DNA from: Terriglobia bacterium | Lineage (GTDB): Bacteria > Acidobacteriota > Terriglobia > JAIQFV01 | DNA: 64,000 nucleotides | Assembly (NCBI GenBank): GCA_028716525.1 | Contig: JAQUPQ010000007.1 | Location: 64,196-128,195, forward strand | Reading direction: 5' to 3' | Part shown: positions 1 to 64,000 of the stretch, one piece after another | Position numbering within the stretch: position 1 is the stretch's first letter | How the letters are laid out: every line of letters starts with the position of its first letter | Position numbers and translations under genes: made by a program | Notes under the pieces: model-generated | What the model saw: only the letters and a program-made list of their open reading frames with translations | What the model was told of the DNA's origin: nothing | Databases searched by the model: none

Positions 1-583
1 TTTCGAAGCTTCCCCCCCATAAATCAGTCCGCCCGATCGAAGAAAGAAATAAAGTGTCTCCCGTAAAAAGAACCTGCCGTGGCGCCGCCAGGACTTTGCG
101 TTCGTCCGGCGAGGGTGGAATTTCGAATAGAGGATTATTCGGTGACGTGATGATTTCCATTTTCGACTCCAACGTCAAACTTCCCGGGGTGTGACCCGGG
201 GTGTGCAAGACCCCCAGCTGGATCTCACCGCATCGAATGGAGTCGCCGGTGGTCACAAAGGAATCGGCTTTCGATGAAGGTGGCGCCGACACGCCGATCA
301 GCAAAGCCTGCATCTTCAGATGCTCCAACAGAAACTGGTCGGCCTTATGAATCAGCACCTCGGCGCCGGTTTCCTGACGCAGCGGTTCGTTGGCACCGAC
401 ATGGTCGATGTGCGTGTGCGTATTGACGATGGTCTTGAGTTTAAGATTGTGACGTTTCAGAACTTCAAGAATCCGGGCCACCTCGTCGCCCGGATCGATG
501 ACCAGGGCTTCACGCGTGTTCTCGTCTCCAAGAACCGCGCAGTTGCATTGCAGCATTCCCACGGGAAAGGTTTCAAAAATCAT
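1..583 (-). CDS. MBL-fold metallo-hydrolase (hydroxyacylglutathione-hydrolase-like), 3' partial at window edge
   Basis: Minus-strand translation from ATG at 583 reads MIFETFPVGMLQCNCAVLGD...NTHTHIDHVGAN. The HxHxDH metallo-beta-lactamase motif is present. The ORF runs off the window start. Confidence 0.7.
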   Translation of the reverse strand, partial: MIFETFPVGMLQCNCAVLGDENTREALVIDPGDEVARILEVLKRHNLKLKTIVNTHTHIDHVGANEPLRQETGAEVLIHKADQFLLEHLKMQALLIGVSAPPSSKADSFVTTGDSIRCGEIQLGVLHTPGHTPGSLTLESKMEIITSPNNPLFEIPPSPDERKVLAAPRQVLFTGDTLFLSSIGRTDLWGGSFE

Positions 584-741
584 TCCGATGTTCCCTCATT
601 GAAAAACGAATGGTAAGCCTGCAATAATGAATTTGGCCACAGATATTTGGAGTGAGGTTCGGTTGCACCTGTCTTTCGAGAGGCGCCACCTTTCCTGCGC
701 GGTCGAGGCTTCCATCAAGAATCAACGGCAAAACATTTGAT

Positions 742-1314
742 ATGAAGATAACCCAATCTTTTTATGCCCCAGACCGGGCCGCCTGGCGTGCCTGGCTCAA
801 GAGAAATCACAGGAAGGCAAAGGAAATCTGGCTCGTCTACTATAAAAAAGATTCAGGTCGGCCGCGGGTGCCCTATATCGACGCTGTGGAGGAAGCTTTG
901 TGTTTTGGATGGATTGACAGCATTGTCCAACGGATCAACAAAGATTGTTATGCACAGAAATTCACCCCTCGAAAACCGGGTAGTACCTGGTCGGCTTTAA
1001 ACCGGAGACGCGTCCAGAAGATGATCCGGGAAGGAAAAATGACCCCGGCTGGCCGCGATGTCGTTCCTTCCGCCTTCCCAAAAGCAGATAGAAAACCTAA
1101 ACACCGGCGTCTGAATTTGTCACCCCCACGCCAATTCCTGGAGGCGTTGAAAACTCATCCCACCGCGCAGGCCTTCTTCAGACAGATGGCCCCCTCCTAT
1201 CAGCGGCAGTACCTACTCTGGATAAACATGGCCCAGAAGGAAGTGACTCGCGCTCGCCGTGTGAAAGAATCTGTGGCGCTACTTGCGAAAGGCAGAAAGC
1301 TCGGCCTGAAGTGA
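742..1314 (+). CDS. YdeI/OmpD-associated family protein (DUF1801-like)
   Basis: 191-aa product MKITQSFYAPDRAAWRAWLKRNH...LLWINMAQKEVTRARRVKESVALLAKG resembles the YdeI-type bacteriocin-protection family. Start is taken at the internal ATG at 742. Confidence 0.5.
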   Translation: MKITQSFYAPDRAAWRAWLKRNHRKAKEIWLVYYKKDSGRPRVPYIDAVEEALCFGWIDSIVQRINKDCYAQKFTPRKPGSTWSALNRRRVQKMIREGKMTPAGRDVVPSAFPKADRKPKHRRLNLSPPRQFLEALKTHPTAQAFFRQMAPSYQRQYLLWINMAQKEVTRARRVKESVALLAKGRKLGLK

Positions 1315-1591
1315 GCGGATTAGCACTCTGATGGGTTCAGCTCTTTTCGCATTTCGAAAAGCGATCCACTTTTTATTTTGCGAGAAATCCCAGGGACCGT
1401 TTAACCGCAAAGTGCGTAAAGCAGTGGAAGAAGGCGCTGAAAGTGCGACCTCATACCTTGGCTCTCAATGGTCCTTCTTGCAGCTCTTGGCGTTTGAATC
1501 CGGAAGGAGTCACTAGAGCCATACGGTAGAACCTTGTGAAAAAACAAAACCTAACCTTGACGTAACTTGTAACATAAAGAAAACTCGACAC

Positions 1592-1619
1592 TTGACACGC
1601 CTCTACGACAAGGTAAAAT
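1592..1619 (+). promoter_or_regulatory. sigma70-like core promoter (TTGACAcgc-N-aaggTAAAAT) upstream of the radical SAM gene, followed by a ~220-nt GC-rich leader
   Basis: TTGACA at 1592-1597, 16-nt spacer, TAAAAT at 1614-1619. The same core architecture (TGACACGC-N9-AAGG(G)TAtAA) recurs in the seven-copy module further downstream. Confidence 0.4.
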
Positions 1620-1847
1620 TCAGGTTCTCCGCAGCCTTGAGTATTTGGGGCCGCGGGGCCAGGGGTTAGCTGACCCCGCCGAACCATCTCTGAACTGAAC
1701 CTTTGCCTCTTTTCACTCCGGCCTAAACGGCCACCCGCGAAACGCTTCGACTTTCTCTCGTTGCTCAATGGGAGAACTACCGCGGGCCGGGTAAAGGTCA
1801 AACAGAGGCCCGTCGGGTCGGCGATTCCGATACTTCGAGGAGGCCGA

Positions 1848-3506
1848 GTGAGCACCCAATCTGTTTCTGCTCCACCCCAATCGATCAACCCAACGGCAGA
1901 ATCTGTACCCAAGCACCTGCGCAACTACCAAGTGCTTCAGCCGCAAACCACCCACAGCGGCTCCGAGATCGAGCCCATCAAGCAGGGACTGCCACGGACG
2001 ACCCAGTCACTCTGCCCCGAATGCTTAAAGGTCATCGACGCCACGTTATACGAGGAAGACGGCAAGGTGATCATGCAGAAAACTTGCAGCGAGCATGGGG
2101 AGGTCAAAGACGTCGCCTACTCCGACGCCCGAATGTATCTCAAAATGGAGCAGTGGTCCTTTGGTGACAATCGCGGACTTTCAAACCCCGCCATCCCGAA
2201 GGCCACGCGCTGTCCGGAACAATGCGGCATATGTTCCATGCACACCTCACACACGGGTTTGGCCAATGTCGATCTCACGAACCGCTGTAATCTGACGTGT
2301 CCGGTCTGCTTTGCAAATTCCAATGTTGCCGGCTACCTCTACGAACCGAGCATCGACCAAACCCGCAAGATGCTCCAGGCGCTTCGAGACGAACGGCCGG
2401 TGCCCTGCCGCGTGGTCCAATTTTCGGGCGGCGAGCCCACGCTCCACCCCCGTTTCCTCGACATTTTGAGCATGGCTTCCGAAATGGGTTTTACACATAT
2501 CCAAGCCGCCACCAACGGCATCAAATTCCTGGATCTGGACTTTGCGAAAGCCGCCAAAGAAGCCGGCCTGCACACGTTGTATCTGCAGTTTGACGGCGTG
2601 TGTGACGACATCTACAAACGCACCCGCGGGGCCTCCCTGTGGGACATGAAAATGAAGTGCATTGAAAACGTCCGGCGCGCCGGCCTCAAGATTGTTTTTG
2701 TTCCCACCATCGTCAAAACGGTCAACGATCATCAGATTGGCGACATCGTGCGGGTCGCCGTTGAAAACGTCGATTGCGTCAGCGGCATCAGCTTTCAACC
2801 GGTCTCCTTCACCGGCCGCATTGCGCGGCGCGAGCGCGAGCAAAAGCGTTTCACCATGACCGACGTAGCCCGTTGCTTGGAGGAGCAAACCGGTCTGGCC
2901 AATCGCTATGAAGACTGGTTCCCGCTGTCCTGTGTGACACCGTTCTCCAAATTGTTGAGCGCCATTCGCGGGGAGGAAATCACACAGCTCAGCAGCAATC
3001 CCCATTGCTCCATTGGAACTTACTTCTTTGTGAGCGGAGATCGAAAAGAGGCGGTTCCCATTACACAATTCATCGACGTGGGATCCATGCTGAAGGAAAT
3101 TGATTTGATGTCCCGTTCCGTGTCGGCATCGTCATTCAAATTTTTCACCAAGGTGCGTGTCTGGCAATCGCTGCAACGTTATTTCAAGCCTGATAAAGCC
3201 CCTAAAGGGCTGACCTTTACGAAGTTTTTACAGACCCTTCAAGGCATGACGGACAAGAAATATGGCCGCGGTGAAGCCGACGGCACGTTCACCTACAAAA
3301 CACTCATGGTGGCGGGCATGCATTTCATGGATGCCTACAATTACGATGTCGAACGCGTCAAGCGATGCATCATTCACTATGCCGCACCGAACGGTTTGAT
3401 TTATCCGTTCTGCGCCTATAACTCCGGTCCCACTTATCGGGATAAGATTGAAAAAAAGTACTCCGTGCCTTTGCCGCCACGGGCGGGAAAAGAAGTGGAG
3501 GCCTGA
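1848..3506 (+). CDS. radical SAM protein with N-terminal Cys-rich (rubredoxin/zinc-ribbon-like) region; candidate Tes/GDGT-MAS-like lipid-modifying enzyme
   Basis: CNLTCPVCFAN (CxxxCxxC radical SAM motif). Upstream Cys clusters CPECLKV...CSEH and CPEQCGICSMH. GTG start at 1848 preceded by GAGGAGG. About 550 aa. Confidence 0.8.
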   Translation: MSTQSVSAPPQSINPTAESVPKHLRNYQVLQPQTTHSGSEIEPIKQGLPRTTQSLCPECLKVIDATLYEEDGKVIMQKTCSEHGEVKDVAYSDARMYLKMEQWSFGDNRGLSNPAIPKATRCPEQCGICSMHTSHTGLANVDLTNRCNLTCPVCFANSNVAGYLYEPSIDQTRKMLQALRDERPVPCRVVQFSGGEPTLHPRFLDILSMASEMGFTHIQAATNGIKFLDLDFAKAAKEAGLHTLYLQFDGVCDDIYKRTRGASLWDMKMKCIENVRRAGLKIVFVPTIVKTVNDHQIGDIVRVAVENVDCVSGISFQPVSFTGRIARREREQKRFTMTDVARCLEEQTGLANRYEDWFPLSCVTPFSKLLSAIRGEEITQLSSNPHCSIGTYFFVSGDRKEAVPITQFIDVGSMLKEIDLMSRSVSASSFKFFTKVRVWQSLQRYFKPDKAPKGLTFTKFLQTLQGMTDKKYGRGEADGTFTYKTLMVAGMHFMDAYNYDVERVKRCIIHYAAPNGLIYPFCAYNSGPTYRDKIEKKYSVPLPPRAGKEVEA

Positions 3507-3618
3507 GAGAACAGGCGCCGATTCCTGCGCCTTTCTTTGAAAAAACCGCTTCTCATTAAGACAATTCGACGGGAAATCTCACTGCGCATCTCGAAGTCTG
3601 GAAGTATTATTTCGAACC

Positions 3619-5178
3619 ATGTACATTTCGAACGAAACCCGCACCCGAACCGCCCAACGCCCCAACATCGTCAAACTCACTCAGCCATTGGATTTGGAAC
3701 GTCATCCCTTTGAAGACTACCTGAGCTCTCCTCTCACCCGAAAATTTCTCTTATGGGCGACCCGCCTCTCCAACGGGAGAACACGGCTGGAGAGGATTTT
3801 CACCTCGTATCGAAATCCCGAGGCGCCATGGTCCGACAAAATCAAATTTTTCCCGCTGCATAAGGTCATCGATTTCTTTGTGGCCAAAACCAAGGTCTCG
3901 CCGGAGCGGGCGGTGGAAAAGGTATTCCATCACATGCCGACCGTGCGGACGTTGGTTAATACGGCCCGCTCCGTTGGAACATTTGGACTGGTGGCCCCTC
4001 AACGTTTTATCGCTCCGCTGCTGGTGGTATGGAACATTACCAATCGCTGCAACCTCTCCTGCAAGCATTGTTATCAGGATGCCGTTCGCAGGCGCGGCCC
4101 CGAAGAACTGAACCGCAAAGAGAAAATAGATGTGGTGGACCAACTGGCGGACAACCTGGTCCCCATGATCGCTTTGGCCGGGGGCGAACCCTTGATCGAC
4201 CCCGATTTATGGTCGGTGCTGGAACGCGCTCAACAGCGCGGGATCTATGTCAGTCTGGCCACCAACGGAACGATGCTCACAAAGCAGATTTGCGAACGCC
4301 TCAAAAAGCTGGGCGTCAAGTACATGGAGATCTCGCTGGATTCGCTGGACGCCGGTGTCCATGACGATTTTCGCCAAATGCCCGGGGCCTGGGAGCTGTC
4401 GGTTCAAGGCATCAAAAATGTTCAGGCCTACGGAATGCGCGCCGGCATCGCGACCTGCTTCACGCGCGACACGGTCGATCAAGCGCCCCGCATGATCGGT
4501 TTTGCCAAATCTCTGAAGGTGAGCACCTTCGTTCATTTCAATTTCATTCCCGTGGGCCGAGGCGCCGACATGGCGCATGAAGACCTCACACCGGAGCAGC
4601 GCGAACGCCTGCTGCATCTGTTATACGAAACCCTGGAGGAGGGTGGCCTTGGGGTGATGTCGACGGCTCCTCAGTTCGGCCGCGCCTGCATGGCTTTCGG
4701 GGACCTCGACGGCATGATGGCCATGGGTCACGGCGGCTCGGGCAAGGGACGTCAGGCTCGCGTGGTGTCGAAGTACATCGGCGGCTGCGGAGCTCACCGC
4801 TGCTACTGCTCCATTCAGCCCAACGGAAAAGTGAATCCCTGCGTCTACATGCCCACGCGGACCATCGGCGACTTGAGGAAAACACCCTTTGCCGAAATCT
4901 GGAATCAACCGCTCGAAGCCATTCTCAGCGACCGCGAAGATCGGGGCGATCATTGCGGTGTGTGCGACTATCGCTCCTTCTGTGGGGGCTGCCGCGCCCG
5001 CGCCGAAAGCTACACCGGCGATGTTCAAGCGGGAGATCCCGGCTGCATCTATAATTCCCATATGTGGAACGAAATTGAACGTCGAGAGAAGGAGCACTTG
5101 AGCGTTCTGAATGAAGGCACCGCCCTGAAGATTGGCGTCGGCGGGCACACCGAGAGCTCTTCCAGCAGTCCGCAGTGA
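3619..5178 (+). CDS. radical SAM/SPASM-domain protein
   Basis: CNLSCKHCYQD radical SAM motif. C-terminal Cys-rich SPASM/twitch-like segment (GGCGAHRCYCSIQPNGKVNPCVYM, CGVCDYRSFCGGCRAR). Tandem with the previous rSAM gene. Confidence 0.8.
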   Translation: MYISNETRTRTAQRPNIVKLTQPLDLERHPFEDYLSSPLTRKFLLWATRLSNGRTRLERIFTSYRNPEAPWSDKIKFFPLHKVIDFFVAKTKVSPERAVEKVFHHMPTVRTLVNTARSVGTFGLVAPQRFIAPLLVVWNITNRCNLSCKHCYQDAVRRRGPEELNRKEKIDVVDQLADNLVPMIALAGGEPLIDPDLWSVLERAQQRGIYVSLATNGTMLTKQICERLKKLGVKYMEISLDSLDAGVHDDFRQMPGAWELSVQGIKNVQAYGMRAGIATCFTRDTVDQAPRMIGFAKSLKVSTFVHFNFIPVGRGADMAHEDLTPEQRERLLHLLYETLEEGGLGVMSTAPQFGRACMAFGDLDGMMAMGHGGSGKGRQARVVSKYIGGCGAHRCYCSIQPNGKVNPCVYMPTRTIGDLRKTPFAEIWNQPLEAILSDREDRGDHCGVCDYRSFCGGCRARAESYTGDVQAGDPGCIYNSHMWNEIERREKEHLSVLNEGTALKIGVGGHTESSSSSPQ

Positions 5179-5296
5179 TCATCACGCGCCCCCTTCTTTT
5201 TATTTCATTCCCCCGAATATCGGTTAGAATGAATCGGTAATTAGTCTCTGGCATGTTCCTGAATTCAATGCGCCACAAATCCTTCCTGAAGACAGA

Positions 5297-6388
5297 ATGA
5301 TTGCTCCCAAAAAGATTCTGATCTGCCGTTGGGCACGTTTGGGCGATGTGATTCTTAGTGAACCTGCCACACGCCAAGCTCGAGCCTTCTTCCCCGACGC
5401 CTCCATCAGCTTCCTGGTCGACCAGCGATACGACGCCATCGCGCAGATGATGCCCAGTGTGGATGAAGTTATTCCGGTTGACCGGATCGCCTGGCGGGAT
5501 AGGAACCACCTCACTTCTGTTGTTGAAATTATTCGGTCAACCAATGCTCTACGTCGGAAACAATTCGACTTATTTGTGGATCTCCAGAGTTTTCACGAAT
5601 CACAGTTGCTGGCTTTATGGAGCCGGGCTCGCTGGCGACTGGCGTTCAAGCACCCGGACAGAAATCATTGGGGATTTTGCTTCAACCTCCCCGACGTGAC
5701 TGAAGATAAGTCTTTGCCGTTAGGAGAAATGTTTCGCCAGGTCGTGGGAAGCTTGTCTTCTTCGCCCCTTCGCCCTGTCATAAAAGATCTTCCTGAGGAT
5801 TCGAGTCGAGGAGCAGACTTCCATGAGGAGATGAGTCCCCGCAGCGTTCCGGTCTTGTGCGTCCCCGCTTCAGAGGACGCCGCGGCATCCGAGCTTTGGT
5901 CCGCTTCGGGTTTGAAGAAGGTCAGCAGGGTTTTTGGAATGCAGATTTCAGCCCCCGCATTAGCACGAATGTGGCCGCTCGCGAATTATCTGGATTTTGC
6001 AAAGCGGCTCATCGATGTTGCTTCCCGGAAAGGCCAATCGGCCGGCATCGCCTGCTTTGCAGATGCCAAGGAATCGAGTTGGTGCGAGCAACTGCGAACC
6101 CTGGCTCGATCCAAAGGCATTCCTCTTTTGATCTCGTTCACCGGATCTCTTTTTTCCTGGGCAGCGTTGATGAAGCGCTGTACGGCGCTCGTGAGCAATG
6201 ATACGGGGCCCTTGCATTTGAGTGCAGCCGTGGGGACTCCGACATTGGGTTTGTACGGCGCAGACTATCTTGATCATTACCGGCCCCATGGACAGAATTG
6301 CAGGTTTTTACGGAAAAATGCTCTTTCGGATTTGGCCCCCCAGGAAGTTCTCGAAACCTTTTTGAAGATGATGGACCCTGCCCGCTAG
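5297..6388 (+). CDS. glycosyltransferase family 9 (heptosyltransferase-like)
   Basis: MIAPKKILICRWARLGDVILSEPA... N-terminus and C-terminal LVSNDTGPLHLSAAVGTPTLGLYG are typical of GT9 ADP-heptose transferases. Confidence 0.7.
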   Translation: MIAPKKILICRWARLGDVILSEPATRQARAFFPDASISFLVDQRYDAIAQMMPSVDEVIPVDRIAWRDRNHLTSVVEIIRSTNALRRKQFDLFVDLQSFHESQLLALWSRARWRLAFKHPDRNHWGFCFNLPDVTEDKSLPLGEMFRQVVGSLSSSPLRPVIKDLPEDSSRGADFHEEMSPRSVPVLCVPASEDAAASELWSASGLKKVSRVFGMQISAPALARMWPLANYLDFAKRLIDVASRKGQSAGIACFADAKESSWCEQLRTLARSKGIPLLISFTGSLFSWAALMKRCTALVSNDTGPLHLSAAVGTPTLGLYGADYLDHYRPHGQNCRFLRKNALSDLAPQEVLETFLKMMDPAR

Positions 6389-6586
6389 CATCGCTTAAGC
6401 TCCCTTCATCTGTGATATAATTTTTTCTTTACGTGGAGACAATTTTCAGAGGAACGCCTCTGTCTCTAGGTACATTTTGCGGCGACAAAACCGGTCCGCC
6501 GGAGAGGGTCATCACGAGGCTTTCATCGCTTCGAAAGCACGGCCGACGCCCGGATTGCAGGAATGGTCGACGCCCTGGCGGATTGA

Positions 6587-8476
<1,890 letters not shown>

Positions 8477-8539
8477 GACCCATGCGCTTCAACATCAATT
8501 TGCACCAAAGAAATTGACGCCCGGATCTGAAGCCAAGCC

Positions 8540-8869
8540 CTACTCGACTTTCTTCGTAATTCTCTTCAAGTAAACATCCACCTCTCGAACCATCTGCCCG
8601 TCGCCGTGATTTGCCGCGAGGTCGCGGGCTTTCTCGAATGCGGTTTGTGCTTCTCCAGAACGCCCGGCCTTGTCCAGAGCTTTTCCTAATTCCCGGTGTC
8701 CAGCGGCGTATTCCGGTTTTAATTCCACAACCCGCAGGAACGATGCCGCAGCTTCCTCAAACCGACCCGCTTTAAAATATTCGGTTCCCAGCCCATAGTG
8801 AGCCATTTCATCATCGGGTGTCAGTTCAACCACTTCGCGAAATTGATCAATCAGAGATTGCGAATCCAT
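8540..8869 (-). CDS. tetratricopeptide-repeat protein
   Basis: MDSQSLIDQFREVVELTPDDEMAHYGLGTEYFKAGRFEEAAASFLRVVELKPEYAAGHRELGKAL shows TPR-like repeats. Start chosen at the internal ATG at 8869 to avoid overlap with the divergent gene. Confidence 0.55.
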   Translation of the reverse strand: MDSQSLIDQFREVVELTPDDEMAHYGLGTEYFKAGRFEEAAASFLRVVELKPEYAAGHRELGKALDKAGRSGEAQTAFEKARDLAANHGDGQMVREVDVYLKRITKKVE

Positions 8870-8996
8870 ACGTTGATTATACAGCGGGCATTGCAGGGAA
8901 TGTTTTTTCGCCCGGCAAGCCCGATGGGATTGTGGAAGTGCAGCCAGGTCCGAGGGAAAGGGGGGCTTGATCGTTCTACCATAATTCACATACACT

Positions 8997-9494
8997 TTGA
9001 CCATGCGAAAACTCAACCGGATTATTCTCGTGGTTATCCTGGTCATCGTCGCGATTCAATTCTATCGGCCGGCGCGGACAAATCCGCCGGTCGATCCTCA
9101 AAATACCATCCAATCGCAAACTCACATTCCTCTGGAGGTGAGCCGGGTTCTTTACCGCTCCTGCGGCGATTGCCATTCCAATCAAACCCTGTGGCCTTGG
9201 TACAGTGAGGTCGCGCCGGTTTCCTGGTTGGTCGTGAGCGATGTGGACGAAGGTCGCGGGAAAGTAAATCTTTCCGACTGGACTCCGCAAGGCGGAAACC
9301 AGTCTGAAAAAGCCAACCGCCTGCTGGGAAAGATTTGCGAGGAAGTTAAGAGCGGTGACATGCCGGAATGGTATTACACGCCACTCCATCCCAATGCACG
9401 ATTATCCCCGGCCGAGATTCAGCTCATTTGCAACTGGACGCAGTCGGAACAACAAGGCTCCGGGACAGCGCCCAAGAAAGACAGTGACAAGTGA
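8997..9494 (+). CDS. heme-binding domain-containing protein (single CxxCH)
   Basis: N-terminal TM/signal segment, CGDCH heme-c motif, and ...SDWT...ICNWT architecture of the haem-binding domain family. Confidence 0.6.
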   Translation: MTMRKLNRIILVVILVIVAIQFYRPARTNPPVDPQNTIQSQTHIPLEVSRVLYRSCGDCHSNQTLWPWYSEVAPVSWLVVSDVDEGRGKVNLSDWTPQGGNQSEKANRLLGKICEEVKSGDMPEWYYTPLHPNARLSPAEIQLICNWTQSEQQGSGTAPKKDSDK

Positions 9495-9535
9495 GGAGTG
9501 GCAACTAATTCTGTGGGCCGATGTCGGCCCGCCGT

Positions 9536-10777
9536 TCACTTCCTCCCGCCCGCAATTTGAATTGCTTCAGGGCGATGTCTCAACCTGATCATGGAGTAGA
9601 TGCCGAAAAGAGGGCCGAGCGCCAAGAGTGCAAACGCCCATCGCCATGACAGGAGTTGTTCCGCATGGGGAATAAGTTCGATCGTCGCGGTAGTCAGAAG
9701 AAATCCCACGGAGGTTTGCATCGTGAGCGCCGTGCCCATGTATTCCGGCTGACACAGTTCAGTGATGCAGGCTGAAAACTGTGCAGAATCGGCGACCACA
9801 GAGAACCCCCAAACAAGCATCAGCGGCGCCAAAACAATCAATGAAGAACCAAAAAACAAGCCGGCCGAGAGCGAGCAGGCCCCGCTGATGGCCAAGGCAA
9901 CGATGGTGGTTCGCGTGCGTCCCCAGCGATCCGCCAACCAACCCGCCAAGACGCAGCCCAAGAATCCCGCACCAATGACACCAAACGAAACCGCTTCCGC
10001 AACGGCATGGTGGCTCAAGCCGGCCGCACCATCCATTCCGCGCCGCAATCGCCATTCCACAACGGATTCACGGATGAAAACCGGCGTCCAGGTCCACATG
10101 GCATACAGCTCCCACATATGGCCCAGATATCCGAAATTCGCCAGTCGCAACGCCGGCTCGCGAAACACCTTCCACATGTAATGAAAATTGAACTGGCTGG
10201 CGGGAAGATGAAAGGGACCATCGTTGACAAATCCCATAACCACAAAAGCGCCCACCACGGCCAGACCTGAAGCGCTGAGCATGGCCTCTTTCCATCGTTC
10301 CAGAGTGAAGAAGTAATTGATGAGATACGGAGTGGCCTTGCCCAGCGTCAATGCGCCAATCAGCATGCCAATGGCAAATCCGCGCTGCTCCCGAAACCAG
10401 GTTGCAATGATTTTCATGCCGGGCGGGTAGACGCCGGCGAGAAACATTCCCGTGAGAAACCGGAGCACTATGCCGAAATGTGCGGAATGGCACCACAGTG
10501 CGAACGAGGCGTTCGCCATGGCGCCCAAAAGGCAGGATGCGCCAAACACGTACCGAGGATTGATTACATCGGAAAGATTCAGCGCGGCGCTCAGCAGTGT
10601 GCCTGCGACAAAACCCAATTGCACGGCCAATGTCAACCAGGTGGCCTGAGAGGAACTAATCCCCCACTCTCGCGTCAATGCGGGAAGAACCGCGGAGCCG
10701 CTGAACCACAACGTCATTCCGCCAAGTTCCGCCAGCGAAACTAAAAGGAGGGCTCGAAATGGAGATTGGAGTCTCAC
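9536..10777 (-). CDS. MFS transporter
   Basis: About 12 predicted hydrophobic helices and MFS-like loops. Start is uncertain (GTG at 10777 proposed; the ORF extends to 10888). Stop abuts the start of the upstream gene. Confidence 0.7.
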   Translation of the reverse strand: MRLQSPFRALLLVSLAELGGMTLWFSGSAVLPALTREWGISSSQATWLTLAVQLGFVAGTLLSAALNLSDVINPRYVFGASCLLGAMANASFALWCHSAHFGIVLRFLTGMFLAGVYPPGMKIIATWFREQRGFAIGMLIGALTLGKATPYLINYFFTLERWKEAMLSASGLAVVGAFVVMGFVNDGPFHLPASQFNFHYMWKVFREPALRLANFGYLGHMWELYAMWTWTPVFIRESVVEWRLRRGMDGAAGLSHHAVAEAVSFGVIGAGFLGCVLAGWLADRWGRTRTTIVALAISGACSLSAGLFFGSSLIVLAPLMLVWGFSVVADSAQFSACITELCQPEYMGTALTMQTSVGFLLTTATIELIPHAEQLLSWRWAFALLALGPLFGIYSMIRLRHRPEAIQIAGGRK

Positions 10778-10888
10778 AGCGTGTCGCGCGAGTTTAGCGA
10801 CCAAGAGGGGGCCCGTCAAGGAATGCCCACCGCAGCCTGTTTGGGAAGTGGGCGCCCGAAATGCCCGACCGGTGATTACAAAACCCAT

Positions 10889-11734
10889 TCACGATATGGC
10901 CGGCGTCAGTAACTGCGTCATGGAGGAGTGTGTGATTGGACTTTCAAGACTCAGATACGTTCCTTCTTTCAGCAACTCCTTAGCGACCCGTTGGTAATGG
11001 CCCATAGCAGCGCAAAAAGGTTTGGATCCGACGCTCACACGGGCCACCCCGAGTCGGGCAAGCTCAGCGATTGAAGGGGCCCCCGGTCCGGCCAGAATAT
11101 TGACAGGGCCGTGTATGGCCTTCGTCAATCGGCCGATGGTTTCGCCGTCGATCACTCCAGGTACAAATAAACAATCGGCTCCTGCGGCACGATAAGCATT
11201 GGAGCGCCGCACGGCTTCATCGAGGCGGGATTCAGGTGCTCCAATCTGATCCAGAAAGACATCGGTGCGGGCGTTAATAACCAGTGGAACCCCCTCCTTT
11301 TCACTCAGACTTCGAATCGCCTTGATCTTCTCAACCTGAACGGTCAGGTCTTCCAACCGACGAACCTCTTCATGCATTCCGTCCTCAAAATTGATGCCGA
11401 CAGCGCCCGCTTGAATGACGGTTCTCACGTTTTCTGTGACCGCTGAAACCGTTCGACCATATCCCGATTCGAAATCGGCCGTCACAGGCACATGAACGGC
11501 CCGGGCGATTCGCCCAATCCAGTCGACCATTTCCCGGCATGGAATTCGTTCACCGTCCCGATAACCCAGCGAAAAGGCAACGCCGGCACTGCTGGTGGCG
11601 ATGGCCGGCGCCCCGGCTTCCTCGGCAATCCGTGCGCTCGCAACATCCCAAACATTCGGCAAAACCAAGATTTGATCACTTTCATGAAGACTCTTGAATT
11701 CCTTCGCGAGCGCAGCTTGAACTTGAATGTCCAT
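10889..11734 (-). CDS. isocitrate lyase/PEP mutase family protein (2-methylisocitrate lyase-like)
   Basis: MDIQVQAALAKEFKSLHESDQILVLPNVWDVASARIAEEAGAPAIATSSAGVA... is typical of the ICL/PEPM superfamily. Confidence 0.75.
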   Translation of the reverse strand: MDIQVQAALAKEFKSLHESDQILVLPNVWDVASARIAEEAGAPAIATSSAGVAFSLGYRDGERIPCREMVDWIGRIARAVHVPVTADFESGYGRTVSAVTENVRTVIQAGAVGINFEDGMHEEVRRLEDLTVQVEKIKAIRSLSEKEGVPLVINARTDVFLDQIGAPESRLDEAVRRSNAYRAAGADCLFVPGVIDGETIGRLTKAIHGPVNILAGPGAPSIAELARLGVARVSVGSKPFCAAMGHYQRVAKELLKEGTYLSLESPITHSSMTQLLTPAIS

Positions 11735-11929
11735 GTGTTCAATCTCCTGACATCAATTTTTATCAAAGAGTGGCGAAACGCCCAACTCTGTAATGGCTAT
11801 TAAAATCATTGTGAAAAATTCCACGGTACAGAAAAAGTTTTGGCCGTGCAAGACATTCCCGGTTTATGCTGTTATAGGATGCTGATGAAGCTCCGGATAT
11901 CTCAGACTGACGACAACCGGGAGGTGCAC

Positions 11930-12508
11930 ATGCCAAAGCGGCTCCGAACGAAAGCGCGGGTTCTTGCCAGCTTAGTCCTCCTCATGAGTCTGGCGCTATT
12001 CATCCTTTCCGCCCCGCAGGAGGCAAAGGAAGCTGGGCAAAAGGCCGGTTCTCCGCCCACGGGTTCCATCATCAAGTTTTCATGCCCGCGTGCGTGGGCC
12101 GCAACTTCAGGGCAACCTACGCCGGAAGGCTTGGAATGGATCGCCAAGCAAGGATACCGGGCTGTCATCAACTTCCGGACTGACCAGGAGGGAGTGGACA
12201 TCGCGGCTGAAGCGAACCACGCGCGCCAGTTGGGAATGAATTACATTCACATCCCGGCTCCGTTTCCTGAACTCCCCGACGAAGCGGTCGACAAATTCCT
12301 GGCGGCCGTCGCCGATCCCAAAAACCGGCCGGTCTATATTCATTGCACCACGGCCAACCGAGTAGGCGCATTTTGGATGATCTACTTGGTTACGAAGGAA
12401 GGTCTTTCCGTCGAGAAAGCCCAGGAGGAAGCTGCCGGCGTTGGTCTGAAAAATCAAAAGCTGATCGATGCGGCACGGAATTATCTTTCCCGCCATGCCC
12501 GGCCATAA
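11930..12508 (+). CDS. protein-tyrosine/dual-specificity phosphatase-like protein (CX5R P-loop), secreted or membrane-anchored
   Basis: Signal/TM segment RVLASLVLLMSLALFIL. Catalytic loop IHCTTANRVG. Confidence 0.6.
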   Translation: MPKRLRTKARVLASLVLLMSLALFILSAPQEAKEAGQKAGSPPTGSIIKFSCPRAWAATSGQPTPEGLEWIAKQGYRAVINFRTDQEGVDIAAEANHARQLGMNYIHIPAPFPELPDEAVDKFLAAVADPKNRPVYIHCTTANRVGAFWMIYLVTKEGLSVEKAQEEAAGVGLKNQKLIDAARNYLSRHARP

Positions 12509-12543
12509 ATTAAAGTGGGATTCAATTGAAAATTTCTGAAGAC

Positions 12544-12888
12544 TTACTTCGCTTTTCTTGTCGGGCGCTCTTGCCTGGGTCCATAGGATGAAACAAGGTA
12601 GTCCACGATAATTTTGACCTCGCGCTCCTTGACGGGCGCGCCAAAGACCCGGATCATCTTATCGACCTCGGTGGACCATTGCTTGGCATCTCTCCGAGGC
12701 TGCGTCACGATATAGTCGGTCGAATGGCAGACCCCACAACGATCTTCCACAACTTCCACTCCAGCGCCGCTTTTCAATTTCCCAAAGGGATGATCGGGAG
12801 GAAGCTGAATGGTTTTCTCCGCTGCAGACAAGAGCGCTGTCATTACAATGGCCAAGAGCACGATAGAAGCCCATCGAGTGAGTATCAA
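12544..12888 (-). CDS. mono-heme cytochrome c, probable SorB-type electron acceptor of the adjacent sulfite oxidase-family enzyme
   Basis: CGVCH motif. Signal-like MILTRWASIVLLAIVMTALLSA with a proposed TTG start at 12888. Lies immediately downstream of SorA on the same strand. Confidence 0.5.
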   Translation of the reverse strand: MILTRWASIVLLAIVMTALLSAAEKTIQLPPDHPFGKLKSGAGVEVVEDRCGVCHSTDYIVTQPRRDAKQWSTEVDKMIRVFGAPVKEREVKIIVDYLVSSYGPRQERPTRKAK

Positions 12889-12958
12889 GTGCCACTCGGG
12901 GCCCCGAATTCCAGGCTTATTTCTTGAATTCAATCGACAGCTCCCAAGAAACTCTTCT

Positions 12959-14176
12959 TTACACAACAACGACTTCAATATGTTCGACCACATTGCGTTG
13001 ATAGCCCGAGGGATTCCATCGCGGAATTTCGCTTTGGGATTCACCGAGGCGATTGAACGCCCGAACCAGGATGCGATATTCTCCGGCGACCTCAGGGCTC
13101 CATGCGAACGACCATTCGCGAAAGGAAAAAGGCCCTCGATCCACTCCCAATTTTGCCCTCCGCCAATTCATTCCCCGATCCAAGGAGAGTTGCACATCTT
13201 CAATCCCGAAGCCGCCGTCAAAAGCGATGCCCTTCAATAACACCCGGTTCCCGCGTGGCAGCCGTGCATGGTTTTCCGGAAAAGCAATAAAGGATCGAAC
13301 TTTCAATCGGCTGATGGGGACGGTGTGTTGAGGCGTCGTTCCCGGTTCAACGCAGCCGCAAGGCGTGTCGGGAATTCGATAAGCTGTTTTTGTCCAGAAG
13401 TTTTCGTCCGGATGGTCCAACACCAGGATCTCTTCGAGGTTTTTGATCCAATAGTCCGCAAACCAGCCCGGGACGACAACGCGCGCCGGGAAACCATTCA
13501 GCAGGGGGAGAGGCTGGCCATTCATTTCATAAGCAATAAGAACGTTTGGATCATTCAAAATGCGAGACACATCAAGGCTCTTGATGAGATCCGGAACGGA
13601 AGAAAATGCCGGGGTGTCCAACCCGTTGAACGTCACCTGCAAAGCCCCCTCCTTGACGCCGGCCTTTTGGAGAACATCGCGAAGGCGGGCGCCCGACCAT
13701 TCGGCACAACCCATTGCCCCGTCGCCCCACTGTCCTCCCAGGACACGAGGGGAAAACCGGCTGCGACTATTTCCGGAACATTGGGCCACCGCAGTCACCG
13801 AGACTTTATCGAACTGCGTTTTCAAATCGTTCATCGACAGCCGAAGGTCGTGCTCCACATGTCCACCGATGTGCAATCGCCAGGTATCCGCATCGACTCG
13901 CGTGGGAATGGGTGTGATGTGATATCGAACAAAAAATGCCTCGTTAGGGGTTATGGCCCGGTCGAAATACTTCATGGGTGTCTCGAGCTGCGGTGGACGC
14001 GAAGTCAGGAGAATCAAATCTGTCTTCTCCGGATATCGCACCATCGGGCGGGAAACCGAGTCATCCGATGGCGCGCCCCAAAGAAAGCCGGCGGGATGAA
14101 ACCGGCGGCCGGCGAAAGAACTTAATCCTGCGCCTCCCAGCATCTTGAGAAACACACGGCGCGACGGAGCTTGCAT
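12959..14176 (-). CDS. molybdopterin-dependent sulfite oxidase family protein (SorA-like), Tat-secreted
   Basis: Tat motif SRRVFLKMLGGAG. Moco-binding and dimerisation-domain-like sequence (VVPGWFADYWIKNLEEI). Confidence 0.75.
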   Translation of the reverse strand: MQAPSRRVFLKMLGGAGLSSFAGRRFHPAGFLWGAPSDDSVSRPMVRYPEKTDLILLTSRPPQLETPMKYFDRAITPNEAFFVRYHITPIPTRVDADTWRLHIGGHVEHDLRLSMNDLKTQFDKVSVTAVAQCSGNSRSRFSPRVLGGQWGDGAMGCAEWSGARLRDVLQKAGVKEGALQVTFNGLDTPAFSSVPDLIKSLDVSRILNDPNVLIAYEMNGQPLPLLNGFPARVVVPGWFADYWIKNLEEILVLDHPDENFWTKTAYRIPDTPCGCVEPGTTPQHTVPISRLKVRSFIAFPENHARLPRGNRVLLKGIAFDGGFGIEDVQLSLDRGMNWRRAKLGVDRGPFSFREWSFAWSPEVAGEYRILVRAFNRLGESQSEIPRWNPSGYQRNVVEHIEVVVV

Positions 14177-14318
14177 AATCTCCTTCTTCGGCGGTCTCAG
14201 ATCGCGAAACCGCTCTCACTTGGACTCAAGGATAATCCATCATCCAAAACCCGGGAGGGTCTGTCAAGAGGGGTGAAGCAACTCGGCCAAAAGCCCAGCG
14301 GACAATGACACGGGAAAA

Positions 14319-16823
14319 TCATTCCTTCTCTCGCGGCCTCACCCATACGGCGCGCACGGGTGGCGGCATTTCGGAGTCGGCGCCTTTGACCGATTTCCAA
14401 ATAATCTCGTTCAGCTCGATGTCGGGCGCGGAATCTTCCTTGGAGAAATTCATGGCCTGGCTGCGTCGAGCACCGGGCCCCCGCTCAGGATTCTTTTCGT
14501 CCAGCGACCAACCCGCGGGCAAAGCCTTGAAAGGCGTCAAATCCGCTTTGTGGGTGAATGCATTCCACATGGGCGTGGCCGCGGAATCGTACTGACTCAT
14601 GGGTGGAAGGCCGAGAATCAGCTCGATGGTCCGCAAGATGGATGAGGTCGAATACATGGTGGAATCAACGAAGTTTCGCTTGGTGTAGGCGCTGATGACC
14701 AACGCCTCGGTGCGATGAGCGTCCACGTGATCGGGGCCGTTCTGGGCATCGTCTTCCACTGAAAAAATGGCGGTGTCTTTCCAATACTTACTGTGGGACA
14801 CGGCTTCAACCAGCCGCCCCAAAGCCAGATCGTTATCCGCTACAAAAGCTCGCGGCGTAGGACGACCCGGCGTGGTGCCTTCGGTGTGGTCGTTGGGAAG
14901 GCGCATGATGATCAACTGCGGCAGATTTCCCTTCTTCTCGAACTCGCGAAACTCTTTCAGAAATTCATCGATCCGCTTTTGATCGGAGTAGGTCAGATCC
15001 CAAGGCCGGTACATGGGATCATAATGACCTTCCAGGCTCTTCTCCCGGGCGCGGGAAGGCGCTTCGTGAGTTTTCGAAGCTTCCACGAATTCTCCGTAGC
15101 TGCGGTAGCTCACTCCAGCTCGATGTGCGTAGTCCCACAAATATCCCTGTGTGGGCGAGGCCACCGGATAGCCCCCTTCAAATTCGTATTCTCGCCCGCG
15201 CTTCGAATAATTCGCGGGCCAGGTCTTCTCGACGTAGTCCGTGGTATAGGCGGCCGTGGACCAATTATGTCCGTCGGCACTGACCTCCGCGTCAGCGTAC
15301 AGATTATCGAGCAACACAAACTGACGGGCCAGGGCGTGAAGATTGGGCGTTTCCTTCTCTCCAAAGAGCACCAAATGAGGATCGCCGTTCCCTTCTTTAA
15401 TGTCGCCGAACACCTGATCGTACGTACGATTTTCTTTGATGATGTAAATGACATGCTTGATCGGCGAGACTTCTCCCCTCCGACCCGGGATGGCAGTTGC
15501 ACCAGTAGAGGTTAGTGGTGTTCCTTTGAAGGGTGTGTTGGCGTATACCTGGGTTGTCATTCGTTTCAACGTGGCCGCGTCGGGATTTGGAATGACGCTG
15601 ACCTCACCGATGAACAACGTCCCGATATACTGTTCATCCTTAGCCCGCTTCACGTATGGGTTTGGGCCCTGAGGATTCGCCATTGAAGACAAGCCCTTCC
15701 CGGCCGCCACATACAGCGTTTTGTCATCAGGACTGAGGGCCAGCGCCGTGGGATACCATCCCACCGGAATGAATCCCTCCACGACGCTCGGGGCCTTCCC
15801 GTGTCCCAAACGGACCACCGCCACGGCATTGTTGTCGGCGTTGGCCGCAAACAATCGCTTGCCGTCTTTCGTCACCGCGACCGCATTGGTGGTCGAACCG
15901 ATGGGCGAATGGGGATGAAGCGCCACGGAAATGGTTTCAACCGCCTTGTGCGCCGTCACATCAATGATCGATACGGAATTGGAATTGGCATTGGCTACAA
16001 ATAACCGGTGGCCATCAGGCGACAAAACCAGGTCATTGGAATGATCGCCCACCGAAATCTTGCGAACCTCACGAAATCCCCGAACATCCACTTCAGAAAC
16101 CGAGCGTCCTCCCCAATTGCTGACAAAGATTTCGTTGCCGTCTTTGGACACAACGCAGGTGTAAGGATGGTCGCCCACCGCAATTGTTTTAGCAACCGAG
16201 AAGCTTTTGAGATCGATGACCGCGACTTCATTGCTCAAATTCAACGCGGCATAGAGGCGCTTCCCTGCCGAGTCGATGCAAAGCCCGGCGGGAAAAATAT
16301 GCGCCTTCTTATCGCCCAGAGCCAGCTCGCCGGACTTCTCCTGAATTCCCTGATCGAAATGGAATCGAAAAATCTTGTTGTCTCCCCCTCCGGAGGCATA
16401 CAACTGTTTTCCATCGGGAGAAAATTGGAGGCCCAACCATGCGGATTCCATGGGAATCGTGTTGACTTTCGTTTGCCGATCGAGATCGAGGATGTTGAGG
16501 CCGTTGCCGCCGTCTCCGTTGTTCGTCACCGCCAGGAATTTTCCATCGGGATGGATGACTATTCTCAAGGGCAGGTCGCCGGCAGGAATGTGAGTGCCGG
16601 CAGGCGTCAGCTTCCAGCCGTTGGGCAACAAGTAACCCGAGGCATAATCCGGGCTCATCGGAAGCGGGGACGGAATAATCCGTCGCGCCGGTTTTTTTTC
16701 GCTCTCCGGAGTTTTCTTGCCTTGACTGGAAATGACCACAGGACTGAGCAACAGCGTGGAAAGAAAGGCAATAAGAGCGTAACGAAGAACAGCATGATTA
16801 TTCAGTTTTGTTTCAGACGGCAT
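14319..16823 (-). CDS. bifunctional YVTN-type beta-propeller / phosphoesterase (phospholipase C-acid phosphatase family) protein
   Basis: Seven lactonase-type blades (…PDGKFLAVTNNGDG…, …SPDGKQLYASGGGDN…, …KDGKRLFAANADNNAVAVV…). C-terminal HVIYIIKENRTYDQVFGD… matches the phosphoesterase family. Signal peptide present. Start at 16823 preceded by GGAGGA. Confidence 0.7.
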   Translation of the reverse strand: MPSETKLNNHAVLRYALIAFLSTLLLSPVVISSQGKKTPESEKKPARRIIPSPLPMSPDYASGYLLPNGWKLTPAGTHIPAGDLPLRIVIHPDGKFLAVTNNGDGGNGLNILDLDRQTKVNTIPMESAWLGLQFSPDGKQLYASGGGDNKIFRFHFDQGIQEKSGELALGDKKAHIFPAGLCIDSAGKRLYAALNLSNEVAVIDLKSFSVAKTIAVGDHPYTCVVSKDGNEIFVSNWGGRSVSEVDVRGFREVRKISVGDHSNDLVLSPDGHRLFVANANSNSVSIIDVTAHKAVETISVALHPHSPIGSTTNAVAVTKDGKRLFAANADNNAVAVVRLGHGKAPSVVEGFIPVGWYPTALALSPDDKTLYVAAGKGLSSMANPQGPNPYVKRAKDEQYIGTLFIGEVSVIPNPDAATLKRMTTQVYANTPFKGTPLTSTGATAIPGRRGEVSPIKHVIYIIKENRTYDQVFGDIKEGNGDPHLVLFGEKETPNLHALARQFVLLDNLYADAEVSADGHNWSTAAYTTDYVEKTWPANYSKRGREYEFEGGYPVASPTQGYLWDYAHRAGVSYRSYGEFVEASKTHEAPSRAREKSLEGHYDPMYRPWDLTYSDQKRIDEFLKEFREFEKKGNLPQLIIMRLPNDHTEGTTPGRPTPRAFVADNDLALGRLVEAVSHSKYWKDTAIFSVEDDAQNGPDHVDAHRTEALVISAYTKRNFVDSTMYSTSSILRTIELILGLPPMSQYDSAATPMWNAFTHKADLTPFKALPAGWSLDEKNPERGPGARRSQAMNFSKEDSAPDIELNEIIWKSVKGADSEMPPPVRAVWVRPREKE

Positions 16824-16983
16824 GTTTCCTCCATGGAGGGGTTTGCTTTCAAGAAGAGAAAAGCAAGGAGGTACAAGGGCCACATCTTACCACAGGCAAG
16901 TGAACTGCAAACTTCGTGAAGAGATCTCAAACCGCCTCGCGGAGGGAACTCGACACGTGGCCGGGGTGAGAGAACATTTCGAA

Positions 16984-17132
16984 TAAATTCCAAACTCCAA
17001 AATCCAAATAGATTCCAATTCCCAAATTACAAACAAAAGCGAACTTCCAATGAGCTTCCTTCTGGGATCTGTTTCGAATTTTGGAATTTGATCATTGGAG
17101 CTTATTTGGAATTTGGAGTTTGGAATTTGGAC
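16984..17132. repeat. long AT-rich imperfect inverted repeat built from TTGGAATTTGGA-like units (arms ~45 bp)
   Basis: Arm 16987-17030 (AAATTCCAAACTCCAAAATCCAAATAGATTCCAAT...) is the reverse complement of 17074-17132 (…ATTGGAGCTTATTTGGAATTTGGAGTTTGGAATTTGGA). Lies in the intergenic region between two minus-strand genes. Confidence 0.6.
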
Positions 17133-17175
17133 TTTCTTCACCAAGTGGAAGCTCCCCAACTCGACACATCCGCTC

Positions 17176-18414
17176 TCATTTCGCCCAATTCTCCATAAAC
17201 TTGCTGTCCTTGTGCTCCTGTTTGTCGATCAAAGCCTGAAACAATGCGCGCATTTGAGCGTAGGGAAACGTTCCAATAACCATGCGGTCGTTGATGATGA
17301 GGGTGGGCGTGGATCGAATCCCATGAGCATACTTGTCGGAGGTTTTATCGAACTCCGCGCCGGTGTTGATGATCTTCTGGACTAAACCCTGAACCGCCGG
17401 ATCCCGGGAGGACTTTTCAACACCGTATCGTTTCGCCAATTCCTGCCGCCACACAGGGTCCTTTGCCTTCTCAAAATTCCCGAAGATCTCCTCGTTCAGC
17501 GCCTGGAATTTGGAGGCATCAGCGGCCGCCATGTAGGCCAACTCACACGCTCCCGGATGACGATTTTTCTCGACCACTTGATTGCATTTGGCCTCCAGCG
17601 GGAAGAATTGAAAGGCGACGTTGATCTTTCCCGGGAACTCCTTTCGGAGCTGCAGCAGTTGTTTATGAAGGAACAGGCAGTCGGGACACAAGAAGTCACC
17701 GTATTCCACAATGTGAACAGGGGCCTCTTCAAATCTCTCGGTGGACTTCACACTCCAATAAGTTGAAATGACACTGGGTGGTTTCACGGTGGGTAACGCA
17801 AAGTATTGCTCCACCACCTGCGTGGTTCCACCGCCCGACATGGCATCTCTTCGGGCAAAATGATACTGCCGCATCCCGTAAGCGCCTGCCAACATCAGCA
17901 ACACCCAGACGGCGAAAAGTTTGAGACTGGGTCGCAGGAACCTGGACCGAAACCCGGCCTGATCGGAATCGATTCCATATTTCCAGAACAGAAAGAAATT
18001 GAAGAATGAAAAGAGGTAATAAATCGTGCACAGGGGGCAAAGCGTCTTGAGCCAGAGAACGGAATAGAGCAACAGCGCCAGGACGCCCACGAGGTTCAGC
18101 AGCGACAAGGTTTTATTGGTGCGTTCCAATTCGGCGGAGTTGAACACCATTCCCGATACCACCAACCCACCCACAAAAAGGCCAAACAGGCCGATCGGCA
18201 CACCCAGGATTTGAGCAATCGGCGACGAGACCGCACTGCCGCAATTAAAGAACGCGCTGATGTCGCAAAAGGAGCCCTGATAAATTGAAATGGGATAGTT
18301 GACTTCGAAAAAATGTCGAAGGGTCAGGATGGAAGCCACCATCATTCCCGCTCCGGCTACCAGACTCAACATGCGAGGCCACGTCACGCCTCGGAGCGTC
18401 AGGGACGATTGCAT
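17176..18414 (-). CDS. vitamin K epoxide reductase (VKOR)-DsbA-like thioredoxin fusion protein
   Basis: Multi-TM N-domain with loop Cys pair and CPLC active site. C-terminal thioredoxin-fold domain with CPDC. Start ATG 18414 preceded by GGGAGG. Confidence 0.75.
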   Translation of the reverse strand: MQSSLTLRGVTWPRMLSLVAGAGMMVASILTLRHFFEVNYPISIYQGSFCDISAFFNCGSAVSSPIAQILGVPIGLFGLFVGGLVVSGMVFNSAELERTNKTLSLLNLVGVLALLLYSVLWLKTLCPLCTIYYLFSFFNFFLFWKYGIDSDQAGFRSRFLRPSLKLFAVWVLLMLAGAYGMRQYHFARRDAMSGGGTTQVVEQYFALPTVKPPSVISTYWSVKSTERFEEAPVHIVEYGDFLCPDCLFLHKQLLQLRKEFPGKINVAFQFFPLEAKCNQVVEKNRHPGACELAYMAAADASKFQALNEEIFGNFEKAKDPVWRQELAKRYGVEKSSRDPAVQGLVQKIINTGAEFDKTSDKYAHGIRSTPTLIINDRMVIGTFPYAQMRALFQALIDKQEHKDSKFMENWAK

Positions 18415-18731
18415 AAAGTCCTCCCGGAAAACATATGAATTCCTGCCAAGCCCGCAAGAACCGGTGGGATGAAAAAGCGCGGGCCGGCGCCTCCTGTGGC
18501 GACACATTGTATCAAAACCAATCTTCGACTGTACTCCTTGATTTGAATACACCCCGGCCTGCTCCTCCTAAAGCACAGCCGTCCGTTCCCCCAGGATCGG
18601 CTTGGAGTATGGCCGGTCAATGCCCTAAAATATATTCTTGTTAACCTCAATATTTGGCGGCTGAATCTTTTGCCGATTCCGAAGTGTGAACGTCGTCCGA
18701 CCGAGCCGTTTTTCGCCCGGAGATTTGAATC

Positions 18732-20744
18732 ATGATTCATTTCGGTAGAGATGTTTGTTCAAACCTTGCCCTGGCTACACAGCGCGAATGGCTCGAAACG
18801 AATGGCTTGGGTGGATATGCCTCCTCGACGTTGATCGGATTGAACACTCGTCGATACCACGGACTACTGGTGGCGGCTCTTGAACCCCCCGTTCGAAGAT
18901 TCCTTCTGCTGTCCAAGCTGGAAGAAACCTTGGTGATCGACGGAACTCGAATCGACCTGAGTTCCAATCAATATCCTGGAACGATTTACCCTCAGGGCCA
19001 TCAGTTCCTGGTGGAGTTTGAAAAACAGTTTTTTCCTGCGGCCACATTTCAATCGCGGGAATGGAACATTCGAAAAACCGTTTTCATGCCTTACCTAAAA
19101 AATTCCGTCGGGGTTGAATATTCTTTCCACGGACCGTCAAACACTCTTGGCGGTTTTGAGATTCGACCCCTCATCGCTTTTCGCGATCATCATGCCCTGA
19201 CATTCGAAAACGACGTTTTGCATCGCGACGTTGAAGTCATGCCGCAATTTCTTCAGCTTTCGCCCTACTCCGGATTGCCGGCGCTCGCCATTCATCACAA
19301 CTCCGAAACTTTTGTGCGTGACGGATATTGGTACAAATCATTTGAATACCTGCGAGAGAAGGAGCGGGGCCAGGACTTTCGGGAAGATCTATTCAGCCCG
19401 GGTTATTTTCAAGCGCCCATTCGAAACGGAACGTGCTTATGGTTTTTGGCCGAGGTCGATGGCGCGGCTTCACACCGCAGCCCATTGAATCCAGAAGCCT
19501 TTGAGACCCTAAAGCAAACCGAGCTTCGTCGACGGCGGGCCCTGGTCCAGGGTATTTCGCGCCAAGATACAGCCCGGTTTTATATGCGCCTGGCGGCGGA
19601 TCAATTTTTGGTTCGCCGCGCTGAAGACCGACGGTCAATTCTTGCCGGCTATCCCTGGTTCACCGATTGGGGCCGTGACACCATGATTTCCATCCCGGGG
19701 CTTCTGCTCGTGACGAACCACTACGCCGCCGCCCGGGAGGTAGTCCTGACCTTCGTGAAGTCCATGCAAAAGGGGCTCGTCCCCAACCGCTTCATCGATC
19801 GGCCCGAAAGCGACCACGTTGCCGACTACAACACGGTCGATGCCACGTTGTGGCTGTTTCAGTTGGTGTATTCACTTGCTCAACGCAGCGGAGATTTGAA
19901 TTTCGTCAAACAGAATCTTTACGAACCTTTGCTGGAGAGCTTCGAATGGCATCGCAAGGGAACGCTCTTCGACATCCACATGGACGATGATGCCTTGATC
20001 ACGGCGGGAAATTCAAATCTCCAATTGACTTGGATGGATGCCAAAGCCGGAGATCGGGTCATCACACCGCGCCACGGCAAGGCGGTTGAGATTTGTGCCC
20101 TCTGGTATAACGCGATACAAGTCCTGGGATTTCTTGCCAGGAAATTTCGCGACAAGGTGCGACAAGAAGAACTTGCGGCGCTTGAAAGTAGAGCGAAAGA
20201 AAGTTTCCGCCGAGTCTTCTGGAATCCGGCAAATCAACATTTAAATGACGTGGTGAATTCGGAAGGCATTGACGCCTCCTTGCGTCCTAATCAACTTCTT
20301 GCTGTTTCACTTGCATTCTCGCCGTTGTCGAAGGATCAGAAAAAAGCCGTAGTGAACGCGGTGACGAAAGCGCTCGTCACGCCCTATGGGTTGCGAACGC
20401 TGGCGCCTGACGATCCTCATTATTGCGGGACATACCAAGGGAATTCGGCCGAACGCGCTGCGGCTTATCATCAGGGAACCGTTTGGCCCTGGCTGCTGGG
20501 TCCCTATGCCACAGCTTATCTCAATGCCCACACGCGCACAGCAAAGAACAAACGTTATGTCCGCGGGCTGCTGCAACCGTTGTTGAATTATTTATTGAAT
20601 GAGGGTGTGGGTCAGATTCCGGAGGTGTTTGATGGAGATGCGGCGAAAACTTCCTCGAAGGATGCCGCTCCGCCCGGCAAAGGCTGCATCGCTCAAGCCT
20701 GGAGCGTGGCGGAAATTCACCGCGTTTTAGTCGGGGAAATGTGA
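18732..20744 (+). CDS. glycogen debranching enzyme (amylo-alpha-1,6-glucosidase family)
   Basis: N-terminal REWLETNGLGGYASSTLIGLNTRRYHGLLVAAL... and C-terminal (alpha/alpha)6-barrel region typical of the GDE_N/GDE_C architecture. Confidence 0.75.
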   Translation: MIHFGRDVCSNLALATQREWLETNGLGGYASSTLIGLNTRRYHGLLVAALEPPVRRFLLLSKLEETLVIDGTRIDLSSNQYPGTIYPQGHQFLVEFEKQFFPAATFQSREWNIRKTVFMPYLKNSVGVEYSFHGPSNTLGGFEIRPLIAFRDHHALTFENDVLHRDVEVMPQFLQLSPYSGLPALAIHHNSETFVRDGYWYKSFEYLREKERGQDFREDLFSPGYFQAPIRNGTCLWFLAEVDGAASHRSPLNPEAFETLKQTELRRRRALVQGISRQDTARFYMRLAADQFLVRRAEDRRSILAGYPWFTDWGRDTMISIPGLLLVTNHYAAAREVVLTFVKSMQKGLVPNRFIDRPESDHVADYNTVDATLWLFQLVYSLAQRSGDLNFVKQNLYEPLLESFEWHRKGTLFDIHMDDDALITAGNSNLQLTWMDAKAGDRVITPRHGKAVEICALWYNAIQVLGFLARKFRDKVRQEELAALESRAKESFRRVFWNPANQHLNDVVNSEGIDASLRPNQLLAVSLAFSPLSKDQKKAVVNAVTKALVTPYGLRTLAPDDPHYCGTYQGNSAERAAAYHQGTVWPWLLGPYATAYLNAHTRTAKNKRYVRGLLQPLLNYLLNEGVGQIPEVFDGDAAKTSSKDAAPPGKGCIAQAWSVAEIHRVLVGEM

Positions 20745-21166
20745 ACTGGGGATTGAAGGAAGGTGAAAGGAAATTAATCCGGGCGCTGTCGAACTTCTTA
20801 TCACGAAGAGGTGCAGGGCGCACCTTCGGTCGAACTACACGGGCTTTGTTATCACGAAAGCAAACCGACCTCTCGATCTTTTCTAAGAGCCTCCGCGCCA
20901 TGCTGCCCAAAAGGTAGCACGAATTATAAGTCGCATCCGGGGGCGGTTCAGCTTGAGGGCTCGGAGTCGTTGGAGGCGGGCTCAATTGGTTCGGGGGTCA
21001 CAGACCCCTCACGCTTGGCCAGCTTTCTTTGCGCGCGCCGCTCCGCCTTCGCTTGTTGTTTTTCCCTTCTTTTCAGTTCCTTCTGCCGTTTTTGGAATGT
21101 GGTCGGCATGGGGTCTCCTTCAAATGGCCGCCGGTGGTGACACGGCCGCGATAAATGGTCCTGAAA

Positions 21167-21514
21167 CTACCAGCGGGGTTCGCGCGGCTTGCGTGCGGCT
21201 TCGCTATAATCCTCGTTCGAGAATCCACCCCGTCGGCCCTGCGGACGGCTGCTGGGGGCGACCCGGCTTTCCTTGGGACGCGCTTCGTTCACCTTAAGGG
21301 CGCGCCCGGCCAGTTCTTTTCCGTTCATCGCCGCAATCGCTTTGGCTGCCTCTTCGTCGTTGGCCATTTCCACAAAGGCAAAACCGCGGGGACGGCCCGT
21401 TTCCCGGTCCATGACCATTTGGACGCGCGTCACTTGTCCGAACGGCTGGAACAGGGCACTCAATTCGATTTCAGTGGTTTGAAAACTCAGGTTTCCCACA
21501 AATAAACTCTTCAT
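21167..21514 (-). CDS. RNA-binding protein (RRM domain) with Arg/Gly-rich tail
   Basis: MKSLFVGNLSFQTTEIELSALFQPFGQVTRVQMVMDRETGRPRGFAFVEM shows RNP-2 and RNP-1 motifs. Confidence 0.8.
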   Translation of the reverse strand: MKSLFVGNLSFQTTEIELSALFQPFGQVTRVQMVMDRETGRPRGFAFVEMANDEEAAKAIAAMNGKELAGRALKVNEARPKESRVAPSSRPQGRRGGFSNEDYSEAARKPREPRW

Positions 21515-21602
21515 GTTCCCTCTCCTTAACGTTCTGAACGGACCACCGCTCGAAAACGCAATTTATTCGCGCGCCGGCCTGCACATTCGTTGAGATCCCC
21601 CT

Positions 21603-23300
21603 TCAGAAACCCTTCTCGAGAAATACGCGAAACTGGCCCGAGCGTGACGGATGACGCAGCTTTCTGAGTGCGATGGCTTCGATTTGCCGGATCCGTTCAC
21701 GAGTTACGGCAAAAACCTGGCCGACTTCCTCGAGGGTATGCTCACTGCCGTCATCCAAGCCAAAGCGCATGCGGATAATTTTCTCCTCACGCGGCGTAAG
21801 CATCCCCAGCAGGGACGCCATGTGCTCTTTGAAGTTATTTTTGATGGCAGCATCCAAAGGAGAGACCACCCGCTTATCCTCGACGAAGTCGCCCAAATGC
21901 GTTTCCTCGCCTTCCCCGATGGGCGTTTCGAAGGACACGGGGTATTGGGCGATCTTTTTGGTCTTGCGCACCGAGTCCACTGGAATATTCAGGCGCTTGG
22001 CAATCTCCTCTGAAGTCGGCTCGTAGCCGAGCTCCTGAGCCAATTGCCGCCGGGTCCGGAACTGCTGATTGATCGTCTCGATCATGTGGACGGGAACACG
22101 GATCGTGCGCGCTTGGTCGGCGATGGCGCGTGTAATGGCCTGACGAATCCACCACGTGGCATAGGTGGCGAACTTATAGCCGCGGCGCCACTCAAATTTG
22201 TCGGCGCCTCTCATAAGGCCGAGATTGCCTTCCTGGATCAAATCGAGAAAGTGCAACCCGCGGTGAGTGTATTTCTTGGCGATGGAGACGACGAGGCGCA
22301 GGTTGGCCTCGGTGAGTTCTTTCTTTGCCTGTTCGGATTCCATTTGGCCGCGCCGGATGCGACTGAGATCATGCCTCAAGCCGCTCTCGCCCGAATCGCG
22401 AACCGCCTTCAACTGCGAGCGAGCCGACCGCAAAGCCCGGCGCGCCTCGACGGCGCTCTCACCGCGAGCCGAGCGGGCGCGACGTTCCAGCCGCCCGATC
22501 TCGCGCTCCAAACTCAGGACATGCTCGGCCCTGTGCCGAACCAGGTCAATCAGGCGATTTCTTTCGCGCTCCTTGAACTCGATGGAGCGGACAAGTAGCG
22601 ACATGGCCACACGGTTACGCGCCAATCGGCCCCGGGCCCGCCGATGGGCTCGATGATTCGAACTTGCGATTTTTTCCAGCCGGGCCGCCTGCCTCAGACC
22701 CGCCTCGTTGAGTTGCCCGATTTTTTCGATGGTGTTGAACGTCTGGCGGATCTTGCTTTCAACCTGTTTCGGGGTCAGATCTTCCCCGTCGAACCGAATT
22801 ACTTCTCTCATCAACTTGGCGCCCTCGCGAAGCTGCGCACCGACGGCCAGGAGTTCCTTGATCAAGATCGGGGAGCGGGAGACGGTTTTGAACACAAGAC
22901 GATGCCCGCGCTCCATCCGCTTGGCGATGACCACTTCGCTCTCGCGTGTCAACAGAGGCGCCACACCCATCTGTCGAAGATAGGTACGCACCGCGTCGTC
23001 GGACTTTTCCCCCAGGGCTGACGTCTGCTCGCGGACGGGTCTTCCACCGAGGGCAGCCTCATCTTGATCGATTCCGGCCGATTCGGCGACTTCGAGAGGC
23101 GAGTAGGCGGCAACCGCAACATCTTCAAAGACACCTCCGCCATCCCGCTCGAAAGCTCCCAAGAGCGTATCGGCCTGGTCTGTTGCAAGCTCCTCAGTCG
23201 GGATGATGTCGTTCACCTCGGCATGGAGCAGATCGTCGGGTTGCTTGCCCCGATCGATCAGATGATAAATGGGGTCGTATCTTTCCTGTTCCGTTGACAA
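21603..23300 (-). CDS. rpoD: RNA polymerase sigma factor RpoD (primary sigma-70)
   Basis: 565 aa. Regions 1.1-4.2 are recognisable (…[66 protein letters not shown]…). Confidence 0.9.
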
Positions 23301-23447
23301 CGCAGGTTCACCTCTTAATCATTATCGCAATTAGCCGGCCCTTCTAAAAAACCGCGCCCCCGCAAGCACTCTTGTTCTGCGGAAAGGGACGACGCAGCTT
23401 TCCAGCCGGTGAACTCGATCCAGTCCCAATCCAGAGGAAAGGTAACG

Positions 23448-24674
23448 TTACCCTTCCATGAGCACTTGCAGAATCTCTCCTGGAAGTTGGGCCATTCGCG
23501 GCCGGGCTGATGAGGGGCGACGTGTCATGTCACCACGTGCCGATTCACTCTTTTCCGGGAAACCGGCGTCCACCCCCATCCTTTCCATGCGAATACCCAG
23601 CGTACGCTCCAGTTCAAATAAATCCGACCGCTGCTCTCTCACGAAGAGAGTGGACGCCAGGCCTTGTTTGCCGGCGCGTCCGGTACGACCCACGCGGTGA
23701 ATGAAGTTTTCCGCCCACTCCGGCAGATCATAGTTGATGACGTGAGCGATGTCCTGAACGTGAATTCCGCGGGAAGCCAGGTCCGTTGCCACCAGCACGC
23801 GGAAACGTCCTTGTTGAAATCCCTCCAGGGCGGCCGTGCGCTGCGATTGCGAACGGTCACCATGGATCATGGCCGCTTGGATGCCCTGGCGATTCAAATT
23901 TTTGGCAATTCGCTCAGTGCCGCGCTTGGTGCGCGAAAACACCAGACACCGACCGCTCTCTTTGTTGAGCAGGTGGTGCAGCATTCCCTGTTTACCATCC
24001 ACTTCTACTTCAAATGCCTGCAGTCGCACATTCTCCGACGGCTTCAGTGTGGATCCGAAGGCGAGGCGCACCGGGTTCCGGGTGTAGTCCTTCACCAGGC
24101 GCTCCATGTCTCCTTCCATGGTTGCAGAAAAACACATCGTCTGACGGTCTTTGGGAAGCTTTGCGGCTATCCGGCGAACCGCGGGAAGAAAACCCATGTC
24201 CAGCATGCGGTCTGCTTCATCGAGCACGAGGATTTCCACTTCGCGTAATTGAATCAGTTTGCGATCGAGAAGGTCTTCCAGGCGTCCCGGCGTAGCCACG
24301 ACCAGCCCGGCTCCTTTGCGGATGGTCTTCAGTTGTTCGGTTTCGGAAAGCCCGCCGACGACCAGGGCTGCGGGACCGAGTTGTTTGCCCCGCAAAACGT
24401 TGTACATATCGACCACCTGCATGGCCAGTTCGCGCGTGGGTACGAGCACGAGCGCTGCGACTCCTGGTGTTTTTCGCCGGAGAAGCATTTCCGCTACCGG
24501 GACCAAAAACGCCAGGGTCTTGCCGGTTCCGGTCGGGGCGGTGGCCAGAACATCTTGGCCTTCCAAGGCCGGCGGAATAGCCGCTGCCTGGACCGGGGTG
24601 GGGATAGAGAAATGAGCAGCCAACAGCCGCTCTTTTACAAAGGGTGAAATTGGAAGTTCTGAAAAATTTTGCAT
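23448..24674 (-). CDS. DEAD-box ATP-dependent RNA helicase
   Basis: Q-motif FSELPISPFV…, Walker A APTGTGKT, VLDEAD box, HRVGRTGRAG. C-terminal Arg-rich tail. Start at 24674. Confidence 0.85.
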   Translation of the reverse strand: MQNFSELPISPFVKERLLAAHFSIPTPVQAAAIPPALEGQDVLATAPTGTGKTLAFLVPVAEMLLRRKTPGVAALVLVPTRELAMQVVDMYNVLRGKQLGPAALVVGGLSETEQLKTIRKGAGLVVATPGRLEDLLDRKLIQLREVEILVLDEADRMLDMGFLPAVRRIAAKLPKDRQTMCFSATMEGDMERLVKDYTRNPVRLAFGSTLKPSENVRLQAFEVEVDGKQGMLHHLLNKESGRCLVFSRTKRGTERIAKNLNRQGIQAAMIHGDRSQSQRTAALEGFQQGRFRVLVATDLASRGIHVQDIAHVINYDLPEWAENFIHRVGRTGRAGKQGLASTLFVREQRSDLFELERTLGIRMERMGVDAGFPEKSESARGDMTRRPSSARPRMAQLPGEILQVLMEG

Positions 24675-25148
24675 TCTACTTTCTTGCTGGCGCAATCGCG
24701 GCGCACACGGTCTTCCCGGCGAGCAGAACGGCTTGCATTGCCAGTCTTCTGTTAGATTACGCTGAAAACATCGGAGGAGACTGAAGGCGGGTGTTCTCAG
24801 ATTGCTTATTGAACCGGAGGAACCGCACAACACAACCGCGGCATTAAGCGCAACAGCAGTATACCACACATCGATGAAGAGCGCCCTTCAAAAGGGGTGT
24901 CGCCGCTGGAAAGAACCGGGCAGGAAAACAAAACGAAGAAGGCGCGTCACGATTAACAGTGAGAAACTTGGGGGATGTGTCATCCATCTGGCGGAGAGGG
25001 AGGTGCGCGGGTCGGTGTTTCTGGATTTGGAGACAGGGCCATCTCAAACACGGGTCTCTTTTCAAAAGAGGCGCCGCGCCCATGTTGGTGAGCCCCAGGA
25101 CGCTGTGTTATAGTCCGGTCCAAGCTCTTCCACATTCCCGGAGGTCCG

Positions 25149-27323
25149 ATGATCCCGGCCAAACAGGCGACGAAAGTGGTCGTCGTTACGTCGGTGATGC
25201 TCTCGTTCATTTCCTTCTGGCGCGCTGCCGCCATTGTCCTCAACGATCTCGGCTCGTCGGCTTACTACGTCGGCGGCATTGCCGAGCAAGCGGTCGGACG
25301 TGCCGCCCCCTGGTTTATCTTGGGCGTCATGCTCTTCTCTTATGCCGTGCGAGCCGTCTATATCGAATCGTGCGGCATGTTTACGCGCGGCGGAGTCTAC
25401 CGTGTCGTCAAAGAAGCGATGGGTGGCACCCTGGCCAAACTTTCGGTCTCGGCCCTGATGTTCGACTACATTCTGACGGGGCCGATCTCGGGTGTTTCCG
25501 CGGGGCAGTATATCGTTGGCCTCGTGGCACAAACGGCCACGCATTTGGGATATGCCTGGACCCCTTCGAAAGCGAAGATCAACCTGTTGGCCGCCGGCCT
25601 CGCCGTCCTGGTGACTCTTTACTTCTGGTGGCGCAACACGAAGGGCATCCACGAATCATCGGACGATGCGCTGAAGATCATGTATGTAACGACGGTCATG
25701 GTGGTGGTGCTGATTGGGTGGTGCGGATTGACGATCTGGACGCACCCCGCCATGAAGCGTCTGCCGCCGGCGCCGCTTCCGAACCACCTGGCGTTCAATC
25801 ACGATGCCGTCGGATGGTTACCCCAAATCATGCCCGGGGCCCTGCGGCAACTGCCCCTGGTCGCGTCTCCCGCCACGACGCCCGCACCCGAGAAAGCAGC
25901 GCCCGAACCGCTCTATGGTCTCGTGCCCAATGCAGGTGTTCTTCTCGGGCTGATCGGCATCCTGATGGCGTTCGGACACTCGTTTCTGGCGATGTCCGGG
26001 GAAGAATCCCTGGCGCAGGTCAATCGCGAGTTGGAGTACCCCAAGCACCGGAACCTGGTGCGCGCCGGATTTGTCATCTTCGTTTACTCACTGCTGTTCA
26101 CCTCGCTGGTTTCGTTTTTTGCCTATGCCATCATCCCCGACCTGGTCCGGCCACAGTATTTTGACAACCTGATCAGCGGCATTGCGTTATACCTGGTCGG
26201 CCCGATGTCGCTCAAACTCCTTTTCCAGGCATTCATCGTCATCGTTGGCTTTCTGATGCTATCGGGGGCTGTGAATACGGCCATCATCGGGTCCAACGGC
26301 GTCCTCAACAGAGTTTCGGAAGACGGCGTGATGACCGATTGGTTCCGCGAACCCCACAAGAAATACGGCACCAGCCACCGCATGATCAACCTGATCGTGA
26401 TCCTGCAGCTTGCGACGATCATTGGCTCCCGAGGTAACGTCTACATTCTGGGCGAGGCTTACGCGTTCGGCGTCATTTGGTCATTTGCCTTCAAGGGATT
26501 GGCCATGGTTGTCCTTCGCTTCAGAGATAAGTCGCCGCGCGAGTGGAAGGTTCCCTTCAATATCAATCTGAGCCGCAATGAGATTCCGATCGGGCTGGGG
26601 GTGATCGCAACGCTGCTGTTCTCGGTCGCCGGAATAAACTTGATCACCAAAGAGGTGGCGACGATCAGTGGCGTGGCCTTCACGCTGGTCTTTTTCCTTA
26701 TTTTTGAGATCTCGGAGCGCATCAACGAACGGAAAGAGGGGAAGGCCGCCCACGTCGAAATGGATCAATTCCAGACACACCCGCAAGAGAGCGTGTCCAA
26801 CGAGAGCCTCGGCGTTCGCCCCGGAAACACGCTCTGTTTCGTTCGTGACTACCACACACTCGATCACGTTCGCAAGGCTCTGGAGTTGACGCACACGGGC
26901 AAAAAAGACTTGGTGGTGATGACCGTGAAGGTTCTAAAAGGACCCGACACCGGTTACAAGGGCATTCATGAACACCATCTTTTCACAAACTTCAAGCAGT
27001 TGCTGTTCACGCATGTGGTCGCGCTTGCGGAAAAGGAAGGTAAGCCCGTGTATCTGCTCGTCGTACCCTCCTCCAACATTCTCGAGGCCATCGTCCTCAC
27101 GGCCGCGCAACTTCATTCGACGGAAGTCATCGTCGGACCCTCGGCGGTGCTGCCGCCCGCGGGACAGGCGGAGCATTTCCGAAAAGCCTGGGAGAAGCTG
27201 CGAGATCAAACCAAATCTCCGGTTCTCTTTCGTATCATCGACCCGGATGGAACCTTGCACGATTTTCCTGTGGGAACGCCTTCGGCGAGATCTGCAGGGA
27301 AGACAGCGCCCAGACATAAATGA
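25149..27323 (+). CDS. APC-family amino acid permease fused to a C-terminal universal-stress-protein-like domain
   Basis: About 12 TM helices with APC-like N-terminus. C-terminal ~200 aa (…VYLLVVPSSNILEAIVLTAAQLHSTEVIVG…) is Usp-like. Confidence 0.7.
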   Translation: MIPAKQATKVVVVTSVMLSFISFWRAAAIVLNDLGSSAYYVGGIAEQAVGRAAPWFILGVMLFSYAVRAVYIESCGMFTRGGVYRVVKEAMGGTLAKLSVSALMFDYILTGPISGVSAGQYIVGLVAQTATHLGYAWTPSKAKINLLAAGLAVLVTLYFWWRNTKGIHESSDDALKIMYVTTVMVVVLIGWCGLTIWTHPAMKRLPPAPLPNHLAFNHDAVGWLPQIMPGALRQLPLVASPATTPAPEKAAPEPLYGLVPNAGVLLGLIGILMAFGHSFLAMSGEESLAQVNRELEYPKHRNLVRAGFVIFVYSLLFTSLVSFFAYAIIPDLVRPQYFDNLISGIALYLVGPMSLKLLFQAFIVIVGFLMLSGAVNTAIIGSNGVLNRVSEDGVMTDWFREPHKKYGTSHRMINLIVILQLATIIGSRGNVYILGEAYAFGVIWSFAFKGLAMVVLRFRDKSPREWKVPFNINLSRNEIPIGLGVIATLLFSVAGINLITKEVATISGVAFTLVFFLIFEISERINERKEGKAAHVEMDQFQTHPQESVSNESLGVRPGNTLCFVRDYHTLDHVRKALELTHTGKKDLVVMTVKVLKGPDTGYKGIHEHHLFTNFKQLLFTHVVALAEKEGKPVYLLVVPSSNILEAIVLTAAQLHSTEVIVGPSAVLPPAGQAEHFRKAWEKLRDQTKSPVLFRIIDPDGTLHDFPVGTPSARSAGKTAPRHK

Positions 27324-27851
27324 ACAGATGACGCGCACAGCTCACGCCCTCTTTCAGCCCGAACCTGGGCCAGCGCATCGCGCTACCGGTGGTTCCTTTA
27401 TATACAGGACTCCAATCCCAAAAAGTGTCCAGCGCATCTTGATCCATCCTCACAAGAAATGTGAACTTGGTTTGTGTGTGTTTCATCGACCCCCTTGCGA
27501 GCTCCATTAGAAACGCCTGCGCATTAAAAAAATGAGCGGTCACAGCAGATGTGATGGTGGTGAAGGATCACCCGGCTTCGATCCTCCAACTCTTTTTCCG
27601 CGATAAACAATCCAACTCCATTCGGGCTGCACCCTTTTTCGGAACAGACATCGCGTTGCTTGCAATGTCTGTGTATGAGGGGTGAGCAGCCAATGGCTCC
27701 ACGAGGCGAAGGTCTTTCACTGAATGCGCATCCGATGGATCCCAGTGGGCCACCCGACCTGAATCCCTGTGCGGGCTGAGGGTGGTCAATTCTGAACAGA
27801 CATTAGAAGCGTTCTAAGGCAATCTTGGTGTTGATCGGTAGGAGTAAGCCA

Positions 27852-28262
27852 ATGTCGCGTTTGCAACCGCGTCTCTTAGTGGTCGATGACGAGCCCGCCA
27901 TGAGGGAAGTCGTATCCGATGTTTTGGCGTCGGAGGGTTACGAGGTTTTTACGGCGCAGGATGGCTTGGATGCATTAGATCGGTTGGTGCAACCCCTGCC
28001 TGACGTGATCATATCGGATTTGATAATGCCCCGGATGTCGGGGTTTGAGTTTTTGGCCGTCGTCCGCGAACGCTTTCCAAGTGTTCCCGTGATTGCCATA
28101 AGCGGGGAGTTCATGGGGAACCAGTTGCCGCCCGGGGTACTTGCAGACGCCTTTCTACCGAAAGGGGGTTTTACAACCGATCAGTTGTGCGGAAAGATTA
28201 ATGAACTGATGTCGGCGCCTCCCGTGAGACCGTCATCAGGTTCAATCGGCGTTGCGCACTGA
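27852..28262 (+). CDS. stand-alone response-regulator receiver domain protein (CheY-like)
   Basis: LLVVDDEPAMREV…DVIISDLIMPRMSGFEFL…VPVIAISG carries the conserved D/D/K receiver residues. No output domain. Confidence 0.75.
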   Translation: MSRLQPRLLVVDDEPAMREVVSDVLASEGYEVFTAQDGLDALDRLVQPLPDVIISDLIMPRMSGFEFLAVVRERFPSVPVIAISGEFMGNQLPPGVLADAFLPKGGFTTDQLCGKINELMSAPPVRPSSGSIGVAH

Positions 28263-28325
28263 TCGATCGAACGTGCCGATAGACAGGATCAGTCGGATCA
28301 GCAGTTCAGGCACATCACGACTAAC

Positions 28326-29114
28326 ATGGAAATGAAAAATTCGATGCAGTTCCGTCTTGCTTCTTTAACATGGATGCTCCTAATCTTTGTGGGGCTACGA
28401 CAGTCTGCATTTGCGCAACAAGCGGATTCCAAACCCCTTGCCGCTCCGGCTCCACTGAACGTCGAGCAGGTGGTACAAAACTTGGTTCGGATGGACCTCG
28501 AACGCGCTCAAGCGCTGCGTGCTTATCAGGGAACCCGAATCTATCGGCTTGAATATCGCGGTCTTCCAGGCGCCCGGAGCGCGGAGATGGTTGTGGATGT
28601 CAAGTACCATTCACCCGAAACCAAAGAATTCATCATCCTGTCTGCAACCGGATCCAAGCTGATTATCGAGAAAGTATTTAAGAAGCTCTTGCAGAGCGAA
28701 AAAGAAGCGCTGGAGACGGAAAACCAAAAGCGCACGGCCCTCAACAGCGATAACTATACCTTCACGCTGAACGGATACGAAAGCACGCCGGCCGGTTCAA
28801 CCTACCTGCTTTCGGTGGAGCCCAGAACAAAAAACAAGTTCCTCTACCACGGACGGATTTGGGTGGATGCGGAAGACTTTGCTGTGATGAGGATGGAAGT
28901 AGAGCCGGCGAAGAATCCCTCCTTCTGGACAAAAAATACCGAAGTTGAACAGGCCTACATTAAAGTGAGTGGTTTCTGGCTCCCCGCACAACATCATAGC
29001 CTAACCTCAATTCGCCTCGGGGGCCGAGCTGAGCTCACCATTGAATACAAGGATTATCAGATCACGGGCGCGAATTCGCCGAGTAATGTCAGCATTGCAA
29101 CCAACTCTCGCTAG
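28326..29114 (+). CDS. secreted LolA/outer-membrane-lipoprotein-sorting-like protein
   Basis: Signal peptide. About 230-aa mature domain with LolA-like beta-rich pattern. Assignment is tentative. Confidence 0.4.
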   Translation: MEMKNSMQFRLASLTWMLLIFVGLRQSAFAQQADSKPLAAPAPLNVEQVVQNLVRMDLERAQALRAYQGTRIYRLEYRGLPGARSAEMVVDVKYHSPETKEFIILSATGSKLIIEKVFKKLLQSEKEALETENQKRTALNSDNYTFTLNGYESTPAGSTYLLSVEPRTKNKFLYHGRIWVDAEDFAVMRMEVEPAKNPSFWTKNTEVEQAYIKVSGFWLPAQHHSLTSIRLGGRAELTIEYKDYQITGANSPSNVSIATNSR

Positions 29115-29422
29115 CAGCTTCATGATCGATATATTTCGACGCAAACAACCCACAGAGAGATGACACACATCATTTTCTCCGGCATTCCCGCGTTGATGCT
29201 GCACGGAAGTACTCTCCATAAACTGGGATAAGCAATTCTGACCCGATACGTGAGCCCCACTGGGCTGACCCGTCACCCGAGGGGTCGATAATGATGGCAG
29301 TCGCCATCGTGAACTGGCCGCTTTAATCACCACGCACTTGGCGAACCATCAGACCTCTTCCAAGGTCGAACCCGAGCTGAACTTCATCTGTCCCACCCTG
29401 TATCTTCTCCGCGCCAACTCCA

Positions 29423-29497
29423 GTGAGCACTTTTGATCAAGCTGGTGAGCAGTACTGGGCTGACACGCAAATTCCCCTGGGGTATAAGAACTGTACC
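29423..29497 (+). promoter_or_regulatory. copy 1 of the conserved ~75-bp promoter module (boxes TGAGCAcTTTTGATCAA / GTGAGCAGTACTGGGC, -35 TGACACGC, -10 GGGTATAAGA)
   Basis: GTGAGCACTTTTGATCAAGCTGGTGAGCAGTACTGGGCTGACACGCAAATTCCCCTGGGGTATAAGAACTGTACC. Lies ~140 nt upstream of the Gln-rich repeat protein gene. Confidence 0.7.
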
Positions 29498-29639
29498 CCG
29501 AGATGCAGCCAGGACCCGGTGGGAGTCGGATGGCAAAAGACAAAGTGCTTATCTTTTCCATTCTCTCTACTGGGATCGTCGTGGCCTCTCTTTTGGGGTT
29601 ACATCCCATGGAACGACCGCATATCTAAGGAGGTGTGCA

Positions 29640-31217
29640 GTGAATCTCAATATCTTGAACCGAATGGTGGTGGCTGTCGTAATCAGCACGGTGTCGTTGG
29701 TGGGATGGACCATACCGACCAACGCCCAGCAACCACCGCAGGAAGAGCAACAACCGCAGAAAGACCAGAAACAGCAGAAAGACAAAAATAAGGAGCAACC
29801 GCCGGCGCAGCAACAACCGCGCGGCCAACAGCAGCCCCAGCAAGATCAAAGCAAACAACCACACCAACAACCTGCTGAACGGCAACAGCAACCGGACCAG
29901 AACAAACAGCAGCAAGAGCAAGATAAACAGCAGCAAAAGGCCCGGCAGCAGGATCAGCAGAATAAACAGCAGGAACAACGGATTCAGCAGCAACAACAGC
30001 GGGTCCAACAGCAGCAACAGCAGGATCAGCAGAACAAACAGCAACAGCAGCAACAACAACAGCAACAGCGCGTTCAGCAGCAGGATCAGCAGAACAAACA
30101 GCAGGAACAACGGATTCAGCAGCAGCAACAGCGGGTGCAACAGCAGCAACAACAACAGCGCGTTCAGCAGCAGGATCAGCAGAACAAACAGCAGGAACAA
30201 CGGATTCAGCAGCAGCAACAGCGGGTGCAACAGCAGCAACAACAACAGCAACAGCAAAAGGACCAGCAGAATAGAGAGCAGCAACAACGCGTTCAGCAGC
30301 AACAGGATCAGCAGAATAGACAGCAACAGCAGCGCGTCCAGCAGCAACAACAACAGCAGCAGCAAAAGGACCAGCAGAATAGAGAGCAGCAACAGCGCGT
30401 CCAGCAGCAACAGGATCAGCAGAATAAACAGCAACAGCAGCGCGTCCAACAGCAACAACAACAGCAGCAGCAAAAGGACCAGCAGAATAGAGAGCAGCAA
30501 CAACGCGTTCAGCAGCAACAGCAGCAGCAGGCTAAGCAACAACAATGGCAGCGGGACCAAAATTGGCAACAGCGCGTACAGCAACAACAACAGCAAGACC
30601 AGAATCAGCAGCAAGCACGCCTCTCGCAACAGCGTCAACAGCAGCTTATTACGGAGCAACAGCAGCGTCTCACTCAGTACCGGCAAAATTTAGATCAGCA
30701 GCAGAGTGTCTGGCAGCGGCAAACATCAAATCTTCAGCGACAAGGGCGCACGGCTCAATACCGTTTTCAGCAGCAATATTGGGACAACGTACGCCAGCAG
30801 CGATTTCGTCTCAATGATCGCCACGATTACGACAATGATCCATACTTCTATACGGCTTGGAACTATCGTTACAAGCGGGGCAACCGCTACTACGAGACGA
30901 ATCAATACGGGGCCAATTTGCTTCGGGAGGCCGTGAGCTACGGTTATGAGCAAGGCTTCCTGGCCGGACAGGCAGACCGGCAGGATCGCTGGCGTTATAA
31001 CTACCAGGCCTCCTATGCCTATCAAGACGCGAACTACGGCTATGACGGTTTTTATGTAGCCCAGGATGAATACAACTATTACTTTCGGCAGGGTTTCCGT
31101 CGCGGCTATGAAGATGGCTACTACAGCCGCTATCGATACGGCAGCTATTCGAGCGGGAAGTACACAATCCTTGGCGCCATTGTGGGGTCAATCCTCGATA
31201 TGCAAGCGCTTCGCTAA
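29640..31217 (+). CDS. secreted Gln-rich tandem-repeat protein with Tyr/Arg/Asp-rich C-terminal domain
   Basis: GTG start after TAAGGAGG. Signal peptide MVVAVVISTVSLVGWTIPTNAQQ. About 380 aa of QQDQQNKQQEQRIQQQQQRVQQQQQQ-type repeats. C-terminal …YGYEQGFLAGQADRQDRWRYNYQASYAYQDANYGYDGFY… ends in hydrophobic TILGAIVGSIL. Confidence 0.7.
   Translation: MNLNILNRMVVAVVISTVSLVGWTIPTNAQQPPQEEQQPQKDQKQQKDKNKEQPPAQQQPRGQQQPQQDQSKQPHQQPAERQQQPDQNKQQQEQDKQQQKARQQDQQNKQQEQRIQQQQQRVQQQQQQDQQNKQQQQQQQQQQRVQQQDQQNKQQEQRIQQQQQRVQQQQQQQRVQQQDQQNKQQEQRIQQQQQRVQQQQQQQQQQKDQQNREQQQRVQQQQDQQNRQQQQRVQQQQQQQQQKDQQNREQQQRVQQQQDQQNKQQQQRVQQQQQQQQQKDQQNREQQQRVQQQQQQQAKQQQWQRDQNWQQRVQQQQQQDQNQQQARLSQQRQQQLITEQQQRLTQYRQNLDQQQSVWQRQTSNLQRQGRTAQYRFQQQYWDNVRQQRFRLNDRHDYDNDPYFYTAWNYRYKRGNRYYETNQYGANLLREAVSYGYEQGFLAGQADRQDRWRYNYQASYAYQDANYGYDGFYVAQDEYNYYFRQGFRRGYEDGYYSRYRYGSYSSGKYTILGAIVGSILDMQALR
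29945..30540 (+). repeat. near-perfect tandem DNA repeats (about three 90-nt units followed by about three 108-nt units) inside the Gln-rich gene
   Basis: Identical blocks occur at 30071 and 30161 (cgttcagcagcaggatcagcagaacaaacagcaggaacaacggattcagcagcagcaacagcgggtgcaacag…). Further blocks sit at 30254, 30362 and 30470 (agcaaaaggaccagcagaatagagagcagcaaca…). Confidence 0.8.
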
Positions 31218-31434
31218 GGACTGCAACGGCGGTATCTGAAACAAGCGCCCGGCTCCATCGACCGAGAAGAGCCAGTGGAGTCGGGCGTACCCCCTTGCGA
31301 GAGGGGGGCAGCCGGAAACATCCATGAAAAACAGACGGACTTCCATTCTGAATTCCAGGGGAGCGTGTGACCCGACCGATTTCTTGGTCCAGCGGGAGAG
31401 CCACCAACACTGAGCAGCACCCTCACAGATTGGG

Positions 31435-31507
31435 CTGAGCAACTTTGACCAACTTAGTGAGCCGTACGGAACCGACACGCGCTTCGCCTTCGGATATACA
31501 CATGATG
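31435..31507 (+). promoter_or_regulatory. copy 4 of the conserved promoter module (variant -10 GGATATACA)
   Basis: CTGAGCAACTTTGACCAACTTAGTGAGCCGTACGGAACCGACACGCGCTTCGCCTTCGGATATACACATGATG. An extra TGAGCAG lies ~25 nt further upstream. It precedes the RcnB-like gene. Confidence 0.65.
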
Positions 31508-31588
31508 TAACGTTGATTCGCTGAGATGTACGCCTACATGAACTCAGGATTTCAAAACGGAAAACTCAATATGACTTGGAGAAAACTT

Positions 31589-32020
31589 ATGAAGACACGA
31601 TGGTGGATGACTGCTTGTGCGACGGCGCTGCTGGCATTGATGTGCAGCGCAGCTGTAGCACAAGACCGGAATGACCATGACAATGACCGGAATCGCGGCC
31701 AGAGTAAGAAGGCGTATCGCCAGTTCAACGAGAATCAACGCCAATACGCGCGCACGTATTACGAGCAGCACCATGACCAGGGCCTCTTTCGACAGGACAA
31801 CCGATGGAACGACGACTACGAAAGCCGGATTCATCCGGGCTACGTGCTCGATAGAGATATGCGCAGGCTGAGTCGGCCGGCACCCTATGATTTGACGCGA
31901 GGTTTGGGCCGTCCTCCTCGCGGCTACCGTTACGTCGTCATCGGCGGACATGTGGTTCTGGTTGACAATGCGTATCGCGTTCATGACGCAATTCACTTTG
32001 AGATTAACGTTGGACATTGA
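31589..32020 (+). CDS. secreted RcnB-like protein
   Basis: Signal MKTRWWMTACATALLALMCSAAVAQD. C-terminal …LSRPAPYDLTRGLGRPPRGYRYVVIGGHVVLVDNAYRVHDAI resembles the RcnB/YohN family signature. Confidence 0.5.
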   Translation: MKTRWWMTACATALLALMCSAAVAQDRNDHDNDRNRGQSKKAYRQFNENQRQYARTYYEQHHDQGLFRQDNRWNDDYESRIHPGYVLDRDMRRLSRPAPYDLTRGLGRPPRGYRYVVIGGHVVLVDNAYRVHDAIHFEINVGH

Positions 32021-32163
32021 CGTAGAAGAGATCCGCTTCCTCACGATGGCTGGCGGCGCGGAATTTACCCAGTACAGAAAGCTGAGATTCTGCGAGCCAA
32101 GTCGTTGTCGTCGCCTCTACGTCACTTGGTAAATATTTCGACAGGGCATTACAAGGAGCAACC

Positions 32164-32346
32164 GTGATGAAGCCAAGCACCAAAAATAAGGCTGAAGGCA
32201 AGTTTCACGAAATGAAGGGCAAGGTCAAGGTGAAAGCAGGACAACTGACGCATAACCCCGATTTGGAAGCCGAGGGCTCAGTTGAAAAGGTGGCCGGGAA
32301 GATTCAAGGAATCATCGGCCGGGTGGAGAAAGCAATCCAACAATAA
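32164..32346 (+). CDS. CsbD-family general stress protein
   Basis: MMKPSTKNKAEGKFHEMKGKVKVKAGQLTHNPDLEAEGSVEKVAGKIQGIIGRVEKAIQQ matches the CsbD KxxGKxKExxGxxT…LEAEG pattern. Confidence 0.75.
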   Translation: MMKPSTKNKAEGKFHEMKGKVKVKAGQLTHNPDLEAEGSVEKVAGKIQGIIGRVEKAIQQ

Positions 32347-32433
32347 CAACACCGGCTCGTAGTCCTAAATAGTTCGTCAAGGGAACTGCGGACACGCCGG
32401 TCAGTGAGTGTAAGTACAAAAAAGGAGCTTAAA

Positions 32434-33123
32434 ATGAAAAGACTTAGTCTGATTTTTCTGTTGTTGACTTTCTGTACAACGTTATTTGCCGGTGAAAGCC
32501 AACTTCAAAAGGCAACCAACGTTGTGAACGAGATCATGGGGACTCCCGACAAAGGTATTCCTGATGAGTTGCTGGAAAGGGCTGTGTGTGTCGGCATCGT
32601 TCCTTCGCAGGTGAAGTTCGCCTTTGGAGTTGGTGGCACTTATGGACGCGGTGTGCTGGTGTGCCGCAAGGGAGGAAACGGGGCGTGGAATGCCCCGTCC
32701 ATGTTCACCCTGGGCGCCGCGAGTGTGGGATTTCAGATCGGCGGTAAGGCAACCGACGTCGTCTTCCTCGTGATGAATCCTGAAGGTATGAAGAAACTGG
32801 TTCAGGACAGCGTCAAACTGGGCGCCGAATTATCCGTAGCGGCCGGCCCGGTGGGTCGTTCCGCCGAAGGCGCCACTGACGCCCAACTCCATGCTGAGAT
32901 TCTCAGCTACTCCCGGACCCGGGGATTGTTTGCCGGGGCCTCGCTCGATGGGGCCGTGGTCAAGCAAGATAGGGAAGACAACGAGAAGCTCTATGGACGC
33001 AAGGTGACCGCGAAAGAAATTCTGATCGACGGCACGGTGCGCGCTCCTCGGGCTGCTCGGGGCTTGAACAGCACACTGACCAAGCACTCCCCCAAGGGTG
33101 GACAAACGTTCGCCCGATTGTAA
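32434..33123 (+). CDS. SYLF (Ysc84-like) lipid-binding domain protein, secreted
   Basis: Signal peptide MKRLSLIFLLLTFCTTLFAG. Core …GIVPSQVKFAFGVGGTYGRGVLVCRKGGNGAWNAPSMFTLGAASVGFQIGG… is typical of the SYLF/DUF500 domain. Confidence 0.65.
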   Translation: MKRLSLIFLLLTFCTTLFAGESQLQKATNVVNEIMGTPDKGIPDELLERAVCVGIVPSQVKFAFGVGGTYGRGVLVCRKGGNGAWNAPSMFTLGAASVGFQIGGKATDVVFLVMNPEGMKKLVQDSVKLGAELSVAAGPVGRSAEGATDAQLHAEILSYSRTRGLFAGASLDGAVVKQDREDNEKLYGRKVTAKEILIDGTVRAPRAARGLNSTLTKHSPKGGQTFARL

Positions 33124-33560
33124 GGACTAACCAGGGCAGCAGGGCGATCGTCGACATCATCGACCTCGCCCTCTGACCTGGGCACGTTCGCGGCCTGCGG
33201 CCTTTCATCAAGTTGAGCACGGCCAATGACATGATCAGGTACCTCCCCCGCCCCCAAACGGTTCTTCCTCCGCTCGGGTGGGATCAGAGGTGCGGGAGGG
33301 CTGGAAATGAGAACCTCCAAAAAGGCGCACTTGAGAGGCATTATCTTCGGCCGTGTGTGAAAGTCCTGCCGATTTTGGCGGCCCTGCGCGAAAAGCAGGG
33401 GGATTGGTACATCGTCAGCCCTAAGAGTTGACTACACGGAATTCCCGGGGAATTCTTTGTTTGCATTGAACTCGCTCTGGGGAAGAAGTCGGCGTCAAGC
33501 ACTCCGGCTGATTGAAATCGCCGTCTGAATGGCGGCCAGTAAGAATAAGGAGAATGGATT

Positions 33561-35108
33561 ATGAGGGCTCAATGGATTTCCAGAATTCGTCGCGGCATGG
33601 GTGCGGCTTGTGTCACTTTTGTCTTTGCCGCCGTTGGAATGGCTTCTGATCGCGTGGCAGTGCCAGAGGGCACTGTAATCGAATTGCAGACGACTTCATC
33701 GCTCGATTCCAAGACTGCCCAGCAGGGCGATACCTTCTCGACAACCGTTGTGCGCTCGATCTATGTCGATGGCATTCTGGCTATCCCGCAGGCAAGCTCG
33801 GTCGATGGACGGGTGACGAACGCGAGGCCGGCTGTTCGAGATTCTCAGTCGGGTGTGATCGGCGTGGAGTTTTTTCGTTTGAGGCTTCCCGATGGAACCT
33901 CTTATGACCTTTCCGGCGGATTGACCAGCCTGAAGCCGGGTGAGCGTGGAGATAATTCGGGCCGCAATAACGTCTTCATCGGAGGAAGCGGGAAAACGGT
34001 CATTGGCGCGCTGGCCGGTGGTTTATTCGGTACGGGTTCCGGAATGCTCAACTCGTTGTTGTCGGCCGGGTCGGAGGCGCAACTGCCCGCAGGATCCAAC
34101 ATCGCGATGCAACTCGTGAACGCGATTACGATTACGCCGACCGATCCGCAAACTCAGGATCCAGACGAAACAAATCGTCGTACCGTCTATACCTCCACGA
34201 GGATGGTGCGGAGTGCCCAAACGGCGCTGCACGACCGGGATTTCTACAACGGATCCATTAATGGTCAACTGGACCGCCAGACTCGCCAAGCCCTCGCTGA
34301 TTTCCAAAGCCAAAACGGACAGCCGGTGACCGGCGATCTGGACCAGCAGACCGCTGCCCAGCTTGGATTGATCGGGAGCAACCAGGGTTCTGAATGGACC
34401 GATCGTCAGCTTGCCGCCTCGATTTACCGAAAGGCGCAATCGCTTCAGAAGAATTATGAGTCAAGCTTGGGAATTCAGGTCAACGACATCCGTGCGGGGT
34501 TGACCTCCGATCGACTACTGACCGAAGGGGATCTGGACCTCCTGCTCCAGGCCAATAGTTTCTCAAATGCCGCCGCTTGGTATCAGCAAGCTACTGCGAA
34601 TGCCCCCAATGTTGAAGGTCCCAGGATCGCCGCCCACATCCTCGAGAGCAGTGCCCAGCGAGTGGAAGCAGGTTTGCTGAGGACGCAACAAAATTCTCAG
34701 TTCAGGCAACAATGGGCAGGAATCCAGTCAGACTTAAATCGCGTGGGTGTCAACAACTCGGAGGACAACAACTCCGGGTCGGTTCCGGACTACAATTCCG
34801 GTCAGGCTTCGAGCACCGGTCATTTTCAATGGCAAGGATTGGTCGACGGAAGCGATAACATCCGATTGCATGGCTCTCGCGTGGACATGGCCCATTTGAC
34901 CGCGGGGCAAGTTCAGCAGGCCACCTATCAACTCTCATCAGCACTTCCGCTCAGTCCTGTCCAGGTCACCTTGCGCAAGGTCCGTGGAAGAGGCCAGATT
35001 CTTCTGTTGGAACAGCCGACCGCTTCCAATAACTACACCGCGGTGGTTCAAGTGAACGATCAGGACGCTTGGGGAAGTGCGTGGTATGAATTTACGCTTG
35101 ATTGGTAA
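33561..35108 (+). CDS. secreted protein with glycine-zipper segment and putative peptidoglycan-binding (PG_binding_1-like) domain
   Basis: Signal peptide. Gly-zipper VIGALAGGLFGTGSGM. ALHDRDFYNGSINGQLDRQTRQALADFQSQNGQPVTGDLDQQTAAQLGL resembles PG_binding_1. Confidence 0.5.
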   Translation: MRAQWISRIRRGMGAACVTFVFAAVGMASDRVAVPEGTVIELQTTSSLDSKTAQQGDTFSTTVVRSIYVDGILAIPQASSVDGRVTNARPAVRDSQSGVIGVEFFRLRLPDGTSYDLSGGLTSLKPGERGDNSGRNNVFIGGSGKTVIGALAGGLFGTGSGMLNSLLSAGSEAQLPAGSNIAMQLVNAITITPTDPQTQDPDETNRRTVYTSTRMVRSAQTALHDRDFYNGSINGQLDRQTRQALADFQSQNGQPVTGDLDQQTAAQLGLIGSNQGSEWTDRQLAASIYRKAQSLQKNYESSLGIQVNDIRAGLTSDRLLTEGDLDLLLQANSFSNAAAWYQQATANAPNVEGPRIAAHILESSAQRVEAGLLRTQQNSQFRQQWAGIQSDLNRVGVNNSEDNNSGSVPDYNSGQASSTGHFQWQGLVDGSDNIRLHGSRVDMAHLTAGQVQQATYQLSSALPLSPVQVTLRKVRGRGQILLLEQPTASNNYTAVVQVNDQDAWGSAWYEFTLDW

Positions 35109-35181
35109 GTTGAAACTTAATGCGCACGACCGCCGAGACCACGCCTGGGGCGTTTGACAGTGAGGGGAAAGGAAGACACAC

Positions 35182-35406
35182 ATGAACAAGTTTACTGTGG
35201 GGCTCGTCCTGTTGATTATCGGAGTGGCTCTGCTCCTGGTCGGCGGGATTTCCTATACAACTCAGGAAAAAACCCAGATAGGTCCGATCGCCATCGAGCA
35301 TCCGGAAGAGCATCACATTCCCTTCTCGCCCTTAGCGGGAGCGCTTCTGAGTTTGTCGGGTGGGGCTTTAATGCTTACCGGGCGCGGCAAAAGCCATCAA
35401 GAGTAA
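35182..35406 (+). CDS. small two-TM membrane protein
   Basis: MNKFTVGLVLLIIGVALLLVGGISYTTQ…LAGALLSLSGGALMLTGRGK. RBS-like GGGGAAAGGAAG upstream. Confidence 0.45.
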   Translation: MNKFTVGLVLLIIGVALLLVGGISYTTQEKTQIGPIAIEHPEEHHIPFSPLAGALLSLSGGALMLTGRGKSHQE

Positions 35407-35425
35407 CTTCACGCAAGAGAGAACG

Positions 35426-36340
35426 ATGGGCAAGACGATGAGGGGTTTCCTTCTTGTGCTGCTTTTCCTGTTCAGTGGCAGTTCCGTTCTTAAAGCGCAG
35501 ATGGACCCCTATTTCACTGCTATCAATTATCCTGTTCCGCAGGACACGTTGATGGTGATGCTGCTGTCGGACTTCCAGTCCGCGCGATCCAGCAACGATT
35601 TCTTCACCGGCATGGGTATGGTGCAGTATGGGCTCACACCCCGCTGGACGGTGGGGTTTATGGCGGAGGGGCAGAAAATCTTCGGTTTGCCTGCCACCTA
35701 CGGGGGGCTGCGGATCAATAGTTACTTTCGCGTTTTTCCAAACGACCACCTACTGAACTTCACCCTGTATGGCGAGTACGAAGGCCTAAATGGGGCGGCG
35801 TTGTACAAAATGGAGGTTGCCGGATTCGGCGGCGAAGACTTGAATGAGCCGCTGGCGCTGGCACGGCGTACGCCCGTCCGCACTTTCGAGCAACGAGCCA
35901 TCATGTATCATGATTGGGGTCGGGTTAACCTCACCTTCAATTTCATCAATGAGACTGGGCTGGAAAGCGGCGAGAACGACTTCGGCTATGCTTGGGGAGT
36001 GTTTCGGCAGGCTGCATCTATGGCCATGGAGACAGACAAAGACATGGCCGGAATGGGGGGAATGCCGGAAAAGAAAGCGCCTCCGGTGTTTTCATTTCAA
36101 CGGCTGGGCTATGGGCTCGAGATGATAGGGGCGCTCGGCAACACGGATCAATTCGGCTTCGACTGGCAACGTCAGCAGCACTATGTGGGTCCTGTCTTCA
36201 GCTATTCCGTATCGAAACACTGGACCGTTCGCGTCGAGCCGGCATTCGGACTCTCCAGCGTAAGCGATCCGTTTGCGCTGCGAATGGGGGTCGGATATTC
36301 GATCGATCACCTTCTGCATCGCCGATCACCGGCTCCGTGA
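35426..36340 (+). CDS. putative outer-membrane beta-barrel protein (hypothetical)
   Basis: Signal peptide MRGFLLVLLFLFSGSSVLKAQ. Alternating beta-strand-like pattern with aromatic-rich C-terminus. No family recognised. Confidence 0.4.
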   Translation: MGKTMRGFLLVLLFLFSGSSVLKAQMDPYFTAINYPVPQDTLMVMLLSDFQSARSSNDFFTGMGMVQYGLTPRWTVGFMAEGQKIFGLPATYGGLRINSYFRVFPNDHLLNFTLYGEYEGLNGAALYKMEVAGFGGEDLNEPLALARRTPVRTFEQRAIMYHDWGRVNLTFNFINETGLESGENDFGYAWGVFRQAASMAMETDKDMAGMGGMPEKKAPPVFSFQRLGYGLEMIGALGNTDQFGFDWQRQQHYVGPVFSYSVSKHWTVRVEPAFGLSSVSDPFALRMGVGYSIDHLLHRRSPAP

Positions 36341-36477
36341 AAGACGATGCGGGTTTGGGCTCTGTCCCGGCGGAGTTGAAACGAGCCGTGGTTGTCACAC
36401 TAGCACTGGTCCGGTTTTTATCAGCCATCAATGGGAGAACACCTGGGAGATGAAACAACAACAAAGGAGATGAGGCC

Positions 36478-36912
36478 ATGACAACGACAAAACTGCTGTT
36501 CATATCGATTTTCGCATTATTGCTAACGAGCTTTTACGGTGCGCCACTGCAAGCCCAAAACGCCATGCAAAGTTCCGGCATGGACATGAAGAACATGAAA
36601 TCAGAGATGGAGCAGATGCGTGCGCAGATGGAACAGATACAGACCCTGATGAAGGACACCATGGCCAAAATGGCGGCCGCCGATGCCGCCATGAAGAGCC
36701 ACATGGAAACGGAACAGGCCAGCATGAAGAGTCAGATGGAACTGCAGCAGGCCATGATTAACCATCTACAAACTATGACGGATCACATGCAGACTCACAT
36801 GCAGATGATGACTGACCGCATGGCCATGAAGCCGGATCCCATGGATGTTCACAAGAAAAGCGGGGCGACGAAGCAGAAAGATAAAAAGATGATGGATGAT
36901 CAGAAGAAATGA
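36478..36912 (+). CDS. secreted methionine-rich coiled-coil-like protein (MrpX-like candidate oxidant sink or metal binder)
   Basis: Signal peptide. About 25 Met in 144 aa with 3/4-residue spacing (MDMKNMKSEMEQMRAQMEQIQTLMKDTMAKM…HMQTHMQMMTDRMAM). Lys-rich tail. Confidence 0.6.
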   Translation: MTTTKLLFISIFALLLTSFYGAPLQAQNAMQSSGMDMKNMKSEMEQMRAQMEQIQTLMKDTMAKMAAADAAMKSHMETEQASMKSQMELQQAMINHLQTMTDHMQTHMQMMTDRMAMKPDPMDVHKKSGATKQKDKKMMDDQKK

Positions 36913-37041
36913 GTCTGACAGAGTCCCGTATTCTTCAAGCACACTTTTGCGGGTCGCAAACAGAGCAGAAGACGACAGGGCTGTGCCACCCGACGGGGAT
37001 TTTGCCGGCCCCCCCGATAAGTTCAGCTCTCATCAATTGGC

Positions 37042-37117
37042 CTGAGCAGTTTTGACCGAACCGGCGAGCCGTATTGGACTGACACGCGAATTGGCCAAGG
37101 GTATAAGAGGTGTAGCC
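37042..37117 (+). promoter_or_regulatory. copy 2 of the conserved promoter module
   Basis: CTGAGCAGTTTTGACCGAACCGGCGAGCCGTATTGGACTGACACGCGAATTGGCCAAGGGTATAAGAGGTGTAGCC. Lies 57 nt upstream of the DUF3309 gene. Confidence 0.7.
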
Positions 37118-37173
37118 CGCGATGGCGGCGGGGATCCGCGTGAAGCCGGTAGCACGGGGAGGAGAGAATCGAC

Positions 37174-37329
37174 ATGCTCGCAACTGTTTTGATCGTGGTG
37201 GTACTTTTGATGTTGGTGGGCGCACTGCCCAGATGGTCGCACAGCCGAAGCTGGGGTTATGGGCCCAGTGGAGGGCTGGGCCTGATTGTTGTGATTCTGA
37301 TGGTCCTGCTGCTCTTGGGGCGGCTTTAA
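37174..37329 (+). CDS. DUF3309 family small membrane protein
   Basis: MLATVLIVVVLLMLVGALPRWSHSRSWGYGPSGGLGLIVVILMVLLLLGRL (51 aa). RBS GGGGAGGAGAG. Absent from the ORF track because it is under 60 aa. Confidence 0.7.
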   Translation: MLATVLIVVVLLMLVGALPRWSHSRSWGYGPSGGLGLIVVILMVLLLLGRL

Positions 37330-37484
37330 AGGCCGGAATCTGGTCGGGCGCCTGCGAGTCCCGCTCACTTTAGGGGCTGCGCCGTTGCAGCTCTGACCGA
37401 GAAGCCGCAGGCGATACTCAACAGTGTATGACGGGGAGCGGATGCACAGGCGCCTCCCTCCAAAAACAAGGAGGTCAACAAGTC

Positions 37485-37676
37485 ATGCCTTTACTTCAAA
37501 TATTCTTGGTTCTGATCGTAGTAGGTGTTCTGCTCGGGCTGGTAAATCACTTCGTGCCCATGGCAGGGTCCATTAAGTCGATCTTGAATGCCCTTGTGGT
37601 CATTCTCGTGGTGGTGTGGCTCCTAAATATTTTTGGACTTTTCCATTCCATCTCCAGGATGCACCTGAGGTTGTGA
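37485..37676 (+). CDS. Thivi_2564-like small membrane protein
   Basis: MPLLQIFLVLIVVGVLLGLVNHFVPMAGSIKSILNALVVILVVVWLLNIFGLF. RBS AGGAGG upstream. Confidence 0.5.
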   Translation: MPLLQIFLVLIVVGVLLGLVNHFVPMAGSIKSILNALVVILVVVWLLNIFGLFHSISRMHLRL

Positions 37677-37838
37677 AAAAACATCAGCCGGCGACGGACG
37701 GAACAGCCCGTATGTTCGTCGGAAGCCTTTACAAGATTCACCGATGTTGCTTCGCTTGGACTTCTTCAATCACGGAGTATGCCTGTGTCGCTCATCGTGA
37801 AATTGAACTCTAAGCTCATTAGCGTCGAGGCAACCATG

Positions 37839-38450
37839 AGAATCATACTTAGATCGGCGGTATTCCCGGCTGCCTTGTTCCTGATGCTGGCCGGTTGCAG
37901 CGGAAAACCATCCGACGAGAGTTCGAAGAGTGAAAGCGCCAAGCCTCAGGCCACGCAGGCGGAAACCCAATCGACATCTCAGGGCACCTCGCCCGCCGCG
38001 AAAAAGGCGCCCGAGGAGTCCAAAGCGGTGACTCCTGAGCCGCTCCAGGGCCGCCCTTCGAAGGCTCTCCCGGTGCCGTCCGAAGAGAAATCCAAGACGG
38101 TGTCTGCCGAGCCGAAGAAGTTGCCTACTCAGGACGTCTTCATGTTGAGAGATTCACCACTCGGCGTAGTGAGGTTCGAGCACAAGCTTCACCAGGAACG
38201 GGCAGCACAGAAGTGCGAGACGTGCCATCATGCGTCCCGGGCGGAAAAGCCTGCCAAGGCGGCCCAGCAAAACTGCTTTGACTGCCACACGAAACCCCCT
38301 CAGCCGGGGATGAAAACGGGACGGCAGGCAGCGTTCCACAATCCCACGGCCCAGGCCGGCACCTGCATCGAATGCCACAGGATGCAAAACGCCCAGGGCA
38401 AAAAGGCGCCGACGAAGTGCATGGAATGCCACAAGAAGGAGAACACCTAG
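37839..38450 (+). CDS. tetraheme cytochrome c3-like lipoprotein
   Basis: Lipobox LAGC after MRIILRSAVFPAALFLM. Low-complexity S/E/K/A/P linker. Four CxxCH motifs (CETCH, CFDCH, CIECH, CMECH) within ~80 aa. Confidence 0.7.
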   Translation, partial: RIILRSAVFPAALFLMLAGCSGKPSDESSKSESAKPQATQAETQSTSQGTSPAAKKAPEESKAVTPEPLQGRPSKALPVPSEEKSKTVSAEPKKLPTQDVFMLRDSPLGVVRFEHKLHQERAAQKCETCHHASRAEKPAKAAQQNCFDCHTKPPQPGMKTGRQAAFHNPTAQAGTCIECHRMQNAQGKKAPTKCMECHKKENT

Positions 38451-38579
38451 TTCTATGTTTGATTGCTGTACCCTCGTCCGGAAAGATGTGGCTTTTCTGA
38501 GGGAGGCGTTGGGAAGTTGTCAAAACCAGATTACTCTTGCGATGACCGGTCGGTTTTGTGCAAGCATACGGAGGTTGTT

Positions 38580-39239
38580 ATGGCCCATCAGAAAAGTCAG
38601 CCGGCCGATTGGTCAGTCTTCTTGGCTGGGTTCCCCAGCGAGAAAACCGCTATCCAGTACGGCGCGAACCGCACGATCTTCTCGGAAGGAGAACCCGCGA
38701 ATTCCGTCTTTTACCTTCGAAAAGGCAAGGTGGATCTCGGCGTGACATCGAAGCATGGAAAAGCAGCGATCCTCGCCCATGTGGGCCCCGGTGAGTTCTT
38801 CGGCGAAGGATGTCTCGCCGGCCAGCGATTGCGCATCGCCACGGCTACCACGATGACCCATTGCAAGCTGGTCAGGATTGCCAAGCCGCTGATGGCGCGC
38901 CTGCTCCACGAACAACACGGTTTCTCGGAATTGTTCCTCACGCATCTGCTTTCACGCAACATCCGATCCAAAGTGGATCTCGTCGATCAGCTCTTCAACT
39001 CCACCCAGAAGCGTCTGGCTCGGACTCTCTTGCTGCTGGCTCATTTTGGCAAGGAGAGCCGGGCCGAAAGTGTACATCCCAGAATCAATCAGGAAGACCT
39101 GGCGCGAATGGTCGGCATATCTCGGTTGCGGATCAGTAATTTCATGAAGAAGTTCAAGAAGCTGGGCTATGTCGATTACACCGGCAGCGGTGGGTTGACG
39201 GTTCGTAGTGGCCTTTTGAGCGTGATCCTGCACGACTAG
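38580..39239 (+). CDS. Crp/Fnr family transcriptional regulator (paralog A)
   Basis: cNMP-binding-like beta-roll (…FYLRKGKVDLGVTSKHGKAAILAHVGPGEFFGEGCLAG…). C-terminal HTH EDLARMVGISRLRISNFMKKFKKLGYVDY. No N-terminal Cys cluster. Confidence 0.8.
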   Translation: MAHQKSQPADWSVFLAGFPSEKTAIQYGANRTIFSEGEPANSVFYLRKGKVDLGVTSKHGKAAILAHVGPGEFFGEGCLAGQRLRIATATTMTHCKLVRIAKPLMARLLHEQHGFSELFLTHLLSRNIRSKVDLVDQLFNSTQKRLARTLLLLAHFGKESRAESVHPRINQEDLARMVGISRLRISNFMKKFKKLGYVDYTGSGGLTVRSGLLSVILHD

Positions 39240-39668
39240 CCTCGATGTCGATCCCTCCGTAATCCCTGCCAGCCCCGCCCGACACACCGAAGAAAAAGGG
39301 ATTTGCGGGACCAAAGAAATTATCTAGCCGGGCCGTCTAGAAGTTCGGCGACCCGTCCGGACGCGTGATGTTCTAAGTGATTTGGCTGGCGTGGTCCTGC
39401 GCCTCGGGCGCCCGCTCCAAAAACTCCTTTGCGACGCACTGGGAGTGAATAACCGTGGCCATGTCGTGATGGCTCTTGTAACGCAGGAGGCAAACCAGTT
39501 CGGTGGCGAGCGCTACCTGTGCCAACAAAAGTATCCCCAGCCCCCACCACTAAGCAGAAACATCACCACAATAACGATCATTGGAGTCCCCACGTGACAT
39601 CTCACGGATCAAAGTGAAAGCATTGACGCCTGATAGAATCGCGAGATCAAAGCACCTTTCCTGGACTG

Positions 39669-40247
39669 CTATCTTCCTTCATCACTTGTAGCCGTGTGAG
39701 CGAGCGGCCTATCACCCCTGACGTAGTCGGCGCCGCCCTCTCCGGTTACCGAGATATCCTGTGCTCCGGTCCGCTCCAAGATGTCCTTGGCGCGCTTCGT
39801 CCACTTCGCATTGTCCGAATGCACGGACAGGAGGATTCCGCCCTCTTTGACCCGCACCTCGTAGCGCAGGGCCTTGTGTTTGGGGATTCCCATCCCAATC
39901 AGCGCGCCAGCGATTCCGCCCACGGCGCCACCTGCGCCAATCCCGGCAAGGACCGCCATGATGGGACCGGCGGCGATAAACGGACCTAAACCTGGTATCG
40001 CCAGGGCGCCGATTCCCACGAGCCATCCCAGTGTGCCACCCACCACCGCGCCGGTTCCGGCGCCTGCCGCAGCGCCCTGTGGCGCCTTGGTGCCTTTCTT
40101 GAGGGCAAAGTCCTTGGAGACTGCTTTTTCCGGAAACAGCACGGAAATATCCGTGTTTCGAAATCCGACCTCCTTCAAGACGTCGACGCCGTTCTCCACG
40201 GCGGCGTAGTTCGGGTAAATACCCAACACCGCTATTTTTGCTGCCAT
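39669..40247 (-). CDS. general stress protein 17M (YflT)-like protein with glycine-zipper membrane segment
   Basis: N-domain IAVLGIYPNYAAVENGVDVLKEVGFRNTDISVLF. Long Gly-zipper GTGAVVGGTLGWLVGIGALAIPGLGPFIAAGPIMAVLAGIGAGGAVGG. Repeated C-domain …GGILLSVHSDNAKWTKRAKDILERTGAQDISV. Confidence 0.55.
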   Translation of the reverse strand: MAAKIAVLGIYPNYAAVENGVDVLKEVGFRNTDISVLFPEKAVSKDFALKKGTKAPQGAAAGAGTGAVVGGTLGWLVGIGALAIPGLGPFIAAGPIMAVLAGIGAGGAVGGIAGALIGMGIPKHKALRYEVRVKEGGILLSVHSDNAKWTKRAKDILERTGAQDISVTGEGGADYVRGDRPLAHTATSDEGR

Positions 40248-40311
40248 GTTCGACTCTCCTTCTGGCGTTCGCCGGGCGACCAAGGGCGCCCCCGGCAACA
40301 TCCGCCTGTGT

Positions 40312-40386
40312 CTAAATTCGGGGCACTTCTTTTATAACCCCGGATAAATTGGATGTCAGTCCAGTAGCGCTCACACGTTTGGTCAG
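40312..40386 (-). promoter_or_regulatory. copy 5 of the conserved promoter module (minus strand)
   Basis: Reverse complement reads ATGAGCATTTCTGACCAAACGTGTGAGCGCTACTGGACTGACATCCAATTTATCCGGGGTTATAAAAGAAGTGCC. Lies ~65 nt upstream of the YflT-like gene start at 40247. Confidence 0.65.
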
Positions 40387-40688
40387 AAATGCTCATCGCC
40401 TTTAATCGGCGCAAATACGCGGCGGCTTCCCGTGCCGAGGCTGGTTGACAGAACCTGCGACAGCAGTTCCCAAGCACCCCACCGGACTCACCAACCTGCT
40501 CCATGGAAAGAAAAATCGGTGTGAGGAATCAATCGAGTGTTTCGATGATAATTTGCAGAGGCTTTGAGGAACAAAAGAGAACCAAAACACTTTTTGGCGG
40601 CTGGAGGTCTCTTGAAGGTGGCGTTGTTCACCGATGGTCTTTCTCGGGATCAGGCAGGCGGCGGAGCCGGTAAAAAATTCACAAACCG

Positions 40689-41132
40689 CTAGAAAGTTTC
40701 CGGCTCCGCCTCAGAGAGGGAGGGCTGGTGTTGCAGACTCGTGTTGGATTGACTTCCTAAAATATTCACCAAACTCAAAATTGAATGGCTGCCACAGGAG
40801 AGGCAGTGATCATTCCTGGCCCGGCTGATCATCTGACAGTCTTCGCACAGCACCGCATGGTCGAGCGGTATGAGGTCGACCGGCTCAGACGTCTTCGCGC
40901 GGCGGCGATGGCGCTCCGCGCTCCGCGCCTGGTCGATGACCTTGCGTCCGGCATCTCCCGCGATCAGCGCCATTGTTCTGGGCCATCGCGCCAGCATCTT
41001 GTCTGTCATGTCCTTCTCCTTCGTTCCCGTCTCGTGTACTGGATTGTTCGTCCAAAGATTTCGCTTTTTCCCGACACTTATACCGTTTGTGATTGGGTGT
41101 GTCAGTTCCACATTGACCACGTATCTGGTCAT
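40689..41132 (-). CDS. hypothetical small protein with C-terminal CxxC…CxxC zinc-ribbon
   Basis: …DHAVLCEDCQMISRARNDHCLSCGSHSIL…. True start uncertain (internal ATGs at 41009 and 40997). Confidence 0.3.
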   Translation of the reverse strand: MTRYVVNVELTHPITNGISVGKKRNLWTNNPVHETGTKEKDMTDKMLARWPRTMALIAGDAGRKVIDQARSAERHRRRAKTSEPVDLIPLDHAVLCEDCQMISRARNDHCLSCGSHSILSLVNILGSQSNTSLQHQPSLSEAEPETF

Positions 41133-41556
41133 AAATGTTCATCCCCTTTACGGAAGGCAAACACCCGGATGGGGTCCGCGGAAATTACGAAGGGCTCAAC
41201 AGGGAACAGGCGCGAGGGCAATCTGTGGGTAGCCGAAGAAGGCTTAATTTGGCGCTATTCACCCGTTGAAGGCAATGGGAGCGGAATTCGGATTTCTCAA
41301 AGCCGCTTCAGATTAGCAACTGCCATCATTGGATTCGGAAACGCGGTAGCGCGTGGCCCTAACAAGTTTCAGTAGTTACTCATTTTGAAAATTTCTTTGC
41401 CGGGGTGAGGGTGCCGCAAATTTATTTCAAAATGAGTCACTACCCAAAGCTCTCATTACGAGGAGCGCAGAGCACCGAACCCATCACGGAATGGAGGCCG
41501 GGTTTGCGGAGGATAAGGGCCGCAAAAATACTCGCATTCCCTACTGCGGGGATGCT

Positions 41557-41859
41557 TTAGCTTTGCAGATTCTTGCGCGGCGCCCTGACGTTCCAGACAT
41601 ACAGGAAGTTGGTATCGCTGGCGGTCGCAACTGTCCGCCCGGCTTTGCGGGTTGCGCGGTTCAGGGCTGAACGTACCTTCTCTTTGCTTTCCACCAATTC
41701 CGCCAAGGGCACTTTGATGGCTGAACCATCCTTCAGCTTGTCGAGATCCTTGAGGATGGTGGAGACAATCTGCCGGTGCTTTCCTTTTCGCCCTTGTGGA
41801 ACGTTGGCCTGAGTTATCGTCCTAAAATGGGCTGGAGTTTTGTCAGCCTGTGGACTCAT
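41557..41859 (-). CDS. hypothetical protein
   Basis: 100-aa ORF with no recognised family. Basic and Lys-rich. Confidence 0.3.
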   Translation of the reverse strand: MSPQADKTPAHFRTITQANVPQGRKGKHRQIVSTILKDLDKLKDGSAIKVPLAELVESKEKVRSALNRATRKAGRTVATASDTNFLYVWNVRAPRKNLQS

Positions 41860-42076
41860 ACCACCTCCGCAAATTTTTGACGTTAAATTTCCGTGACGCT
41901 ATCGTATCTCGACATGACAATAAAGTGCAAGTAAAACTTCGAACCACTAAAGGTTCTAGCCGACGCCCCCCCCACGGTGCAGATCGCTAGCCTAGGAACG
42001 CCGTTATTTCGGCCGATGCGGCGCCCTAAAGGGCTAGAAAAGATTTCAAAAAGAGTTAACCCGTAGCGGCTGTGAC

Positions 42077-42090
42077 TTGATAGTCTTCAA
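42077..42090 (+). promoter_or_regulatory. FNR/CRP-like inverted repeat TTGATagtcTTCAA upstream of the second Crp/Fnr gene
   Basis: TTGAT-N4-TTCAA (one mismatch to TTGAT-N4-ATCAA) at 42077-42090. Lies ~20 nt upstream of a small ORF and ~190 nt upstream of Crp/Fnr paralog B. Confidence 0.25.
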
Positions 42091-42112
42091 GCGGAACAAG
42101 AGAGGAAATGCA

Positions 42113-42268
42113 ATGTCAAAAACGAAAAAACCGAAAACTCATTTTCAGCAGGTTCCGCTGGAGATAGTCAAAGTTATCGCTGAACAAGAAATTCCGGACG
42201 ATAAATTGATGGGAAACAACGTGACCGTGAAACCTCCTCAAAAGAGGAAGAGCAGAAGGCTGTCATGA
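42113..42268 (+). CDS. small basic hypothetical protein (possible leader ORF)
   Basis: MSKTKKPKTHFQQVPLEIVKVIAEQEIPDDKLMGNNVTVKPPQKRKSRRLS. Its stop overlaps the start of the Crp/Fnr gene. Confidence 0.25.
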   Translation: MSKTKKPKTHFQQVPLEIVKVIAEQEIPDDKLMGNNVTVKPPQKRKSRRLS

Positions 42269-43026
42269 TGAGCAAACGAATTTCTATCGGAAGATCCTCC
42301 TTCAGCAAGCAGGGGGATGCTGTTACGGCGCGCAACAAAAAAAGGAAACCCGAGGTTATCACGGCAAATCAGAAGAACCAGTCTGTCGATTGGGAAGCCC
42401 TCCTTGCTGGAATCAACGGAGGGAAAACCGTGCTTGAATACACCGCAAACCGCATCATCTACCGGCAGGGAGATCCTGCGGATTCCGTTTTTTATCTCCG
42501 ACGAGGCAAGGTGAAGCTGACGGTGACATCCCAGGAGGGCAAGGAAGCGATCGTCGCCATTCTGGGCGCCGGTGAGTTCTTCGGCGAGGGATGTCTTGCA
42601 GGCCAACTGTTGCGCGTTTCAACGGTTGTCGCGATGAGCGATTGCTCTTTTGCCCGGATTGAAAAGCCGCGGATGGCGCGCATGCTCCACGAGCAGCACG
42701 ACATTTCGGAATTGTTCGTCACGCACCTGCTTTCACGCAACATCCGCTATGAAGAGGATCTGGTCGACCAGCTTTTCAACTCCAGCGAGAAACGCCTGGC
42801 CCGGATTCTTTTGCTGCTGGCTCATTTTGGCAAGGAAGGCCGATCCGAAGCTGTCGTTCCCAGAATCAATCAGGAAAACTTGGCACAAATGGTGGGCACC
42901 ACGCGTTCGCGGGTCAGTCATTTCATGAACAAGTTCCGAAAGCTTGGCTTTGTCGATTACGACGGCCCTACCGGCGGCGGGTTGATGGTCCATAGTGGTC
43001 TCCTCAGCGTGATCTTGCAAGACTAG
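42265..43026 (+). CDS. Crp/Fnr family transcriptional regulator (paralog B, with Lys/Arg-rich N-terminal extension)
   Basis: Alignable along its whole length with the 38580 gene (shared runs GEFFGEGCLAGQ, SELF(L/V)THLLSRNIR, LLLLAHFGKE, HTH …RSRVSHFMNKFRKLGFVDY). Carries a ~35-aa basic N-extension. Confidence 0.8.
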   Translation: MMSKRISIGRSSFSKQGDAVTARNKKRKPEVITANQKNQSVDWEALLAGINGGKTVLEYTANRIIYRQGDPADSVFYLRRGKVKLTVTSQEGKEAIVAILGAGEFFGEGCLAGQLLRVSTVVAMSDCSFARIEKPRMARMLHEQHDISELFVTHLLSRNIRYEEDLVDQLFNSSEKRLARILLLLAHFGKEGRSEAVVPRINQENLAQMVGTTRSRVSHFMNKFRKLGFVDYDGPTGGGLMVHSGLLSVILQD

Positions 43027-43262
43027 CCTTGGGTAGCTGCAATAGGTGTTGTAGACACGCCCAACTTGCCATGCTGAACGGTGTATCGGGGAGCGAAGCA
43101 TCCCGTCGGAAGGCGTGCTATCAAAAGCAGGGCCTTCGCTCCGGCTCAGTAAGTCCGCTACCGCATGGTGCTGTTTTCTTGCGTAAAGAAACACCCGTAT
43201 CCATGTCAAACCCTCGATAATTCCCACCGGCCCCAGACCGCAGTTCCCTCTCATTAACTGAC

Positions 43263-43337
43263 ATGAGCAATTTTGACCAAACGTATGAGCAGGACTGAAC
43301 TGACCCCGAACGGCTTCCAGGGTATAAGAAATGCACC
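43263..43337 (+). promoter_or_regulatory. copy 3 of the conserved promoter module
   Basis: ATGAGCAATTTTGACCAAACGTATGAGCAGGACTGAACTGACCCCGAACGGCTTCCAGGGTATAAGAAATGCACC. Followed by a ~360-nt leader before the PLC-like gene. Confidence 0.65.
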
Positions 43338-43697
43338 GCTAACTGCCGGTCAGAACTGAAAGTAAGACAGAATGACAAACTGAGGGGGCGAATCAATGAA
43401 GGTATTCCGGACCCGCTTCTTGGCTCCGGTGTGGGGCGTCGTTTCGTTCCTGATCTCGTGCCGGCGGTTGGGGGTTCAGGTGCTCTCGGGTCATCTCGGT
43501 CGGCCCACGCCGGCTGCGCCGTTCTCTATTTTAAGTTTTTTGGGCCTACTTTTCTTCAGTGCGCGCCGCGATTTTCCCAACTTTCTCAGGCCAAGAAAAG
43601 CGCCGGGGATTGCGCTGTGTGCCGGATGATCCATGCGGAAAAAAACAGTGACAACAGAATGGCGGATGCTCCTATGGACATGATTCACGAAACCAAA

Positions 43698-44987
43698 ATG
43701 CGGCCTTCAACCTGGCGCGGTCTTCGATACTTCATTCCATGCCTGTTGACCCTGATCTTCCTGTGCAGCATCCGCGGGGTGTGTCCAGCCTACTCCGTGC
43801 TGACGCATGAACAGGTCGTTGATCTGCTTTGGAAAGACCAACTCCAACCCCTGCTGCTGAAGAAGTTTCCGGATACAACCACAGAGCAACTGCGCGTGGC
43901 CCACGGCTACGCCTATGGGGGGTGTCTGATACAGGACATGGGTTACTACCCCTTCGGCAACCGGTTTTTCAGCGATTTGGTTCACTACGTTCGAAGCGGC
44001 GATTTTGTTGATGCCCTGCTCCTCGAAGCGACCGACGTCAACGAGTATGCATTTGCATTGGGGGCGCTGGCGCACTACACCTCCGACATCGCCGGCCATC
44101 CCTTCGTGAATGCCGCTGTCGCACAAAATTTCCCCAAACTGAGGGCCAAGTATGGGAGCGAGATTACGTTTGCTCAGAATCCCAAAGCCCATGTCCAGAC
44201 GGAGTTCGGTTTTGATGTCGTGCAGGTTGCCAAGCAACGCTATACCTCCGATTCGTACCATGACTTTATCGGATTTCAAGTGTCGAAACCGGTGCTGGAG
44301 CGGGCCTTTCTCAAAACCTACGGAATTGAGCTGAAGGATGTGTTTAGCAGTGTTGATTTGTCCATTGGCAGCTTTCGCCGATCCATTAGCAGCATCATCC
44401 CAGAAATGACCCGTGTCGCACTCCTCCTCAAGAAAGACGAGTTGGTGAAAGAAAACCCCACCTTTACCAAGCGGAAGTTTCTCTTCCACATGAAACGCAG
44501 TGATTACGAGAAGGAATGGGGGAAGGGCTACCAAAAGCCGGGGGTGGGCGCCAGGATATTGGCGGTCTTGTTTAAGCTCATTCCCAAAGTGGGTCCCTTC
44601 AAGGCGCTGAACTTCAAAATGCCAAGTCCGGCAACGGAGACCCTGTATATGAAAAGTGTCAACAACACGGTGGACCAATATGGATCGGATCTCCGGGAAT
44701 GGAGAGCTGGAAAGCTCCTGCTGCAAAACATAGATTTCGACACCGGCAAAATGACAAGAGCCGGCGAGTATACGCTGACCGATGAAGCGTACGCGAAGCT
44801 GCTGGAAAAGCTGTCAGACCGCAAATTCGCAGACATGAACCCGGCCCTTCGGGAAAACATATTGGGTTTTTATCAAGACTTGAAAACTCCCGAATTTGCG
44901 AAGAAGCAACCCGAGAAATGGAATCAGGTGCTCCTTAACCTGGAACAGCTCAAATCGGTGGGGGCGGCAGGAGCCGCACCTCGATAG
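43698..44987 (+). CDS. secreted zinc-dependent phospholipase C family protein
   Basis: Signal-like MRPSTWRGLRYFIPCLLTLIFLCSIRGVCPAYS (alternative start at 43659). HGYAYGGCLIQDMGYYPFGN…ALAHYTSDIAGHPFVN matches the Zn-dependent PLC domain pattern. Confidence 0.6.
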   Translation: MRPSTWRGLRYFIPCLLTLIFLCSIRGVCPAYSVLTHEQVVDLLWKDQLQPLLLKKFPDTTTEQLRVAHGYAYGGCLIQDMGYYPFGNRFFSDLVHYVRSGDFVDALLLEATDVNEYAFALGALAHYTSDIAGHPFVNAAVAQNFPKLRAKYGSEITFAQNPKAHVQTEFGFDVVQVAKQRYTSDSYHDFIGFQVSKPVLERAFLKTYGIELKDVFSSVDLSIGSFRRSISSIIPEMTRVALLLKKDELVKENPTFTKRKFLFHMKRSDYEKEWGKGYQKPGVGARILAVLFKLIPKVGPFKALNFKMPSPATETLYMKSVNNTVDQYGSDLREWRAGKLLLQNIDFDTGKMTRAGEYTLTDEAYAKLLEKLSDRKFADMNPALRENILGFYQDLKTPEFAKKQPEKWNQVLLNLEQLKSVGAAGAAPR

Positions 44988-45116
44988 GCCAACCAGAGCG
45001 AACCGCCGCCGAGGAAGGCCCGGACCTGCATCCTTTTCATTTCAAAGGTGGAATGATTGAACAAGCTCAATAGTCCTTAAAGTAGTGAGGATCCCATCCT
45101 CGGAAAGGGAAAAACC

Positions 45117-47771
45117 ATGTCACTTCGGCTCGCAATAAAAATCGGTTGTGCATTGTTTGTTCTTCTACTCGGGAGCGCAACGCCACTCTTGGCCCAGGGA
45201 TCGGTTTATTATTTCCCCCAGTTTGTAGATGGACGATGTTGTGGCGGCTTTTTCAGTTCGGCGCTTTCGTTCAGCAATGTGGGTTCCAACACAAACACCG
45301 TGACGATTCAGTTTTTCAAGTCGGATGGGACAGCTTGGGCTGTGGACTTTCGAGGTCTTGATCGACCGGATGCGGCAGGACGGGTGTCCACGACCACCTT
45401 CACGCTTACTCCGGGTGAATCGGCGCAATTTTTCACGGGAGGATTTGATCCATTGACCGTGGGATGGGCGAAGATCCAGACAGCCTTTCCACTCGGGGTC
45501 TCCGAAACAATCACCTTCGGGCACACCACCGGTTCCGTGGTCTTTACCAATTGGGCGGCCGGCGTTCTGGCCGGACCGACGGCCACACAATTCTCTTTCT
45601 TTGCGGATGTCAGCAGCACTTCCTATCTTTCAGCCGACATCAACATGGGGTTTGCCCTTGCCAATCCCAGCGGCGCGACCGCAACCGTTACCGCGACACT
45701 CCTGAATCGCAGCGGAGCTCCGGTCAGGAAACGATTGGGATCGGACATCATCATTGCGCCCAAGACGATCACGCTTTTGCCAAACCAGCAGACCTCTATG
45801 TTCGTCAATCAACTGTTCAATGATTTCACCTTTCCTTCAACTTTCCACGGCATGGTGCGGCTTTCAAGCAATGTGAATGTTGCCGTCGTAGTGCTGCAGG
45901 ATGTTTTGAGCCCCGGGGGTGACATCTTCTCCACGGTAGCGGTCAATCCGGATTCCACCCTCGGGACCAATATCTTCTACGATCGTGAGCCGAATGATAC
46001 CCTCGGGACGGCGCAAGCGATTACCTTGCCGGCACGAATCATCGGAACGATGAATTCGCCCACCGACACCGCCGACACAGATTGCTTCTCATTCACGCTG
46101 CAGGCTGGACAGACCGTTTCAATTTTGACTGCGGCCAGCCTGATTGGATCTCCGCTCGACGATGTGATTCTTCTGTTCAATTCTTTCGGCACACAGGTCG
46201 CGATGAACGACAACTTTTCACCTCCATTGCTCGACCCGTTTGTAAGTTACCAGGCGCCGTCCATGGGAACTTATACGGCGTGTCATCAAGGCACGAATGG
46301 AACGAGTTCACGCAACTCGTATTATGAATTGTTGATCAATACGGAGCCGCCCACAATCGTGCCGCCCCCTCGTTTTGCGGTGATTTCCACAGTCCCCACC
46401 AATGGCGCCGCAGGCGTGCCTATCAGTCAGCAAATCACGGCAACTTTCAATCAAGCGCTGAACTGTTCAACGGTCACCACATCCACCTTTACCGTGAGTG
46501 GACCCGTCGGGGCTCCTGTGACAGGAACCATCCTCTGCGCCGGCACGAGCGCGACCTTTACGCCGACAAGCAGTCTCGCAACCAACACCACATTCAATGC
46601 CACGATTGCAACCGGGGCAATTAGTGCGACGGGCGCAATACTGGCGGGCAACTATGTATGGACCTTTACAACAGGTTCGACTTTAGACACCACCCCACCC
46701 ACCGTAACTTCCACGGACCCTGCTAATGGCGCCACTGGTGTGTGTACTAACAGGACCGTCAACGCCACCTTCAGTAAGGCGATGGACCCCTCGACGATCA
46801 GTACCACAACCTTTATGCTGGCAGGACCTGGCAGCGCGCCTGTAACAGGATCGGTCTCCTACAATGTAAGCAGCAACGTTGCAACCTTTACGCCGGCGAG
46901 CAGTCTCGCAACCAATACGACCTACACTGCTACGATCACGCCCGGGGCCACCGATCTGGCAGGCAACGCACTGACAAGCAACTTTGTATGGATGTTTACC
47001 ACAAGCCCGACGACATGTCAGACGCCGGTTGGCCTTGGAGCGGCCGCCTCGTTCGGGAGTTTCGGAGGTGGCGCGGGGATGACCAATCAGGGGACTCGTT
47101 CGGTGGTGAATGGGGATATTGGGACCACAGGTGCTTCGACTACGGTAACGGGATTCCACGATGCGGGGCCGGGATGTATATACACTGAGACCCCGCTTAA
47201 TGTTGGATCAGTCACTGGGAAAATATACACCGCTCCCCCGCCTCCTACGATTGCGTGTCCTTCTGAAGGAACTGCTGCCACCTTCGCGATCGCAACCCAG
47301 GCCGCATCCGATGCGCTGAATGCGTATAACGCCCTCGCTGCCCGACCGGGAGGTCCAGATCCCGGCTCCGGCCAGCTCGGCGGGCTCGTCCTCGCTCCTG
47401 GAATCTATACAGCCGCCTCGGGCAGTTTCCTGATAACGGGATCGGATCTCACGCTTGACGCCATGGGCGACTCAAATGCTGTCTGGGTCTTTCAGATGGC
47501 AACTTCACTGACGGTGGGCGCTGCGGGGGCCCCTCGCAGCGTGATCTTGGTCAACGGCGCCCAAGCTAAGAACGTCTATTGGCAGGTCGGCAGCGCCGCG
47601 ACGATCAATGGAGCTGGGGGCGGGACCATGGTGGGAACCATCATCGCTAGAGCAGGAGTTACGTTCTCGACTGCCGGCAACGTGACGATTACGACGCTGA
47701 ACGGCAGAGCGTTGGGACTGAACGCATCAGTGACAATAGTGAACACGGTTATTAACGTACCTGCTCCGTAA
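45117..47771 (+). CDS. large secreted multidomain protein: N-terminal domain, PPC (pre-peptidase C-terminal)-like domain, two Ig-like domains, and C-terminal DUF3494 ice-binding-like beta-helix domain
   Basis: Signal peptide. [39 protein letters not shown]… is PPC-like. Two repeated [14 protein letters not shown]…[17 protein letters not shown] Ig-like units. C-terminus …[56 protein letters not shown]… is typical of DUF3494. Confidence 0.65.
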
Positions 47772-47784
47772 GGCGCGAAGCATC

Positions 47785-48108
47785 ATGAACATCATGCTGG
47801 TGTCGGTCACAGGGCGGACGCGCGAGATCGGCGTTCGCCTGGCGCTCGGGGCGCGCGGCTCGGACGTGCTGACGCAGTTCCTCGTCGAGAGCATCGTGAT
47901 GGGCGTTCTCGGCGGCCTGGGCGGTCTCGTCTTCGGCATCACGAGCGCGAAGGTGCTCGCGCACTTCACGGGATGGGAGACGGTCATTTCGCCGTACGTG
48001 ATGATCCTTGCCGTCGGCTTTTCCGGCGCAGTCGGCGTCTTCTTTGGCTTCTACCCGGCGCAGAAAGCGGCAGCGCTGAATCCGATCGAGGCTTTGAGAT
48101 ACGAGTGA
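47785..48108 (+). pseudogene. C-terminal fragment (last ~107 aa) of an FtsX/MacB-type ABC transporter permease; truncated gene remnant
   Basis: …[43 protein letters not shown]…[19 protein letters not shown] is the conserved permease C-terminus. The expected ~300 upstream residues are missing. Local GC is visibly higher than in flanking DNA. Confidence 0.6.
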
Positions 48109-48363
48109 GCGCGGTTGGGTCGACATCCCGTTTCACAACCGATACAATGCATTCGGCGGAAGACACGCCGATCGTTTTACATCAATGCCTGCGGCCCGCT
48201 CCATATCGGACTATGCCGCGCCGGTCATTCCGCGCGACGACGGCGTTGGGGTTCTCCCGCAAACCGCTCGATTTCTTTGGCAGCCCGGTAATTTGAAGTC
48301 ACGGATGCTTCTCGTAAACCTCACCTAATGGCCGAATCGATACAGCACAACACAGAGGCATGA

Positions 48364-50997
48364 GTGGAGATTTCAAAGAAGACCATGGACTCATCCGGAC
48401 ACCCCGCTAACCATCTCCGCAAAAACGGAACGCAGGTTTCCGTTCAACTGATCGAGAAGGCGCGAGCTGATACCCAGACTGTATTGGAGGAGCTTGGATC
48501 ACAACCGAGCGGCCTGAGCCAGGAGGAAGCCGATTCTCGCTTGAAGCAAGTTGGGACCAACGAGATCGCCCGAGAGAAGCGCCAGTCCGGCCTGATGCGC
48601 CTCTTGAGCAACATCAAAAATCCGCTGGTGCTCCTGCTCCTGGCGCTGGGCGTGCTTTCTTATTTAACCGGTGACCTGCGGGCGATGGTGGTCATTTTCG
48701 TGATGGTGGTTCTGGGCGTGGTGTTGCGCTTCTTCCAGGAGATGCGCGCCGATAACGCCGCCGAGAAGCTCAAAGCGATGGTCAGCAACACGGCGACATT
48801 GGTCCGGGACGGCCAGGAGAAAGAAGTATCGCTCAAGATGCTGGTGCCTGGCGATATCATCCGGCTGGCAGCCGGCGACATGGTGCCGGCGGATGTTCGG
48901 GTGCTCTCCACCAAAGACCTGTTCCTGAATCAGGCGGCTCTCACTGGCGAAGCCCTGCCGGTCGAGAAGAAAGCCGCCCCCGCCCCGGCAGACGCGCAAA
49001 ATCCGCTTGACCTGCCCAACATCTGCTTCCTCGGCTCCAACGTGGAGAGTGGATCCGCGACGGCCGTGGTTATCCATACTGGGAACCAAACCTACTTTGG
49101 ATCCCTGGCGGTCAGCATTGTCCGACAGCGCCAACTCACCAGCTTCGACAAGGGCATCAACAAATTCACCTGGATGATGATCTGCTTTATCGCCGTCATG
49201 GTTCCGGCGGTTTTTCTCATCAACGGACTGAGCAAGCACAACTGGCTGGAAGCTTTCCTGTTTGCCATGGCCGTGGCCGTCGGGCTGACCCCCGAGATGC
49301 TGCCCATGATCGTGACCGTGAACCTGGCCAAGGGCGCCCTCGCAATGTCGCGCAAGAAAGTGATCGTCAAACGCCTGAACGCCATCCAGAATTTCGGGGC
49401 GATGGACGTGCTGTGTACCGACAAAACCGGCACCCTGACCCAAGGCAAGATCGTGCTTGAAAAATACCTGGACGCGCGCGGCGATCCAAGCCAGAGGGTG
49501 CTCAACTACGGCTATCTGAATAGCTACCATCATACCGGGCTGAAGAACCTGCTCGACGAGGCGATCCTCGACCATGAGGAATTGGAAGAACGCCTGAAAG
49601 CGAACGAGAAGTACCACAAGATCGACGAAATCCCTTTCGACTTTGTGCGGCGCCGAATGTCGGTGGTGGTGGAAGATGAAACCGGATTAAACACGCTGAT
49701 CTGCAAAGGCGCCGTGGATGAAGTGATGAGCCTGTGCACCCGTGTGGAACTCCCCGGGGATGTGGTTGCGGTTCAGCCCGAACATGACACTAAACGCCGG
49801 AAGATGGTGGACGACCTGAATGCTCAGGGCTTCCGGGTGATCGCCCTGGCGTATAAGGAAATGCCGAATGCCCCGGATGAACCCGTTTACTCCATCCAAG
49901 ATGAATCGGACCTGATCCTGCTGGGTTTCCTGGCCTTCCTCGACCCGCCCAAGGACACCGCGACAGAGGCATTGAAGCAGCTTCGCGGCCTAAACGTGGA
50001 TGTGAAGGTTCTGACCGGCGACAATGAAATCATTACCGCCTATATCTGCAAGGAAGTGGGCATCTCGGTGGAGCATCTTTTGCTCGGCTCGCAAATCGAG
50101 ATGATGAGCGAGGCGGCATTGGCCGAAGCCGTCGGCGCAACGAGCGTCTTTGCCCGTCTGGCCCCGGCTCACAAGGAACACATTATCCATGCGCTCCAAA
50201 GGAAGGGTCACGTGGTGGGATTTATGGGCGACGGAATCAACGACGCCCCGGCCTTGAAAGCCGCCGATGTGGGCATCTCCGTGGACGGCGCGGTGGACAT
50301 CGCCAAGGAGTCCTCCGATATCATCCTGCTGGAAAACAGTCTGCTGGTGCTGGAGCAGGGCGTGCTGGAAGGCCGGCGGGTGTTCGGCAACATTATCAAG
50401 TACATCAAGATGGCGGCCAGCTCGAACTTCGGCAACATGTTCAGCGTCGTGGGGGCGAGCGCCTTCCTTCCCTTCCTGCCCATGCTGCCGATCCAGGTGC
50501 TGACCAACAACCTCCTGTACGACTTTTCGCAGACCACCATCCCCACCGACCAGGTGGATGCGGACTGGCTGATCCGGCCGCGCCAGTGGACGATCGGCAA
50601 GATCATGCACTTCATCCTGTTCATCGGGCCGATCAGCTCGATCTTCGATTACGTGACGTTTTTCATGATGCTCTATGTTTTCAACTGCTGGAATAATCCG
50701 GCCCTGTTTCACACCGGCTGGTTCGTGGAGTCGATCTTCACCCAGACGTTAATCATCCATGTCATTCGCACCAACAAGATTCCCTTTATCGAAAGCCGCG
50801 CGAGTCGCCCGCTGATCCTCACTTCAATTCTCATCGTCGGGGTGGGCGCCTGGCTGACGATTTCGCCACTGGCAAAAACGCTCGGGTTTGTTCCGCTCCC
50901 ACCACTGTACTGGCTGTTTCTCGCCATCATGCTGCTGGGTTATGCGATGCTGACACAGGTGGTAAAGACCTGGTTCATTCGCAGGTTTGGGGAGTGA
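48364..50997 (+). CDS. mgtA: magnesium-translocating P-type ATPase MgtA
   Basis: 877 aa. DKTGTLT phosphorylation motif, TGDN, GDGINDAPAL, 10-TM topology. N-terminal region typical of MgtA/MgtB. Confidence 0.85.
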   Translation: MEISKKTMDSSGHPANHLRKNGTQVSVQLIEKARADTQTVLEELGSQPSGLSQEEADSRLKQVGTNEIAREKRQSGLMRLLSNIKNPLVLLLLALGVLSYLTGDLRAMVVIFVMVVLGVVLRFFQEMRADNAAEKLKAMVSNTATLVRDGQEKEVSLKMLVPGDIIRLAAGDMVPADVRVLSTKDLFLNQAALTGEALPVEKKAAPAPADAQNPLDLPNICFLGSNVESGSATAVVIHTGNQTYFGSLAVSIVRQRQLTSFDKGINKFTWMMICFIAVMVPAVFLINGLSKHNWLEAFLFAMAVAVGLTPEMLPMIVTVNLAKGALAMSRKKVIVKRLNAIQNFGAMDVLCTDKTGTLTQGKIVLEKYLDARGDPSQRVLNYGYLNSYHHTGLKNLLDEAILDHEELEERLKANEKYHKIDEIPFDFVRRRMSVVVEDETGLNTLICKGAVDEVMSLCTRVELPGDVVAVQPEHDTKRRKMVDDLNAQGFRVIALAYKEMPNAPDEPVYSIQDESDLILLGFLAFLDPPKDTATEALKQLRGLNVDVKVLTGDNEIITAYICKEVGISVEHLLLGSQIEMMSEAALAEAVGATSVFARLAPAHKEHIIHALQRKGHVVGFMGDGINDAPALKAADVGISVDGAVDIAKESSDIILLENSLLVLEQGVLEGRRVFGNIIKYIKMAASSNFGNMFSVVGASAFLPFLPMLPIQVLTNNLLYDFSQTTIPTDQVDADWLIRPRQWTIGKIMHFILFIGPISSIFDYVTFFMMLYVFNCWNNPALFHTGWFVESIFTQTLIIHVIRTNKIPFIESRASRPLILTSILIVGVGAWLTISPLAKTLGFVPLPPLYWLFLAIMLLGYAMLTQVVKTWFIRRFGE

Positions 50998-51002
50998 TGC
51001 AG

Positions 51003-51068
51003 AGACAGGCACCTTTCGTTCTTGAATTTCGAAAACTTTTCTGGACCTGGTGTCTGTCCCTTTTCTTG
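51003..51068 (+). terminator. probable rho-independent terminator of mgtA (stem AGACAGGCACC / GGTGTCTGTC with large loop, followed by TTTTCTT)
   Basis: Inverted repeat at 51003-51013 and 51048-51057 immediately after the mgtA stop, followed by a T-run. Confidence 0.45.
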
Positions 51069-51121
51069 ATTCTCGTATAATTTATCATTCTCACTGAATA
51101 AAAAATCACAACGACGGTGAC

Positions 51122-52600
51122 ATGATGACAAATCCAAACGACAGGCAGCACCGCTCCATCCTGCAACGAATTGCCCATCGGGCGATGCTTGAAAGAGGAC
51201 TGGCCCCAGATTTTCCGCCCCAGGCGCTCGCCGAGCTCGACGCAATCCACGGGCCGGCGACGCGAGTTGATGGATCGACGCGTGATCTCCGAAACCTGCT
51301 CTGGTGCTCCATCGACAACGATGATTCGCGTGATCTGGACCAGTTGACCGTCGCCGAAGCCCGCCAAGAGGGGGCCGTGAAGGTTCTTGTCGCCGTTGCG
51401 GATGTCGACGCTGTCGTCAAAAAGCAATCGGCCCTTGACGATCATGCGCGGCAAAACACCACTTCGGTCTACACGGCGGCTGAGACGTTTCCGATGCTGC
51501 CTGAGAAACTCTCCACGGATTTGACCTCTCTCAACCTGGAGTCGGACCGCCTGGCCATCGTCATCGAAATGGTTCTCGCCGGAGATGGATCGCTTCAGAG
51601 TTCGGACGTTTATGGAGCAACGGTGCGCAGTCGTGCCAAGCTGGCTTACAACAGCGTTGCCGGCTGGCTGGAAGGAAACGGGCCGATTCCACAAGGAATT
51701 AGCGCGGTCGGGGGTCTCGACGAGAATCTTCGACTCCAGGATCGTGCGGCCCAGAAGCTGAAAGCGCTCCGGCACCTCAACGGGGCGCTGGATCTCGAAA
51801 CCATCGAAGCACGTCCGGTCTTTGACGGAGAGGAGCTCAAGGACTTGGAAGTCGATAAAAGAAACAGGGCGAAAGACATTATTGAGGACTTCATGATCGC
51901 GGCCAACGGCGTAACCGCACGATACCTCGCGGCGAAAAAATTTCCGTCGCTCCGGCGCGTCGTCCGCGTTCCCAAACGCTGGGACCGGATCATCGAGCTT
52001 GCCGCGGAACACGGCACAACGTTGCCCCAGGAACCCGACTCCAAAGCCCTGGATCAATTCCTGGTATCGGCAAAAGCTGCGGATCCGCTCCGCTTCCCCG
52101 ATCTCTCTCTCAGTGTCATCAAGCTTCTGGGCGCCGGTGAATACGTCGTCGAAATTCCGGGAGCGACTGTCGCCGGGCACTTCGGTCTGGCGGTCAAAGA
52201 CTATGCTCACTCCACTGCCCCGAACCGCCGATACCCCGATCTGATTACTCAGCGTTTGCTGAAAGCGGCCATGGCAGGAGGTTCCCTTCCCTACGAAAAC
52301 GACGAATTGGATGCGCTCGCCAAGCACTGCACCGAAGAGGAAGACGCCGCGAAGAAGGTTGAACGGCAGGTCACAAAATCCGCCGCCGCGATGCTGCTGG
52401 AATCGAGGATCGGCGAGCAGTTCGATGCCATCGTCACCGGCGCCTCGGACAAAGGGACGTGGGTCCGTCTTTTGCATCCGCCCATTGAAGGAAGACTGGT
52501 GAGCGGTCTTGAAGGCATGGACGTCGGCCACCGGCTCCGCGTGCAATTGGTTCGGACGGATGTGGAGCGCGGATATATCGATTTTAAGAGAGTGGCGTAA
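51122..52600 (+). CDS. RNB-domain exoribonuclease (RNase II/R family) with C-terminal S1 domain
   Basis: …LLWCSIDNDDSRDLDQLTVAE… catalytic-region pattern. C-terminal S1-like segment …GTWVRLLHPPIEGRLV…. Confidence 0.75.
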   Translation: MMTNPNDRQHRSILQRIAHRAMLERGLAPDFPPQALAELDAIHGPATRVDGSTRDLRNLLWCSIDNDDSRDLDQLTVAEARQEGAVKVLVAVADVDAVVKKQSALDDHARQNTTSVYTAAETFPMLPEKLSTDLTSLNLESDRLAIVIEMVLAGDGSLQSSDVYGATVRSRAKLAYNSVAGWLEGNGPIPQGISAVGGLDENLRLQDRAAQKLKALRHLNGALDLETIEARPVFDGEELKDLEVDKRNRAKDIIEDFMIAANGVTARYLAAKKFPSLRRVVRVPKRWDRIIELAAEHGTTLPQEPDSKALDQFLVSAKAADPLRFPDLSLSVIKLLGAGEYVVEIPGATVAGHFGLAVKDYAHSTAPNRRYPDLITQRLLKAAMAGGSLPYENDELDALAKHCTEEEDAAKKVERQVTKSAAAMLLESRIGEQFDAIVTGASDKGTWVRLLHPPIEGRLVSGLEGMDVGHRLRVQLVRTDVERGYIDFKRVA

Positions 52601-52755
52601 GCAGTGGTGGATTGAAGGTGGGCCAACATTGCGCCATCTGGTGCATGCGAGAGGGTGATCCGCATTGAACGGGCGGCAGAAATCGGTTCGCCGAGGCACT
52701 CCCTCCCGTTCGATTGTCTCGTGCAAGCCAGTGGCTCAAGGTTTTCGGCACTTAC

Positions 52756-53337
52756 TCATTGCTGCCTCCTGACCCCCAAAAGTTGCGCCGGGTAGACGCC
52801 GAAGTTTTCGATTTCGATCACGTTCTGTTTGTTAAAATGAATCTTCGCTGCCGCAAAAAGCGTCCCGCCCATTCCCTTGGCCTCTTCTACAAACAGTTCA
52901 ATGTACGTGAATGGATAATCTTTGGAGCGTGTCCCGTAGCGCGCCTCGAAAAAACTGAGCCAGCGTTCGAAGACGATAGTGTACGTTCGCCCGTTCGGGT
53001 TCTGGTGGACGCGCACGGTGTTGATATCATGGCTGATTTGGCCATCGAGCGCGAATGTGCCCTTCTTTTCCTTGGCGATGGCCTTGAGCAAGGCATCCTC
53101 ACCCTGTGACTTTAGAATGCGCGCGAATTTTCGTGCGTCCTCGTCCGACGTGTATCCTTCAATCGTGAGGGTGAATCCTCGCGAGACCAAGTTTCCTCCC
53201 GGTCCGATGCCGGCGACCGTGCCTGTAAACACTTCCTTGGACGGCCGGGCTTGAGCGTTGCAGGTCCGCGGAAAAATGCTGACCATCCCAAGACCGCAGA
53301 ACATCAGGATCACAACAACGAATAGTTTTGCTCTCAT
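52756..53337 (-). CDS. secreted hypothetical protein
   Basis: Signal/TM segment MRAKLFVVVILMFCGLGMVSI. No family recognised. Confidence 0.4.
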   Translation of the reverse strand: MRAKLFVVVILMFCGLGMVSIFPRTCNAQARPSKEVFTGTVAGIGPGGNLVSRGFTLTIEGYTSDEDARKFARILKSQGEDALLKAIAKEKKGTFALDGQISHDINTVRVHQNPNGRTYTIVFERWLSFFEARYGTRSKDYPFTYIELFVEEAKGMGGTLFAAAKIHFNKQNVIEIENFGVYPAQLLGVRRQQ

Positions 53338-53511
53338 CTTGCCTCCAATCCCTGAAATCGGTCATTCACGACAAGGAACCACCCCTCCGGATCTTCGGCA
53401 CGATCGAAGCCGGGTCGCGAGTTTAGCTTTCGATAGTCGTGGGTGACGAAGCTATCGAAACACACTCGCCCCTGCCTCTCTGGCGGATTGGGGAGGAGGG
53501 CTCGGCGACTT

Positions 53512-53715
53512 TCAAGGCTGCGCTTTGTGAAAGGCGTACAAGAAGACCACAACACTCAGGCCGGCGAAGGCATAGATGAAAGATGTCAACACTCTCGCGG
53601 CAGGAATCAAACCTCGCACAACGCCTAACACATCACCGATCAGACCCGCGATCAACAGGATCGTCACCAGAACCATGCCCACAAGCGCCAGAAATGAACT
53701 TTTCTTCAGTGTCAT
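53512..53715 (-). CDS. small two-TM membrane protein (hypothetical)
   Basis: MTLKKSSFLALVGMVLVTILLIAGLIGDVLGVVRGLIPAARVLTSFIYAFAGLSVVVFLYAF. Confidence 0.3.
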   Translation of the reverse strand: MTLKKSSFLALVGMVLVTILLIAGLIGDVLGVVRGLIPAARVLTSFIYAFAGLSVVVFLYAFHKAQP

Positions 53716-53788
53716 AATCAAAGTATGAACTCGTCAATTCCCCTAGTAATGCTACGTGCTGTTCAGACGCCTGATACAGACAGAGCGC

Positions 53789-54598
53789 CTACTTCTTGTG
53801 GCGCTTTGGTTTTAGGAACACAGCGGCTGCGCGTTCCAGGACGCGGAAGGCGAACGACTCGGTCAGGTAGAGGTAGACCTTATGTTTGTCGTGACCCTCG
53901 TATCCGATCGACAGATCCTGTCCCACGCTGAGCTGAAAGTCGCCCCCGCGATGCGAGAGCAGCACGGCGCCATCGACCTTTGGCGCCAGAACCATCGGCC
54001 CGTCAAGGAAGTGCTCGACGCGCTCACGGATCGGGTAGCCATCCTGCGCGGCCTGGGCCAAACCCGCATAACAGTTCGGTCCAAGCGCCAAGGCATAGGG
54101 TCCATTGATGCCCGCGCGCCGCAGCGTCTCGACGGCGTCCACCACGACGGACGGATAGTCCGCATAATCGTCCGGGATGGCAATGGCCGGATGCAAGGTC
54201 GTAGGGATGATACCCTCAATGCCTCCGGCTTTGAAGCCGTTGAAGATGGCGTTGTCCTCGGCATGCGCTGTCTTCTCCGCGGCACTTACCACCGCTGGAA
54301 GGTCCAGCACAGCGCCGCGCGATGCGTTGTCGAGTTCCATGATTGACAGCTCGAACGGCACTCGCACCTCGATCAAAGGCGCCACCTCGCGCACGCCCCA
54401 CGGCACGCCAAGGTCGCCGTCGGTTCGGATGGTCAGGTGGCCCGTGTTGACCGAGGCATACCTCCACCCGTGCGGGCCGTCGAAATCAACCAGCTTGCGT
54501 CCCGCCAGGTTGAGCTGGAGCACCCGCTTGGCTTCGTCGTCGATTTGCTTCCAGGCTTCGGGCGTAATCGGCGCATGATCGCGCTTCAATAGATCCAT
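53789..54598 (-). CDS. family 1 encapsulin nanocompartment shell protein (Linocin M18-like)
   Basis: MDLLKRDHAPITPEAWKQIDDEAKRVLQLNLAGRKLVDFDGPHGWRYASVNTGHL… is typical of the HK97-fold encapsulin N-terminus. 269 aa. Confidence 0.85.
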   Translation of the reverse strand: MDLLKRDHAPITPEAWKQIDDEAKRVLQLNLAGRKLVDFDGPHGWRYASVNTGHLTIRTDGDLGVPWGVREVAPLIEVRVPFELSIMELDNASRGAVLDLPAVVSAAEKTAHAEDNAIFNGFKAGGIEGIIPTTLHPAIAIPDDYADYPSVVVDAVETLRRAGINGPYALALGPNCYAGLAQAAQDGYPIRERVEHFLDGPMVLAPKVDGAVLLSHRGGDFQLSVGQDLSIGYEGHDKHKVYLYLTESFAFRVLERAAAVFLKPKRHKK

Positions 54599-54601
54599 GT
54601 C

Positions 54602-54964
54602 TCACTTTCCTTTCATGCTGGCGATGCCGAGTGTCTCGGTGGCCACGGGGGCAGGGCCGTCGGTTCCTGCGCCCTTCTCAATTCCAGCGATCGGCTGCTC
54701 GGTGAACAGGTACTTGTGCATCATCTCGTTGAAGTGGTCGCTGTGACGGCGGATCCACTCCATAAGCATCGTGGCGTGCTCAATCTCTTCGTTCTTGTTG
54801 TGCAGCAGCACGTCCTTCAACTGCGGATCGGAACACGCGTCGGCGCGTTGCTGATACCAGTCGATCGCCTCCAGCTCCTCCATCAGGCTGACGATCGCGC
54901 GGTGCATATTGCGCGTGTCCTCGGGCAGGAGATCGAGCGATTCGTGGTACGCGGTACTTGCCAT
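54602..54964 (-). CDS. encapsulated ferritin-like cargo protein (EncFtn) with C-terminal encapsulin targeting peptide
   Basis: Ferritin-like EExxH motifs (…MEELEAIDWYQQRA…NKNEEIEHATMLMEWI…). C-terminal …TETLGIASMKGK matches the SLGIGSLKG-type cargo-loading peptide. It lies 3 nt upstream of the shell gene. Confidence 0.8.
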   Translation of the reverse strand: MASTAYHESLDLLPEDTRNMHRAIVSLMEELEAIDWYQQRADACSDPQLKDVLLHNKNEEIEHATMLMEWIRRHSDHFNEMMHKYLFTEQPIAGIEKGAGTDGPAPVATETLGIASMKGK

Positions 54965-55141
54965 ATGATTATTCCTCTTACGCTTGCCGACGCACCGGGA
55001 CCGGTGCATCGAAGCTATGAATCTCGACCGGTTAGACCGCCTCCAGCGCGAGGTCTTTCTCAAGGCTCTATTCGCTTGGAGGAACGCGTTGCTCATCCCC
55101 CGACACGCGCCTCGCACCAGATCCTCGCGGAGAGCTCGTAA

Positions 55142-55213
55142 GACACTTCTTATACCTTGGGGATAGTGCGCGTCAGTTCAAAACTGTTCACGTGCATGAT
55201 CAAGATTGCTCAT
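55142..55213 (-). promoter_or_regulatory. copy 6 of the conserved promoter module (minus strand), upstream of the EncFtn-encapsulin operon
   Basis: Reverse complement reads ATGAGCAATCTTGATCATGCACGTGAACAGTTTTGAACTGACGCGCACTATCCCCAAGGTATAAGAAGTGTC. Lies ~180 nt upstream of the EncFtn start. Confidence 0.65.
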
Positions 55214-55324
55214 TCCGCCGCCAAGGTCTCGCAGGGCATGATCGGTTCGTTCTGCCCCCGGGGATGCAGGCCGCTGCAGCAACCTGTTACGCGACGAGCT
55301 CCGTTGTTCTTAATGGGCCCGCCA

Positions 55325-55966
55325 CTAGCTGGCGTTCTGTAGGGCGAATTCCCAGTTGATCAGCTTGTCAAGCACGGCATTAACATAGTCGGCACGACGA
55401 TTCTGATAATCCAGGTAGTAAGCATGCTCCCACACGTCAATGGTAAGCAGTGGCTTCATGCCCGTTGTCAAAGGGACATCGGCATTGGCGGTCTTGACCA
55501 CCTTGAGGCTACCTCCCTCGAGGACAAGCCAAGCCCAACCGCTCCCGAACTGTGAAACGGAGGCGCCGGCAAACTCCTTCTTGAAGGCGTCGACGCTGCT
55601 GAAGGATTCCTCGATTCTCTGCTTGAGTGCAGCAGGCGGTTCGCCTCCGCCCTTCGGTTTCATGCTTTTCCAATAAAACGTGTGGTTCCAAGTTTGCGCC
55701 GCGTTGTTGAAGATCGCGATTCTTTCCGGCCGTCCGGCGGTACTGGTAATAATCTTTTCCAATGACAGGTCGGCATATTCTGTTCCTGCAACGAGTTTGT
55801 TCAGGTTGTCCACATAGCCTCTGTGATGTTTCCCATAGTGAAAACTAATCGTCTTGGCCGTTATGATTGGTTCAAGTGCGTTTTCGGCATATGGAAGAGG
55901 GGGTAAGACGTGATGCGGCGCTGCTCCATGCACGGTCGAGGAATAGCCCGTGTCTTTCTTGGTCAT
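55325..55966 (-). CDS. Fe/Mn-family superoxide dismutase
   Basis: …[32 protein letters not shown]…[14 protein letters not shown]…[15 protein letters not shown]… Start ATG 55966 preceded by AAGGAG. Confidence 0.85.
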
Positions 55967-56052
55967 ATCGATCTCCTTAGGGTTGGTGGGTGACACATAA
56001 CGCATGGCATCAGGGCTTGCCGCGGTTAGCGGCAATATTCTGCATGTTGTTG

Positions 56053-56454
56053 TTAGCCGCCCTTTTTCTTTTCTTCGTTGTCTTTCTTGCTTTTTCTGTA
56101 TTCCTCCAGAATCTGTTTCAACCACTCGCCACTGCGCAATTCTTTTCCTTCCTTTGTCCTGATCATGTAGGGTTCGCCCGAGAGAATGCTCTTGGTGGCA
56201 GCAAGGCGGATGAAATCTTCCGGTGTCTTGATCCTGTTTTTGAAATACGAATACTTGCTTCTCAAGTGATCCGACGCTCGTTGACCGGTGTAGGATTGGC
56301 CGTTCCGAATAAAGGTACAATCGGATTGGGCAACGAAAGCCAACAGATAAGCAACCGTGTCATCGGTGTCTTTCTGAGGTCTTGTATCTTGAGCAACGGC
56401 CATAGTCGCAGCAAGAACAGTTGTGATGGCTACAATGATTAAGTTTCTGTGCAT
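56053..56454 (-). CDS. DUF5329 family secreted protein
   Basis: Signal [23 protein letters not shown]. …[55 protein letters not shown]… matches the DUF5329 pattern. It lies directly upstream of SOD on the same strand. Confidence 0.55.
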
Positions 56455-56674
56455 CTTCTCTGCTCGGCTAACTTCTAAGCCCATGGTCTCGAGATGAACC
56501 CATCATCCGGTTTTCCGCCCCGATAACACTGCGATCGAAAACTTGACCCATCCCTCTTTCGTCAACTGATGGGGGTATTTCTGTTTTTATCATGCGCTTA
56601 TAAGGTTTCCATCTAACACGCTTGCGATCGGACTCAAAGAATGCCTACCAGGCTACATACGCCTCAGCGAATTA

Positions 56675-56752
56675 GCGTGCATGTCCTTTATATCCACGGG
56701 CGAAGCGCGTGTCGGTTCAGTACTGCTCACACACCTGGTCAACATTGCTCAG
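56675..56752 (-). promoter_or_regulatory. copy 7 of the conserved promoter module (minus strand; variant closest to copy 4), upstream of the DUF5329-SOD operon
   Basis: Reverse complement reads CTGAGCAATGTTGACCAGGTGTGTGAGCAGTACTGAACCGACACGCGCTTCGCCCGTGGATATAAAGGACATGCACGC. It shares the 16-mer CGACACGCGCTTCGCC and downstream ATTCGCTGAG with copy 4. Confidence 0.65.
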
Positions 56753-56969
56753 ACAGGCAAAATGCCCCGATGGTATTGTGCGTCTGGGAGCCCCTAGGAG
56801 AACTGGAAGGCGTCGCGCCTCAGCGCCACGGAGGATGCCGCGACGATGGACGTGCTCTGGCGAAACCCATCGCGAGTTCATGCCCGAGTTCGGTGCGCCG
56901 TCCGGATATCCGCACTCGTTGGCAGCGTTCCTGGCGCTCTACCTGCAGGGCCCTCGTATTTAATAATGC

Positions 56970-57962
56970 TTGTTTGCCATGGTGAACGGCGAAAGTAAGA
57001 CCGATAGGAAAAAGAAGGCCCGAGCACGCTGGATCTCCTGGCTCTTCGGGTTGGCGATCCTGCTGGCCGTCGCCTTGTTCGCAGCCCATCGGAGCGAGGG
57101 GCAGGAGTTTGCGCGGCTCGTGACTCACGCTCGGCCTGTTTGGTTGCTCGTCGCCCTTTTGCTCCAGATGGGAACCTACGTGACGGACGCCCGGATCTGG
57201 CAGCGAGTCCTTGACCGCGCGAATATATCGAGACCGCTCCGCTCCTATGTGGGTTTGGCGCTGGCGAAGCTCTTCATGGACCAGGCCATTCCAAGCGTTG
57301 GCCTGAGCGGCACGTTGCTCGTCATCCGTGCACTGGACCGTCGCGGCGTGCCGCGCCGTGCCAGCATGGCCTTGGTCGTCATCGATCTCGTGAGCTACTA
57401 CGCCGCTTACATTGTGGCTCTGGGCATCGCTCTCGGCATCGTCTGGGCACGCGGAGACCTCACCCCGTTGATGGCCGTGCCAGCGGTCATCTTCGCGCCC
57501 ATGGCTGCAGCCGTTCCCGTGGCCCTCCTGTGGGTAAGCCGCGGCCGGAAGCTGCCCCGTTGGCTCAAGCGGCTACCCTTCATCAAGCCAGCAGTTCGAG
57601 CACTTGGTAAGGCCACGCCAGCCATTGCTCACGATGCCTGGCTCATCACGCGGTGCACGGGCCTCCAGTTCGCGATCCTCGCGTTCGATGCGGGGACACT
57701 CTGGATCATGCTGTGGGCCCTCGGTCTTGCGGTCAATCCAGCACCAGTGTTTGCGAGCTTCATGCTCTCCACGCTGGCGCGGACGCTAGGAGTGATTCCT
57801 GGAGGGCTTGGGGTTTTCGAGGCCGTCTCCGTGGCCACGCTCAAGCTCATCGGAGTGCCGGTCGCTGCCGGTCTCGCGGCGACACTCCTCTTCCGCTTCT
57901 TCACCTTCTGGCTGCCCATGGCGCCCGGGCTGATCCTCGCGCGGCGTGAGGTAAGGGCCTGA
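56970..57962 (+). CDS. flippase-like (lysylphosphatidylglycerol-synthase TM region / UPF0104) membrane protein
   Basis: 8 predicted TM helices. …LFMDQAIPSVGLSGTLLVIRALDRRGV… pattern of the LPG_synthase_TM family. Confidence 0.6.
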   Translation: MFAMVNGESKTDRKKKARARWISWLFGLAILLAVALFAAHRSEGQEFARLVTHARPVWLLVALLLQMGTYVTDARIWQRVLDRANISRPLRSYVGLALAKLFMDQAIPSVGLSGTLLVIRALDRRGVPRRASMALVVIDLVSYYAAYIVALGIALGIVWARGDLTPLMAVPAVIFAPMAAAVPVALLWVSRGRKLPRWLKRLPFIKPAVRALGKATPAIAHDAWLITRCTGLQFAILAFDAGTLWIMLWALGLAVNPAPVFASFMLSTLARTLGVIPGGLGVFEAVSVATLKLIGVPVAAGLAATLLFRFFTFWLPMAPGLILARREVRA

Positions 57963-58136
57963 TGGGGACTGCACCTTATTGGGGCCTGCTCTTGCCTGCG
58001 CGGAGAGAAGATGCTGGGCCGTGCACGACCCAAGAAGGTGTCATCGGCATGTTAGGCCGGGAAGGTGTCATCACTTTCACGCGTACGCTCAAGGAATTGG
58101 GAAGGTAACCGACATAACAACGGAAACTCGAGGATC

Positions 58137-58571
58137 ATGATAAAACGATCAACGGAGATTACGACGCTGTTTCTGGATATCGGTGGTGTCCTGCTCACCA
58201 ACGGGTGGGATCATCATGCCCGCAAACGGACGGCGGCGAACTTCAAACTGGAATTGACCGAGATGGAGGATCGGCGCCACCTGACCTTCGACACCTACGA
58301 GGAGGGCAAGCTCACGCTGGAAGAATATTTGAGTCGGGTAGTCTTCTACCAAGTTCGCAAGCCCGACGCGGACATCTTTCGCCTTGCGCTGGACATCACC
58401 CCGGCGCCACCCAGGCAGGTAGTCTGTAACGAAAACACTCCGATGTTCGTTCAAATCGCGCCAGGCTTGGGGATTCGAAGCATTCTTTACACGGATTACA
58501 AGTCCACGCGCGCGAAACTGGCTTCGTTCGGATTGTCGAATGGCGAAGGAGTCATCCATGAAACCGGCTAA
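58137..58571 (+). CDS. HAD-superfamily hydrolase-like ORF, probably degenerate (internal deletion, catalytic DD replaced)
   Basis: Motif I FLDIGGVLLTNGW is present. The C-terminal region aligns to HAD-IA KPDPxIYRLAL…FIDD but reads VRKPDADIFRLALDITPAPPRQVVCNENTP. About 60 residues of the expected cap/motif II-III region are missing. The 3' end overlaps the ackA start by 14 nt. Confidence 0.45.
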   Translation: MIKRSTEITTLFLDIGGVLLTNGWDHHARKRTAANFKLELTEMEDRRHLTFDTYEEGKLTLEEYLSRVVFYQVRKPDADIFRLALDITPAPPRQVVCNENTPMFVQIAPGLGIRSILYTDYKSTRAKLASFGLSNGEGVIHETG

Positions 58572-59751
58572 ACCACGCATCCTGGCAATCAATGGCGGCT
58601 CGTCGAGCATCAAGTTCGCGTTGTTCGAGGCCGGTGACCCGCTCCGACGGATTCTGGAGGGCGGGATTGAGCGGATTGGACTGCCGGAGGCCACCTTGCG
58701 GGTGAAAGGCGTCAACCAGGCGGACAACTTTTCGCGGCCGGTGACGGCGCCGGATCACACAGTGGCCGTGGGCGCTCTGATGGATTGGATCGAGGAACGC
58801 AGCGGGCGTGAGGCATTGGCCGCGGTGGGACATCGCGTCGTGCATGGCGGGCCGAAGTACAGCGAACCTAGGCGAATCACAACGGAAATGGTTGAAGATC
58901 TGCGCCAACTCAGTCCATTCGATCCCGAGCATCTGCCGGAGGAGATTTTGTTGACCGAGGCGTTTCATCGCCGGTTTCCCGACCTCCCCCAAGTGGCGTG
59001 TTTCGACACGGCTTTTCACCATGACCTGCCGCGCGTGGCGCGGCTGTTGCCTATCCCGCGCCGCTACGAAGAGCAGGGAGTGCGGCGATACGGCTTTCAC
59101 GGCTTGTCATACTCGTTTCTGATGGGGGAACTGGCCCGCCTGGCTGGAGCGGAAGCGGCACACGGCCGGGTCATCCTCGCCCACCTCGGCAATGGGGCGA
59201 GCCTGGCGGCGGTGCGTGACGGCAAATCGGTGGACACCAGCATGTGTTTAACCCCGACGGCCGGGCTACCGATGAGCACCCGCTCCGGGGACCTTGATCC
59301 CGGGCTGGTTGGGTATCTGGCCCGCACTGAAAAGATGAGCGCGAAGCAATTCAACGAGATGGTCAATTTCCAGTCCGGGCTGCTCGGGATATCCGAAACG
59401 AGTTCTGACATGCGCGACTTGCTGGAGTGCGAAGCGCAAGACGTGCGGGCGGCCGAGGCGGTCGCATTGTTTTGTTACCAGGTGAAAAAATGGGTCGGTG
59501 CGTTGGCTGCGGCCCTAGGTGGAGTGGACACGCTGGTGTTCACGGGTGGCATCGGAGAGAATGCGCCCACGGTCCGCGGGCGGATTTGCGATGGGCTAGA
59601 ATTCCTTGGAATCGGGCTCGAAGAAAGGCGCAACGCGGCGAATGAGGACGTGATTTCAGCGTCAGCCAGCCGGGTTACGGTCCGCGTCATTCGCACCGAC
59701 GAAGAACTGATGATCGCGCGTTCCGTGTGCCGCGTACTCGGACTGGGCTGA
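58558..59751 (+). CDS. ackA: acetate kinase
   Basis: ILAINGGSSSIKFALFE…, …VGHRVVHGG…, …FDTAFHHDLP…, RRYGFHGLSY… are hallmark acetate/propionate kinase motifs. Confidence 0.85.
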   Translation: MKPAKPRILAINGGSSSIKFALFEAGDPLRRILEGGIERIGLPEATLRVKGVNQADNFSRPVTAPDHTVAVGALMDWIEERSGREALAAVGHRVVHGGPKYSEPRRITTEMVEDLRQLSPFDPEHLPEEILLTEAFHRRFPDLPQVACFDTAFHHDLPRVARLLPIPRRYEEQGVRRYGFHGLSYSFLMGELARLAGAEAAHGRVILAHLGNGASLAAVRDGKSVDTSMCLTPTAGLPMSTRSGDLDPGLVGYLARTEKMSAKQFNEMVNFQSGLLGISETSSDMRDLLECEAQDVRAAEAVALFCYQVKKWVGALAAALGGVDTLVFTGGIGENAPTVRGRICDGLEFLGIGLEERRNAANEDVISASASRVTVRVIRTDEELMIARSVCRVLGLG

Positions 59752-59766
59752 AAGAAGAATTGAACC

Positions 59767-62136
59767 ATGAAGACAAAAACTCTTTCCCCGGAGATGCTCC
59801 ACAAGATGGATGCCTATTGGCGCGCCGCCAATTATCTTTCCGTCGGCCAAATCTATCTGTACGACAATCCGCTGCTCAAACGCCCGCTGGCGTTCGCCGA
59901 TGTGAAGCACATGCTGCTGGGGCACTGGGGCACGACACCCGGGCAGAACTTCATCTACGTACACCTGAACCGGGTCATCAAGAAATACGACCTCGACATG
60001 ATCTACGTCTCCGGCCCCGGGCACGGCGGCCCGGCCGTCGTGGGCAATACTTATCTCGAGGGCACTTACAGTGAGATCTATCCCAACATCAGCCAGGATG
60101 AGGCCGGGCTGCGGAAACTCTTTATTCAGTTTTCCTTTCCCGGAGGAATTCCCAGCCACGCATCGCCGGAATGTCCGGGCTCGATCCACGAGGGCGGCGA
60201 GCTGGGCTACTCGCTCAGCCATTCGTTCGGGGCGGTGTTTGACAATCCCGACCTCGTCGTCGCCTGCGTCGTCGGCGATGGCGAGGCGGAAACCGGACCG
60301 CTGGCCACGGCGTGGCATTCCAATAAGTTCCTCAATCCGGCCACCGACGGCGCAGTGCTGCCGATCCTGCACCTCAATGGTTACAAGATCAGCAACCCGA
60401 CCGTCCTCGCCCGCATCACTCGCGAGGAATTGGAACAGTTGCTCCGCGGCTACGGGTGGACGCCCTACTTCGTCGAGGGTCACGAGCCCAAGCTGATGCA
60501 TGAGGCCATGGCCGCGACACTTGATACGGCGGTGGAGCAGATCAAAAAAATCCAGCAGGACGCCCGCATCCACGGCAACATCGCGCGTCCCCGCTGGCCG
60601 ATGATCGTTCTCAATTCACCCAAGGGCTGGACAGGACCGAAAGTCGTCGATGGTCTGCAGATTGAAGGCACGTTCCGTTCGCACCAGGTGCCCCTCTCCG
60701 TTGACGCCTCGCATCCCGAACACCTCAGGCTGTTGGAAGACTGGCTGAGGAGCTACCGGCCGGAGCAGCTCTTCGATGAGCAGGGCCGCCTGAAACTGGA
60801 GCTGGCCGAACTTGCGCCTAAGGGCGAACGGCGCATGGGCGCGAATCCACACGCCAACGGCGGCATACTGCTCCGCGATTTGCATATGCCGGATTTCCGC
60901 GACTATGCGGTCGACGTGTCCTCGCCGGGGGGGCGCGGCATCGGCGACACGCATGTGCTCGGGCGCTTCTTGCGCGACGCGGCGAAGCTGAACAGCGAGC
61001 AGCGGAATTTCCGGATCTTCGGTCCCGATGAGACGCTCTCGAACGGCCTGGAGGCTCTCTTTGAATCGACCAACCGCCAATGGGACGCCACGACCGGGCC
61101 GAACGACGAGTTTCTCGCGCCCACCGGGCGCGTGATGGAAATGCTCAGCGAGCACCAATGCGAAGGCTGGCTCGAGGGCTATCTCCTTACCGGACGGCAT
61201 GGACTCTTCAACTGTTACGAGGCGTTTATCCACATTGTCGATTCGATGTTCAACCAGCACGCCAAGTGGTTGAAGGTCACGTCGCACCTGCCGTGGCGAC
61301 GGAAGATCGCCTCGTTAAACTACCTGCTGGCCTCGCATGTGTGGCGCCAGGATCACAACGGCTTTACGCACCAGGATCCCGGTTTTCTCGATGTCGTCGT
61401 GAATAAGAAGGCCGAGATCGTGCGGGTTTACCTTCCGCCGGATGCCAACTGCCTGCTGTCTGTGATGGACCATTGCTTGCGCAGCCGGCACTACGTCAAC
61501 GTGGTGATCGCGGGCAAACACCCGGCGCCGCAGTGGCTGACGATGGACGCCGCCGTCAAGCACTGCACCGAGGGCATCGGCATCTGGCAGTGGGCCAGCA
61601 ACGACCAGGGCGTTGCACCCGACGTGGTCATGGCCTGCTGCGGCGACGTGCCGACGCTCGAGACGCTCGCCGCCGTCTCCATCCTGCGCGAGCATCTGCC
61701 CGACCTCAGGATCCGGGTGGTCAACGTCGTCGACCTCATGAAGCTGCAACCACAAACCGAGCACCCGCATGGATTGAGTGATGTGGATTTCGATGAGCTC
61801 TTTACCAAAGATAAGCCCGTCATCTTTGCCTTCCATGCCTACCCGTGGTTGATCCACCGGCTGACCTATCGCCGCACCAATCACGACAACATCCACGTCC
61901 GCGGCTACAAGGAGGAAGGCACCATCACCACGCCCTTCGACATGACAGTACTGAACGATCTGGACCGCTTCCACCTGGTGATGGACACCATCGACCGCCT
62001 GCCGCAAACCGGCGACAAGGGCATCTACCTGAAGCAGCAGCTCAAGGACAAACTGATCGAGCACAAGCAATACATCGACAAATACGGCGAAGACCTCCCG
62101 GAAATTCGGAATTGGAAGTGGAGCAACCCCCAATGA
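59767..62136 (+). CDS. xfp: xylulose-5-phosphate/fructose-6-phosphate phosphoketolase
   Basis: 789 aa. N-terminal …[22 protein letters not shown]…[18 protein letters not shown]… and TPP-binding [22 protein letters not shown] motifs. Confidence 0.9.
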
Positions 62137-62223
62137 ATGCGCAAGACCTTATAGACACCGCGAGAACGCTGGTCGACGATGACAAAGGTTTGCTCGCGAT
62201 GGATGAAAGTAAAGAGACATAAT

Positions 62224-63213
62224 ATGAATCAAATATCCCTGTATCCCCTGCGATTCGAACCCATCTACCAGTATCGGCTCTGGGGCGGCCGGCGTTTGGC
62301 CGACGTGCTCTCCGCGCCTTTGCCGGGCGACAGCCCCATCGGCGAAGCGTGGGTACTGAGTGATCGCGATGACCATGCGAGCCACGTCGCCAATGGACCG
62401 CTCAAAGGACGGACCATCGGGCAATTGCTTGAGCTGTGGCCGGAGGAGTTGATGGGCAGACTGGCCGGGCGCTTTCGCCGGTTCCCACTGCTCTTGAAGT
62501 TCCTCGATGCGCGCGACATGCTCTCCGTCCAGGTGCATCCTTCCGATCGGCAAACGAACTTTCTGCCGCCGGGCGAGACCGGGAAGACCGAAGCCTGGGT
62601 CGTGCTGGAAGCGGGAACAGAAAGCCGCATCTATGCGGGCCTGAAGCCAGGCGCCACGGCAGACGTTCTGCGGCGAGCGATCGCGGATCAGACTGTGGCG
62701 GATCACCTGGCATCCTTCACTCCGAAGCCCGGGGACGGCGTCTTCTTACCGGCTGGGACGGTTCACTCTCTGGGCGACGTCGTGGTGTTCGAGGTTCAGC
62801 AGAACAGCGATGTGACGTTTCGCCTGTACGACTGGGACCACGTGGATGCCAAGACCGGCCAGCGTCGCGCTCTGCAAGTTGAGCAAGCGATGGCCTGCAT
62901 TGATTTGGCTCAAGGTCCGGTCGGTCCGGTGGCGCCTGCGGTGGAGGCGACGACGCCGGTGGAGCGCGAGAGGCTTTTTCAATGTGAGCATTTCCGGTTG
63001 TGGCGCCTGCGCGGTGAGTCGCCGTTCCCCGTTGGCGCCACGGGTGTGCCCCGCGTGCTGATATGCATCGAGGGCACGGGGCAGGTCGAGCACAATGGCG
63101 CCAATTATGCCATCGGCAAAGGCGATGTGTTGCTCTTGCCGGGGGCGATCGGAGCATGTACTTTTCGGCCGCGCAGCACAGTGAGCTTGTTGGAAATTGC
63201 GATACCGGAATAG
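62224..63213 (+). CDS. manA: type I phosphomannose isomerase (mannose-6-phosphate isomerase)
   Basis: …YPLRFEPIYQYRLWGGRRL…, zinc-ligand region …VQVHPSD…, …GDGVFLPAGTVHSLG…. Confidence 0.75.
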   Translation: MNQISLYPLRFEPIYQYRLWGGRRLADVLSAPLPGDSPIGEAWVLSDRDDHASHVANGPLKGRTIGQLLELWPEELMGRLAGRFRRFPLLLKFLDARDMLSVQVHPSDRQTNFLPPGETGKTEAWVVLEAGTESRIYAGLKPGATADVLRRAIADQTVADHLASFTPKPGDGVFLPAGTVHSLGDVVVFEVQQNSDVTFRLYDWDHVDAKTGQRRALQVEQAMACIDLAQGPVGPVAPAVEATTPVERERLFQCEHFRLWRLRGESPFPVGATGVPRVLICIEGTGQVEHNGANYAIGKGDVLLLPGAIGACTFRPRSTVSLLEIAIPE

Positions 63214-63294
63214 TCCGCAACCAGCCAACAGCGGGATGCTTGGCGGGGCCGGAAACTCTATTGGAGATCGCAAGAATTCAGAGGCGGAAGAAAA

Positions 63295-64000
63295 ATGAAA
63301 AAGCTGATTGTTTATGATTTGGACGGCACACTTGCCGAGAGCAAATCGTCTCTTGACGCAGAAATGTCGACGCGGCTGCATGACCTTCTCGGTGTCGTCA
63401 AGGTGGCCGTGATTTCCGGAGGCGATTGGCCCCAGTTTGAAAAACAAGTGCTCTCCCATCTTCCTCATGACGAACGCTTGGTGAACCTCTCCCTGCTTCC
63501 TACCTGTGGAACAAAGTTCTTTCAATACGCCGGGGATTGGAAAAAGATCTATTCAGAAGATTTCACCGCGGATGAAAAAGAGAAAATCGTTAGTTCTTTC
63601 AAGAAGGCGCTCGGAGCAGCGGGCTACAAGGTCGAAAAGGTCTGGGGAGAGGTCATTGAAGACCGGGGAAGCCAGATAACATTTTCCGCCTTGGGTCAGC
63701 AGGCCCCCTTGGAAGAAAAGAACAAATGGGACCCTGATTTCAGCAAGCGGAAGAAGATAAAAGCGCTCCTCGATAAGCTTATCCCGGAGTTTTCCGTGCG
63801 CCTGGGTGGTACGACATCCGTTGACGTCACCAAGCCTGGCATCGACAAAGCCTACGGAATCAGAAAACTCCGAGACACTCTTGGCATTGCAATTCATGAG
63901 ATGATTTTTATCGGGGATGCCTTGTTCCCGGGTGGAAACGACTATCCGGCCGAACAAGCAGGTGTTGTTTCCATCCCTGTGCGAGGTCCCCAGGAGACTA
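63295..64000 (+). CDS. HAD-IIB family hydrolase, eukaryotic-type phosphomannomutase-like (5' partial view; runs off window end)
   Basis: MKKLIVYDLDGTLAESKSSL… (DxDGT motif I), …VAVISGGDWPQF…, …IFIGDALFPGGNDYP…. No stop before position 64000. Confidence 0.55.
   Translation, partial: MKKLIVYDLDGTLAESKSSLDAEMSTRLHDLLGVVKVAVISGGDWPQFEKQVLSHLPHDERLVNLSLLPTCGTKFFQYAGDWKKIYSEDFTADEKEKIVSSFKKALGAAGYKVEKVWGEVIEDRGSQITFSALGQQAPLEEKNKWDPDFSKRKKIKALLDKLIPEFSVRLGGTTSVDVTKPGIDKAYGIRKLRDTLGIAIHEMIFIGDALFPGGNDYPAEQAGVVSIPVRGPQET

Follow-up and report, generated by a model that had tools for sequence, protein, structure and literature searches.

At class II and tandem (class III) promoters controlled by CRP and FNR in Escherichia coli, a 16-bp, dyad-like TG...CA site, centered about 41.5 bp before the start, overlies the -35 element, and a second site follows farther upstream on the same face of the helix. 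The same arrangement, relative to a predicted start, is taken on by a promoter module that recurs in the window, a 64,000-nucleotide stretch of DNA from a Terriglobia bacterium, and the regulator linked to it likewise combines cNMP-binding and HTH_Crp_2 domains. The module differs from the E. coli promoters in its site (TGnnCAAT.ATTGnnCA versus TGTGA-N6-TCACA or TTGAT-N4-ATCAA), in the abutting placement of its sites (22 bp center to center), and in its near-consensus -35-like element. The recognition helices differ as well: CRP and FNR are characterized by R-E-x-x-x-R or E-x-x-S-R, whereas the helix here reads R-S-R-V-S-H.

SdrP from Thermus thermophilus and DdrI from Deinococcus radiodurans illustrate that a Crp/Fnr-family protein, and not an alternative sigma factor, can head a stress, stationary-phase, or oxidative-stress regulon. 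Activity of this type may depend on how strongly the regulator is itself induced (PMC12040651). Similarly, Crp paralogs in module-bearing genomes lie downstream of the promoter under regulation. Their sequences are not closely related to SdrP or DdrI, the DNA motif is another one, and the modules form a stereotyped two-site cassette in which the spacer and often also a leader are conserved. The genes behind the modules resemble the SigB regulon of Bacillus, the EcfG regulon of Alphaproteobacteria, and the RpoS regulon of Gammaproteobacteria (CsbD, YflT-like, BON/OsmY-like, SOD, ferritin-like, and small membrane proteins). The module promoter, however, is unlike the consensus of these sigma factors, and neither a sigma gene nor a partner-switching module was found linked to the modules.

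Promoter modules in the window

The seven near-identical promoter elements of the preliminary description are real, as the window holds seven strong copies (nhmmer E 5e-25 to 1e-21, chance expectation 0) and a 24-mer core, with up to three mismatches allowed, has no match across 100 shuffles. The inventory was incomplete, since two degenerate copies (x1 and x2) and one single-box promoter had been overlooked. All of these elements fall inside 27.7-56.8 kb of the window, and the geometry is identical across all nine copies. Counted from the first base of box A, the strong copies begin at about 29424(+), 31436(+), 37043(+), 43264(+), 40395(-), 55212(-), and 56751(-); a start at 40386 had been given for one minus-strand copy, which actually begins at about 40395-40397. 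The elements and their targets are as follows.

27783-27798, + strand: single near-palindromic box TGGTCAATTCTGAACA, with a -10-like CAATCT 21 nt 3' of it; precedes the receiver gene
27852-28262, + strand: receiver-only response regulator (ATG at 27852), behind the single box
29229-29292, + strand: degenerate module x1 (TAAGCAATTCTGACCC / TGAGCCCCACTGGGCT / GATAAT), ~195 bp 5' of c1; probably a decaying tandem duplicate
29424-29488, + strand: module c1; box A 29424-29439 (TGAGCACTTTTGATCA), box B 29446-29461, -35-like CTGACA 29460-29465, -10 TATAAG 29483-29488, predicted transcription start ~29495; targets a small hydrophobic ORF (29530-29628) and a Gln-rich secreted protein (29640-31217)
29489-29542, + strand: class-I conserved leader of c1, AACTGTACCCCGAGATGCAGCCAGGACCCGGTGGGAGTCGGATGG
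31436-31500, + strand: module c2, -10 TATACA; targets RcnB-like, CsbD, and Ysc84/SYLF genes (~31589-33123), and probably also drives a PG-binding protein (33561-35108)
37043-37107, + strand: module c3; targets a small membrane protein (~37176-37373), a Thivi_2564-family protein (37428-37676), cytochrome c3 (37779-38450), and Crp/Fnr paralog 1
40331-40395, - strand: module c5; targets a YflT/ActD-like protein (39669-40301)
41077-41141, - strand: degenerate module x2 (TGAACATTTATGACCA / TGGTCAATGTGGAACT / CTGACA / TATAAG); targets a conserved hypothetical protein of ~104 aa (40689 to ~41003)
43264-43328, + strand: module c4; its box A (TGAGCAATTTTGACCA) is the best in the window; targets a Zn-dependent phospholipase C (43431-44987)
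55149-55212, - strand: module c6, 16-bp spacer; targets encapsulated ferritin (54602-55117) and encapsulin (53789-54598)
56687-56751, - strand: module c7; targets DUF5329 (56053-56484) and an Fe/Mn superoxide dismutase (55325-56320)

The copies consistently point at a downstream gene, in agreement with the orientation described before, and they head at least nine stress-gene operons in the window. Pfam and NCBIfam agree with the earlier annotations of the downstream genes with one exception: the first c3 gene, annotated as DUF3309, matches no family in either collection.

Over a total of ~65 bp, the module is constructed from a 16-bp box A (TGAGCAaTtTTGACCA), 6 bp, a 16-bp box B (TGAGCagTActGaACT), 20-21 bp, and TATAAr, and it contains a cTGACA -35-like element. 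The core (cTGACA, 16-17 bp, TATAAr) has five of six consensus matches per hexamer. Both boxes are pseudo-palindromes, of the general form TGnnCAAT.ATTGnnCA in relatives, and their centers differ (CAGTACTG in box B versus CAATATTG in box A); the two could have different binders. The dyad is interrupted at positions 3-4 and 13-14, though these are highly conserved in the lineage, and a direct-repeat reading with TGAnCA 10 bp apart fits equally well. The boxes had been described as TGAGC boxes with an off-center palindrome, but the true axis is the center of each 16-bp box; the proposed TTGAYCAA palindrome holds in only two copies (Y = T), and Y is C in 87% of 230 instances. If transcription starts ~7 nt past the -10, box B would be centered at -41.5, the class II position, over the -35-like element, and box A would be centered at -63.5, one 22-bp step 5' of box B. 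A boxless version of the core had been noted near position 1592. The shared TGACACGC exists, but it is merely a consensus housekeeping promoter (TTGACA-N17-TAAAAT) and serves as a sample housekeeping promoter of this genome.

Conservation and copying across Acidobacteriota

The module occurs in 229 instances at 118 loci of at least 68 Acidobacteriota/Terriglobia assemblies, from uncultured soil and peat Acidobacteria, and orthologous positions are retained across this set. Near-invariant TGAGCA, TGACC, TGAGC, G..C.GAC, and TATAA alternate with variable positions, also in 63 instances outside the search pattern. The -35/-10 spacing shifts by 1 nt in ~20% of instances. The boxes and the -10 are conserved and the spacers less so, which is a footprint-like pattern. 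This conservation backs the earlier description of a sigma70-type core preceded by two activator boxes in class-II geometry. The compact regulon proposed at the same time is upheld as a stress regulon with a conserved module, but it is clade-wide and not private to the window.

The downstream genes are recurrent and homologous, and in relatives they are of the general-stress type (SYLF, BON, CsbD, DUF3309, YflT-like, OmpA, STAS-GroESL). STAS proteins stand behind five modules, and 11-12 module loci contain GroES/GroEL families. The output would be a general-stress-like regulon of envelope, osmotic, and oxidative protection.

About one quarter of the module copies carry a conserved leader. The class-I leader of c1 has its second clear case after c6, with weaker forms after c3 and c5. 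The leader-sharing pairs reported previously are real but were mislabeled: GTAsCCCGmGATGsmGsC is common to the copies at 29423 and 37042, and the identical 16-mer CGACACGCGCTTCGCC to those at 31435 and 56752. In place of two subfamilies that arose by duplication, there are one widespread class, found ahead of at least 21 unrelated protein clusters, and gene-specific leaders, one of which was indeed copied to an unrelated operon. This is c7 (DUF5329-SOD); its sequence between box A and about +50 was copied from the RcnB-like (c2-type) promoter. Such cases resemble putative mobile promoters, in which homologous promoter sequences stand ahead of nonhomologous genes (PMC3488235). The modules differ in being old and conserved across many species instead of recent near-identical copies, and in holding a defined regulator site; no transposase or IS was seen beside the cassettes in a nonsystematic look. 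The cassette appears to have spread partly through copying ahead of new, unrelated genes.

Crp/Fnr paralogs and single boxes

Two Crp/Fnr paralogs are encoded among the modules.

38463-39239, + strand: Crp/Fnr paralog 1; shares 66% identity with paralog 2, but its recognition helix (MVGISRLRISNFMKKFK) diverges
42265-43026, + strand: Crp/Fnr paralog 2, cNMP-binding and HTH_Crp_2 domains; candidate cognate regulator

Both score far under every NCBIfam equivalog cutoff. Among solved structures, M. tuberculosis CRP is their best relative (E 1e-17), and the CRP-side helix motif is visible in the alignment to it. The recognition helix of paralog 2 (MVGTTRSRVSHFMNKFR) is near-invariant in all module-linked homologs. 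Paralog 1 closes the c3 operon and is therefore probably under module control. Module c4 begins 238 bp past the stop codon of paralog 2; this synteny (crp stop, 100-300 bp, module) is conserved, and the order crp, module, next gene is kept in many genomes. Crp/Fnr homologs are the commonest gene family in module-bearing 8-kb blocks (40 of 119 sources, 38 of 118 loci).

In the reverse direction, 80 metagenome loci picked by Crp protein alone were searched with a box-A weight matrix from other genomes. This yielded 81 box matches compared to 0.8 in shuffles, a ~100-fold enrichment of TGnnCAAT.ATTGnnCA. Boxes are 4.7 times denser up to 350 bp from the crp gene, and 29 of the 80 loci have one there; the other 51 have none at this distance, with many contigs truncated. 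As the most enriched neighbor family, and with a box adjoining crp in independently chosen loci, the local paralogs stand as the candidate regulators they had been taken for. The full two-box module is present in only two of the 80 loci. A -10-like nAnnnT lies 21-22 nt 3' of 38 of 55 single boxes (background ~3), and this distance centers the single box by crp at -41.5 from the predicted start. Target genes of single boxes overlap those of the window (receiver, SYLF, Zn-PLC, Crp), and the receiver family is found elsewhere directly after a box or module, with the receiver and then a Crp paralog often sharing one operon behind a module. The two-box cassette appears to be derived from this more widespread single-box acidobacterial promoter.

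Proposed control of the module

The module is probably a housekeeping-sigma promoter with a class-II site and a tandem upstream site for an uncharacterized Crp/Fnr clade. Dimers of the paralog 2 type, encoded in the same gene island, would bind both boxes and recruit RNA polymerase. The canonical last T of the -10 is nearly absent from the modules (4%), so the core is probably weak alone and activator-dependent.

It is possible, if unlikely, that the Crp-type protein acts as a repressor, as Crp/Fnr proteins can, and that two abutting dimers (-34 to -71) occlude the -35 of a strong core until stress. Near-consensus hexamers and a box B that overlies the -35 fit such a role. The missing T, however, argues for a weak core, a second upstream site at -63.5 is typical of activation, and single-box relatives combine the -41.5 position with a poor -35 (CAGACn), as is typical of activator-dependent class II promoters.

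The boxes may instead be tandem direct repeats (TGAnCA at offsets 0, 10, 22, and 32) for another regulator, e.g., a winged-helix or LytTR-type response regulator, with the crp linkage reflecting shared regulon membership only; this is distinctly unlikely. Both halves of each box keep an A at hexamer position 3, which breaks the dyad, perfect examples such as TGAGCAATTCTGAGCA occur, and receiver genes recur beside the boxes. Yet the recurring receivers are without a DNA-binding output domain, and DNA-binding response regulators are missing from the enriched neighbor families. Fully palindromic variants exist (TGGTCAATATTGACCA, TGAGCAAATGTGCTCA); the boxes fit Crp/Fnr sites in length (16 bp), outer TG/CA, and position (-41.5); and an invariant Crp recognition helix accompanies the invariant motif.

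An alternative-sigma promoter (SigB-like group 3 or ECF), with GAACTGAC at about -35, GGGTATAA at the -10, and the boxes as accessories, is improbable. GGGTAT precedes AA in most copies, the GGG ahead of TATAA resembles a SigB-type -10, and a GAAC occupies an ECF-like position; the gene set and the STAS proteins point the same way. The -35, however, is unlike GTTTAA and GGAAC-N16-CGTT, the -10s of single-box relatives are of the ordinary TAnnnT kind and lack GGG, and cTGACA, 17 bp, and TATAA fit the housekeeping consensus at 1592. Sigma and anti-sigma genes are absent from the enriched neighbor families of module loci, and at least one STAS gene (L041) is followed by groES, neither by RsbW nor by a sigma gene. 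The sigma factor that reads the module is probably the housekeeping one, as favored earlier despite the GGGTAT. A MITE-like or REP-like dispersed repeat without promoter function, suggested by many near-identical copies in one region and at least one transplanted ahead of an unrelated gene, is negligible given the consistent aim at genes, motif-like conservation with variable spacing, orthologous positions, and no reported inverted repeat inside a copy.

With Crp/Fnr-type activation as the preferred reading, positive feedback would follow, since some paralogs stand behind the same promoter (paralog 1 here, receiver-Crp operons elsewhere). The module points to a likely master switch of the general stress response in these Acidobacteria.

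Copies of the module in the window

The module is a predicted promoter cassette that is composed of two boxes (A and B), a cTGACA -35-like element, and a TATAAr -10. All seven copies that had been proposed in the preliminary description (c1–c7) exist and are recovered seven out of seven by an HMM built from them, with E-values between 5e-25 and 1e-21. The position of c5, previously placed at 40386, had to be moved by about 10 nt to its true start at 40395. The 24-nt core, searched with up to three mismatches, is matched three times in the window compared to no match across 100 shuffles. The HMM adds two weaker copies, and a weight-matrix scan adds one isolated box. The ten elements all lie within 27.7–56.8 kb of the window, and neither a module nor a box was found in its remaining 35 kb. 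Most of the gene calls made earlier behind the modules are borne out by Pfam and NCBIfam, while the label DUF3309 for the first gene behind c3 does not hold, as this gene is without a family match.

Module copies, single box, and genes behind modules
27783–27798, isolated box ahead of a receiver gene (27852–28262)
29229–29292 (+), weaker module copy, about 195 bp upstream of c1
29424 (+), c1
29640–31217 (+), Gln-rich secreted protein, behind a module, without Pfam or NCBIfam match
31436 (+), c2
37043 (+), c3
40395 (-), c5
41077–41141 (-), weaker module copy
43264 (+), c4
55212 (-), c6
53789–55117, encapsulated ferritin and encapsulin, behind a module (Pfam and NCBIfam)
56751 (-), c7
55325–56484, DUF5329 protein and Fe/Mn SOD, behind a module (Pfam and NCBIfam)
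RcnB-like, CsbD, and Ysc84/SYLF genes, behind a module (Pfam and NCBIfam)
Small membrane protein (no family match), Thivi_2564-family protein, cytochrome c3 (37779–38450), and Crp/Fnr paralog, behind a module
YflT/ActD-like protein, behind a module (Pfam and NCBIfam)
Zn-phospholipase C, behind a module (Pfam and NCBIfam)

Nine of nine modules share one layout, in which boxes A and B (16 bp each) are separated by 6 bp and a gap of 20–21 bp leads from box B to TATAAr. The end of box B is overlapped by cTGACA, which leaves a spacer of 16–17 bp to the -10. With the predicted transcription start about 7 nt past the -10, box B would be centered at -41.5 and box A at -63.5; relative to this predicted start, box B takes the class II position near -41.5. 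In this lineage the boxes are symmetric at 12 of 16 positions (positions 3–4 and 13–14 are asymmetric), and perfect palindromes occur in related loci. The same core was earlier thought to recur at 1592 upstream of a radical SAM gene. The string in question, TGACACGC, reflects the -35 consensus and not a shared element; the stretch 1592–1625 (TTGACACGCCTCTACGACAAGGTAAAAT) upstream of this gene is a near-consensus housekeeping promoter, TTGACA-N17-TAAAAT.

The secreted protein is extremely Gln-rich and carries the signal peptide MVVAVVISTVSLVGWTIPTNA, and its gene contains periodic repeats of 9, 21, and 42 nt. Its low-complexity homologues are the commonest genes behind modules elsewhere. A small hydrophobic ORF, 29530–29628 (+; MAKDKVLIFSILSTGIVVASLLGLHPMERPHI), lies between c1 and this gene, and homologous leaders in other genomes have GTG/ATG-led starts that resemble it. 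Among the sampled other genomes, no module-linked homologues exist for the encapsulin/EncFtn and DUF5329-SOD operons, and cytochrome c3 has a module-linked match in only one sampled locus (L044; L-numbers denote module-bearing loci from other genomes). All three were apparently added to the regulon in a lineage-specific manner, and encapsulin and DUF5329/SOD look like recent recruits in the lineage of the window.

Elsewhere in the window (G+C 55%), an AT-rich inverted repeat is located at 16985–17128 between two minus-strand ORFs. Its 49-nt arms are 84% complementary and enclose a 46-nt loop, and the folding energy is -55 kcal/mol (z-score -5.8). Its possible identities include those of a terminator, small RNA, or small mobile element.

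Distribution and gene content in other genomes

A degenerate 41-nt pattern, applied to one genome per species, yielded at least 118 stretches (809 kb), nearly all of which belong to MAGs of uncultured Acidobacteriota/Terriglobia that originate from peat, fen, and soil. They contain 229 module instances by HMM, from at least 68 assemblies. Ten records (L067, MGYR01000062.1; L009, L012, L044, L051, L061, L066, L075, L087, and L109) are labeled Gammaproteobacteria or Acidimicrobiia; since every other carrier belongs to Acidobacteriota, a wrong taxonomic label or misbinning of the contig is the probable cause. Several modules often occur per 8 kb and in adjacent blocks of one contig, so that islands like that of the window are typical.

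The logo of the instances resembles a footprint, with TGAGCA, TGACC, TGAGC, G..C.GAC, and TATAA at frequencies of 0.9–1.0 and far lower conservation in the positions between these blocks. The pattern is kept in 63 instances outside the search pattern, so the conservation is not an ascertainment artifact. In about one-fifth of the instances, the distance between -35 and -10 varies by 1 nt, which would be more in keeping with a promoter than with a rigid RNA or a mobile element. The final base of the -10 is T in just 4%.

The downstream gene was defined as the longest ORF starting within 260 nt past the module, and 150 of these ORFs were searched against Pfam. They fall into recurrent homologous clusters and include Ysc84/SYLF, BON, PG-binding, DUF5670, DUF3309, OmpA, STAS, and CsbD families, as well as LolA-like, ActD/YflT, dodecin, and Band 7 families. 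This gene set is of the general-stress type. A crude open-frame test of orientation gave 136 cases on the same strand versus 34 on the opposite one, but it is noisy in this G+C range, and orientation was judged by homology of the downstream ORFs in its place. A STAS-domain gene stands behind five modules (L041, 4830–5790; L092, L002, L030, and L119). These genes were considered as a SigB-like partner switch, which was rejected after a detailed check of L041, where groES directly follows the STAS gene and not a kinase with a sigma factor. GroES/GroEL families recur in 11–12 module loci, and the module-driven STAS, groES, and GroEL genes may constitute one stress-regulon chaperonin operon.

The Crp/Fnr proteins and the reading of the promoter

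The most frequent gene family in the module-selected loci is that of Crp/Fnr homologues (40 of 119 sources, all ORFs clustered), and the families enriched in these sources include no sigma factor, anti-sigma factor, or DNA-binding response regulator. The window encodes two paralogs, Crp1 (38463–39239, +), the last gene of the c3 operon, and Crp2 (42265–43026, +). Both consist of an N-terminal β-barrel domain of the cNMP-binding type (PF00027, E 4e-22 and 2e-19) and a C-terminal Crp-type helix-turn-helix (PF13545, E 2e-10). The best solved relative is CRP from M. tuberculosis (E 1e-17, alignment over residues 55–235). None of the NCBIfam equivalogs (CRP, FNR, and NtcA) is reached; all cutoffs are missed widely, the best score being 67 bits against a CRP cutoff of 266. 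CRP recognizes DNA with an R-E-x-x-x-R motif and FNR with E-x-x-S-R. In place of these, the recognition helix of the window-type Crp reads T-R-S-R-V-S-H, and the helix MVGTTRSRVSHFMNKFR is near-invariant in all module-linked Crp homologues, with Crp1 of the window deviating. In the sensor domain, the Crp alignment has an invariant FGEGC (G107, E108, and C110 in Crp2 numbering) and R117; the cysteine might serve redox sensing instead of cyclic-nucleotide sensing.

In the typical synteny, a crp2-like gene ends and is followed after 100–300 bp by a module on the same strand, to which crp2 and c4 of the window conform. Six loci (L029, L048, L049, L064, L042, and L106) show the operon order module, receiver-only response regulator, and third Crp paralog, the last with about 50% identity and the same recognition helix. 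This arrangement suggests phosphorelay input combined with positive feedback. An autoregulatory box was searched for upstream of the window crp2 and was not found. Two further ORFs flank crp2: a conserved hypothetical of 100 aa (41557–41859, -) that is divergent from crp2 and adjoins crp in 10–11 other loci, and a small Lys-rich ORF (42077–42268, +) whose stop overlaps the start of crp2. Both are without a family match and could be partners of the regulator.

For the reverse test, 80 metagenome loci were picked by Crp protein alone, out of at least 597 relatives. The full module was expected beside crp everywhere, yet only 2 of the 80 carry it, and the search was therefore turned to single boxes, using a weight matrix built on box A instances of other genomes. 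The single 16-bp box is matched 81 times in these loci versus 0.8 times in shuffles. Its density is 4.7 times higher within 350 bp of the crp gene, where 29 loci have a box. Boxes 3′ of crp lie 11–142 bp past the stop and point away from it, while those 5′ of crp lie 50–340 bp upstream and are mostly divergent. Full palindromes occur among the variants (TGGTCAATATTGACCA and TGAGCAAATGTGCTCA), which makes TGnnCAAT.ATTGnnCA the general site, a dyad that is like Crp-family sites in size and in its outer TG/CA. A -10-like nAnnnT follows 21–22 nt past 38 of 55 single boxes (background about 3), which is the geometry of box B. The genes behind single boxes (receivers in 6 of 33, SYLF in 3, Crp in 2, and Zn-PLC in 1) overlap with the window set. 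By these findings, the two-box module derives from a widespread acidobacterial promoter that is of the class II type and linked to Crp, and it is an elaboration specific to its lineage.

The modules are probably housekeeping-sigma promoters at which dimers of the Crp2 type, bound at -41.5 and -63.5, would act as activators, and the paralogs behind the same promoter would provide positive feedback. They would thereby work like class II or tandem CRP/FNR promoters. The same Crp-type protein could instead repress the module promoter, as its core is near consensus, but this is unlikely: the -35 of the single-box relatives is poor and the final T of the -10 is missing, both of which argue for activation. 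Another regulator, such as a response regulator, that reads the boxes as direct repeats is quite improbable, as both the palindromic box variants and the lack of a DNA-binding response regulator among the enriched neighboring families speak against it. SigB- and ECF-type promoters have GTTTAA or GGAAC as -35 and GGGTAT or CGTT as -10. The GGGTAT-like bases of the module would suit an alternative sigma factor of this kind, which is nevertheless very unlikely to read it. The preliminary description had already pointed out that the -35 is unlike that of a general-stress sigma, and indeed both -35 and spacing mismatch SigB/ECF. Moreover, the GGG is absent in the single-box relatives, the families enriched in the 119 sources include no linked sigma, anti-sigma, or partner-switching genes, and the promoter at 1592 has the housekeeping consensus of this genome. 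A MITE-like dispersed repeat, against which orientation had been proposed as the test, can practically be dismissed, since the copies face downstream genes, no inverted repeat within a copy is reported, and conservation pattern and orthology contradict it.

Cassette copying, the leader, and significance

Beyond the promoter, two pairs of copies share their leaders. The sharing itself was described correctly, whereas the pairs were mislabeled: 29423 (c1) belongs with 37042 (c3) and 31435 (c2) with 56752 (c7). The DUF5329-SOD promoter c7 and the RcnB-like promoter (c2 of the window and those of two other genomes) are alike from box A to about +50, including an identical 16-mer across -35 and spacer in c2 and c7, while the flanks and downstream genes of these two copies are unrelated. 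Promoter propagation denotes a homologous promoter ahead of non-homologous genes in one genome (PMC3488235); in that sense, c2 and c7 are, by sequence comparison, a putative mobile promoter.

A leader of about 50 nt with conserved sequence, GTGCCTCGAGCTGCCAGCCAGGATCTGGTGGGAGGCGGATG, follows 56 of 241 modules (about a quarter) and has two clear copies in the window.

Leader copies in the window
29489–29542, after c1
~55095–55148, after c6

Across the roughly 1.26 Mb searched, every occurrence of the leader is attached to a module. Irrespective of the downstream gene, the leader stands ahead of at least 21 protein clusters that are unrelated to one another. It looks hairpin-like, but RNAalifold predicts neither pairs nor a consensus structure. 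The covariation check that had been suggested for it was run, and the named two-helix hairpin is no better than shuffles (76.2% versus 75.9% paired). Rfam gives no match at gathering or at E ≤ 1 for the whole window and the c3 surroundings. A coding sequence was rejected, as the variation, judged by eye in the alignment, is not codon-like, and GGATG as a conserved start codon was rejected, as the ATG is not conserved. Candidate roles for the leader are those of a GGA-containing protein-binding RNA, of a 5′ stabilizer, or of a DNA operator, and its control could be post-transcriptional or of the downstream-operator type. Tentatively, the conserved and copied unit is proposed to be the promoter plus its transcribed leader of about 50 nt, a second layer of control and a “regulon entry ticket” by which SOD/encapsulin-type genes might be recruited through cassette copying.

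In function, the proposed module regulon is akin to the stress regulons of SdrP and DdrI (PMC12040651). In the literature searched, no description was found of a Crp/Fnr regulon or general-stress promoter in Acidobacteriota, nor of this regulator clade, its motif, the stereotyped two-site cassette, or the regulon itself. Acidobacteriota/Terriglobia are among the most abundant soil and peat bacteria and are mostly uncultured; how they regulate stress and dormancy is, to our knowledge, essentially uncharted. If the reading is true, the general stress response in a large clade of Terriglobia would be under an activator of the Crp/Fnr type that has a new DNA motif, and not under an alternative sigma factor. 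The motif would then be a direct route to listing the regulon in any MAG and would help to read peat and soil metatranscriptomes under drought, oxygen, and freeze-thaw stress, and the copying of the cassette would be a clean natural example of gene recruitment into a regulon.

Follow-up and report, generated by a model that had tools for sequence, protein, structure and literature searches.

Nine copies of one promoter cassette mark a candidate Crp/Fnr-controlled, stress-type regulon in a Terriglobia bacterium

Introduction

Why should genes for a CsbD-family protein, a YflT-like protein and a series of small secreted and membrane proteins stand side by side in a Terriglobia genome, and what might control them? 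A sequence-only reading had proposed an island of stress-type genes under a shared promoter module, analogous to the Bacillus general-stress set and yet differently wired. In the window – the whole 64,000-nucleotide stretch of DNA analysed here – nine gene units bear the same ~75-base promoter cassette, and the region first described is probably the heart of a genomic island in which transcription units are regulated together, all of them from copies of one composite promoter. The whole looks like a large, previously undescribed stress-type regulon, a reading drawn from the module's usual adjacency to genes of one Crp/Fnr family.

Gene content of the island

Profile scores are given as bits against the cut-off.

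29664–31217, +: secreted Gln-rich repeat protein (517 aa, 41.6% Gln), Tyr/Arg-rich C-terminal domain
31589–32020, +: RcnB-like secreted protein (Pfam RcnB, 24.3 against 25.9)
32167–32346, +: CsbD-family protein (Pfam CsbD, 53.4 against 40)
32434–33123, +: SYLF/Ysc84-domain secreted protein (Pfam Ysc84, 137.8 against 25.1)
33561–35108, +: secreted 515-aa protein with Gly-zipper and PG_binding_1 (Pfam, 50.2 against 23)
35182–35406, +: two-TM miniprotein, 74 aa
35426–36340, +: secreted all-beta protein, 304 aa, candidate outer-membrane barrel
36478–36912, +: secreted Met-rich protein
37174–37329, +: DUF3309 small membrane protein (Pfam, 75.6 against 22.3)
37485–37676, +: Thivi_2564-family small membrane protein (NCBIfam NF041949, 63.3 against 33; PF28077 precomputed)
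37785–38450, +: tetraheme class III cytochrome c lipoprotein (Pfam Cytochrom_CIII, 54.8 against 22.9)
39669–40247, −: YflT/ActD-like protein with a central Gly-zipper membrane segment (ActD, 27–27.5 against 25.7, which passes; YflT, 22.1–22.6 against 26.2)
40689–41132, −: 147-aa ORF with a Cys4 zinc-ribbon-like motif
43626–44987, +: zinc-dependent phospholipase C-family protein, Zn-PLC (Pfam Zn_dep_PLPC, 71.5 against 26.8)

Every gene named in the sequence-only reading was recovered at or close to where it had been placed. Its CsbD, DUF3309, SYLF/Ysc84, Thivi_2564, PG_binding_1, tetraheme cytochrome c3 and Zn-PLC assignments score above the curated cut-offs, while the Met-rich protein (Met makes up 21% of its mature part) and the two-TM miniprotein are evident from their sequences. 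Two calls stand in part: the YflT resemblance recurs in six of seven homologues but is sub-threshold and limited to the N-terminal domain, and RcnB, matched by all five homologues, falls just under its cut-off in the protein itself. Stress-type genes are indeed co-clustered, mostly on one strand (the plus strand carries 15 of the 19 called genes) and with short gaps (19–155 nt inside operons); the GC content, described as high, is a moderate 54.5%. Absent from the original list were two Crp/Fnr regulator genes within the island.

Several of the less familiar products recur elsewhere. The Gln-rich protein matches no Pfam family in a profile search, and its homologues lie downstream of modules in other MAGs; homologues of the two-TM miniprotein and of the Zn-PLC occur in 13 and 11 module-headed units, respectively. 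The barrel candidate has no Pfam or NCBIfam match and 649 relatives, every one annotated as hypothetical; its AlphaFold (AF2) model, of low confidence (pLDDT 41), places about 13 beta strands after a signal helix. The cytochrome c3 lipoprotein carries four CxxCH motifs and an LAGC lipobox. The 147-aa ORF, syntenic with the genes p100 and crp2 (see below) in loci L104 and L115, probably starts at 41012, because the predicted transcription start site (TSS) of its module lies near 41070.

A composite promoter module

The proposed shared promoter module proved real, one module heading most transcription units: a degenerate pattern has 8 matches in the window against 0.05 expected, and an nhmmer profile has 9 hits with E <= 8e-9, the next best being at E = 0.39. 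The copies, each of which faces a downstream gene, are as follows.

29212–29292, +: copy 1 (E 1.9e-11; sigma-70 scan match at 29265–29292; alignment)
29407–29494, +: copy 2, heading the Gln-rich protein gene (E 4e-20; exact pattern match at 29424)
31420–31507, +: copy 3, heading the RcnB-like/CsbD/SYLF unit (E 3e-17)
37026–37114, +: copy 4, heading the DUF3309/Thivi_2564/cytochrome c3/Crp1 operon (E 4e-21)
40323–40412, −: copy 5, heading the YflT/ActD-like gene (E 1e-19)
41074–41159, −: copy 6, the weakest (E 8e-9)
43245–43333, +: copy 7, heading orf77 and the Zn-PLC gene (E 1.5e-19)
55144–55219, −: copy 8 (E 7e-15), heading the EncFtn gene (54602–55117; EncFtn-like, 132 bits) and the encapsulin shell gene (53789–54598; Linocin_M18, 293 bits)
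56680–56761, −: copy 9 (E 9e-19), heading the DUF5329 gene (56053–56484; 101 bits) and the Fe/Mn superoxide dismutase (SOD) gene (55325–55960; Sod_Fe_C 131 bits, Sod_Fe_N 96 bits)

Seven copies thus fall at 29.2–43.3 kb, and the two at 55.2 and 56.7 kb carry the set past the region first described. Copy 1, partial and weaker, precedes copy 2 in tandem by 195 nt and has its own −35/−10 elements (CTGACC-16-GATAAT); in copy 6, the left half of site B reads TGGTC. The unit headed by copy 3 may extend as far as the Met-rich gene; nhmmer detected no module in the 437-nt gap upstream of the PG_binding_1 gene at 33561.

The consensus – TGAGCAaTTTTGACCA-N6-TGAGCmGTACTGAACT, followed by CTGACA-N17/18-TATAAr – comprises two 16-bp sites of the form TGAGC-N6-GAmCn, spaced exactly 22 bp apart, of which the second (site B) adjoins or overlaps by 2 bp a sigma-70-type −35 (CTGACA). 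The spacer from there to the −10 (TATAA, then A or G) measures 17 bp in 155 and 18 bp in 50 of 234 copies, and each hexamer agrees with the consensus at five of six positions. Position −7 is not the usual T, and the −10 region takes the form GGGTATAA or GGTATAA in about two thirds of copies. From the predicted start site to the first start codon the median distance is ~63 nt. On the assumption that transcription starts 7 nt after the −10, the midpoints of the two sites would lie near −41.5 and −63.5, as in class II/III Crp/Fnr promoters. Near-consensus hexamers at optimal spacing are, for their part, more typical of repressed promoters than of activated ones.

Symmetry within the sites is incomplete: the positions of highest information form symmetric G/C pairs (G2/C15, C5/G12, G24/C37, C27/G34), dyad symmetry of each site is only 5/8, and left and right half-sites differ in a way that is itself conserved. 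The module can alternatively be parsed as five direct TGAnC repeats at positions 1, 11, 23, 33 and 38 (spacings of 10, 12, 10 and 5 bp), an arrangement that would suit another kind of regulator than Crp.

Distribution of the module

At least 244 unique copies occur at 115 loci in MAGs of uncultured soil Terriglobia/Acidobacteriota (roughly 60 assemblies), and at least two copies are found in 52 of 76 full 8-kb loci. Species-representative genomes contain the exact pattern in no fewer than 117 stretches, against a chance expectation estimated at ~1 (18 fixed and 4 two-fold positions, 1.2e12 sites); its hosts are all Acidobacteriota/Terriglobia MAGs bar a few labelled Acidimicrobiia. The same positions are conserved in 85 copies that fall outside the search pattern.

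Among the families that follow modules across MAGs are SYLF (SYLF/Ysc84 being the commonest named one), CsbD, DUF5670, BON, OmpA, YflT-like and similar genes. The gene set of the window and related genomes resembles the general-stress regulons of other phyla: CsbD, BON/OsmY-like, OmpA-like, DUF5670, SOD, encapsulated ferritin and – in one relative – groESL. Most module-headed genes are without known function, so that the label 'stress' comes from the minority of families with an annotation.

Crp/Fnr regulators beside the module

38580–39239, +: Crp1, Crp/Fnr-family paralogue 1 (cNMP_binding 69.7 bits, HTH_Crp_2 40.8 bits)
41557–41859, −: p100, conserved 100-aa protein, divergent from crp2
42113–42268, +: conserved upstream ORF (51 aa), overlapping the crp2 start by 4 nt
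42265–43026, +: Crp2, Crp/Fnr-family paralogue 2 (Pfam), candidate master regulator

The two paralogues are 66% identical. Crp1 is encoded by the final gene of a module-headed operon, 1349 nt from the predicted TSS, and the region upstream of crp2 contains no module and no module-type site; module copy 7 begins 219 nt past the Crp2 stop. The divergent p100/crp2 pair recurs in nine MAG loci at 72–81% identity. The closest solved structure to Crp2 is M. tuberculosis Crp (E 1.5e-17). The recognition helix retains the equivalent of CRP R180, as TGAGC retains both G's of TGTGA; the cAMP contacts S83, T127 and S128 are not conserved here.

Members of this Terriglobia subfamily accompany the module widely: 44 genes lie in 37 of 116 module loci, at a median of 307 nt from the module, with 44–47 such genes within the ~811 kb around modules. 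Of 43 Crp genes, 32 are less than 500 nt from the predicted start site of a module, 28 have a module downstream of their stop codon and nine have one upstream on the same strand, driving crp or its operon. Reciprocally, among four loci picked through Crp2 homologues, two contain 3 and 5 full modules and one a partial copy; the L119 homologue has no module within 10 kb. Part of this co-location may reflect inherited synteny rather than independent events.

A working model and its alternatives

We favour, as reasonably likely, the view that the island is a Crp/Fnr-controlled stress or envelope regulon. The module would be transcribed by the housekeeping RpoD holoenzyme and controlled by dimers of the Terriglobia-specific Crp/Fnr subfamily bound at both sites, in a class II plus upstream-site (class III) arrangement. 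The circuit may have two tiers: an input tier of Crp2, its upstream ORF and divergent p100, outside module control, and a second tier of module-driven paralogues such as Crp1, which could reinforce or diversify the response. Its output would be small protective proteins – secreted, membrane and cytosolic – including, in the island, CsbD, SYLF, DUF3309, Thivi_2564, YflT/ActD-like, RcnB-like, PG-binding, Met-rich, cytochrome c3 and Zn-PLC proteins, elsewhere in the window Fe/Mn SOD and encapsulated ferritin, and in relatives BON, OmpA, DUF5670, STAS and groESL products. Such a programme would fill the role that SigB, EcfG or RpoS regulons play in other phyla, though it may be narrower than a general response, for instance an envelope, oxidative or stationary-phase one.

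The same protein on the same module might instead act as a repressor, keeping a strong promoter with two operators shut until a signal releases it. Activator-dependent promoters usually have a weak −35, whereas here near-consensus hexamers stand at the optimal 17 bp and site B overlaps the −35; yet the −41.5 centring and same-face 22-bp spacing fit activator geometry, and module-driven crp paralogues would create negative loops in place of positive ones, a possible arrangement. We consider repression unlikely, and slightly less likely still that the upstream half is bound by an unlinked direct-repeat regulator – for example a response regulator reading TGAnC every 10–12 bp – with the Crp genes as members of the regulon rather than its regulators. 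The TGAnC words and the conserved half-site asymmetry would suit such a protein, and module loci do encode four NarL-type regulators and proteins with receiver domains, some of them homologous to the 145-aa receiver protein of the window; in one control locus, a two-component cluster adjoins crp. However, no OmpR-type winged-helix protein was found in 875 kb around modules, NarL-type genes are few beside those for Crp, and the tight positional link between crp stop codon and module would be left unexplained.

That an alternative sigma factor (SigB-like group 3 or another stress sigma) reads the module, with the upstream conservation as an extended recognition element, is improbable. The −10 variants without T at −7 do recall the SigB −10 consensus GGGTAT, and STAS-domain proteins are encoded by the first gene after 3 of 150 modules, but the −35 is TTGACA-like rather than GTTTAA or GGAAC, the spacer is 17–18 bp against 12–15 bp at SigB promoters, and sigma contacts cannot account for conservation between −75 and −45. 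The 3801 ORFs around modules include no ECF sigma, SigB-type sigma or OmpR-type DNA-binding domain (an acidobacterial ECF, used to validate the ECF query, was matched at E 4e-26), and the sole sigma gene in the window is rpoD. The module was judged to be no promoter of the SigB, EcfG or RpoS type, and no copy has an alternative sigma gene nearby. Least credible of all is a dispersed repeat (MITE-like or spread by recombination) or a structured leader RNA without promoter function: copies are clustered and 60–78% identical across ~80 nt, leaders downstream of modules fold slightly better than controls and one leader variant precedes non-homologous genes, but conservation is position-specific rather than uniform and held at the same positions across the roughly 60 assemblies, copies always face a gene at promoter distance, terminal inverted repeats are lacking, Rfam gives no match and RNAalifold finds 0 base pairs on 60 copies.

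Comparison with known systems

Crp/Fnr control of the island would set it apart from the Bacillus subtilis SigB regulon, with which it shares csbD, a yflT-type gene, many small proteins without known function and a single promoter signature that marks members. The claim of different wiring holds because the module – CTGACA-N17/18-TATAAr with two upstream sites – is not of the SigB type (GTTTaa-N12-15-GGGwAw); moreover, no SigB, RsbV or RsbW genes lie near the island, the candidate master is a transcription factor rather than a sigma factor, and the products are mostly secreted or membrane proteins of a diderm. In E. coli, the RpoS regulon takes in BON-domain osmY, CsbD-family yjbJ, a superoxide dismutase, proteins that sequester iron and numerous small envelope proteins. 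Its gene content is thus alike, but RpoS, which is a sigma factor of proteobacteria and has a −10 signature of its own, is not present here.

The alphaproteobacterial EcfG/NepR/PhyR general stress response is a Gram-negative regulon in which csbD is a direct target alongside many small envelope proteins and paralogous regulators are hierarchical; its promoter reads GGAAC-N16-CGTT (PMC7083833). By contrast, no module here has an ECF sigma gene nearby. SdrP of Thermus thermophilus and DdrI of Deinococcus radiodurans are effector-independent Crp/Fnr regulators of stationary-phase, oxidative or DNA-damage stress genes; how strongly they are themselves expressed, not cAMP, determines how active they are (PMC12040651). 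The missing cAMP contacts and the module-driven paralogue are reminiscent of these, but the Crp sequences here are only distantly related (neither protein is among the best 60 solved structures), the site (tandem TGAGC-N6-GAmCn) is different, and the paralogue family is expanded, with regulons clustered in islands.

In promoter architecture, the nearest counterparts are the class II/class III CRP/FNR promoters of E. coli, which likewise have a 16-bp core (5-N6-5) near −41.5 overlapping the −35 and a second upstream site on the same DNA face. The Terriglobia module differs from them in its half-site (TGAGC, not TGTGA or TTGAT), weaker right half-sites, minimal 22-bp spacing and near-consensus −35/−10, and in being conserved over its full 75 bp as one cassette.

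Gene content of the island

For the stress-type gene cluster, or island (29640-44987 of the window, whose GC content is about 55%), an ORF listing agrees on the genes with a separate gene call made on a public contig of the same DNA (Logan SRR22315506, locus L001). Its genes, in order, are:

29664-31217 (+): Gln-rich secreted protein
following (+): RcnB-like protein, CsbD protein, SYLF protein
following (+): 515-aa PG-binding protein, 74-aa two-TM protein
35426-36340 (+): 304-aa secreted beta protein
following (+): Met-rich protein
following (+): DUF3309 protein, Thivi_2564 protein, tetraheme cytochrome c3 lipoprotein
38580-39239 (+): Crp1, a Crp/Fnr regulator
39669-40247 (-): YflT/ActD-like protein
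40689-41132 (-): 147-aa ORF (p147)
41557-41859 (-): 100-aa ORF (p100), divergent from crp2
following (+): 51-aa ORF overlapping crp2
42265-43026 (+): Crp2, the second Crp/Fnr regulator
last (+): 77-aa ORF, Zn-dependent phospholipase C (Zn-PLC)

Set against the ORF listing and profile searches, the gene list of the sequence-only reading was essentially right; absent from it were the two Crp/Fnr regulators. The calls of CsbD (PF05532, 53.4 bits against a Pfam gathering score of 40, residues 8-59), DUF3309 (PF11752, 75.6 bits against 22.3), SYLF (Ysc84, PF04366, 137.8 bits against 25.1) and Thivi_2564 (NF041949, 63.3 bits against a cut-off of 33, with PF28077 among the precomputed matches) all hold, and curated cut-offs are also cleared for PG_binding_1, class III cytochrome c and Zn_dep_PLPC. 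Two further assignments stand only in part. The protein assigned to YflT/GSP17M (PF11181) scores 22.1-22.6 bits against 26.2, over its N-terminal 64 residues only, with the weak match recurring in six of seven homologues (best E 7e-7); the same protein clears ActD (PF11821, 27-27.5 bits against 25.7), and its relation to YflT is one of resemblance rather than of demonstrated membership. The RcnB call (PF11776) likewise falls short at 24.3 bits against 25.9, with a weak match in all five homologues (best E 2e-5). The supposed outer-membrane barrel, the 304-aa protein, matches no Pfam or NCBIfam family; its AlphaFold2 model, built on a 30-sequence alignment, has a signal helix and about 13 strands without a confident barrel, and its pLDDT of 41 is too low for a fold search. 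No NCBIfam family is reached by the Crp, p100, p147, RcnB-like, OMP-like or Met-rich proteins.

A shared promoter module

Repeat finding and intergenic alignment brought out an 80-nt element upstream of transcription units, always oriented like the gene after it. The shared promoter module posited by the sequence-only reading is thereby borne out: a degenerate pattern has eight copies in the window against 0.05 expected, and a profile built later recovers nine at E <= 8e-9, the next best match having E = 0.39. Seven of the nine lie between 29.2 and 43.3 kb. Two tandem copies head the Q-rich gene, and others the RcnB-like/CsbD/SYLF unit, the DUF3309/Thivi_2564/cytochrome c3/Crp1 operon, the YflT-like gene, the 147-aa ORF (the weakest copy) and the Zn-PLC unit; outside the island, an encapsulated-ferritin/encapsulin operon and a DUF5329/Fe-Mn superoxide dismutase pair are also module-headed. 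The stress-gene island with a common promoter is confirmed, and is larger than first described.

The Gln-rich protein behind the tandem modules (517 aa, 41.6% glutamine) has degenerate repeats of the type QQQQRVQQQQ and a C-terminal domain rich in Tyr and Arg. Comparable Q-rich proteins are encoded downstream of modules in over 20 further loci. Immediately before the island, at 27825-29114 (+), come two genes that lack a module, one for a 145-aa stand-alone receiver-domain protein and one for a LolA-like protein of 262 aa; as homologues of these have a module ahead of them in several other MAGs, the island may in functional terms start at about 27.8 kb. Directly after the island, at 45117-47771 (+) and with no upstream module, lies the gene for a secreted protein of 884 aa, which has two Big_5 domains and one Ice_binding-like domain. 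A long inverted repeat (41367-41448; 24-nt arms, 88% complementary) is situated between the p100 stop codon and the 147-aa ORF's weak module; its minus strand folds at -40.2 kcal/mol (z -4.9), it lacks a U-tract, and it might serve as a terminator or as a hairpin with a regulatory role. Genes towards the ends of the window are unrelated to the island: at 1761-5178 two of the radical-SAM type, of which one has a SPASM domain, and at 58540-62136 an acetate kinase and phosphoketolase pair.

The module in related genomes

An exact 41-nt degenerate pattern, scanned against one genome per species, matches at least 117 stretches, where by our estimate about one match would arise by chance in the whole collection. 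Among the matches listed, all are in MAGs labelled Acidobacteriota, Terriglobia or Acidobacteria, save a few labelled Acidimicrobiia, which are probably mislabelled, as the proteins they encode are 70-85% identical to those of the window. A profile search of the pattern-matched loci yields at least 244 unique copies. Per-position information is high at TGAGCA (positions 1-6), T8, TTGACC (10-15), GTGAGC (22-27), TA (30-31), G34 and ACTGACAC (36-43) and low in between, and the conservation profile is the same in the 85 copies that fall outside the search pattern. The -10 element is TATAA followed by A or G, separated from CTGACA by 17 bp in 155 of 234 copies and by 18 bp in 50; from the predicted start site to the first start codon the median distance is 63 nt. 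Modules cluster, with at least two copies in 52 of the 76 full 8-kb loci and at least three in 32. The co-clustering of the genes themselves is kept in part in relatives, where the blocks CsbD-SYLF-(Zn-PLC) and RcnB-like/PG-binding/2-TM persist but block order is shuffled between genomes.

The genes recurring within 2.5 kb downstream of modules across MAGs are homologues of the window's own: SYLF (23 module copies), Crp (18), CsbD and the 2-TM protein (13 each), Thivi_2564 (12), Zn-PLC and the PG-binding protein (11 each), the LolA-like, Q-rich and YflT/ActD-like proteins (10 each) and the RcnB-like protein (7). DUF5670 small membrane proteins follow 27 copies, and OmpA-C proteins with a coiled coil, among others, are further recurrent families. 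Most of 150 first ORFs after modules have no Pfam family; the remainder include Ysc84 (7), OmpA (6), BON and PG_binding_1 (5 each), DUF5670 and STAS (3 each) and DUF3309 and Crp (2 each). At one relative's locus (L121, 1717-5229), a module leads into a DUF5670 gene and a LolA-like gene, followed directly by groES-groEL on the same strand. At the same locus, a cluster of a PAS histidine kinase and a response regulator adjoins a crp gene. A 'general stress' programme would be a reasonable reading of this gene content. In the searchable literature on acidobacterial promoter motifs, on CsbD in Acidobacteria and on Crp regulons in Acidobacteriota we found nothing on the module, which would appear to mark an undescribed transcription-factor regulon of general-stress-like content in an uncultured clade.

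Promoter type

The core of the module (-35 CTGACA, 17/18-bp spacer, -10 TATAAr) is of the housekeeping type, and the earlier proposal of a stress regulon wired differently from that of Bacillus agrees with the -35, the spacer and the -10 alike. Neither the window nor the set of 3801 ORFs around modules includes a SigB-type sigma factor gene, and the 3801 ORFs also lack an ECF sigma; in a control search, the ECF query retrieved an acidobacterial ECF at E 4e-26. STAS proteins, relevant to the SigB-type question, are regulon members (first ORF after 3 of 150 modules). The sole sigma gene of the window, rpoD (21603-23300, -), lies 6 kb upstream of the island beside a DEAD-box helicase gene; checked as a possible dedicated stress sigma, it proved to be the housekeeping RpoD (NF004208, 570 bits against a cut-off of 555). 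A generic sigma-70 and terminator scan was uninformative – it misses the modules because it demands T at the last -10 position – and terminator-like sites were not enriched.

The conservation between about -75 and -34 suggests that a regulator binds there. This stretch can be read as a pair of 16-bp units at a distance of 22 bp, TGAGCAaTTTTGACCA and TGAGCmGTACTGAACT; in each, five of eight pairs are symmetric, and the four best-conserved positions are symmetric G/C pairs. Such sites would fit a 5-N6-5 dyad with a strong left half and a weaker right half, but five TGAnC direct repeats fit the stretch as well.

Candidate Crp/Fnr regulators

Crp1 and Crp2 belong to the Crp/Fnr family (PF00027, 69.7 and 78.5 bits; PF13545, 40.8 and 40.7 bits), reach no NCBIfam equivalog and can be aligned over about 180 residues with the CRPs of M. 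tuberculosis and E. coli. Crp2, whose closest solved relatives are actinobacterial CRPs, has an NCBI record that names it a Crp/Fnr regulator from an Acidobacteriia MAG, and its metagenomic relatives number thousands. One Crp/Fnr subfamily (220-430 bits to Crp2) accounts for 44-47 genes in the module surroundings, about 811 kb in all, and occurs in 37 of 116 module loci; over the same DNA there is no OmpR-type DNA-binding domain, and NarL-type regulators number only four. A module lies just past the crp stop codon on the same strand for 28 of 43 Crp genes, and upstream on the same strand for nine, where it is predicted to drive crp itself or the operon to which crp belongs; crp lies a median of 307 nt from the module's predicted start. 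As a reciprocal control, four loci were picked through Crp2 homologues on long contigs: two carry three and five full modules and one a partial copy, while the fourth has no module in 20.7 kb.

The divergent crp2/p100 region has no module-type site, either in the window or in 10 loci, and the idea that Crp2 directly regulates its own gene by way of the module is therefore rejected. With other paralogues module-driven, a two-tier circuit is suggested: Crp2 would be the input, and the module-driven paralogues would amplify the response. The region (41860-42268) is strongly conserved (loci L007, L041, L046, L062, L063, L071, L072, L104 and L115), with recurring CGTTAA/GCTAA/GTTAAC words and an upstream ORF of 51 aa (MSKTKKPKTHFQQVPLEIVK...), likewise conserved, the stop of which overlaps the start of crp2; the region may be the point at which the regulon's input signal acts. 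The basic protein p100, without a family match, is divergent from crp2 in the window and in nine MAG loci (72-81% identity) and may be a partner of the regulator.

A possible Crp/Fnr-driven stress regulon and its alternatives

Our tentative proposal, to be read as a possibility, is that in uncultured Terriglobia an expanded family of Crp/Fnr paralogues, rather than an alternative sigma factor, governs the general stress response by acting on a portable 75-bp cassette. This target of the Crp/Fnr family would combine two regulator sites with a -35 and a -10, and would have been copied ahead of dozens of small envelope and redox-protection genes, gathering them into islands.

The same Crp/Fnr-type protein might instead repress the module promoter, as would suit its near-consensus core, and we regard this as rather unlikely. 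The pattern of five TGAnC direct repeats agrees with a direct-repeat-binding regulator encoded elsewhere; being at odds with the co-location of crp genes, such a regulator seems unlikely. An alternative sigma factor could account for the T missing at -7, the GGG often found before TATAA and the STAS proteins among the products, yet the -35 and the spacer contradict it and ECF or SigB-type sigma genes are absent from the 3801 ORFs around modules, which leaves this explanation quite improbable.

That the module is a passive repeat or a structured RNA is hardly credible, given that its conservation is position-specific and its orientation constant, with no Rfam match in the whole window at gathering thresholds; the structured-RNA reading is rejected on the grounds that RNAalifold finds 0 pairs in 60 module-plus-leader copies. 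Leaders fold only a little more stably than controls do, at -13.7 against -10.0 kcal/mol with a mean z of -0.67. One leader variant (GTGCCTCGAGCTGCCAGCCAGGATCTGGTGGGAGGCGGATG), directly after the -10, precedes non-homologous genes (L101, L091, L047, L079, L096, L058, L054 and others; weaker at window 29495-29540 and 37115-37160), and the leader may be a 5' hairpin acting on mRNA stability or translation.

Significance and comparison with known systems

Terriglobia are among the most abundant soil bacteria, and Acidobacteriota dominate many soils and peats; to our knowledge, almost nothing is known of gene regulation in the phylum, as the relevant lineages are uncultured. If true, regulation by Crp/Fnr paralogues would constitute a phylum-specific, undescribed master stress circuit, whose whole regulon – thanks to the long, conserved cassette – could be read from MAG sequence alone. 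The module points to a candidate regulator family, and it places small secreted and membrane proteins, dozens of them annotated as 'hypothetical', in a first functional context, that of predicted co-regulation with SOD, encapsulated ferritin, CsbD, BON and OmpA.

Firmicutes, Alphaproteobacteria and Gammaproteobacteria use SigB, EcfG and RpoS, respectively, and the question becomes concrete whether a Crp/Fnr-type factor takes their place in these bacteria. The SigB promoter of the Bacillus regulon is GTTTaa-N12-15-GGGwAw, whereas that of the module is CTGACA-17/18-TATAAr. Likewise, the EcfG promoter, GGAAC-N16-CGTT (PMC7083833), is absent from the module, near which no ECF sigma is encoded. Within the Crp/Fnr family, SdrP and DdrI are effector-independent, stress-responsive regulators (PMC12040651). 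Of the cAMP contacts of CRP, the island proteins keep G71, E72 and R82, but S83 is replaced by V and T127/S128 are not kept; in the recognition helix, which is also unlike between Crp1 and Crp2, the R180 equivalent is retained while those of 181 and 185 differ. Class II/III Crp/Fnr promoters have a site at about -41.5 and a second one upstream on the same face; in the module, if transcription starts 7 nt after the -10 as assumed, we infer site centres at -41.5 and -63.5 (-42.5 and -64.5 in copies with the 18-bp spacer).

Follow-up and report, generated by a model that had tools for sequence, protein, structure and literature searches.

A glutamine-rich, repeat-bearing protein of a Terriglobia bacterium belongs to a large unnamed family with a conserved C-terminal domain and may act as a stress-linked envelope spacer

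Within the 64,000-nucleotide stretch of Terriglobia contig sequence analysed here (the window), the open reading frame at 29640-31217 (+) is a real gene. Far from being a singleton, it is typical of a very large protein family that has no name, and it falls in the upper range of that family. We read its product as an envelope protein that is regulated by stress and contains a hydrophilic, helical spacer of variable length, an interpretation that we prefer to the alternatives weighed below but hold only tentatively. The mature protein would comprise four parts, namely a disordered Pro/Lys/Gln tail, a polar Gln-rich stalk, a conserved helical hairpin and a compact Tyr/Arg/Gly-rich alpha/beta domain. 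Its specific activity would reside in the conserved C-terminal ~200 residues, while the Gln-rich part, probably alpha-helical, would serve as a hydrophilic spacer that tolerates changes in length but is constrained in composition.

The gene runs from a GTG codon at 29640 to a stop codon at 31215-31217 and encodes 525 amino acids. A strong ribosome-binding site, the Shine-Dalgarno sequence AAGGAGG (29627-29633), lies 6 nt 5' of the GTG, and both elements are invariant across 23 aligned orthologue and paralogue leaders. The inferred 5' leader (29490..29639 (+), ~140-150 nt, including the Shine-Dalgarno sequence) is conserved in length and sequence, with a mean column identity of 75% over the same 23 leaders. 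A structured leader or riboswitch was rejected: RNAalifold on the 23 leaders returned 7 pairs with 0 compensatory changes and no conserved structure, and Rfam gave no family at its threshold in the leader, its two sub-threshold chance matches both falling inside the coding region. A hydrophobic upstream ORF overlapping the Shine-Dalgarno sequence was likewise rejected, being intact in only ~5-7 of the 23 leaders and having lost its start or frame in the rest. On the opposite strand, a Leu-rich ORF of 353 amino acids (29625-30686 (-)) simply mirrors the run of CAG and CAA codons; of the two frames, it is the forward one that runs on into the conserved domain. A tblastn search of the window detected no paralogue besides the gene itself.

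Residues 1-29 (29640..29726 (+), including the GTG start) form a predicted Sec-type signal peptide, judged by inspection of the N-terminus. Sec substrates of signal peptidase I carry a basic n-region, a hydrophobic core of 7-15 residues and small residues at -3 and -1; here MNLNILNRMVVAVVISTVSLVGWTIPTNA, directly followed by QQ, provides R8 in a basic n-region, then a 15-residue hydrophobic core within MVVAVVISTVSLVGW, then T-N-A immediately before Q, with cleavage predicted after T-N-A. In homologues, too, a small-x-small motif immediately precedes the Q-rich part. There is no Cys anywhere in the protein, hence no lipobox Cys for lipoprotein sorting, and the C-terminus SGKYTILGAIVGSILDMQALR lacks the features of PEP-CTERM sorting, having no PEP motif, only ~10 hydrophobic residues and a single Arg. 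Judged from these sequence features, the protein is probably exported via Sec and its signal peptide cleaved. The original prediction had described an extremely Gln-rich exported protein, in agreement with this signal peptide and with a content of 215 Gln in 525 residues (41%).

If the N-terminus stayed uncleaved, the protein could instead be a periplasm-spanning tether, anchored in the inner membrane, extended by a Gln-rich helix of up to ~35 nm if continuous, and binding peptidoglycan or the outer membrane through its C-terminal domain, a topology like that of FtsN/DamX, TolA and TonB. The order of hydrophobic N-terminus, long polar linker and conserved C-terminal domain is that of these tethers, weak low-complexity matches to TolA and VirB10 models were obtained, and the helix has a predicted length comparable to the generally known width of the periplasm. 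We nevertheless consider a tether very unlikely, given that the hydrophobic core spans just 15 residues and, in the window protein and the homologues inspected, is followed by the small-x-small motif immediately before the Q-rich part, a motif that marks cleavage by signal peptidase I. Nor is the spanning of a fixed distance easy to square with linkers of 31-317 aa across the family, and no SPOR, OmpA, LysM or other peptidoglycan-binding domain was detected. In E. coli, FtsN and DamX likewise place a long low-complexity Gln-rich envelope segment before a small conserved C-terminal domain, FtsN being reported to combine a SPOR domain with a glutamine-rich linker (PMC7939390), and their linkers are poorly conserved relative to the end domain, as in the window family. 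These proteins, however, are bitopic in the inner membrane, which they cross by a true transmembrane helix, and their SPOR domain binds peptidoglycan, whereas the window protein has an apparently cleavable signal peptide, matches neither SPOR nor any other Pfam model, and carries a linker made, unlike theirs, of recent tandem DNA repeats.

The best conserved part of the protein lies at its C-terminal end. A family-conserved helical hairpin (residues 330-391, 30627..30812 (+), RLSQQRQQQLI..QQQRLTQYRQ.LDQQQ ... AQYRFQQQY) precedes an alpha/beta domain rich in Tyr, Arg, Asp and Gly that defines the family (residues 392-525; 30813..31217 (+) with the stop codon; pLDDT 80-97). Its model shows a pair of beta-hairpins, two G-x3-G-x3-G helices with the sequences GYEQGFLAG and GFRRGYEDG, and, at the C-terminus, the conserved ILGAIVGSILDMQALR. 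These last 134 residues are 20% Tyr and 10% Gly. Alignment of the C-terminal part shows 46 invariant columns in 22 sequences, and the AF2 model of the domain is confident (pLDDT 81, pTM 0.83). The distinct Tyr/Arg/Asp/Gly-rich domain first proposed from the DNA was borne out, as was its Gly-zipper-like tail, a hydrophobic G-x3-G segment conserved in the family. Foldseek returned no PDB match to the domain, and neither PDB nor BFVD yielded an accepted match by structure or by sequence; the sole matches in a PDB sequence profile search, Erlin-1 helices (E 0.2-0.35), were dismissed as coiled-coil noise. Pfam and NCBIfam scans of the whole protein, its C-terminal part and 22 relatives gave nothing above threshold, matches to the TolA, VirB10, TrlF and Exonuc_VII_L models being low-complexity noise. 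The end domain of this family is strongly conserved yet has no Pfam or NCBIfam model, and its conservation marks it as the part under selection.

This conservation also lends itself to another interpretation, in which the protein is a self-assembling extracellular or matrix component. Its Tyr-rich domain, together with Gln-rich helices or polar zippers, would polymerise to give fibres, a gel or a surface layer, perhaps with cross-links via Tyr or Gln/Lys, and the assembly would contribute to biofilm matrix or water retention. Nearly the whole surface of the C-terminal domain is highly conserved, which would be expected if it packed tightly into a homo-oligomer. Tyr makes up 20% of the domain, Gln and Lys abound in the linker, and the two glycine-zipper helices are of a type used in helix-helix association, with weak similarity to Yae1_N. 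We find such self-assembly rather improbable, as nothing points to secretion beyond the periplasm and no secretion or cross-linking genes occur among the neighbours, while a charge every 5-7 positions would, from sequence, disfavour polyQ aggregation of the amyloid type.

With the C-terminal 205 aa as query, 1760 matches were obtained, all labelled hypothetical, with identities to the window sequence of 60-83% in the best 120 of them. A profile search extended this to 722 clusters (50% identity), of which 195 scored E<1e-30, and in full-length profile matches the domain sits at or near the C-terminus. The window protein carries every motif that defines the family, all aligned: DPYFYT, YYETNQYGA, GYExGFxAGxADRxDRW and YNYYFRxGFxRGYEDGY, with ILGxxLxxIL..Q.LR at the very C-terminus. 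Confirmed matches number at least 571 in genomes (>570 species genomes), mostly Terriglobia and Blastocatellia MAGs, and 585 in metagenomes, from soil, peat and sediment, placing the family mainly in Acidobacteriota. A literature search on Gln-rich exported proteins in Acidobacteria found nothing relevant. The original prediction had called the protein extraordinary, recognised no family and proposed a homology search with the C-terminal domain alone; that search proved productive, and what it revealed is a typical member of a large unnamed family.

The overall layout is shared as well. A signal peptide with a low-complexity polar linker of variable length immediately behind it, corresponding to residues 1-29 and 30-320 of the window protein, was found in 59 genome homologues with an intact N-terminus. 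Linker length ranges from 31 to 317 aa (median 167; 300 in the window protein) and its Q fraction from 0.14 to 0.66, with distant members bearing R/E/Q/D-rich or P/R/E-rich linkers instead. In the window protein, the linker opens with a Pro/Lys/Gln-rich tail at the mature N-terminus (residues 30-84, 29727..29891 (+); 45% Q, 16% P), which is predicted to be disordered (pLDDT ~33-35), and continues as the Gln-rich repeat stalk (residues 85-320, 29892..30599 (+); ~65% Q, 22% charged), which is predicted to be alpha-helical and has a Q fraction of 66% over residues 85-238 and 65% over residues 258-320. A Q stretch of ~380 residues had been anticipated; we measured ~290 (30-320), followed by the conserved hairpin at 38% Q.

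At the DNA level, the stalk is built from recently duplicated in-frame units, as proposed at the outset, the 90- and 108-nt copies being near-identical. An exact tandem duplication of a 90-nt unit occupies 30063..30249 (+), where 30063-30159 and 30153-30249 share 97 identical nucleotides at an offset of 90. Of the approximately three 90-nt copies first described, these two stand as exact copies, and the third related copy covers 75 nt (29945-30019) at 96% identity, its offsets from the exact pair being 132 and 222 nt instead of 90. The estimate of about three 108-nt repeats was closer, with 2.9 copies of this 36-aa unit measured at 30231..30544 (+) (93% matches, no indels); the first two copies share 96.3% identity, and the third diverges after ~75 nt. 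The longest exact repeat, at 97 nt, exceeds anything seen in 300 codon shuffles of the linker (mean 20.5, maximum 36), so the repeats go beyond low complexity. Triplet slippage was ruled out as the mechanism, since the Gln codons are interleaved (133 CAG, 82 CAA) and the longest pure CAG run is 4 codons; the stalk would lengthen or shorten by unequal recombination or replication slippage between in-frame units.

Repeat expansion of this kind is ordinary for the family. In-frame arrays with a period of at least 24 nt occur in 62 of 81 family genes, 29 of them with at least 90% matches, and the window gene ranks 18th by score. Repeat units measure 24-177 nt across the family, and the best repeat period differs by lineage (10, 13, 14, 15, 16, 17, 28, 30, 35 or 36 aa). 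Same-species alleles for direct counting of repeats were not found, the best metagenome relative being 84% identical and the best in a set of 5.8 billion proteins 80-83%. The expectation that repeat number varies has indirect support: orthologues whose C-terminal domains are 95-97% identical show length differences of 47-187 aa, and one 90%-identity cluster contains mature forms of 292 and ~374 aa that differ solely in Q repeats.

Tandem repeats are prone to collapse or expansion during assembly, which raises the concern that the array is an artefact or the ORF a non-expressed product of a CAG/CAA-rich low-complexity stretch. Many homologues from Nanopore MAGs are indeed frameshifted within the repeat ('noSP' cases), and one Illumina-assembled gene (L034) is much shorter than its long-read relative (L047). 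Yet an intact frame leads from a conserved Shine-Dalgarno sequence and start codon, across the repeats, to a domain that hundreds of genomes conserve; the repeat copies, which carry a few substitutions, are all in frame; and the equivalent arrays in 62 of 81 family genes include long-read assemblies. An artefact is thus extremely improbable, and for the gene as such this explanation is largely refuted; the exact copy number rests on the present assembly.

The models lean towards an alpha-helical rather than a disordered stalk. In the full-length AF2 monomer model, residues 85-238 form a helix at pLDDT >90 and residues 258-320 a second at pLDDT 55-76, with a break at 239-257 that falls within a repeat whose other copies are modelled as helical. 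AF2 is prone to drawing long helices for low-complexity polar sequence. Separately from the model, the stalk contains 12 D/E(i)-K/R(i+4) pairs, an enrichment of z = 6.7, and across the family acid-to-base pairs at i+3 and i+4 are enriched whereas those in the reverse orientation are not. Poly-Gln tracts can adopt helices through side-chain to main-chain hydrogen bonds (PMC6497633). As to a coiled coil, the stalk gives mixed signs, with only 7-10% hydrophobic residues, Val/Ile spacings of 7, 15 and 21 and family repeat periods that are not locked to multiples of 7; the conserved hairpin at 330-391 does show heptad-like Leu/Ile/Tyr spacing.

A likeness to single alpha-helix (SAH) proteins had been suggested, along with structure prediction of coiled coil or SAH versus disorder. 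The helix in that proposal is favoured by AF2 and the i+4 pairs; the likeness to a classical ER/K SAH was not upheld. Like such helices, the stalk is a very long uninterrupted predicted helix with no hydrophobic seam and with acid-to-base i+4 pairs, but ER/K helices are held by dense E-K/R networks, whereas the stalk has a charged fraction of 0.22 and a Gln fraction of 0.65, its i+4 pairs are sparse, and any stabilisation would come largely from the side chains of Gln, as the polyQ helix of the androgen receptor illustrates (PMC6497633). The E/R/Q-rich linkers of distant family members look more SAH-like.

Resemblance to hydrophilins and LEA proteins had also been proposed. In the corresponding account of function, the disordered Gln-rich region is itself the active part, as a shield, water replacement or gel during desiccation, and the C-terminal domain only localises or multimerises it. 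The window protein shares with these protectants its hydrophilicity, repeat-built sequence, predicted helical propensity and stress-gene context, lying among CsbD, YflT-like and DUF3309 genes behind a shared promoter element. Only the polar character of the linker is conserved, not its sequence or period, as is typical of disordered protectants, and residues 30-84 are predicted to be disordered. However, LEA proteins and hydrophilins are rich in Lys, Glu, Ala, Thr and Gly, while the window protein is Gln-dominated and probably exported, with a folded C-terminal domain as its best conserved and therefore selected part. No LEA family or other Pfam family was matched at E <= 1 by the whole protein or its C-terminal part, nor was any NCBIfam model above threshold, and the units of 30 and 36 aa (10-36 aa in relatives) are not the 11-mer repeat of LEA type. 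Hydrophilins are defined by Gly above 6% together with high hydrophilicity; the protein is highly hydrophilic, but Gly accounts for 17 of 525 residues (3.2%) and 0% of residues 85-320. The helix favoured by AF2 and by the i+3/i+4 salt-bridge pattern, and the linkers of only ~30-70 aa in some family members, also speak against a disordered protectant, which we regard as unlikely.

A promoter-like element (29424..29488 (+)) precedes the gene, its start lying 216 nt upstream of the start codon. It consists of two direct repeats, each containing TGAGCA, 23 bp apart (29424, 29447), a -35-like CTGACA (29460-29465), a 17-nt spacer and a -10-like TATAAG (29483-29488). Elsewhere in the window are genes for a response regulator (27825-28262) and for Crp/Fnr proteins (38463-39239, 42265-43026), candidate binders of the TGAGCA repeats. 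Six copies of the element were aligned; in all, the window contains 8 copies of the 41-nt pattern, against none in 100 shuffles. The other copies lie 5' of RcnB-like/CsbD/Ysc84, DUF3309, YflT-like and Zn phospholipase C-like genes, of EncFtn plus encapsulin, and of DUF5329 plus Fe/Mn SOD. A degenerate copy (29229..29292 (+)), with 3 mismatches to the pattern and then CTGACC-16 nt-GATAAT, has no ORF between it and the next element. Across 891 kb of related loci the element was counted 63 times and in shuffled sequence 0 times, and in 22 orthologue or paralogue genes the element sits at a fixed 210-221 nt upstream of the start codon. The CsbD gene in three related loci (L001, L002, L016) has the element at -247. 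The gene lies beside stress genes, as noted originally, and the genes behind the shared element suggest membership in a stress-responsive regulon. The element is restricted to one Terriglobia sub-lineage (25 of 80 loci), so stress regulation cannot be generalised to the whole family. CsbD, YflT-like and DUF3309 proteins share the element and neighbourhood with the window gene in this lineage, but they are small, lack repeats and have no sequence relationship to its product. A dedicated operon was rejected after clustering the ±4 neighbours over 81 loci: no partner was shared by over 17 loci, and none kept a fixed position. Crp/Fnr genes were seen in 17 of 81 loci and Ysc84 in 13-23 of ~80.

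Taken with the architecture, the preferred reading of a stress-regulated envelope spacer would work as follows. In this lineage the gene would be transcribed from a sigma-70-like promoter under a conserved direct-repeat operator common to oxidative and general stress genes; because these elements are shared with stress genes, stress would induce the protein, which would then serve in the periplasm or envelope as a hydrated shield or spacer. The C-terminal activity would most likely be docking to an envelope component, or self-association, through the two glycine-zipper helices and the Tyr/Arg surface. Two observations sit awkwardly with this reading: the mature N-terminus is free, with nothing obvious to connect at that end, and there is no conserved operon partner to hint at a ligand. 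A bolder version, which we consider a long shot, makes the family a new class of stress-induced exported 'polar-helix' envelope proteins in soil bacteria, in which a Tyr/Arg/glycine-zipper domain of new fold docks or oligomerises within the periplasm and a Gln-stabilised helix of tens of nm forms a hydrated brush or reversible gel protecting the envelope during drying or oxidative stress, with stalk length tuned rapidly and heritably by tandem-repeat recombination. If true, bacteria would be seen for the first time to put a long polyGln-type helix to functional use outside the cytoplasm.

Acidobacteriota rank with the most abundant bacteria of soil, and most of their lineage-specific proteins have no known role. 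For this phylum, in which genetic tools are few, the promoter/operator motif would offer a way to map a putative stress regulon that includes SOD and encapsulated ferritin. The family would also constitute a natural graded-length series of Gln-rich helices in which polyGln-type behaviour could be studied outside eukaryotic transcription factors; the single window gene is of more modest interest, its striking repeats being normal for the family. Definition of the family would further supply a new domain model for annotation. The two G-x3-G-x3-G helices of the window C-terminal domain, flanked by Tyr/Glu/Asp, recall the GX3-repeat helices of Yae1/Lto1 (deca-GX3) and of FliH/YscL (GxxxG repeats). 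Yae1/Lto1 proteins, though, have ten GX3 units and are cytoplasmic, whereas the window protein has just two three-glycine repeats and is apparently exported. The Yae1_N/deca-GX3 model (PF09811) did not match the window protein and matched 4 of 22 relatives weakly (best E 0.015, far below the gathering score), the matches covering the motif only. The resemblance to Yae1 and FliH is one of motif, not homology; some family members have been labelled FliH by JGI auto-annotation.

The glutamine-rich gene extends from a GTG codon at 29640 to a stop codon at 31215-31217 on the forward strand (525 aa), start and stop being located exactly where the original prediction had placed them. The Shine-Dalgarno sequence AAGGAGG lies 6 nt 5' of the GTG and, like the start codon, does not vary among 23 aligned leaders of orthologues and paralogues. 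The encoded protein contains 215 Gln (41%) and no Cys, and its N-terminus, MNLNILNRMVVAVVISTVSLVGWTIPTNA|QQ, shows the tripartite layout recognised by signal peptidase I; homologues retain a small-x-small motif immediately before the polar region. A Leu-rich antisense ORF (29625-30686) mirrors the CAG/CAA run on the complementary strand and lacks support as a gene.

In accordance with the earlier statement that no family was recognizable, neither Pfam nor NCBIfam holds a model matching the protein, but searches with its C-terminal 205 aa uncovered a large family. These retrieved 1760 proteins, the best 120 of which were 60-83% identical; nearly all of the best matches were labelled hypothetical, and those with a named organism came from Acidobacteriota/Terriglobia MAGs. 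A 22-member profile searched against 1.84 billion representatives recovered 722 clusters at 50% identity, the domain lying at or near the C-terminus of full-length matches. Scans confirmed at least 571 family loci (one genome per species) and 585 metagenome contigs with a family member. The genome matches listed were mostly from Terriglobia, Blastocatellia and unclassified Acidobacteriota, with a few bins labelled Deltaproteobacteria, Gammaproteobacteria or Verrucomicrobia, and some of these genomes carried two copies. Striking when viewed alone, the feature first described as extraordinary is, within this large and undescribed family, an ordinary member from the upper range. For this family we found no literature, fold match or domain model, and the novelty lies here and in the promoter element described below, rather than in the repeats. 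Neither gene nor family overturns current understanding; they are well suited as a basis on which a new domain family and a stress regulon could be defined in Acidobacteriota.

Conservation of the C-terminal domain is unusually high, 46 columns being invariant among 22 sequences, and the domain was confidently predicted to fold (pLDDT 81, pTM 0.83), comprising in order a helical hairpin, a beta-hairpin, a GYEQGFLAG helix, a GFRRGYEDG helix, a second beta-hairpin and a hydrophobic C-terminal helix and strand. Its sole motif-level likeness was to GX3-repeat helices, through weak Yae1_N matches in four of the 22 members. In the best-supported picture, the protein would be exported and under stress control. 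The conserved C-terminal module would carry the specific function, either binding an envelope component or associating with itself by means of the glycine-zipper helices and a Tyr/Arg surface, and the Gln-rich stalk would act as a length-tolerant, hydrated and probably helical spacer. One rival reading is a self-assembling matrix protein. Another is an uncleaved, inner-membrane-anchored tether of the FtsN/TolA type that spans the periplasm, against which the signal peptidase I features of the N-terminus count. The model predicts the conserved hydrophobic C-terminal tail to be part of the fold and no membrane anchor.

At the DNA level, Tandem Repeats Finder and a separate offset scan agreed on the repeats, substantiating the near-identical 90- and 108-nt units of the original prediction. 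A 97-nt stretch is exactly duplicated at an offset of 90 (30063-30159 = 30153-30249), preceded by an older 75-nt copy of the 90-nt unit (29945-30019, 96% identity). Of the 108-nt unit there are 2.9 indel-free copies (30231-30544; 93% matches), the first two of them 96.3% identical. The longest exact repeat in codon-shuffled linkers averaged 20.5 nt and never exceeded 36 nt, so the repeats arose by duplication and are not explained by composition. CAG (133) and CAA (82) are interleaved among the Gln codons, with no pure CAG run longer than four; length must therefore change by recombination or slippage between the long units and not by triplet slippage. The possibility of an artefact is essentially excluded for the gene itself, an exclusion that does not extend to the exact repeat number.

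Such repeats are the normal evolutionary mode of the family. In-frame arrays with a period of at least 24 nt were present in 62 of 81 family genes, 29 of them with at least 90% matches; the window gene ranked 18th, behind more extreme arrays such as those of related loci L038 (48 nt x 16), L051 (90 nt x 6.9) and L042 (45 nt x 9.8). Across 59 genome homologues with an intact N-terminus, linkers measured 31-317 aa (median 167, versus 300 in the window) and contained 14-66% Gln, and the dominant repeat period varied by lineage (10-36 aa). Orthologues 95-97% identical in the C-terminal domain differed in length by 47-187 aa, with the caveat that the short partner of the largest difference (L034) is an Illumina assembly, and one 90%-identity protein cluster held a 292-aa form and a form with a mature part of ~374 aa that differed only in extra Q-repeat units. 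In distant members, R/E/Q/D-rich or P/R/E-rich sequence replaces Gln. As linker sequence, period and length all vary among relatives, selection acts on polarity, and perhaps helicity, and not on sequence, period or length. In many long-read MAGs, the homologous gene (scored as lacking a signal peptide; L004, L008, L013, L025, L031, L032, L035, L043, L052, L054, L055 and others) carried a frameshift inside the Q-repeat region, beyond which it reads as Ser/Thr/Ala/Arg-rich nonsense. Consensus error in the repeats is the most likely cause; automated gene calls for the family are therefore often truncated, which accounts for the numerous 156-207 aa 'proteins' among the C-terminal matches whose start is an internal Met.

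In the full-length AF2 model, residues 1-84 were of low confidence, 85-238 formed one uninterrupted helix (pLDDT >90) and, after a break at 239-257, a second helix spanned 258-320 (pLDDT 55-76). AF2 is prone to draw helices in polar low-complexity sequence, so stalk helicity stays a prediction. Each stalk unit places an acidic residue four positions ahead of a basic one (12 pairs, z = 6.7); family-wide, acid-to-base pairs were enriched at i+3 and i+4 and the reverse order was not. Combined with the model and with published evidence (PMC6497633) that side chains can stabilise a helix in Gln tracts, these pairs favour a helical stalk. A LEA-like disordered protectant, with the linker as the active part, is a rival to the spacer reading. 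The hydrophilin/LEA-like or single-alpha-helix likeness originally proposed did not hold as membership: LEA, hydrophilin, ER/K SAH, PEP-CTERM, lipoprotein and Yae1_N assignments each failed on at least one defining feature. A protectant-like or spacer-like mode of action may nevertheless apply.

The 525-nt gap upstream of the gene holds a sequence that BLAST found recurring in the window and related loci. Its 41-nt core, TGAGCAnnnTTGAyC-N7-TGArCnG-N4-GnnCyGAC, consists of two direct repeats, each containing TGAGCA and spaced by 23 bp, leading into a -35-like CTGACA, followed upstream of the gene by a -10-like TATAAG 17 nt further on (16-17 nt across window copies). Eight copies occur in the window, versus none in 100 shuffles: 29229-29269, 29424-29464 (both upstream of the gene), 31436-31476, 37043-37083 and 43264-43304 on the forward strand, and 40355-40395, 55172-55212 and 56711-56751 on the reverse. 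Behind the others lie an RcnB-like gene followed by CsbD and a Ysc84/SYLF protein, DUF3309, YflT-like and Zn phospholipase C-like genes, EncFtn with encapsulin, and DUF5329 with Fe/Mn SOD. The 80 related loci contained 63 copies (none in shuffled sequence), with an element-to-start-codon distance of 210-221 nt in 22 orthologous or paralogous genes. The element resembles the operator and promoter region of a regulon specific to this lineage, and we infer membership of the gene in an oxidative/general-stress regulon of its Terriglobia lineage. Candidate regulators nearby are a response regulator (27825-28262) and two Crp/Fnr proteins (38463-39239, 42265-43026). The 5' leader (29490-29639, aligned with L001-L022, L056, L066 and L078) is conserved, with 75% mean column identity in 23 leaders and a conserved element-to-start length; it showed no covarying structure and no Rfam match. 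A hydrophobic upstream ORF of 25-32 codons, its TAA overlapping the Shine-Dalgarno sequence, is patchy, being intact only in some loci (the window, MAKDKVLIFSILSTGIVVASLLGLHPMERPHI, and L006, L013 and L021).

Neighbour comparison of related loci found no conserved operon around family members. Downstream on the same strand, 31526-33123 encodes an RcnB-like exported protein, CsbD and a Ysc84/SYLF-domain protein; in 23 of 80 loci a Ysc84 gene, and in 12 of 80 a CsbD gene, lay no more than 6 kb from a family member, which is too loose an association for an operon. In the closest relatives, a tandem paralogue directly precedes the orthologue (L001:4098-4937, L002:~4090-4944, L003:~4038-4784 and L013:~4113-4880, all forward), which it matches in promoter element, leader, signal peptide and Gln-rich linker. 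Its C-terminal domain is a different one, rich in Trp and Tyr (...YWSDNWYDNDDVYIDYSNGGYYLHNRRHPG...), for which Pfam gave no match. The paralogue is absent from the window, where the 5' flank (29288-29841) is closer to the paralogue's 5' region (L002, L003) than to the orthologue's own and the element at 29229 is degenerate and not followed by an ORF; the two Q-rich genes may have undergone recombination or a deletion between them. Elsewhere in the window, a family 1 encapsulin (Linocin_M18, E 1.5e-87) and an upstream EncFtn-like cargo gene (E 6e-39) occupy 53789-55117 on the reverse strand, both behind one promoter element. This stress neighbourhood also encodes, at 36478-36912 (forward), a further envelope protein of low complexity, an extremely Met-/Gln-rich exported product of 144 aa (MQSSGMDMKNMKSEMEQMRAQMEQIQTLMKDTMAKM...) without a Pfam family.

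Follow-up and report, generated by a model that had tools for sequence, protein, structure and literature searches.

Background

The locus analyzed here raises the question of what a secreted protein of 144 amino acids (aa), 26 of which are methionines, does in the cell envelope of an acidobacterium. Acidobacteriota are among the most abundant and the least tractable phyla in soil, and Met-rich periplasmic sponges for copper or silver have so far been known almost only from the enterobacterial proteins PcoE and SilE. A literature search identified no paper that describes the present Met-rich family. The gene was analyzed within the window, i.e., the whole 64-kb stretch of DNA, and in comparison with homologous loci (Table 1).

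Table 1. Features of the Met-rich gene and its surroundings; coordinates are those of the window
Feature	Coordinates	Strand	Basis or remark
OMP304, 304-aa protein with a signal peptide and a Met-rich loop MAMETDKDMAGMGGMPEKK	35426..36340	+	no Pfam family; immediately 5' of the Met-rich gene
Conserved intergenic/5' region with Shine-Dalgarno sequence AAGGAG	36341..36477	+	DNA alignments
CDS of the 144-aa Met-rich secreted protein	36478..36912	+	ORF list and sequence; stop codon included
Sec signal peptide (predicted), aa 1-26, with cleavage at ..APLQA↓QN	36478..36555	+	read from the sequence
Predicted single long amphipathic helix, aa 37-116, bearing the Met stripe and the conserved core AADAAMK-S-H-M-E-T	36586..36825	+	AlphaFold2
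12-nt in-frame tandem duplication CACATGCAGACT / CACATGCAGATG, adds HMQM	36784..36807	+	sequence
Disordered Lys-rich C-terminal tail MKPDPMDVHKKSGATKQKDKKMMDDQKK	36826..36909	+	pLDDT <55; family alignment
Last ~28 nt of the conserved 3' flank; synteny stops here	36913..36940	+	DNA alignment
Encapsulin	53789..54598	-	ORF in the window
EncFtn (encapsulated ferritin)	54602..55117	-	ORF in the window
Fe/Mn-SOD	55325..56320	-	ORF in the window

Sequence features and predicted structure of the Met-rich protein

The Met content of the precursor is 18%, compared to 5.8% for the ORF with the second-highest value in the window. Twenty-three of the 26 Met are located within residues 30-122, and successive Met are mostly spaced by 3, 4 or 7 residues, in agreement with the earlier sequence-only reading that described a signal peptide followed by about 25 Met at 3/4-residue spacing. 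The start codon is preceded, at a distance of 8 nt, by the Shine-Dalgarno sequence (36464-36469). The signal peptide call is a reading of the sequence (K5, the hydrophobic stretch LLFISIFALLLTSF with its 14-residue core, and a small residue at position -1) combined with the conservation of the A↓Q cut-site column across the homologs in the family alignment. Cleavage after A26, as predicted, would yield a mature chain with 25 Met among 118 residues (21%). The protein has no Cys, hence no lipobox Cys, and therefore is not a lipoprotein; it contains 5 His (3.5%), and charged residues make up 24% of the sequence. There are 20 Met/His pairs at i+3 or i+4, mostly of the forms M..M, M...M and M..H.

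An AlphaFold2 model obtained with the family alignment consists of one unbroken helix (residues 37-116, pLDDT ~93) between a flexible N-terminal linker and the disordered Lys-rich tail, the end of which (..DDQKK) is retained in most close homologs. There is no Gly or Pro among residues 35-118. The Fourier power of the Met indicator (residues 34-118) peaks at a period of 3.50-3.55 residues, a value matched by none of 20,000 shuffles. This period and the predicted helix bear out the Met-lined heptad pattern that had been noticed from the sequence alone; the long predicted helix shows the heptad repeat of core residues that is typical of coiled-coil proteins. In the model, the a/d-type face of the helix appears as an unbroken stripe of about 20 Met with a few His (M72/H75/M76, H103/M104, H107/M108). 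Neither a family-profile sequence search nor a Foldseek search with the model identified a match in the PDB; the Foldseek result carries little weight because a single helix is uninformative for a fold search.

The HMQM insertion produced by the 12-nt duplication is private to the window copy, the respective alignment columns (107-110) being filled in 1 of 64 homologs. Antisense ORFs that run across the gene (e.g., 36534..36725 on the minus strand) were rejected as by-products of the repetitive, ATG-rich sequence, given that conservation and dN/dS values back the plus-strand frame.

Distribution and conservation of the family

The Met-rich family is small, unnamed and almost confined to metagenome-assembled genomes (MAGs) of Acidobacteriota. 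Database searches identified 70 homolog clusters, with E-values down to 1e-80, and a profile search of 1.84 billion representative proteins returned 64 matches, many or most of them fragments; among these is one repetitive 879-aa protein, which is probably a compositional match. This exhaustive search showed no link to any larger or named family. Searches of Pfam and NCBIfam gave only chance coiled-coil-like matches under the cut-off (E >0.001) and, at the cut-offs of these databases, no profile match to DUF305/CopM, CusF, CpxP/Spy (LTXXQ), Metal_resist or the alanine zippers of the Lpp/OprI type. A scan of the GTDB species genomes identified 32 loci, all of them in MAGs: 30 in Acidobacteriota (hosts include Acidobacteriaceae, Bryobacterales, Korobacteraceae, Sulfotelmatobacter and others), one in Rhodanobacteraceae and one in Nitrospirota. 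Comparison of the gene with nine orthologs gives dN/dS values of 0.09-0.24; the gene is real and is subject to purifying selection, and these values, together with the 70 homolog clusters, argue against a chance ORF.

The family has a nearly invariant core, LMKDxMAKMAAADAAMK-S-H-M-E-T-EQASMKSQMELQ. The Met columns of the core region (51-87) are occupied by Met in at least 90% of the 64 homologs even though a single mutation would turn Met into Ile, Leu or Val. Overall, the Met columns are conserved no more than the other hydrophobic columns (0.83 vs 0.80). The Met occupy the hydrophobic heptad positions, and where they are replaced, the substitute is I, L or V in half of the cases. In a distant subfamily (P0206, P0209, P0214 and P0219), the core AADAAMK[ST]HM[DE]T is kept, with many of the stripe Met replaced by I, L or V and a Met content of 6-9%. 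The replacements in this subfamily suggest that the scaffold is an amphipathic or coiled-coil helix and that the extreme Met enrichment belongs to the branch of the window gene. Taken together, the heptad positions of the Met, the I/L/V replacements and the existence of a low-Met subfamily indicate that the Met could be partly structural.

The locus in the window

The DNA of the window is colinear with three of the homologous loci (L010, L014 and L017) from the end of the OMP304 gene, across an intergenic region of 137 nt and the complete Met-rich gene, up to a point about 28 nt past the stop codon (~36940). Beyond this position, the other loci continue with genes for a 33-aa membrane peptide, a DUF302 protein and a copper ATPase, all of which are missing in the window, where neither a copy nor a remnant of the 33-aa peptide was found. 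The break of synteny so close to the stop codon suggests that the window copy is a detached remnant of a larger cassette. This copy is intact and has kept OMP304; a rearrangement about 30 bp 3' of its stop codon has removed the downstream peptide and pump genes. A 74-aa membrane ORF located upstream of OMP304 in the window has no counterpart in the other loci.

The intergenic region is conserved even where the upstream 304-aa gene is absent, and its Shine-Dalgarno/start segment is locally duplicated in the window. A regulatory RNA in this region was considered and rejected: RNAalifold detected no conserved structure, and there was no credible Rfam match, the search yielding two sub-threshold chance matches, one of which is to a eukaryotic lncRNA model (36408-36473). 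Scans for promoters, terminators and inverted repeats around the Met-rich gene gave nothing informative. Many of the homologous loci contain the dyad GCTGAT-N9-ATCAGC, which is not consistently retained.

No copper genes were detected in the 64-kb window, in which the sole P-type ATPase (48364..50997) is of the Cation_ATPase_N/C type and not of the heavy-metal type. The neighbors include proteins of the general-stress type (CsbD, Ysc84, DUF3309 and YflT/ActD-like) as well as a c3-type cytochrome and Crp/Fnr regulators; in two other loci (L010 and L042), the Met-rich gene is likewise surrounded by general-stress genes such as these. The sequence-only reading assigned the gene to an island with superoxide dismutase (SOD) and encapsulated ferritin. 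These genes do exist in the window but lie 17-19 kb from the Met-rich gene, with about 16 unrelated genes in between, and they are absent from all homologous loci, where a motif scan found no Fe/Mn-SOD motif. Because of this distance and absence, the island was rejected as an explanation of the Met-rich gene.

Genomic context of the homologs

Gene context was quantified by using proteins from annotated loci as tblastn queries against all loci, 38 of which are distinct. A gene for a YHS protein, a P1B ATPase, a Cus component (CusA/B) or a multicopper oxidase is located within 3 kb of the Met-rich gene in 22 of the 38 loci and within 10 kb in 25; when DUF302 and OMP304 are also counted, the number is 30. 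Two further loci, one encoding a Tat-exported multicopper oxidase (L016) and the other an HMBD fragment (L026), bring the number of loci with copper genes within 10 kb to at least 27. Eight of the 38 loci, some of which are truncated, contain no copper gene.

The Met-rich gene often shares an operon with the copper genes. In L013, the order is YHS, a 308-aa homolog of OMP304 (81% identical to the window ORF), the Met-rich gene, one unrelated gene and CusC-CusB-CusA. In L014, the closest long relative, the Met-rich gene is followed by the 33-aa peptide, DUF302 and a CPH-motif P-type ATPase whose C-terminus is located just past DUF302. The L010 locus extends from the Met-rich gene through the 33-aa ORF, DUF302, a CPH-motif P-type ATPase, DUF5666, cytochrome c and OEP to a multicopper oxidase. 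In four loci (L002, L003, L005 and L009), YHS and heavy-metal ATPase genes adjoin the Met-rich gene, with or without an RND pump of the CusAB/CzcB type. In at least 11 loci, the YHS gene is encoded on the same strand as the Met-rich gene and within 300-500 bp of it, either upstream or downstream; given this variable order, the linkage appears to have outlived rearrangement. In the Rhodanobacteraceae MAG (L028), the Met-rich gene has been carried along with YHS and a CPC ATPase. The ATPases encoded in these loci contain either a CPC motif, accompanied by an HMBD, or a CPH motif, accompanied by a His-rich N-terminus; under the established classification, they are copper-type P1B pumps, the CPC class by itself being compatible also with Zn/Cd transport. 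Genes for ECF sigma factors occur near some of the loci (L003 and L014).

Associated envelope proteins

The product of the gene immediately upstream in the window, denoted here OMP304, is probably a beta-rich outer-membrane protein. Its AlphaFold2 model is poor (pLDDT 36) and consists mostly of beta hairpins; profile searches identified no match in Pfam or the PDB. Orthologs that are 81-88% identical are encoded directly upstream of the Met-rich gene in five loci (L013, L014, L017, L029 and L040) and downstream of it in one (L041); about 30 of the 38 loci contain the Met-rich gene without an OMP304 gene. No homology to PcoB/CopB was detected: hhalign of the OMP304 alignment against PcoB gave a probability of 1.1%, and there was no match to the Pfam CopB family. 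The OMP304 family comprises more than 649 homolog clusters and includes long forms with about 200 aa of N-terminal (MxNMPGMxMP)n repeats. One of these long forms has genes for DUF302, an ArsR regulator and two transporters of the CDF type as neighbors. By their sequence, these repeats qualify as a typical Cu(I) "Mets" motif. In one further locus (L050), an OMP304 homolog is followed by a different Met-rich secreted/periplasmic protein of 145 aa and then by a small membrane peptide; hhalign detects a weak similarity of this protein to the Met-rich family (E 0.0016, probability 16%). This arrangement suggests that the slot after OMP304 is reserved for Met-rich periplasmic proteins.

The most constant neighbors of the Met-rich gene are, rather than OMP304, the YHS protein and a 33-37-aa ORF that is located 40-110 bp 3' of it in about 25 loci. 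This peptide, with the consensus (M/V)HGYGMxGWNxGWMWMFGVVLIIALALIFRARK, combines a His/Met/Trp head (MHGYGMxGWNxGWMWM) with one transmembrane helix and a basic C-terminus. The head resembles the site at which CusF binds Cu(I) through His, Met and Trp. Both partners contain motifs of the kind classically known as Cu(I) ligands, the long OMP304 forms in their repeats and the peptide in its head.

Predicted function and alternative explanations

Two options for the Met-rich protein had been proposed from the sequence alone, a Cu/Ag binder and a methionine sink of the MrpX type, with the second, oxidative-stress role preferred. The context of the homologs favors the first: the near-constant presence of copper-export neighbors makes a helper that binds copper or silver likelier than an antioxidant sink. 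Overall, it appears probable that the Met-rich protein serves copper-efflux systems in the periplasm as an accessory protein (sponge or chaperone) that binds Cu(I)/Ag(I). Several observations count against the copper reading, namely that the window has no copper genes, that the Met may be structural, that His residues are few and that 8 of the 38 loci contain no copper gene.

Met-only and Met/His sites are standard periplasmic ligands of Cu(I) and Ag(I), as in CusF, CusB, PcoE and SilE (PMC5008109) and in the Met-rich domain of CueO (PMC11494321). From the sequence features, the predicted helix, the purifying selection and the linkage to copper genes, we infer metal binding, oligomerization and hand-off along the following lines. 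After Sec export and removal of the signal peptide, the mature protein of about 118 aa would consist of little more than a single amphipathic helix of 80 residues. Its Met and His side chains, at i/i+3/i+4, could chelate soft monovalent ions. Chelation might occur within one helix and probably also between the helices of a putative oligomer, the latter being more plausible for an amphipathic helix of this length. The ions would enter the periplasm via the neighboring P-type ATPases of the CopA/CopB type or from outside, and the protein would buffer them as a sponge and might pass them on to CusCBA, a multicopper oxidase or OMP304.

A bolder version of the copper hypothesis, which we regard as rather unlikely, is that three or four chains of the protein assemble in parallel into a "methionine zipper" with a core of about 20 stacked Met3/Met4 thioether rings, in which Cu(I) or Ag(I) ions would be stored or conducted in a file. 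Together with the 33-aa peptide and OMP304, the protein would constitute a previously unrecognized envelope route for copper in Acidobacteriota. In thioether form, such a zipper would correspond to the storage bundles of the Csp proteins, which are lined with Cys, and to the Met triads of Ctr1. If the Met stripe is indeed a metal-filled zipper, it would represent a new structural principle for the storage or conduction of Cu(I) in an oxidizing compartment and a compact scaffold for protein design.

The MrpX-type hypothesis holds that the periplasmic Met are sacrificed to hypochlorite or reactive oxygen species and are re-reduced by a methionine sulfoxide reductase. The protein is indeed MrpX-like in its general make-up, being small and bearing a signal peptide, with Met accounting for about 20% of its residues (PMC4436054); general-stress genes surround it in the window, L010 and L042, and SOD and EncFtn are encoded in the same 64 kb. 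However, there is little trace in its surroundings of the enzymes required by this mechanism: tblastn with E. coli queries (E<=1e-3) detected no MsrP or MsrQ in 717 kb (45 loci plus the window), the operon yedYZ-mrpX that defines the system is absent, and a motif scan of the loci revealed a single MsrB motif, in L026, but nothing credible for MsrA. Given in addition the lower fraction of charged residues (24% vs 44% in MrpX), the remoteness of SOD and EncFtn, which are missing from all homologous loci, and the linkage to copper genes, a sink of this type appears improbable, and the earlier preference for an oxidative-stress role is not sustained. A dual role in copper and oxidant defense is possible because copper stress itself oxidizes periplasmic Met (PMC9302797).

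The heptad periodicity, the unbroken 80-residue helix, the conserved Lys-rich tail ending in ..QKK and the distant subfamily, in which the scaffold persists with I, L or V in place of many Met, would also be expected of a structural coiled coil that serves OMP304 as a periplasmic stalk, plug or tether, with the Met forming a flexible hydrophobic core that does not bind metal directly. The tight pairing with OMP304 in 6-7 loci fits such an adaptor, too. Yet the Met-rich gene does without OMP304 in most of the loci and is more steadily accompanied by the 33-aa peptide and YHS, and the core positions are Met in at least 90% of the close homologs, so we consider a purely structural role to be just as improbable as the sink. 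Given its amphipathic helix, with Met concentrated on the hydrophobic side, and the copper-stress context of its gene, the protein could, furthermore, be a periplasmic holdase with a "methionine bristle" surface, similar to Spy/CpxP or the M domain of SRP54, that guards envelope proteins damaged by copper; in E. coli, Spy is copper-inducible. This possibility appears very remote, given that the protein matches neither CpxP/Spy (LTXXQ) nor Metal_resist profiles, that no structural match was found and that no Deg/Skp/SurA-type genes were seen among the neighbors.

Thus, the Met-rich family most likely represents a lineage-specific periplasmic copper accessory protein with a novel sequence. If this prediction is correct, the function of the enterobacterial sponges has been invented independently, in an unrelated and far more Met-dense single-helix architecture. 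For annotation, the prediction provides a testable name for about 70 clusters of "hypothetical proteins" and points to the OMP304 family and the 33-aa His/Met/Trp peptide as further components, likewise unnamed, of the copper clusters of acidobacteria.

Comparison with known systems

PcoE and SilE are thought to act as periplasmic "molecular sponges" for copper and silver (PMC5008109). The Met-rich protein resembles them in the nearly identical size of the precursor (143-144 aa), the Sec signal peptide, the lack of Cys and the placement of Met and His at i+3/i+4 on helices; in the homologous loci, although not in the window, it is also encoded beside Cu/Ag efflux genes (P-type ATPase, CusCBA-like RND pump, multicopper oxidase). 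Nevertheless, no homology is detectable: hhalign of the family alignment gave probabilities of 0.65% against SilE (an authentic reference that agrees at 100% with an annotated silE gene) and 0.31% against PcoE, and there is no NCBIfam match. The compositions differ as well, with 18% Met and 3.5% His compared to 8.5% and 7% in SilE and 12.5% and 6.9% in PcoE; the Met-rich protein contains 5 His compared to 10 in each of the other two, and the SilE motifs MxxHx5-6HxxM and HxxMxxxHxxM are absent from it. SilE is an intrinsically disordered chain for which six short helices are predicted that are realized only upon Ag+ binding (PMC5008109), whereas for the Met-rich protein one continuous 80-residue heptad helix is predicted by a model that is silent on the apo state in solution. 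By analogy, the Met-rich protein most likely works like PcoE and SilE without being homologous to them.

MrpX of Azospira suillum is a hypochlorite sink with about 20% Met and about 44% charged residues that belongs to the SigF/NrsF regulon (PMC4436054). The similarity lies in a small periplasmic protein with a signal peptide and a Met content that, in the mature chain, reaches the same level (21%); the differences are the missing msrPQ/yedYZ partner, the fewer charged residues and the copper context.

CopM of Synechocystis (DUF305) and CusF/SilF are periplasmic Met/His binders of Cu(I)/Ag(I) encoded together with HME-RND pumps (PMC4335983). Unlike these, the Met-rich protein has no Pfam match to DUF305 or CusF. 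CusF folds into a small beta-barrel and has one site, whereas the Met-rich protein is predicted to be all-alpha, with many potential sites.

The copper storage proteins Csp1 and Csp3 are four-helix bundles lined with Cys, with the ligands on core-facing heptad positions and a Tat signal. In concept, the Met-rich protein is similar, in that long helices with ligands at their core-facing heptad positions could accommodate a large number of Cu(I) ions. It differs in having no Cys, thioethers instead of thiolates, one helix per chain and a Sec signal; there is no sequence similarity to the Csp proteins, and no sequence or fold match to them was found in the PDB.

A role in the recruitment of Cu(I) has been proposed for the Met-rich domain of CueO, and thioether clusters of the MxxM/MxxxM type recruit this ion in oxidizing compartments (PMC11494321). 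The CueO domain and the Mets motifs of CopA/PcoA, PcoB/CopB and Ctr1, which the MxNMPGMxMP repeats of the long OMP304 forms resemble, are parts of larger enzymes and transporters; here, by contrast, the Met stripe constitutes the whole protein.

Conserved neighbors of the Met-rich gene

Across the homologous loci, the most constant neighbor of the Met-rich family is a conserved mini-protein of 33-37 aa, encoded directly 3' of the Met-rich gene in L010, L014, L002 and about 22 other loci but not found in the window. Its consensus, (M/V)HGYGMxGWNxGWMWMFGVVLIIALALIFRARK, which matches no Pfam family, consists of a His/Met/Trp head, a single transmembrane helix and a tail of basic residues; the mini-protein is a candidate membrane-anchored Cu(I) site. 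An analogous arrangement is present in L050, a locus on a 2.7-Mb contig, where a homolog of the 304-aa partner is followed by another Met-rich secreted protein of 145 aa (…GMMKMEDGMMGHMMEHMQAGKDSMAMCPMMKQMGGMKH) and a 40-aa membrane peptide, which are a positional analog of the Met-rich gene module.

The 304-aa partner itself belongs to a large unnamed family (>649 clusters), some members of which carry about 200 aa of M-x-N-M-P-G-M-x-M-P repeats at the N-terminus; one long form is adjoined by genes for DUF302, CDF transporters and ArsR. The AlphaFold2 model of the partner is poor (pLDDT 36), and no homology to PcoB was seen.

DNA-level conservation covers the ~80-137 nt located 5' of the Met-rich gene, also in loci that lack the 304-aa gene, and the dyad GCTGAT-N9-ATCAGC (GCCGAT…ATCGGC in L002) lies within this region. 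Given that no RNA structure was found there, the region may act as a promoter or operator. Genes for an ECF sigma factor and a zf-HC2 anti-sigma factor lie close to some of the cassettes, in L014 divergently from the 304-aa gene, and could encode a regulator of the module. The window copy shows a local duplication of the Shine-Dalgarno/start segment, as well as an in-frame 12-nt tandem duplication (CACATGCAGACT/CACATGCAGATG) that adds HMQM to the Met-rich helix and is found in no other of the 64 homologs.

Coordinates of the features discussed
Feature	Locus	Position	Strand
Mini-protein	L010	10466-10567	
Mini-protein	L014	10472-10573	
Mini-protein	L002	10523-10636	
Met-rich 145-aa protein	L050	9151-9588	
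40-aa membrane peptide	L050	9636-9758	
304-aa partner	window	35426..36340	+
304-aa family homolog	L049	8001-9524	
304-aa family homologs	P0163, P0130, P0108, P0122		
Conserved 5' region	window	36341..36477	
Equivalent 5' regions	L010, L015, L018, L020, L022		
12-nt tandem duplication	window	36784..36807	
ECF-sigma/anti-sigma	L014	7873-8760	-
ECF-sigma/anti-sigma	L003	11218-13454	-
Gln-rich ORF	window	29433..31217	+
Multihaem lipoprotein	window	37779..38450	
Crp/Fnr-type regulator	window	38463..39239	+
Crp/Fnr-type regulator	window	42265..43026	+
Fe/Mn-SOD, EncFtn, encapsulin	window	53789..56320	-

Other genes in the window

The window also encodes a 594-aa protein in which an extremely Gln-rich repeat (…QQDQQNKQQEQRIQQQQQRVQQQ…) precedes a C-terminal domain of ~150 aa rich in Tyr/Arg/Gly/Asp; a c3/c7-type multihaem lipoprotein; and two paralogous Crp/Fnr-type regulators (cNMP_binding and HTH_Crp_2 domains), 3 kb apart, that flank small unnamed ORFs.

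Fe/Mn-SOD, EncFtn and encapsulin are encoded in a row. Within its ORF, the SOD domain starts at aa 136, and the likely start of the protein is at a 10-residue stretch (not shown). EncFtn carries a targeting-like tail, …TLGIASMKGK, at its C-terminus. The gene set resembles an ordinary encapsulin operon of family 1, with the SOD gene next to it.
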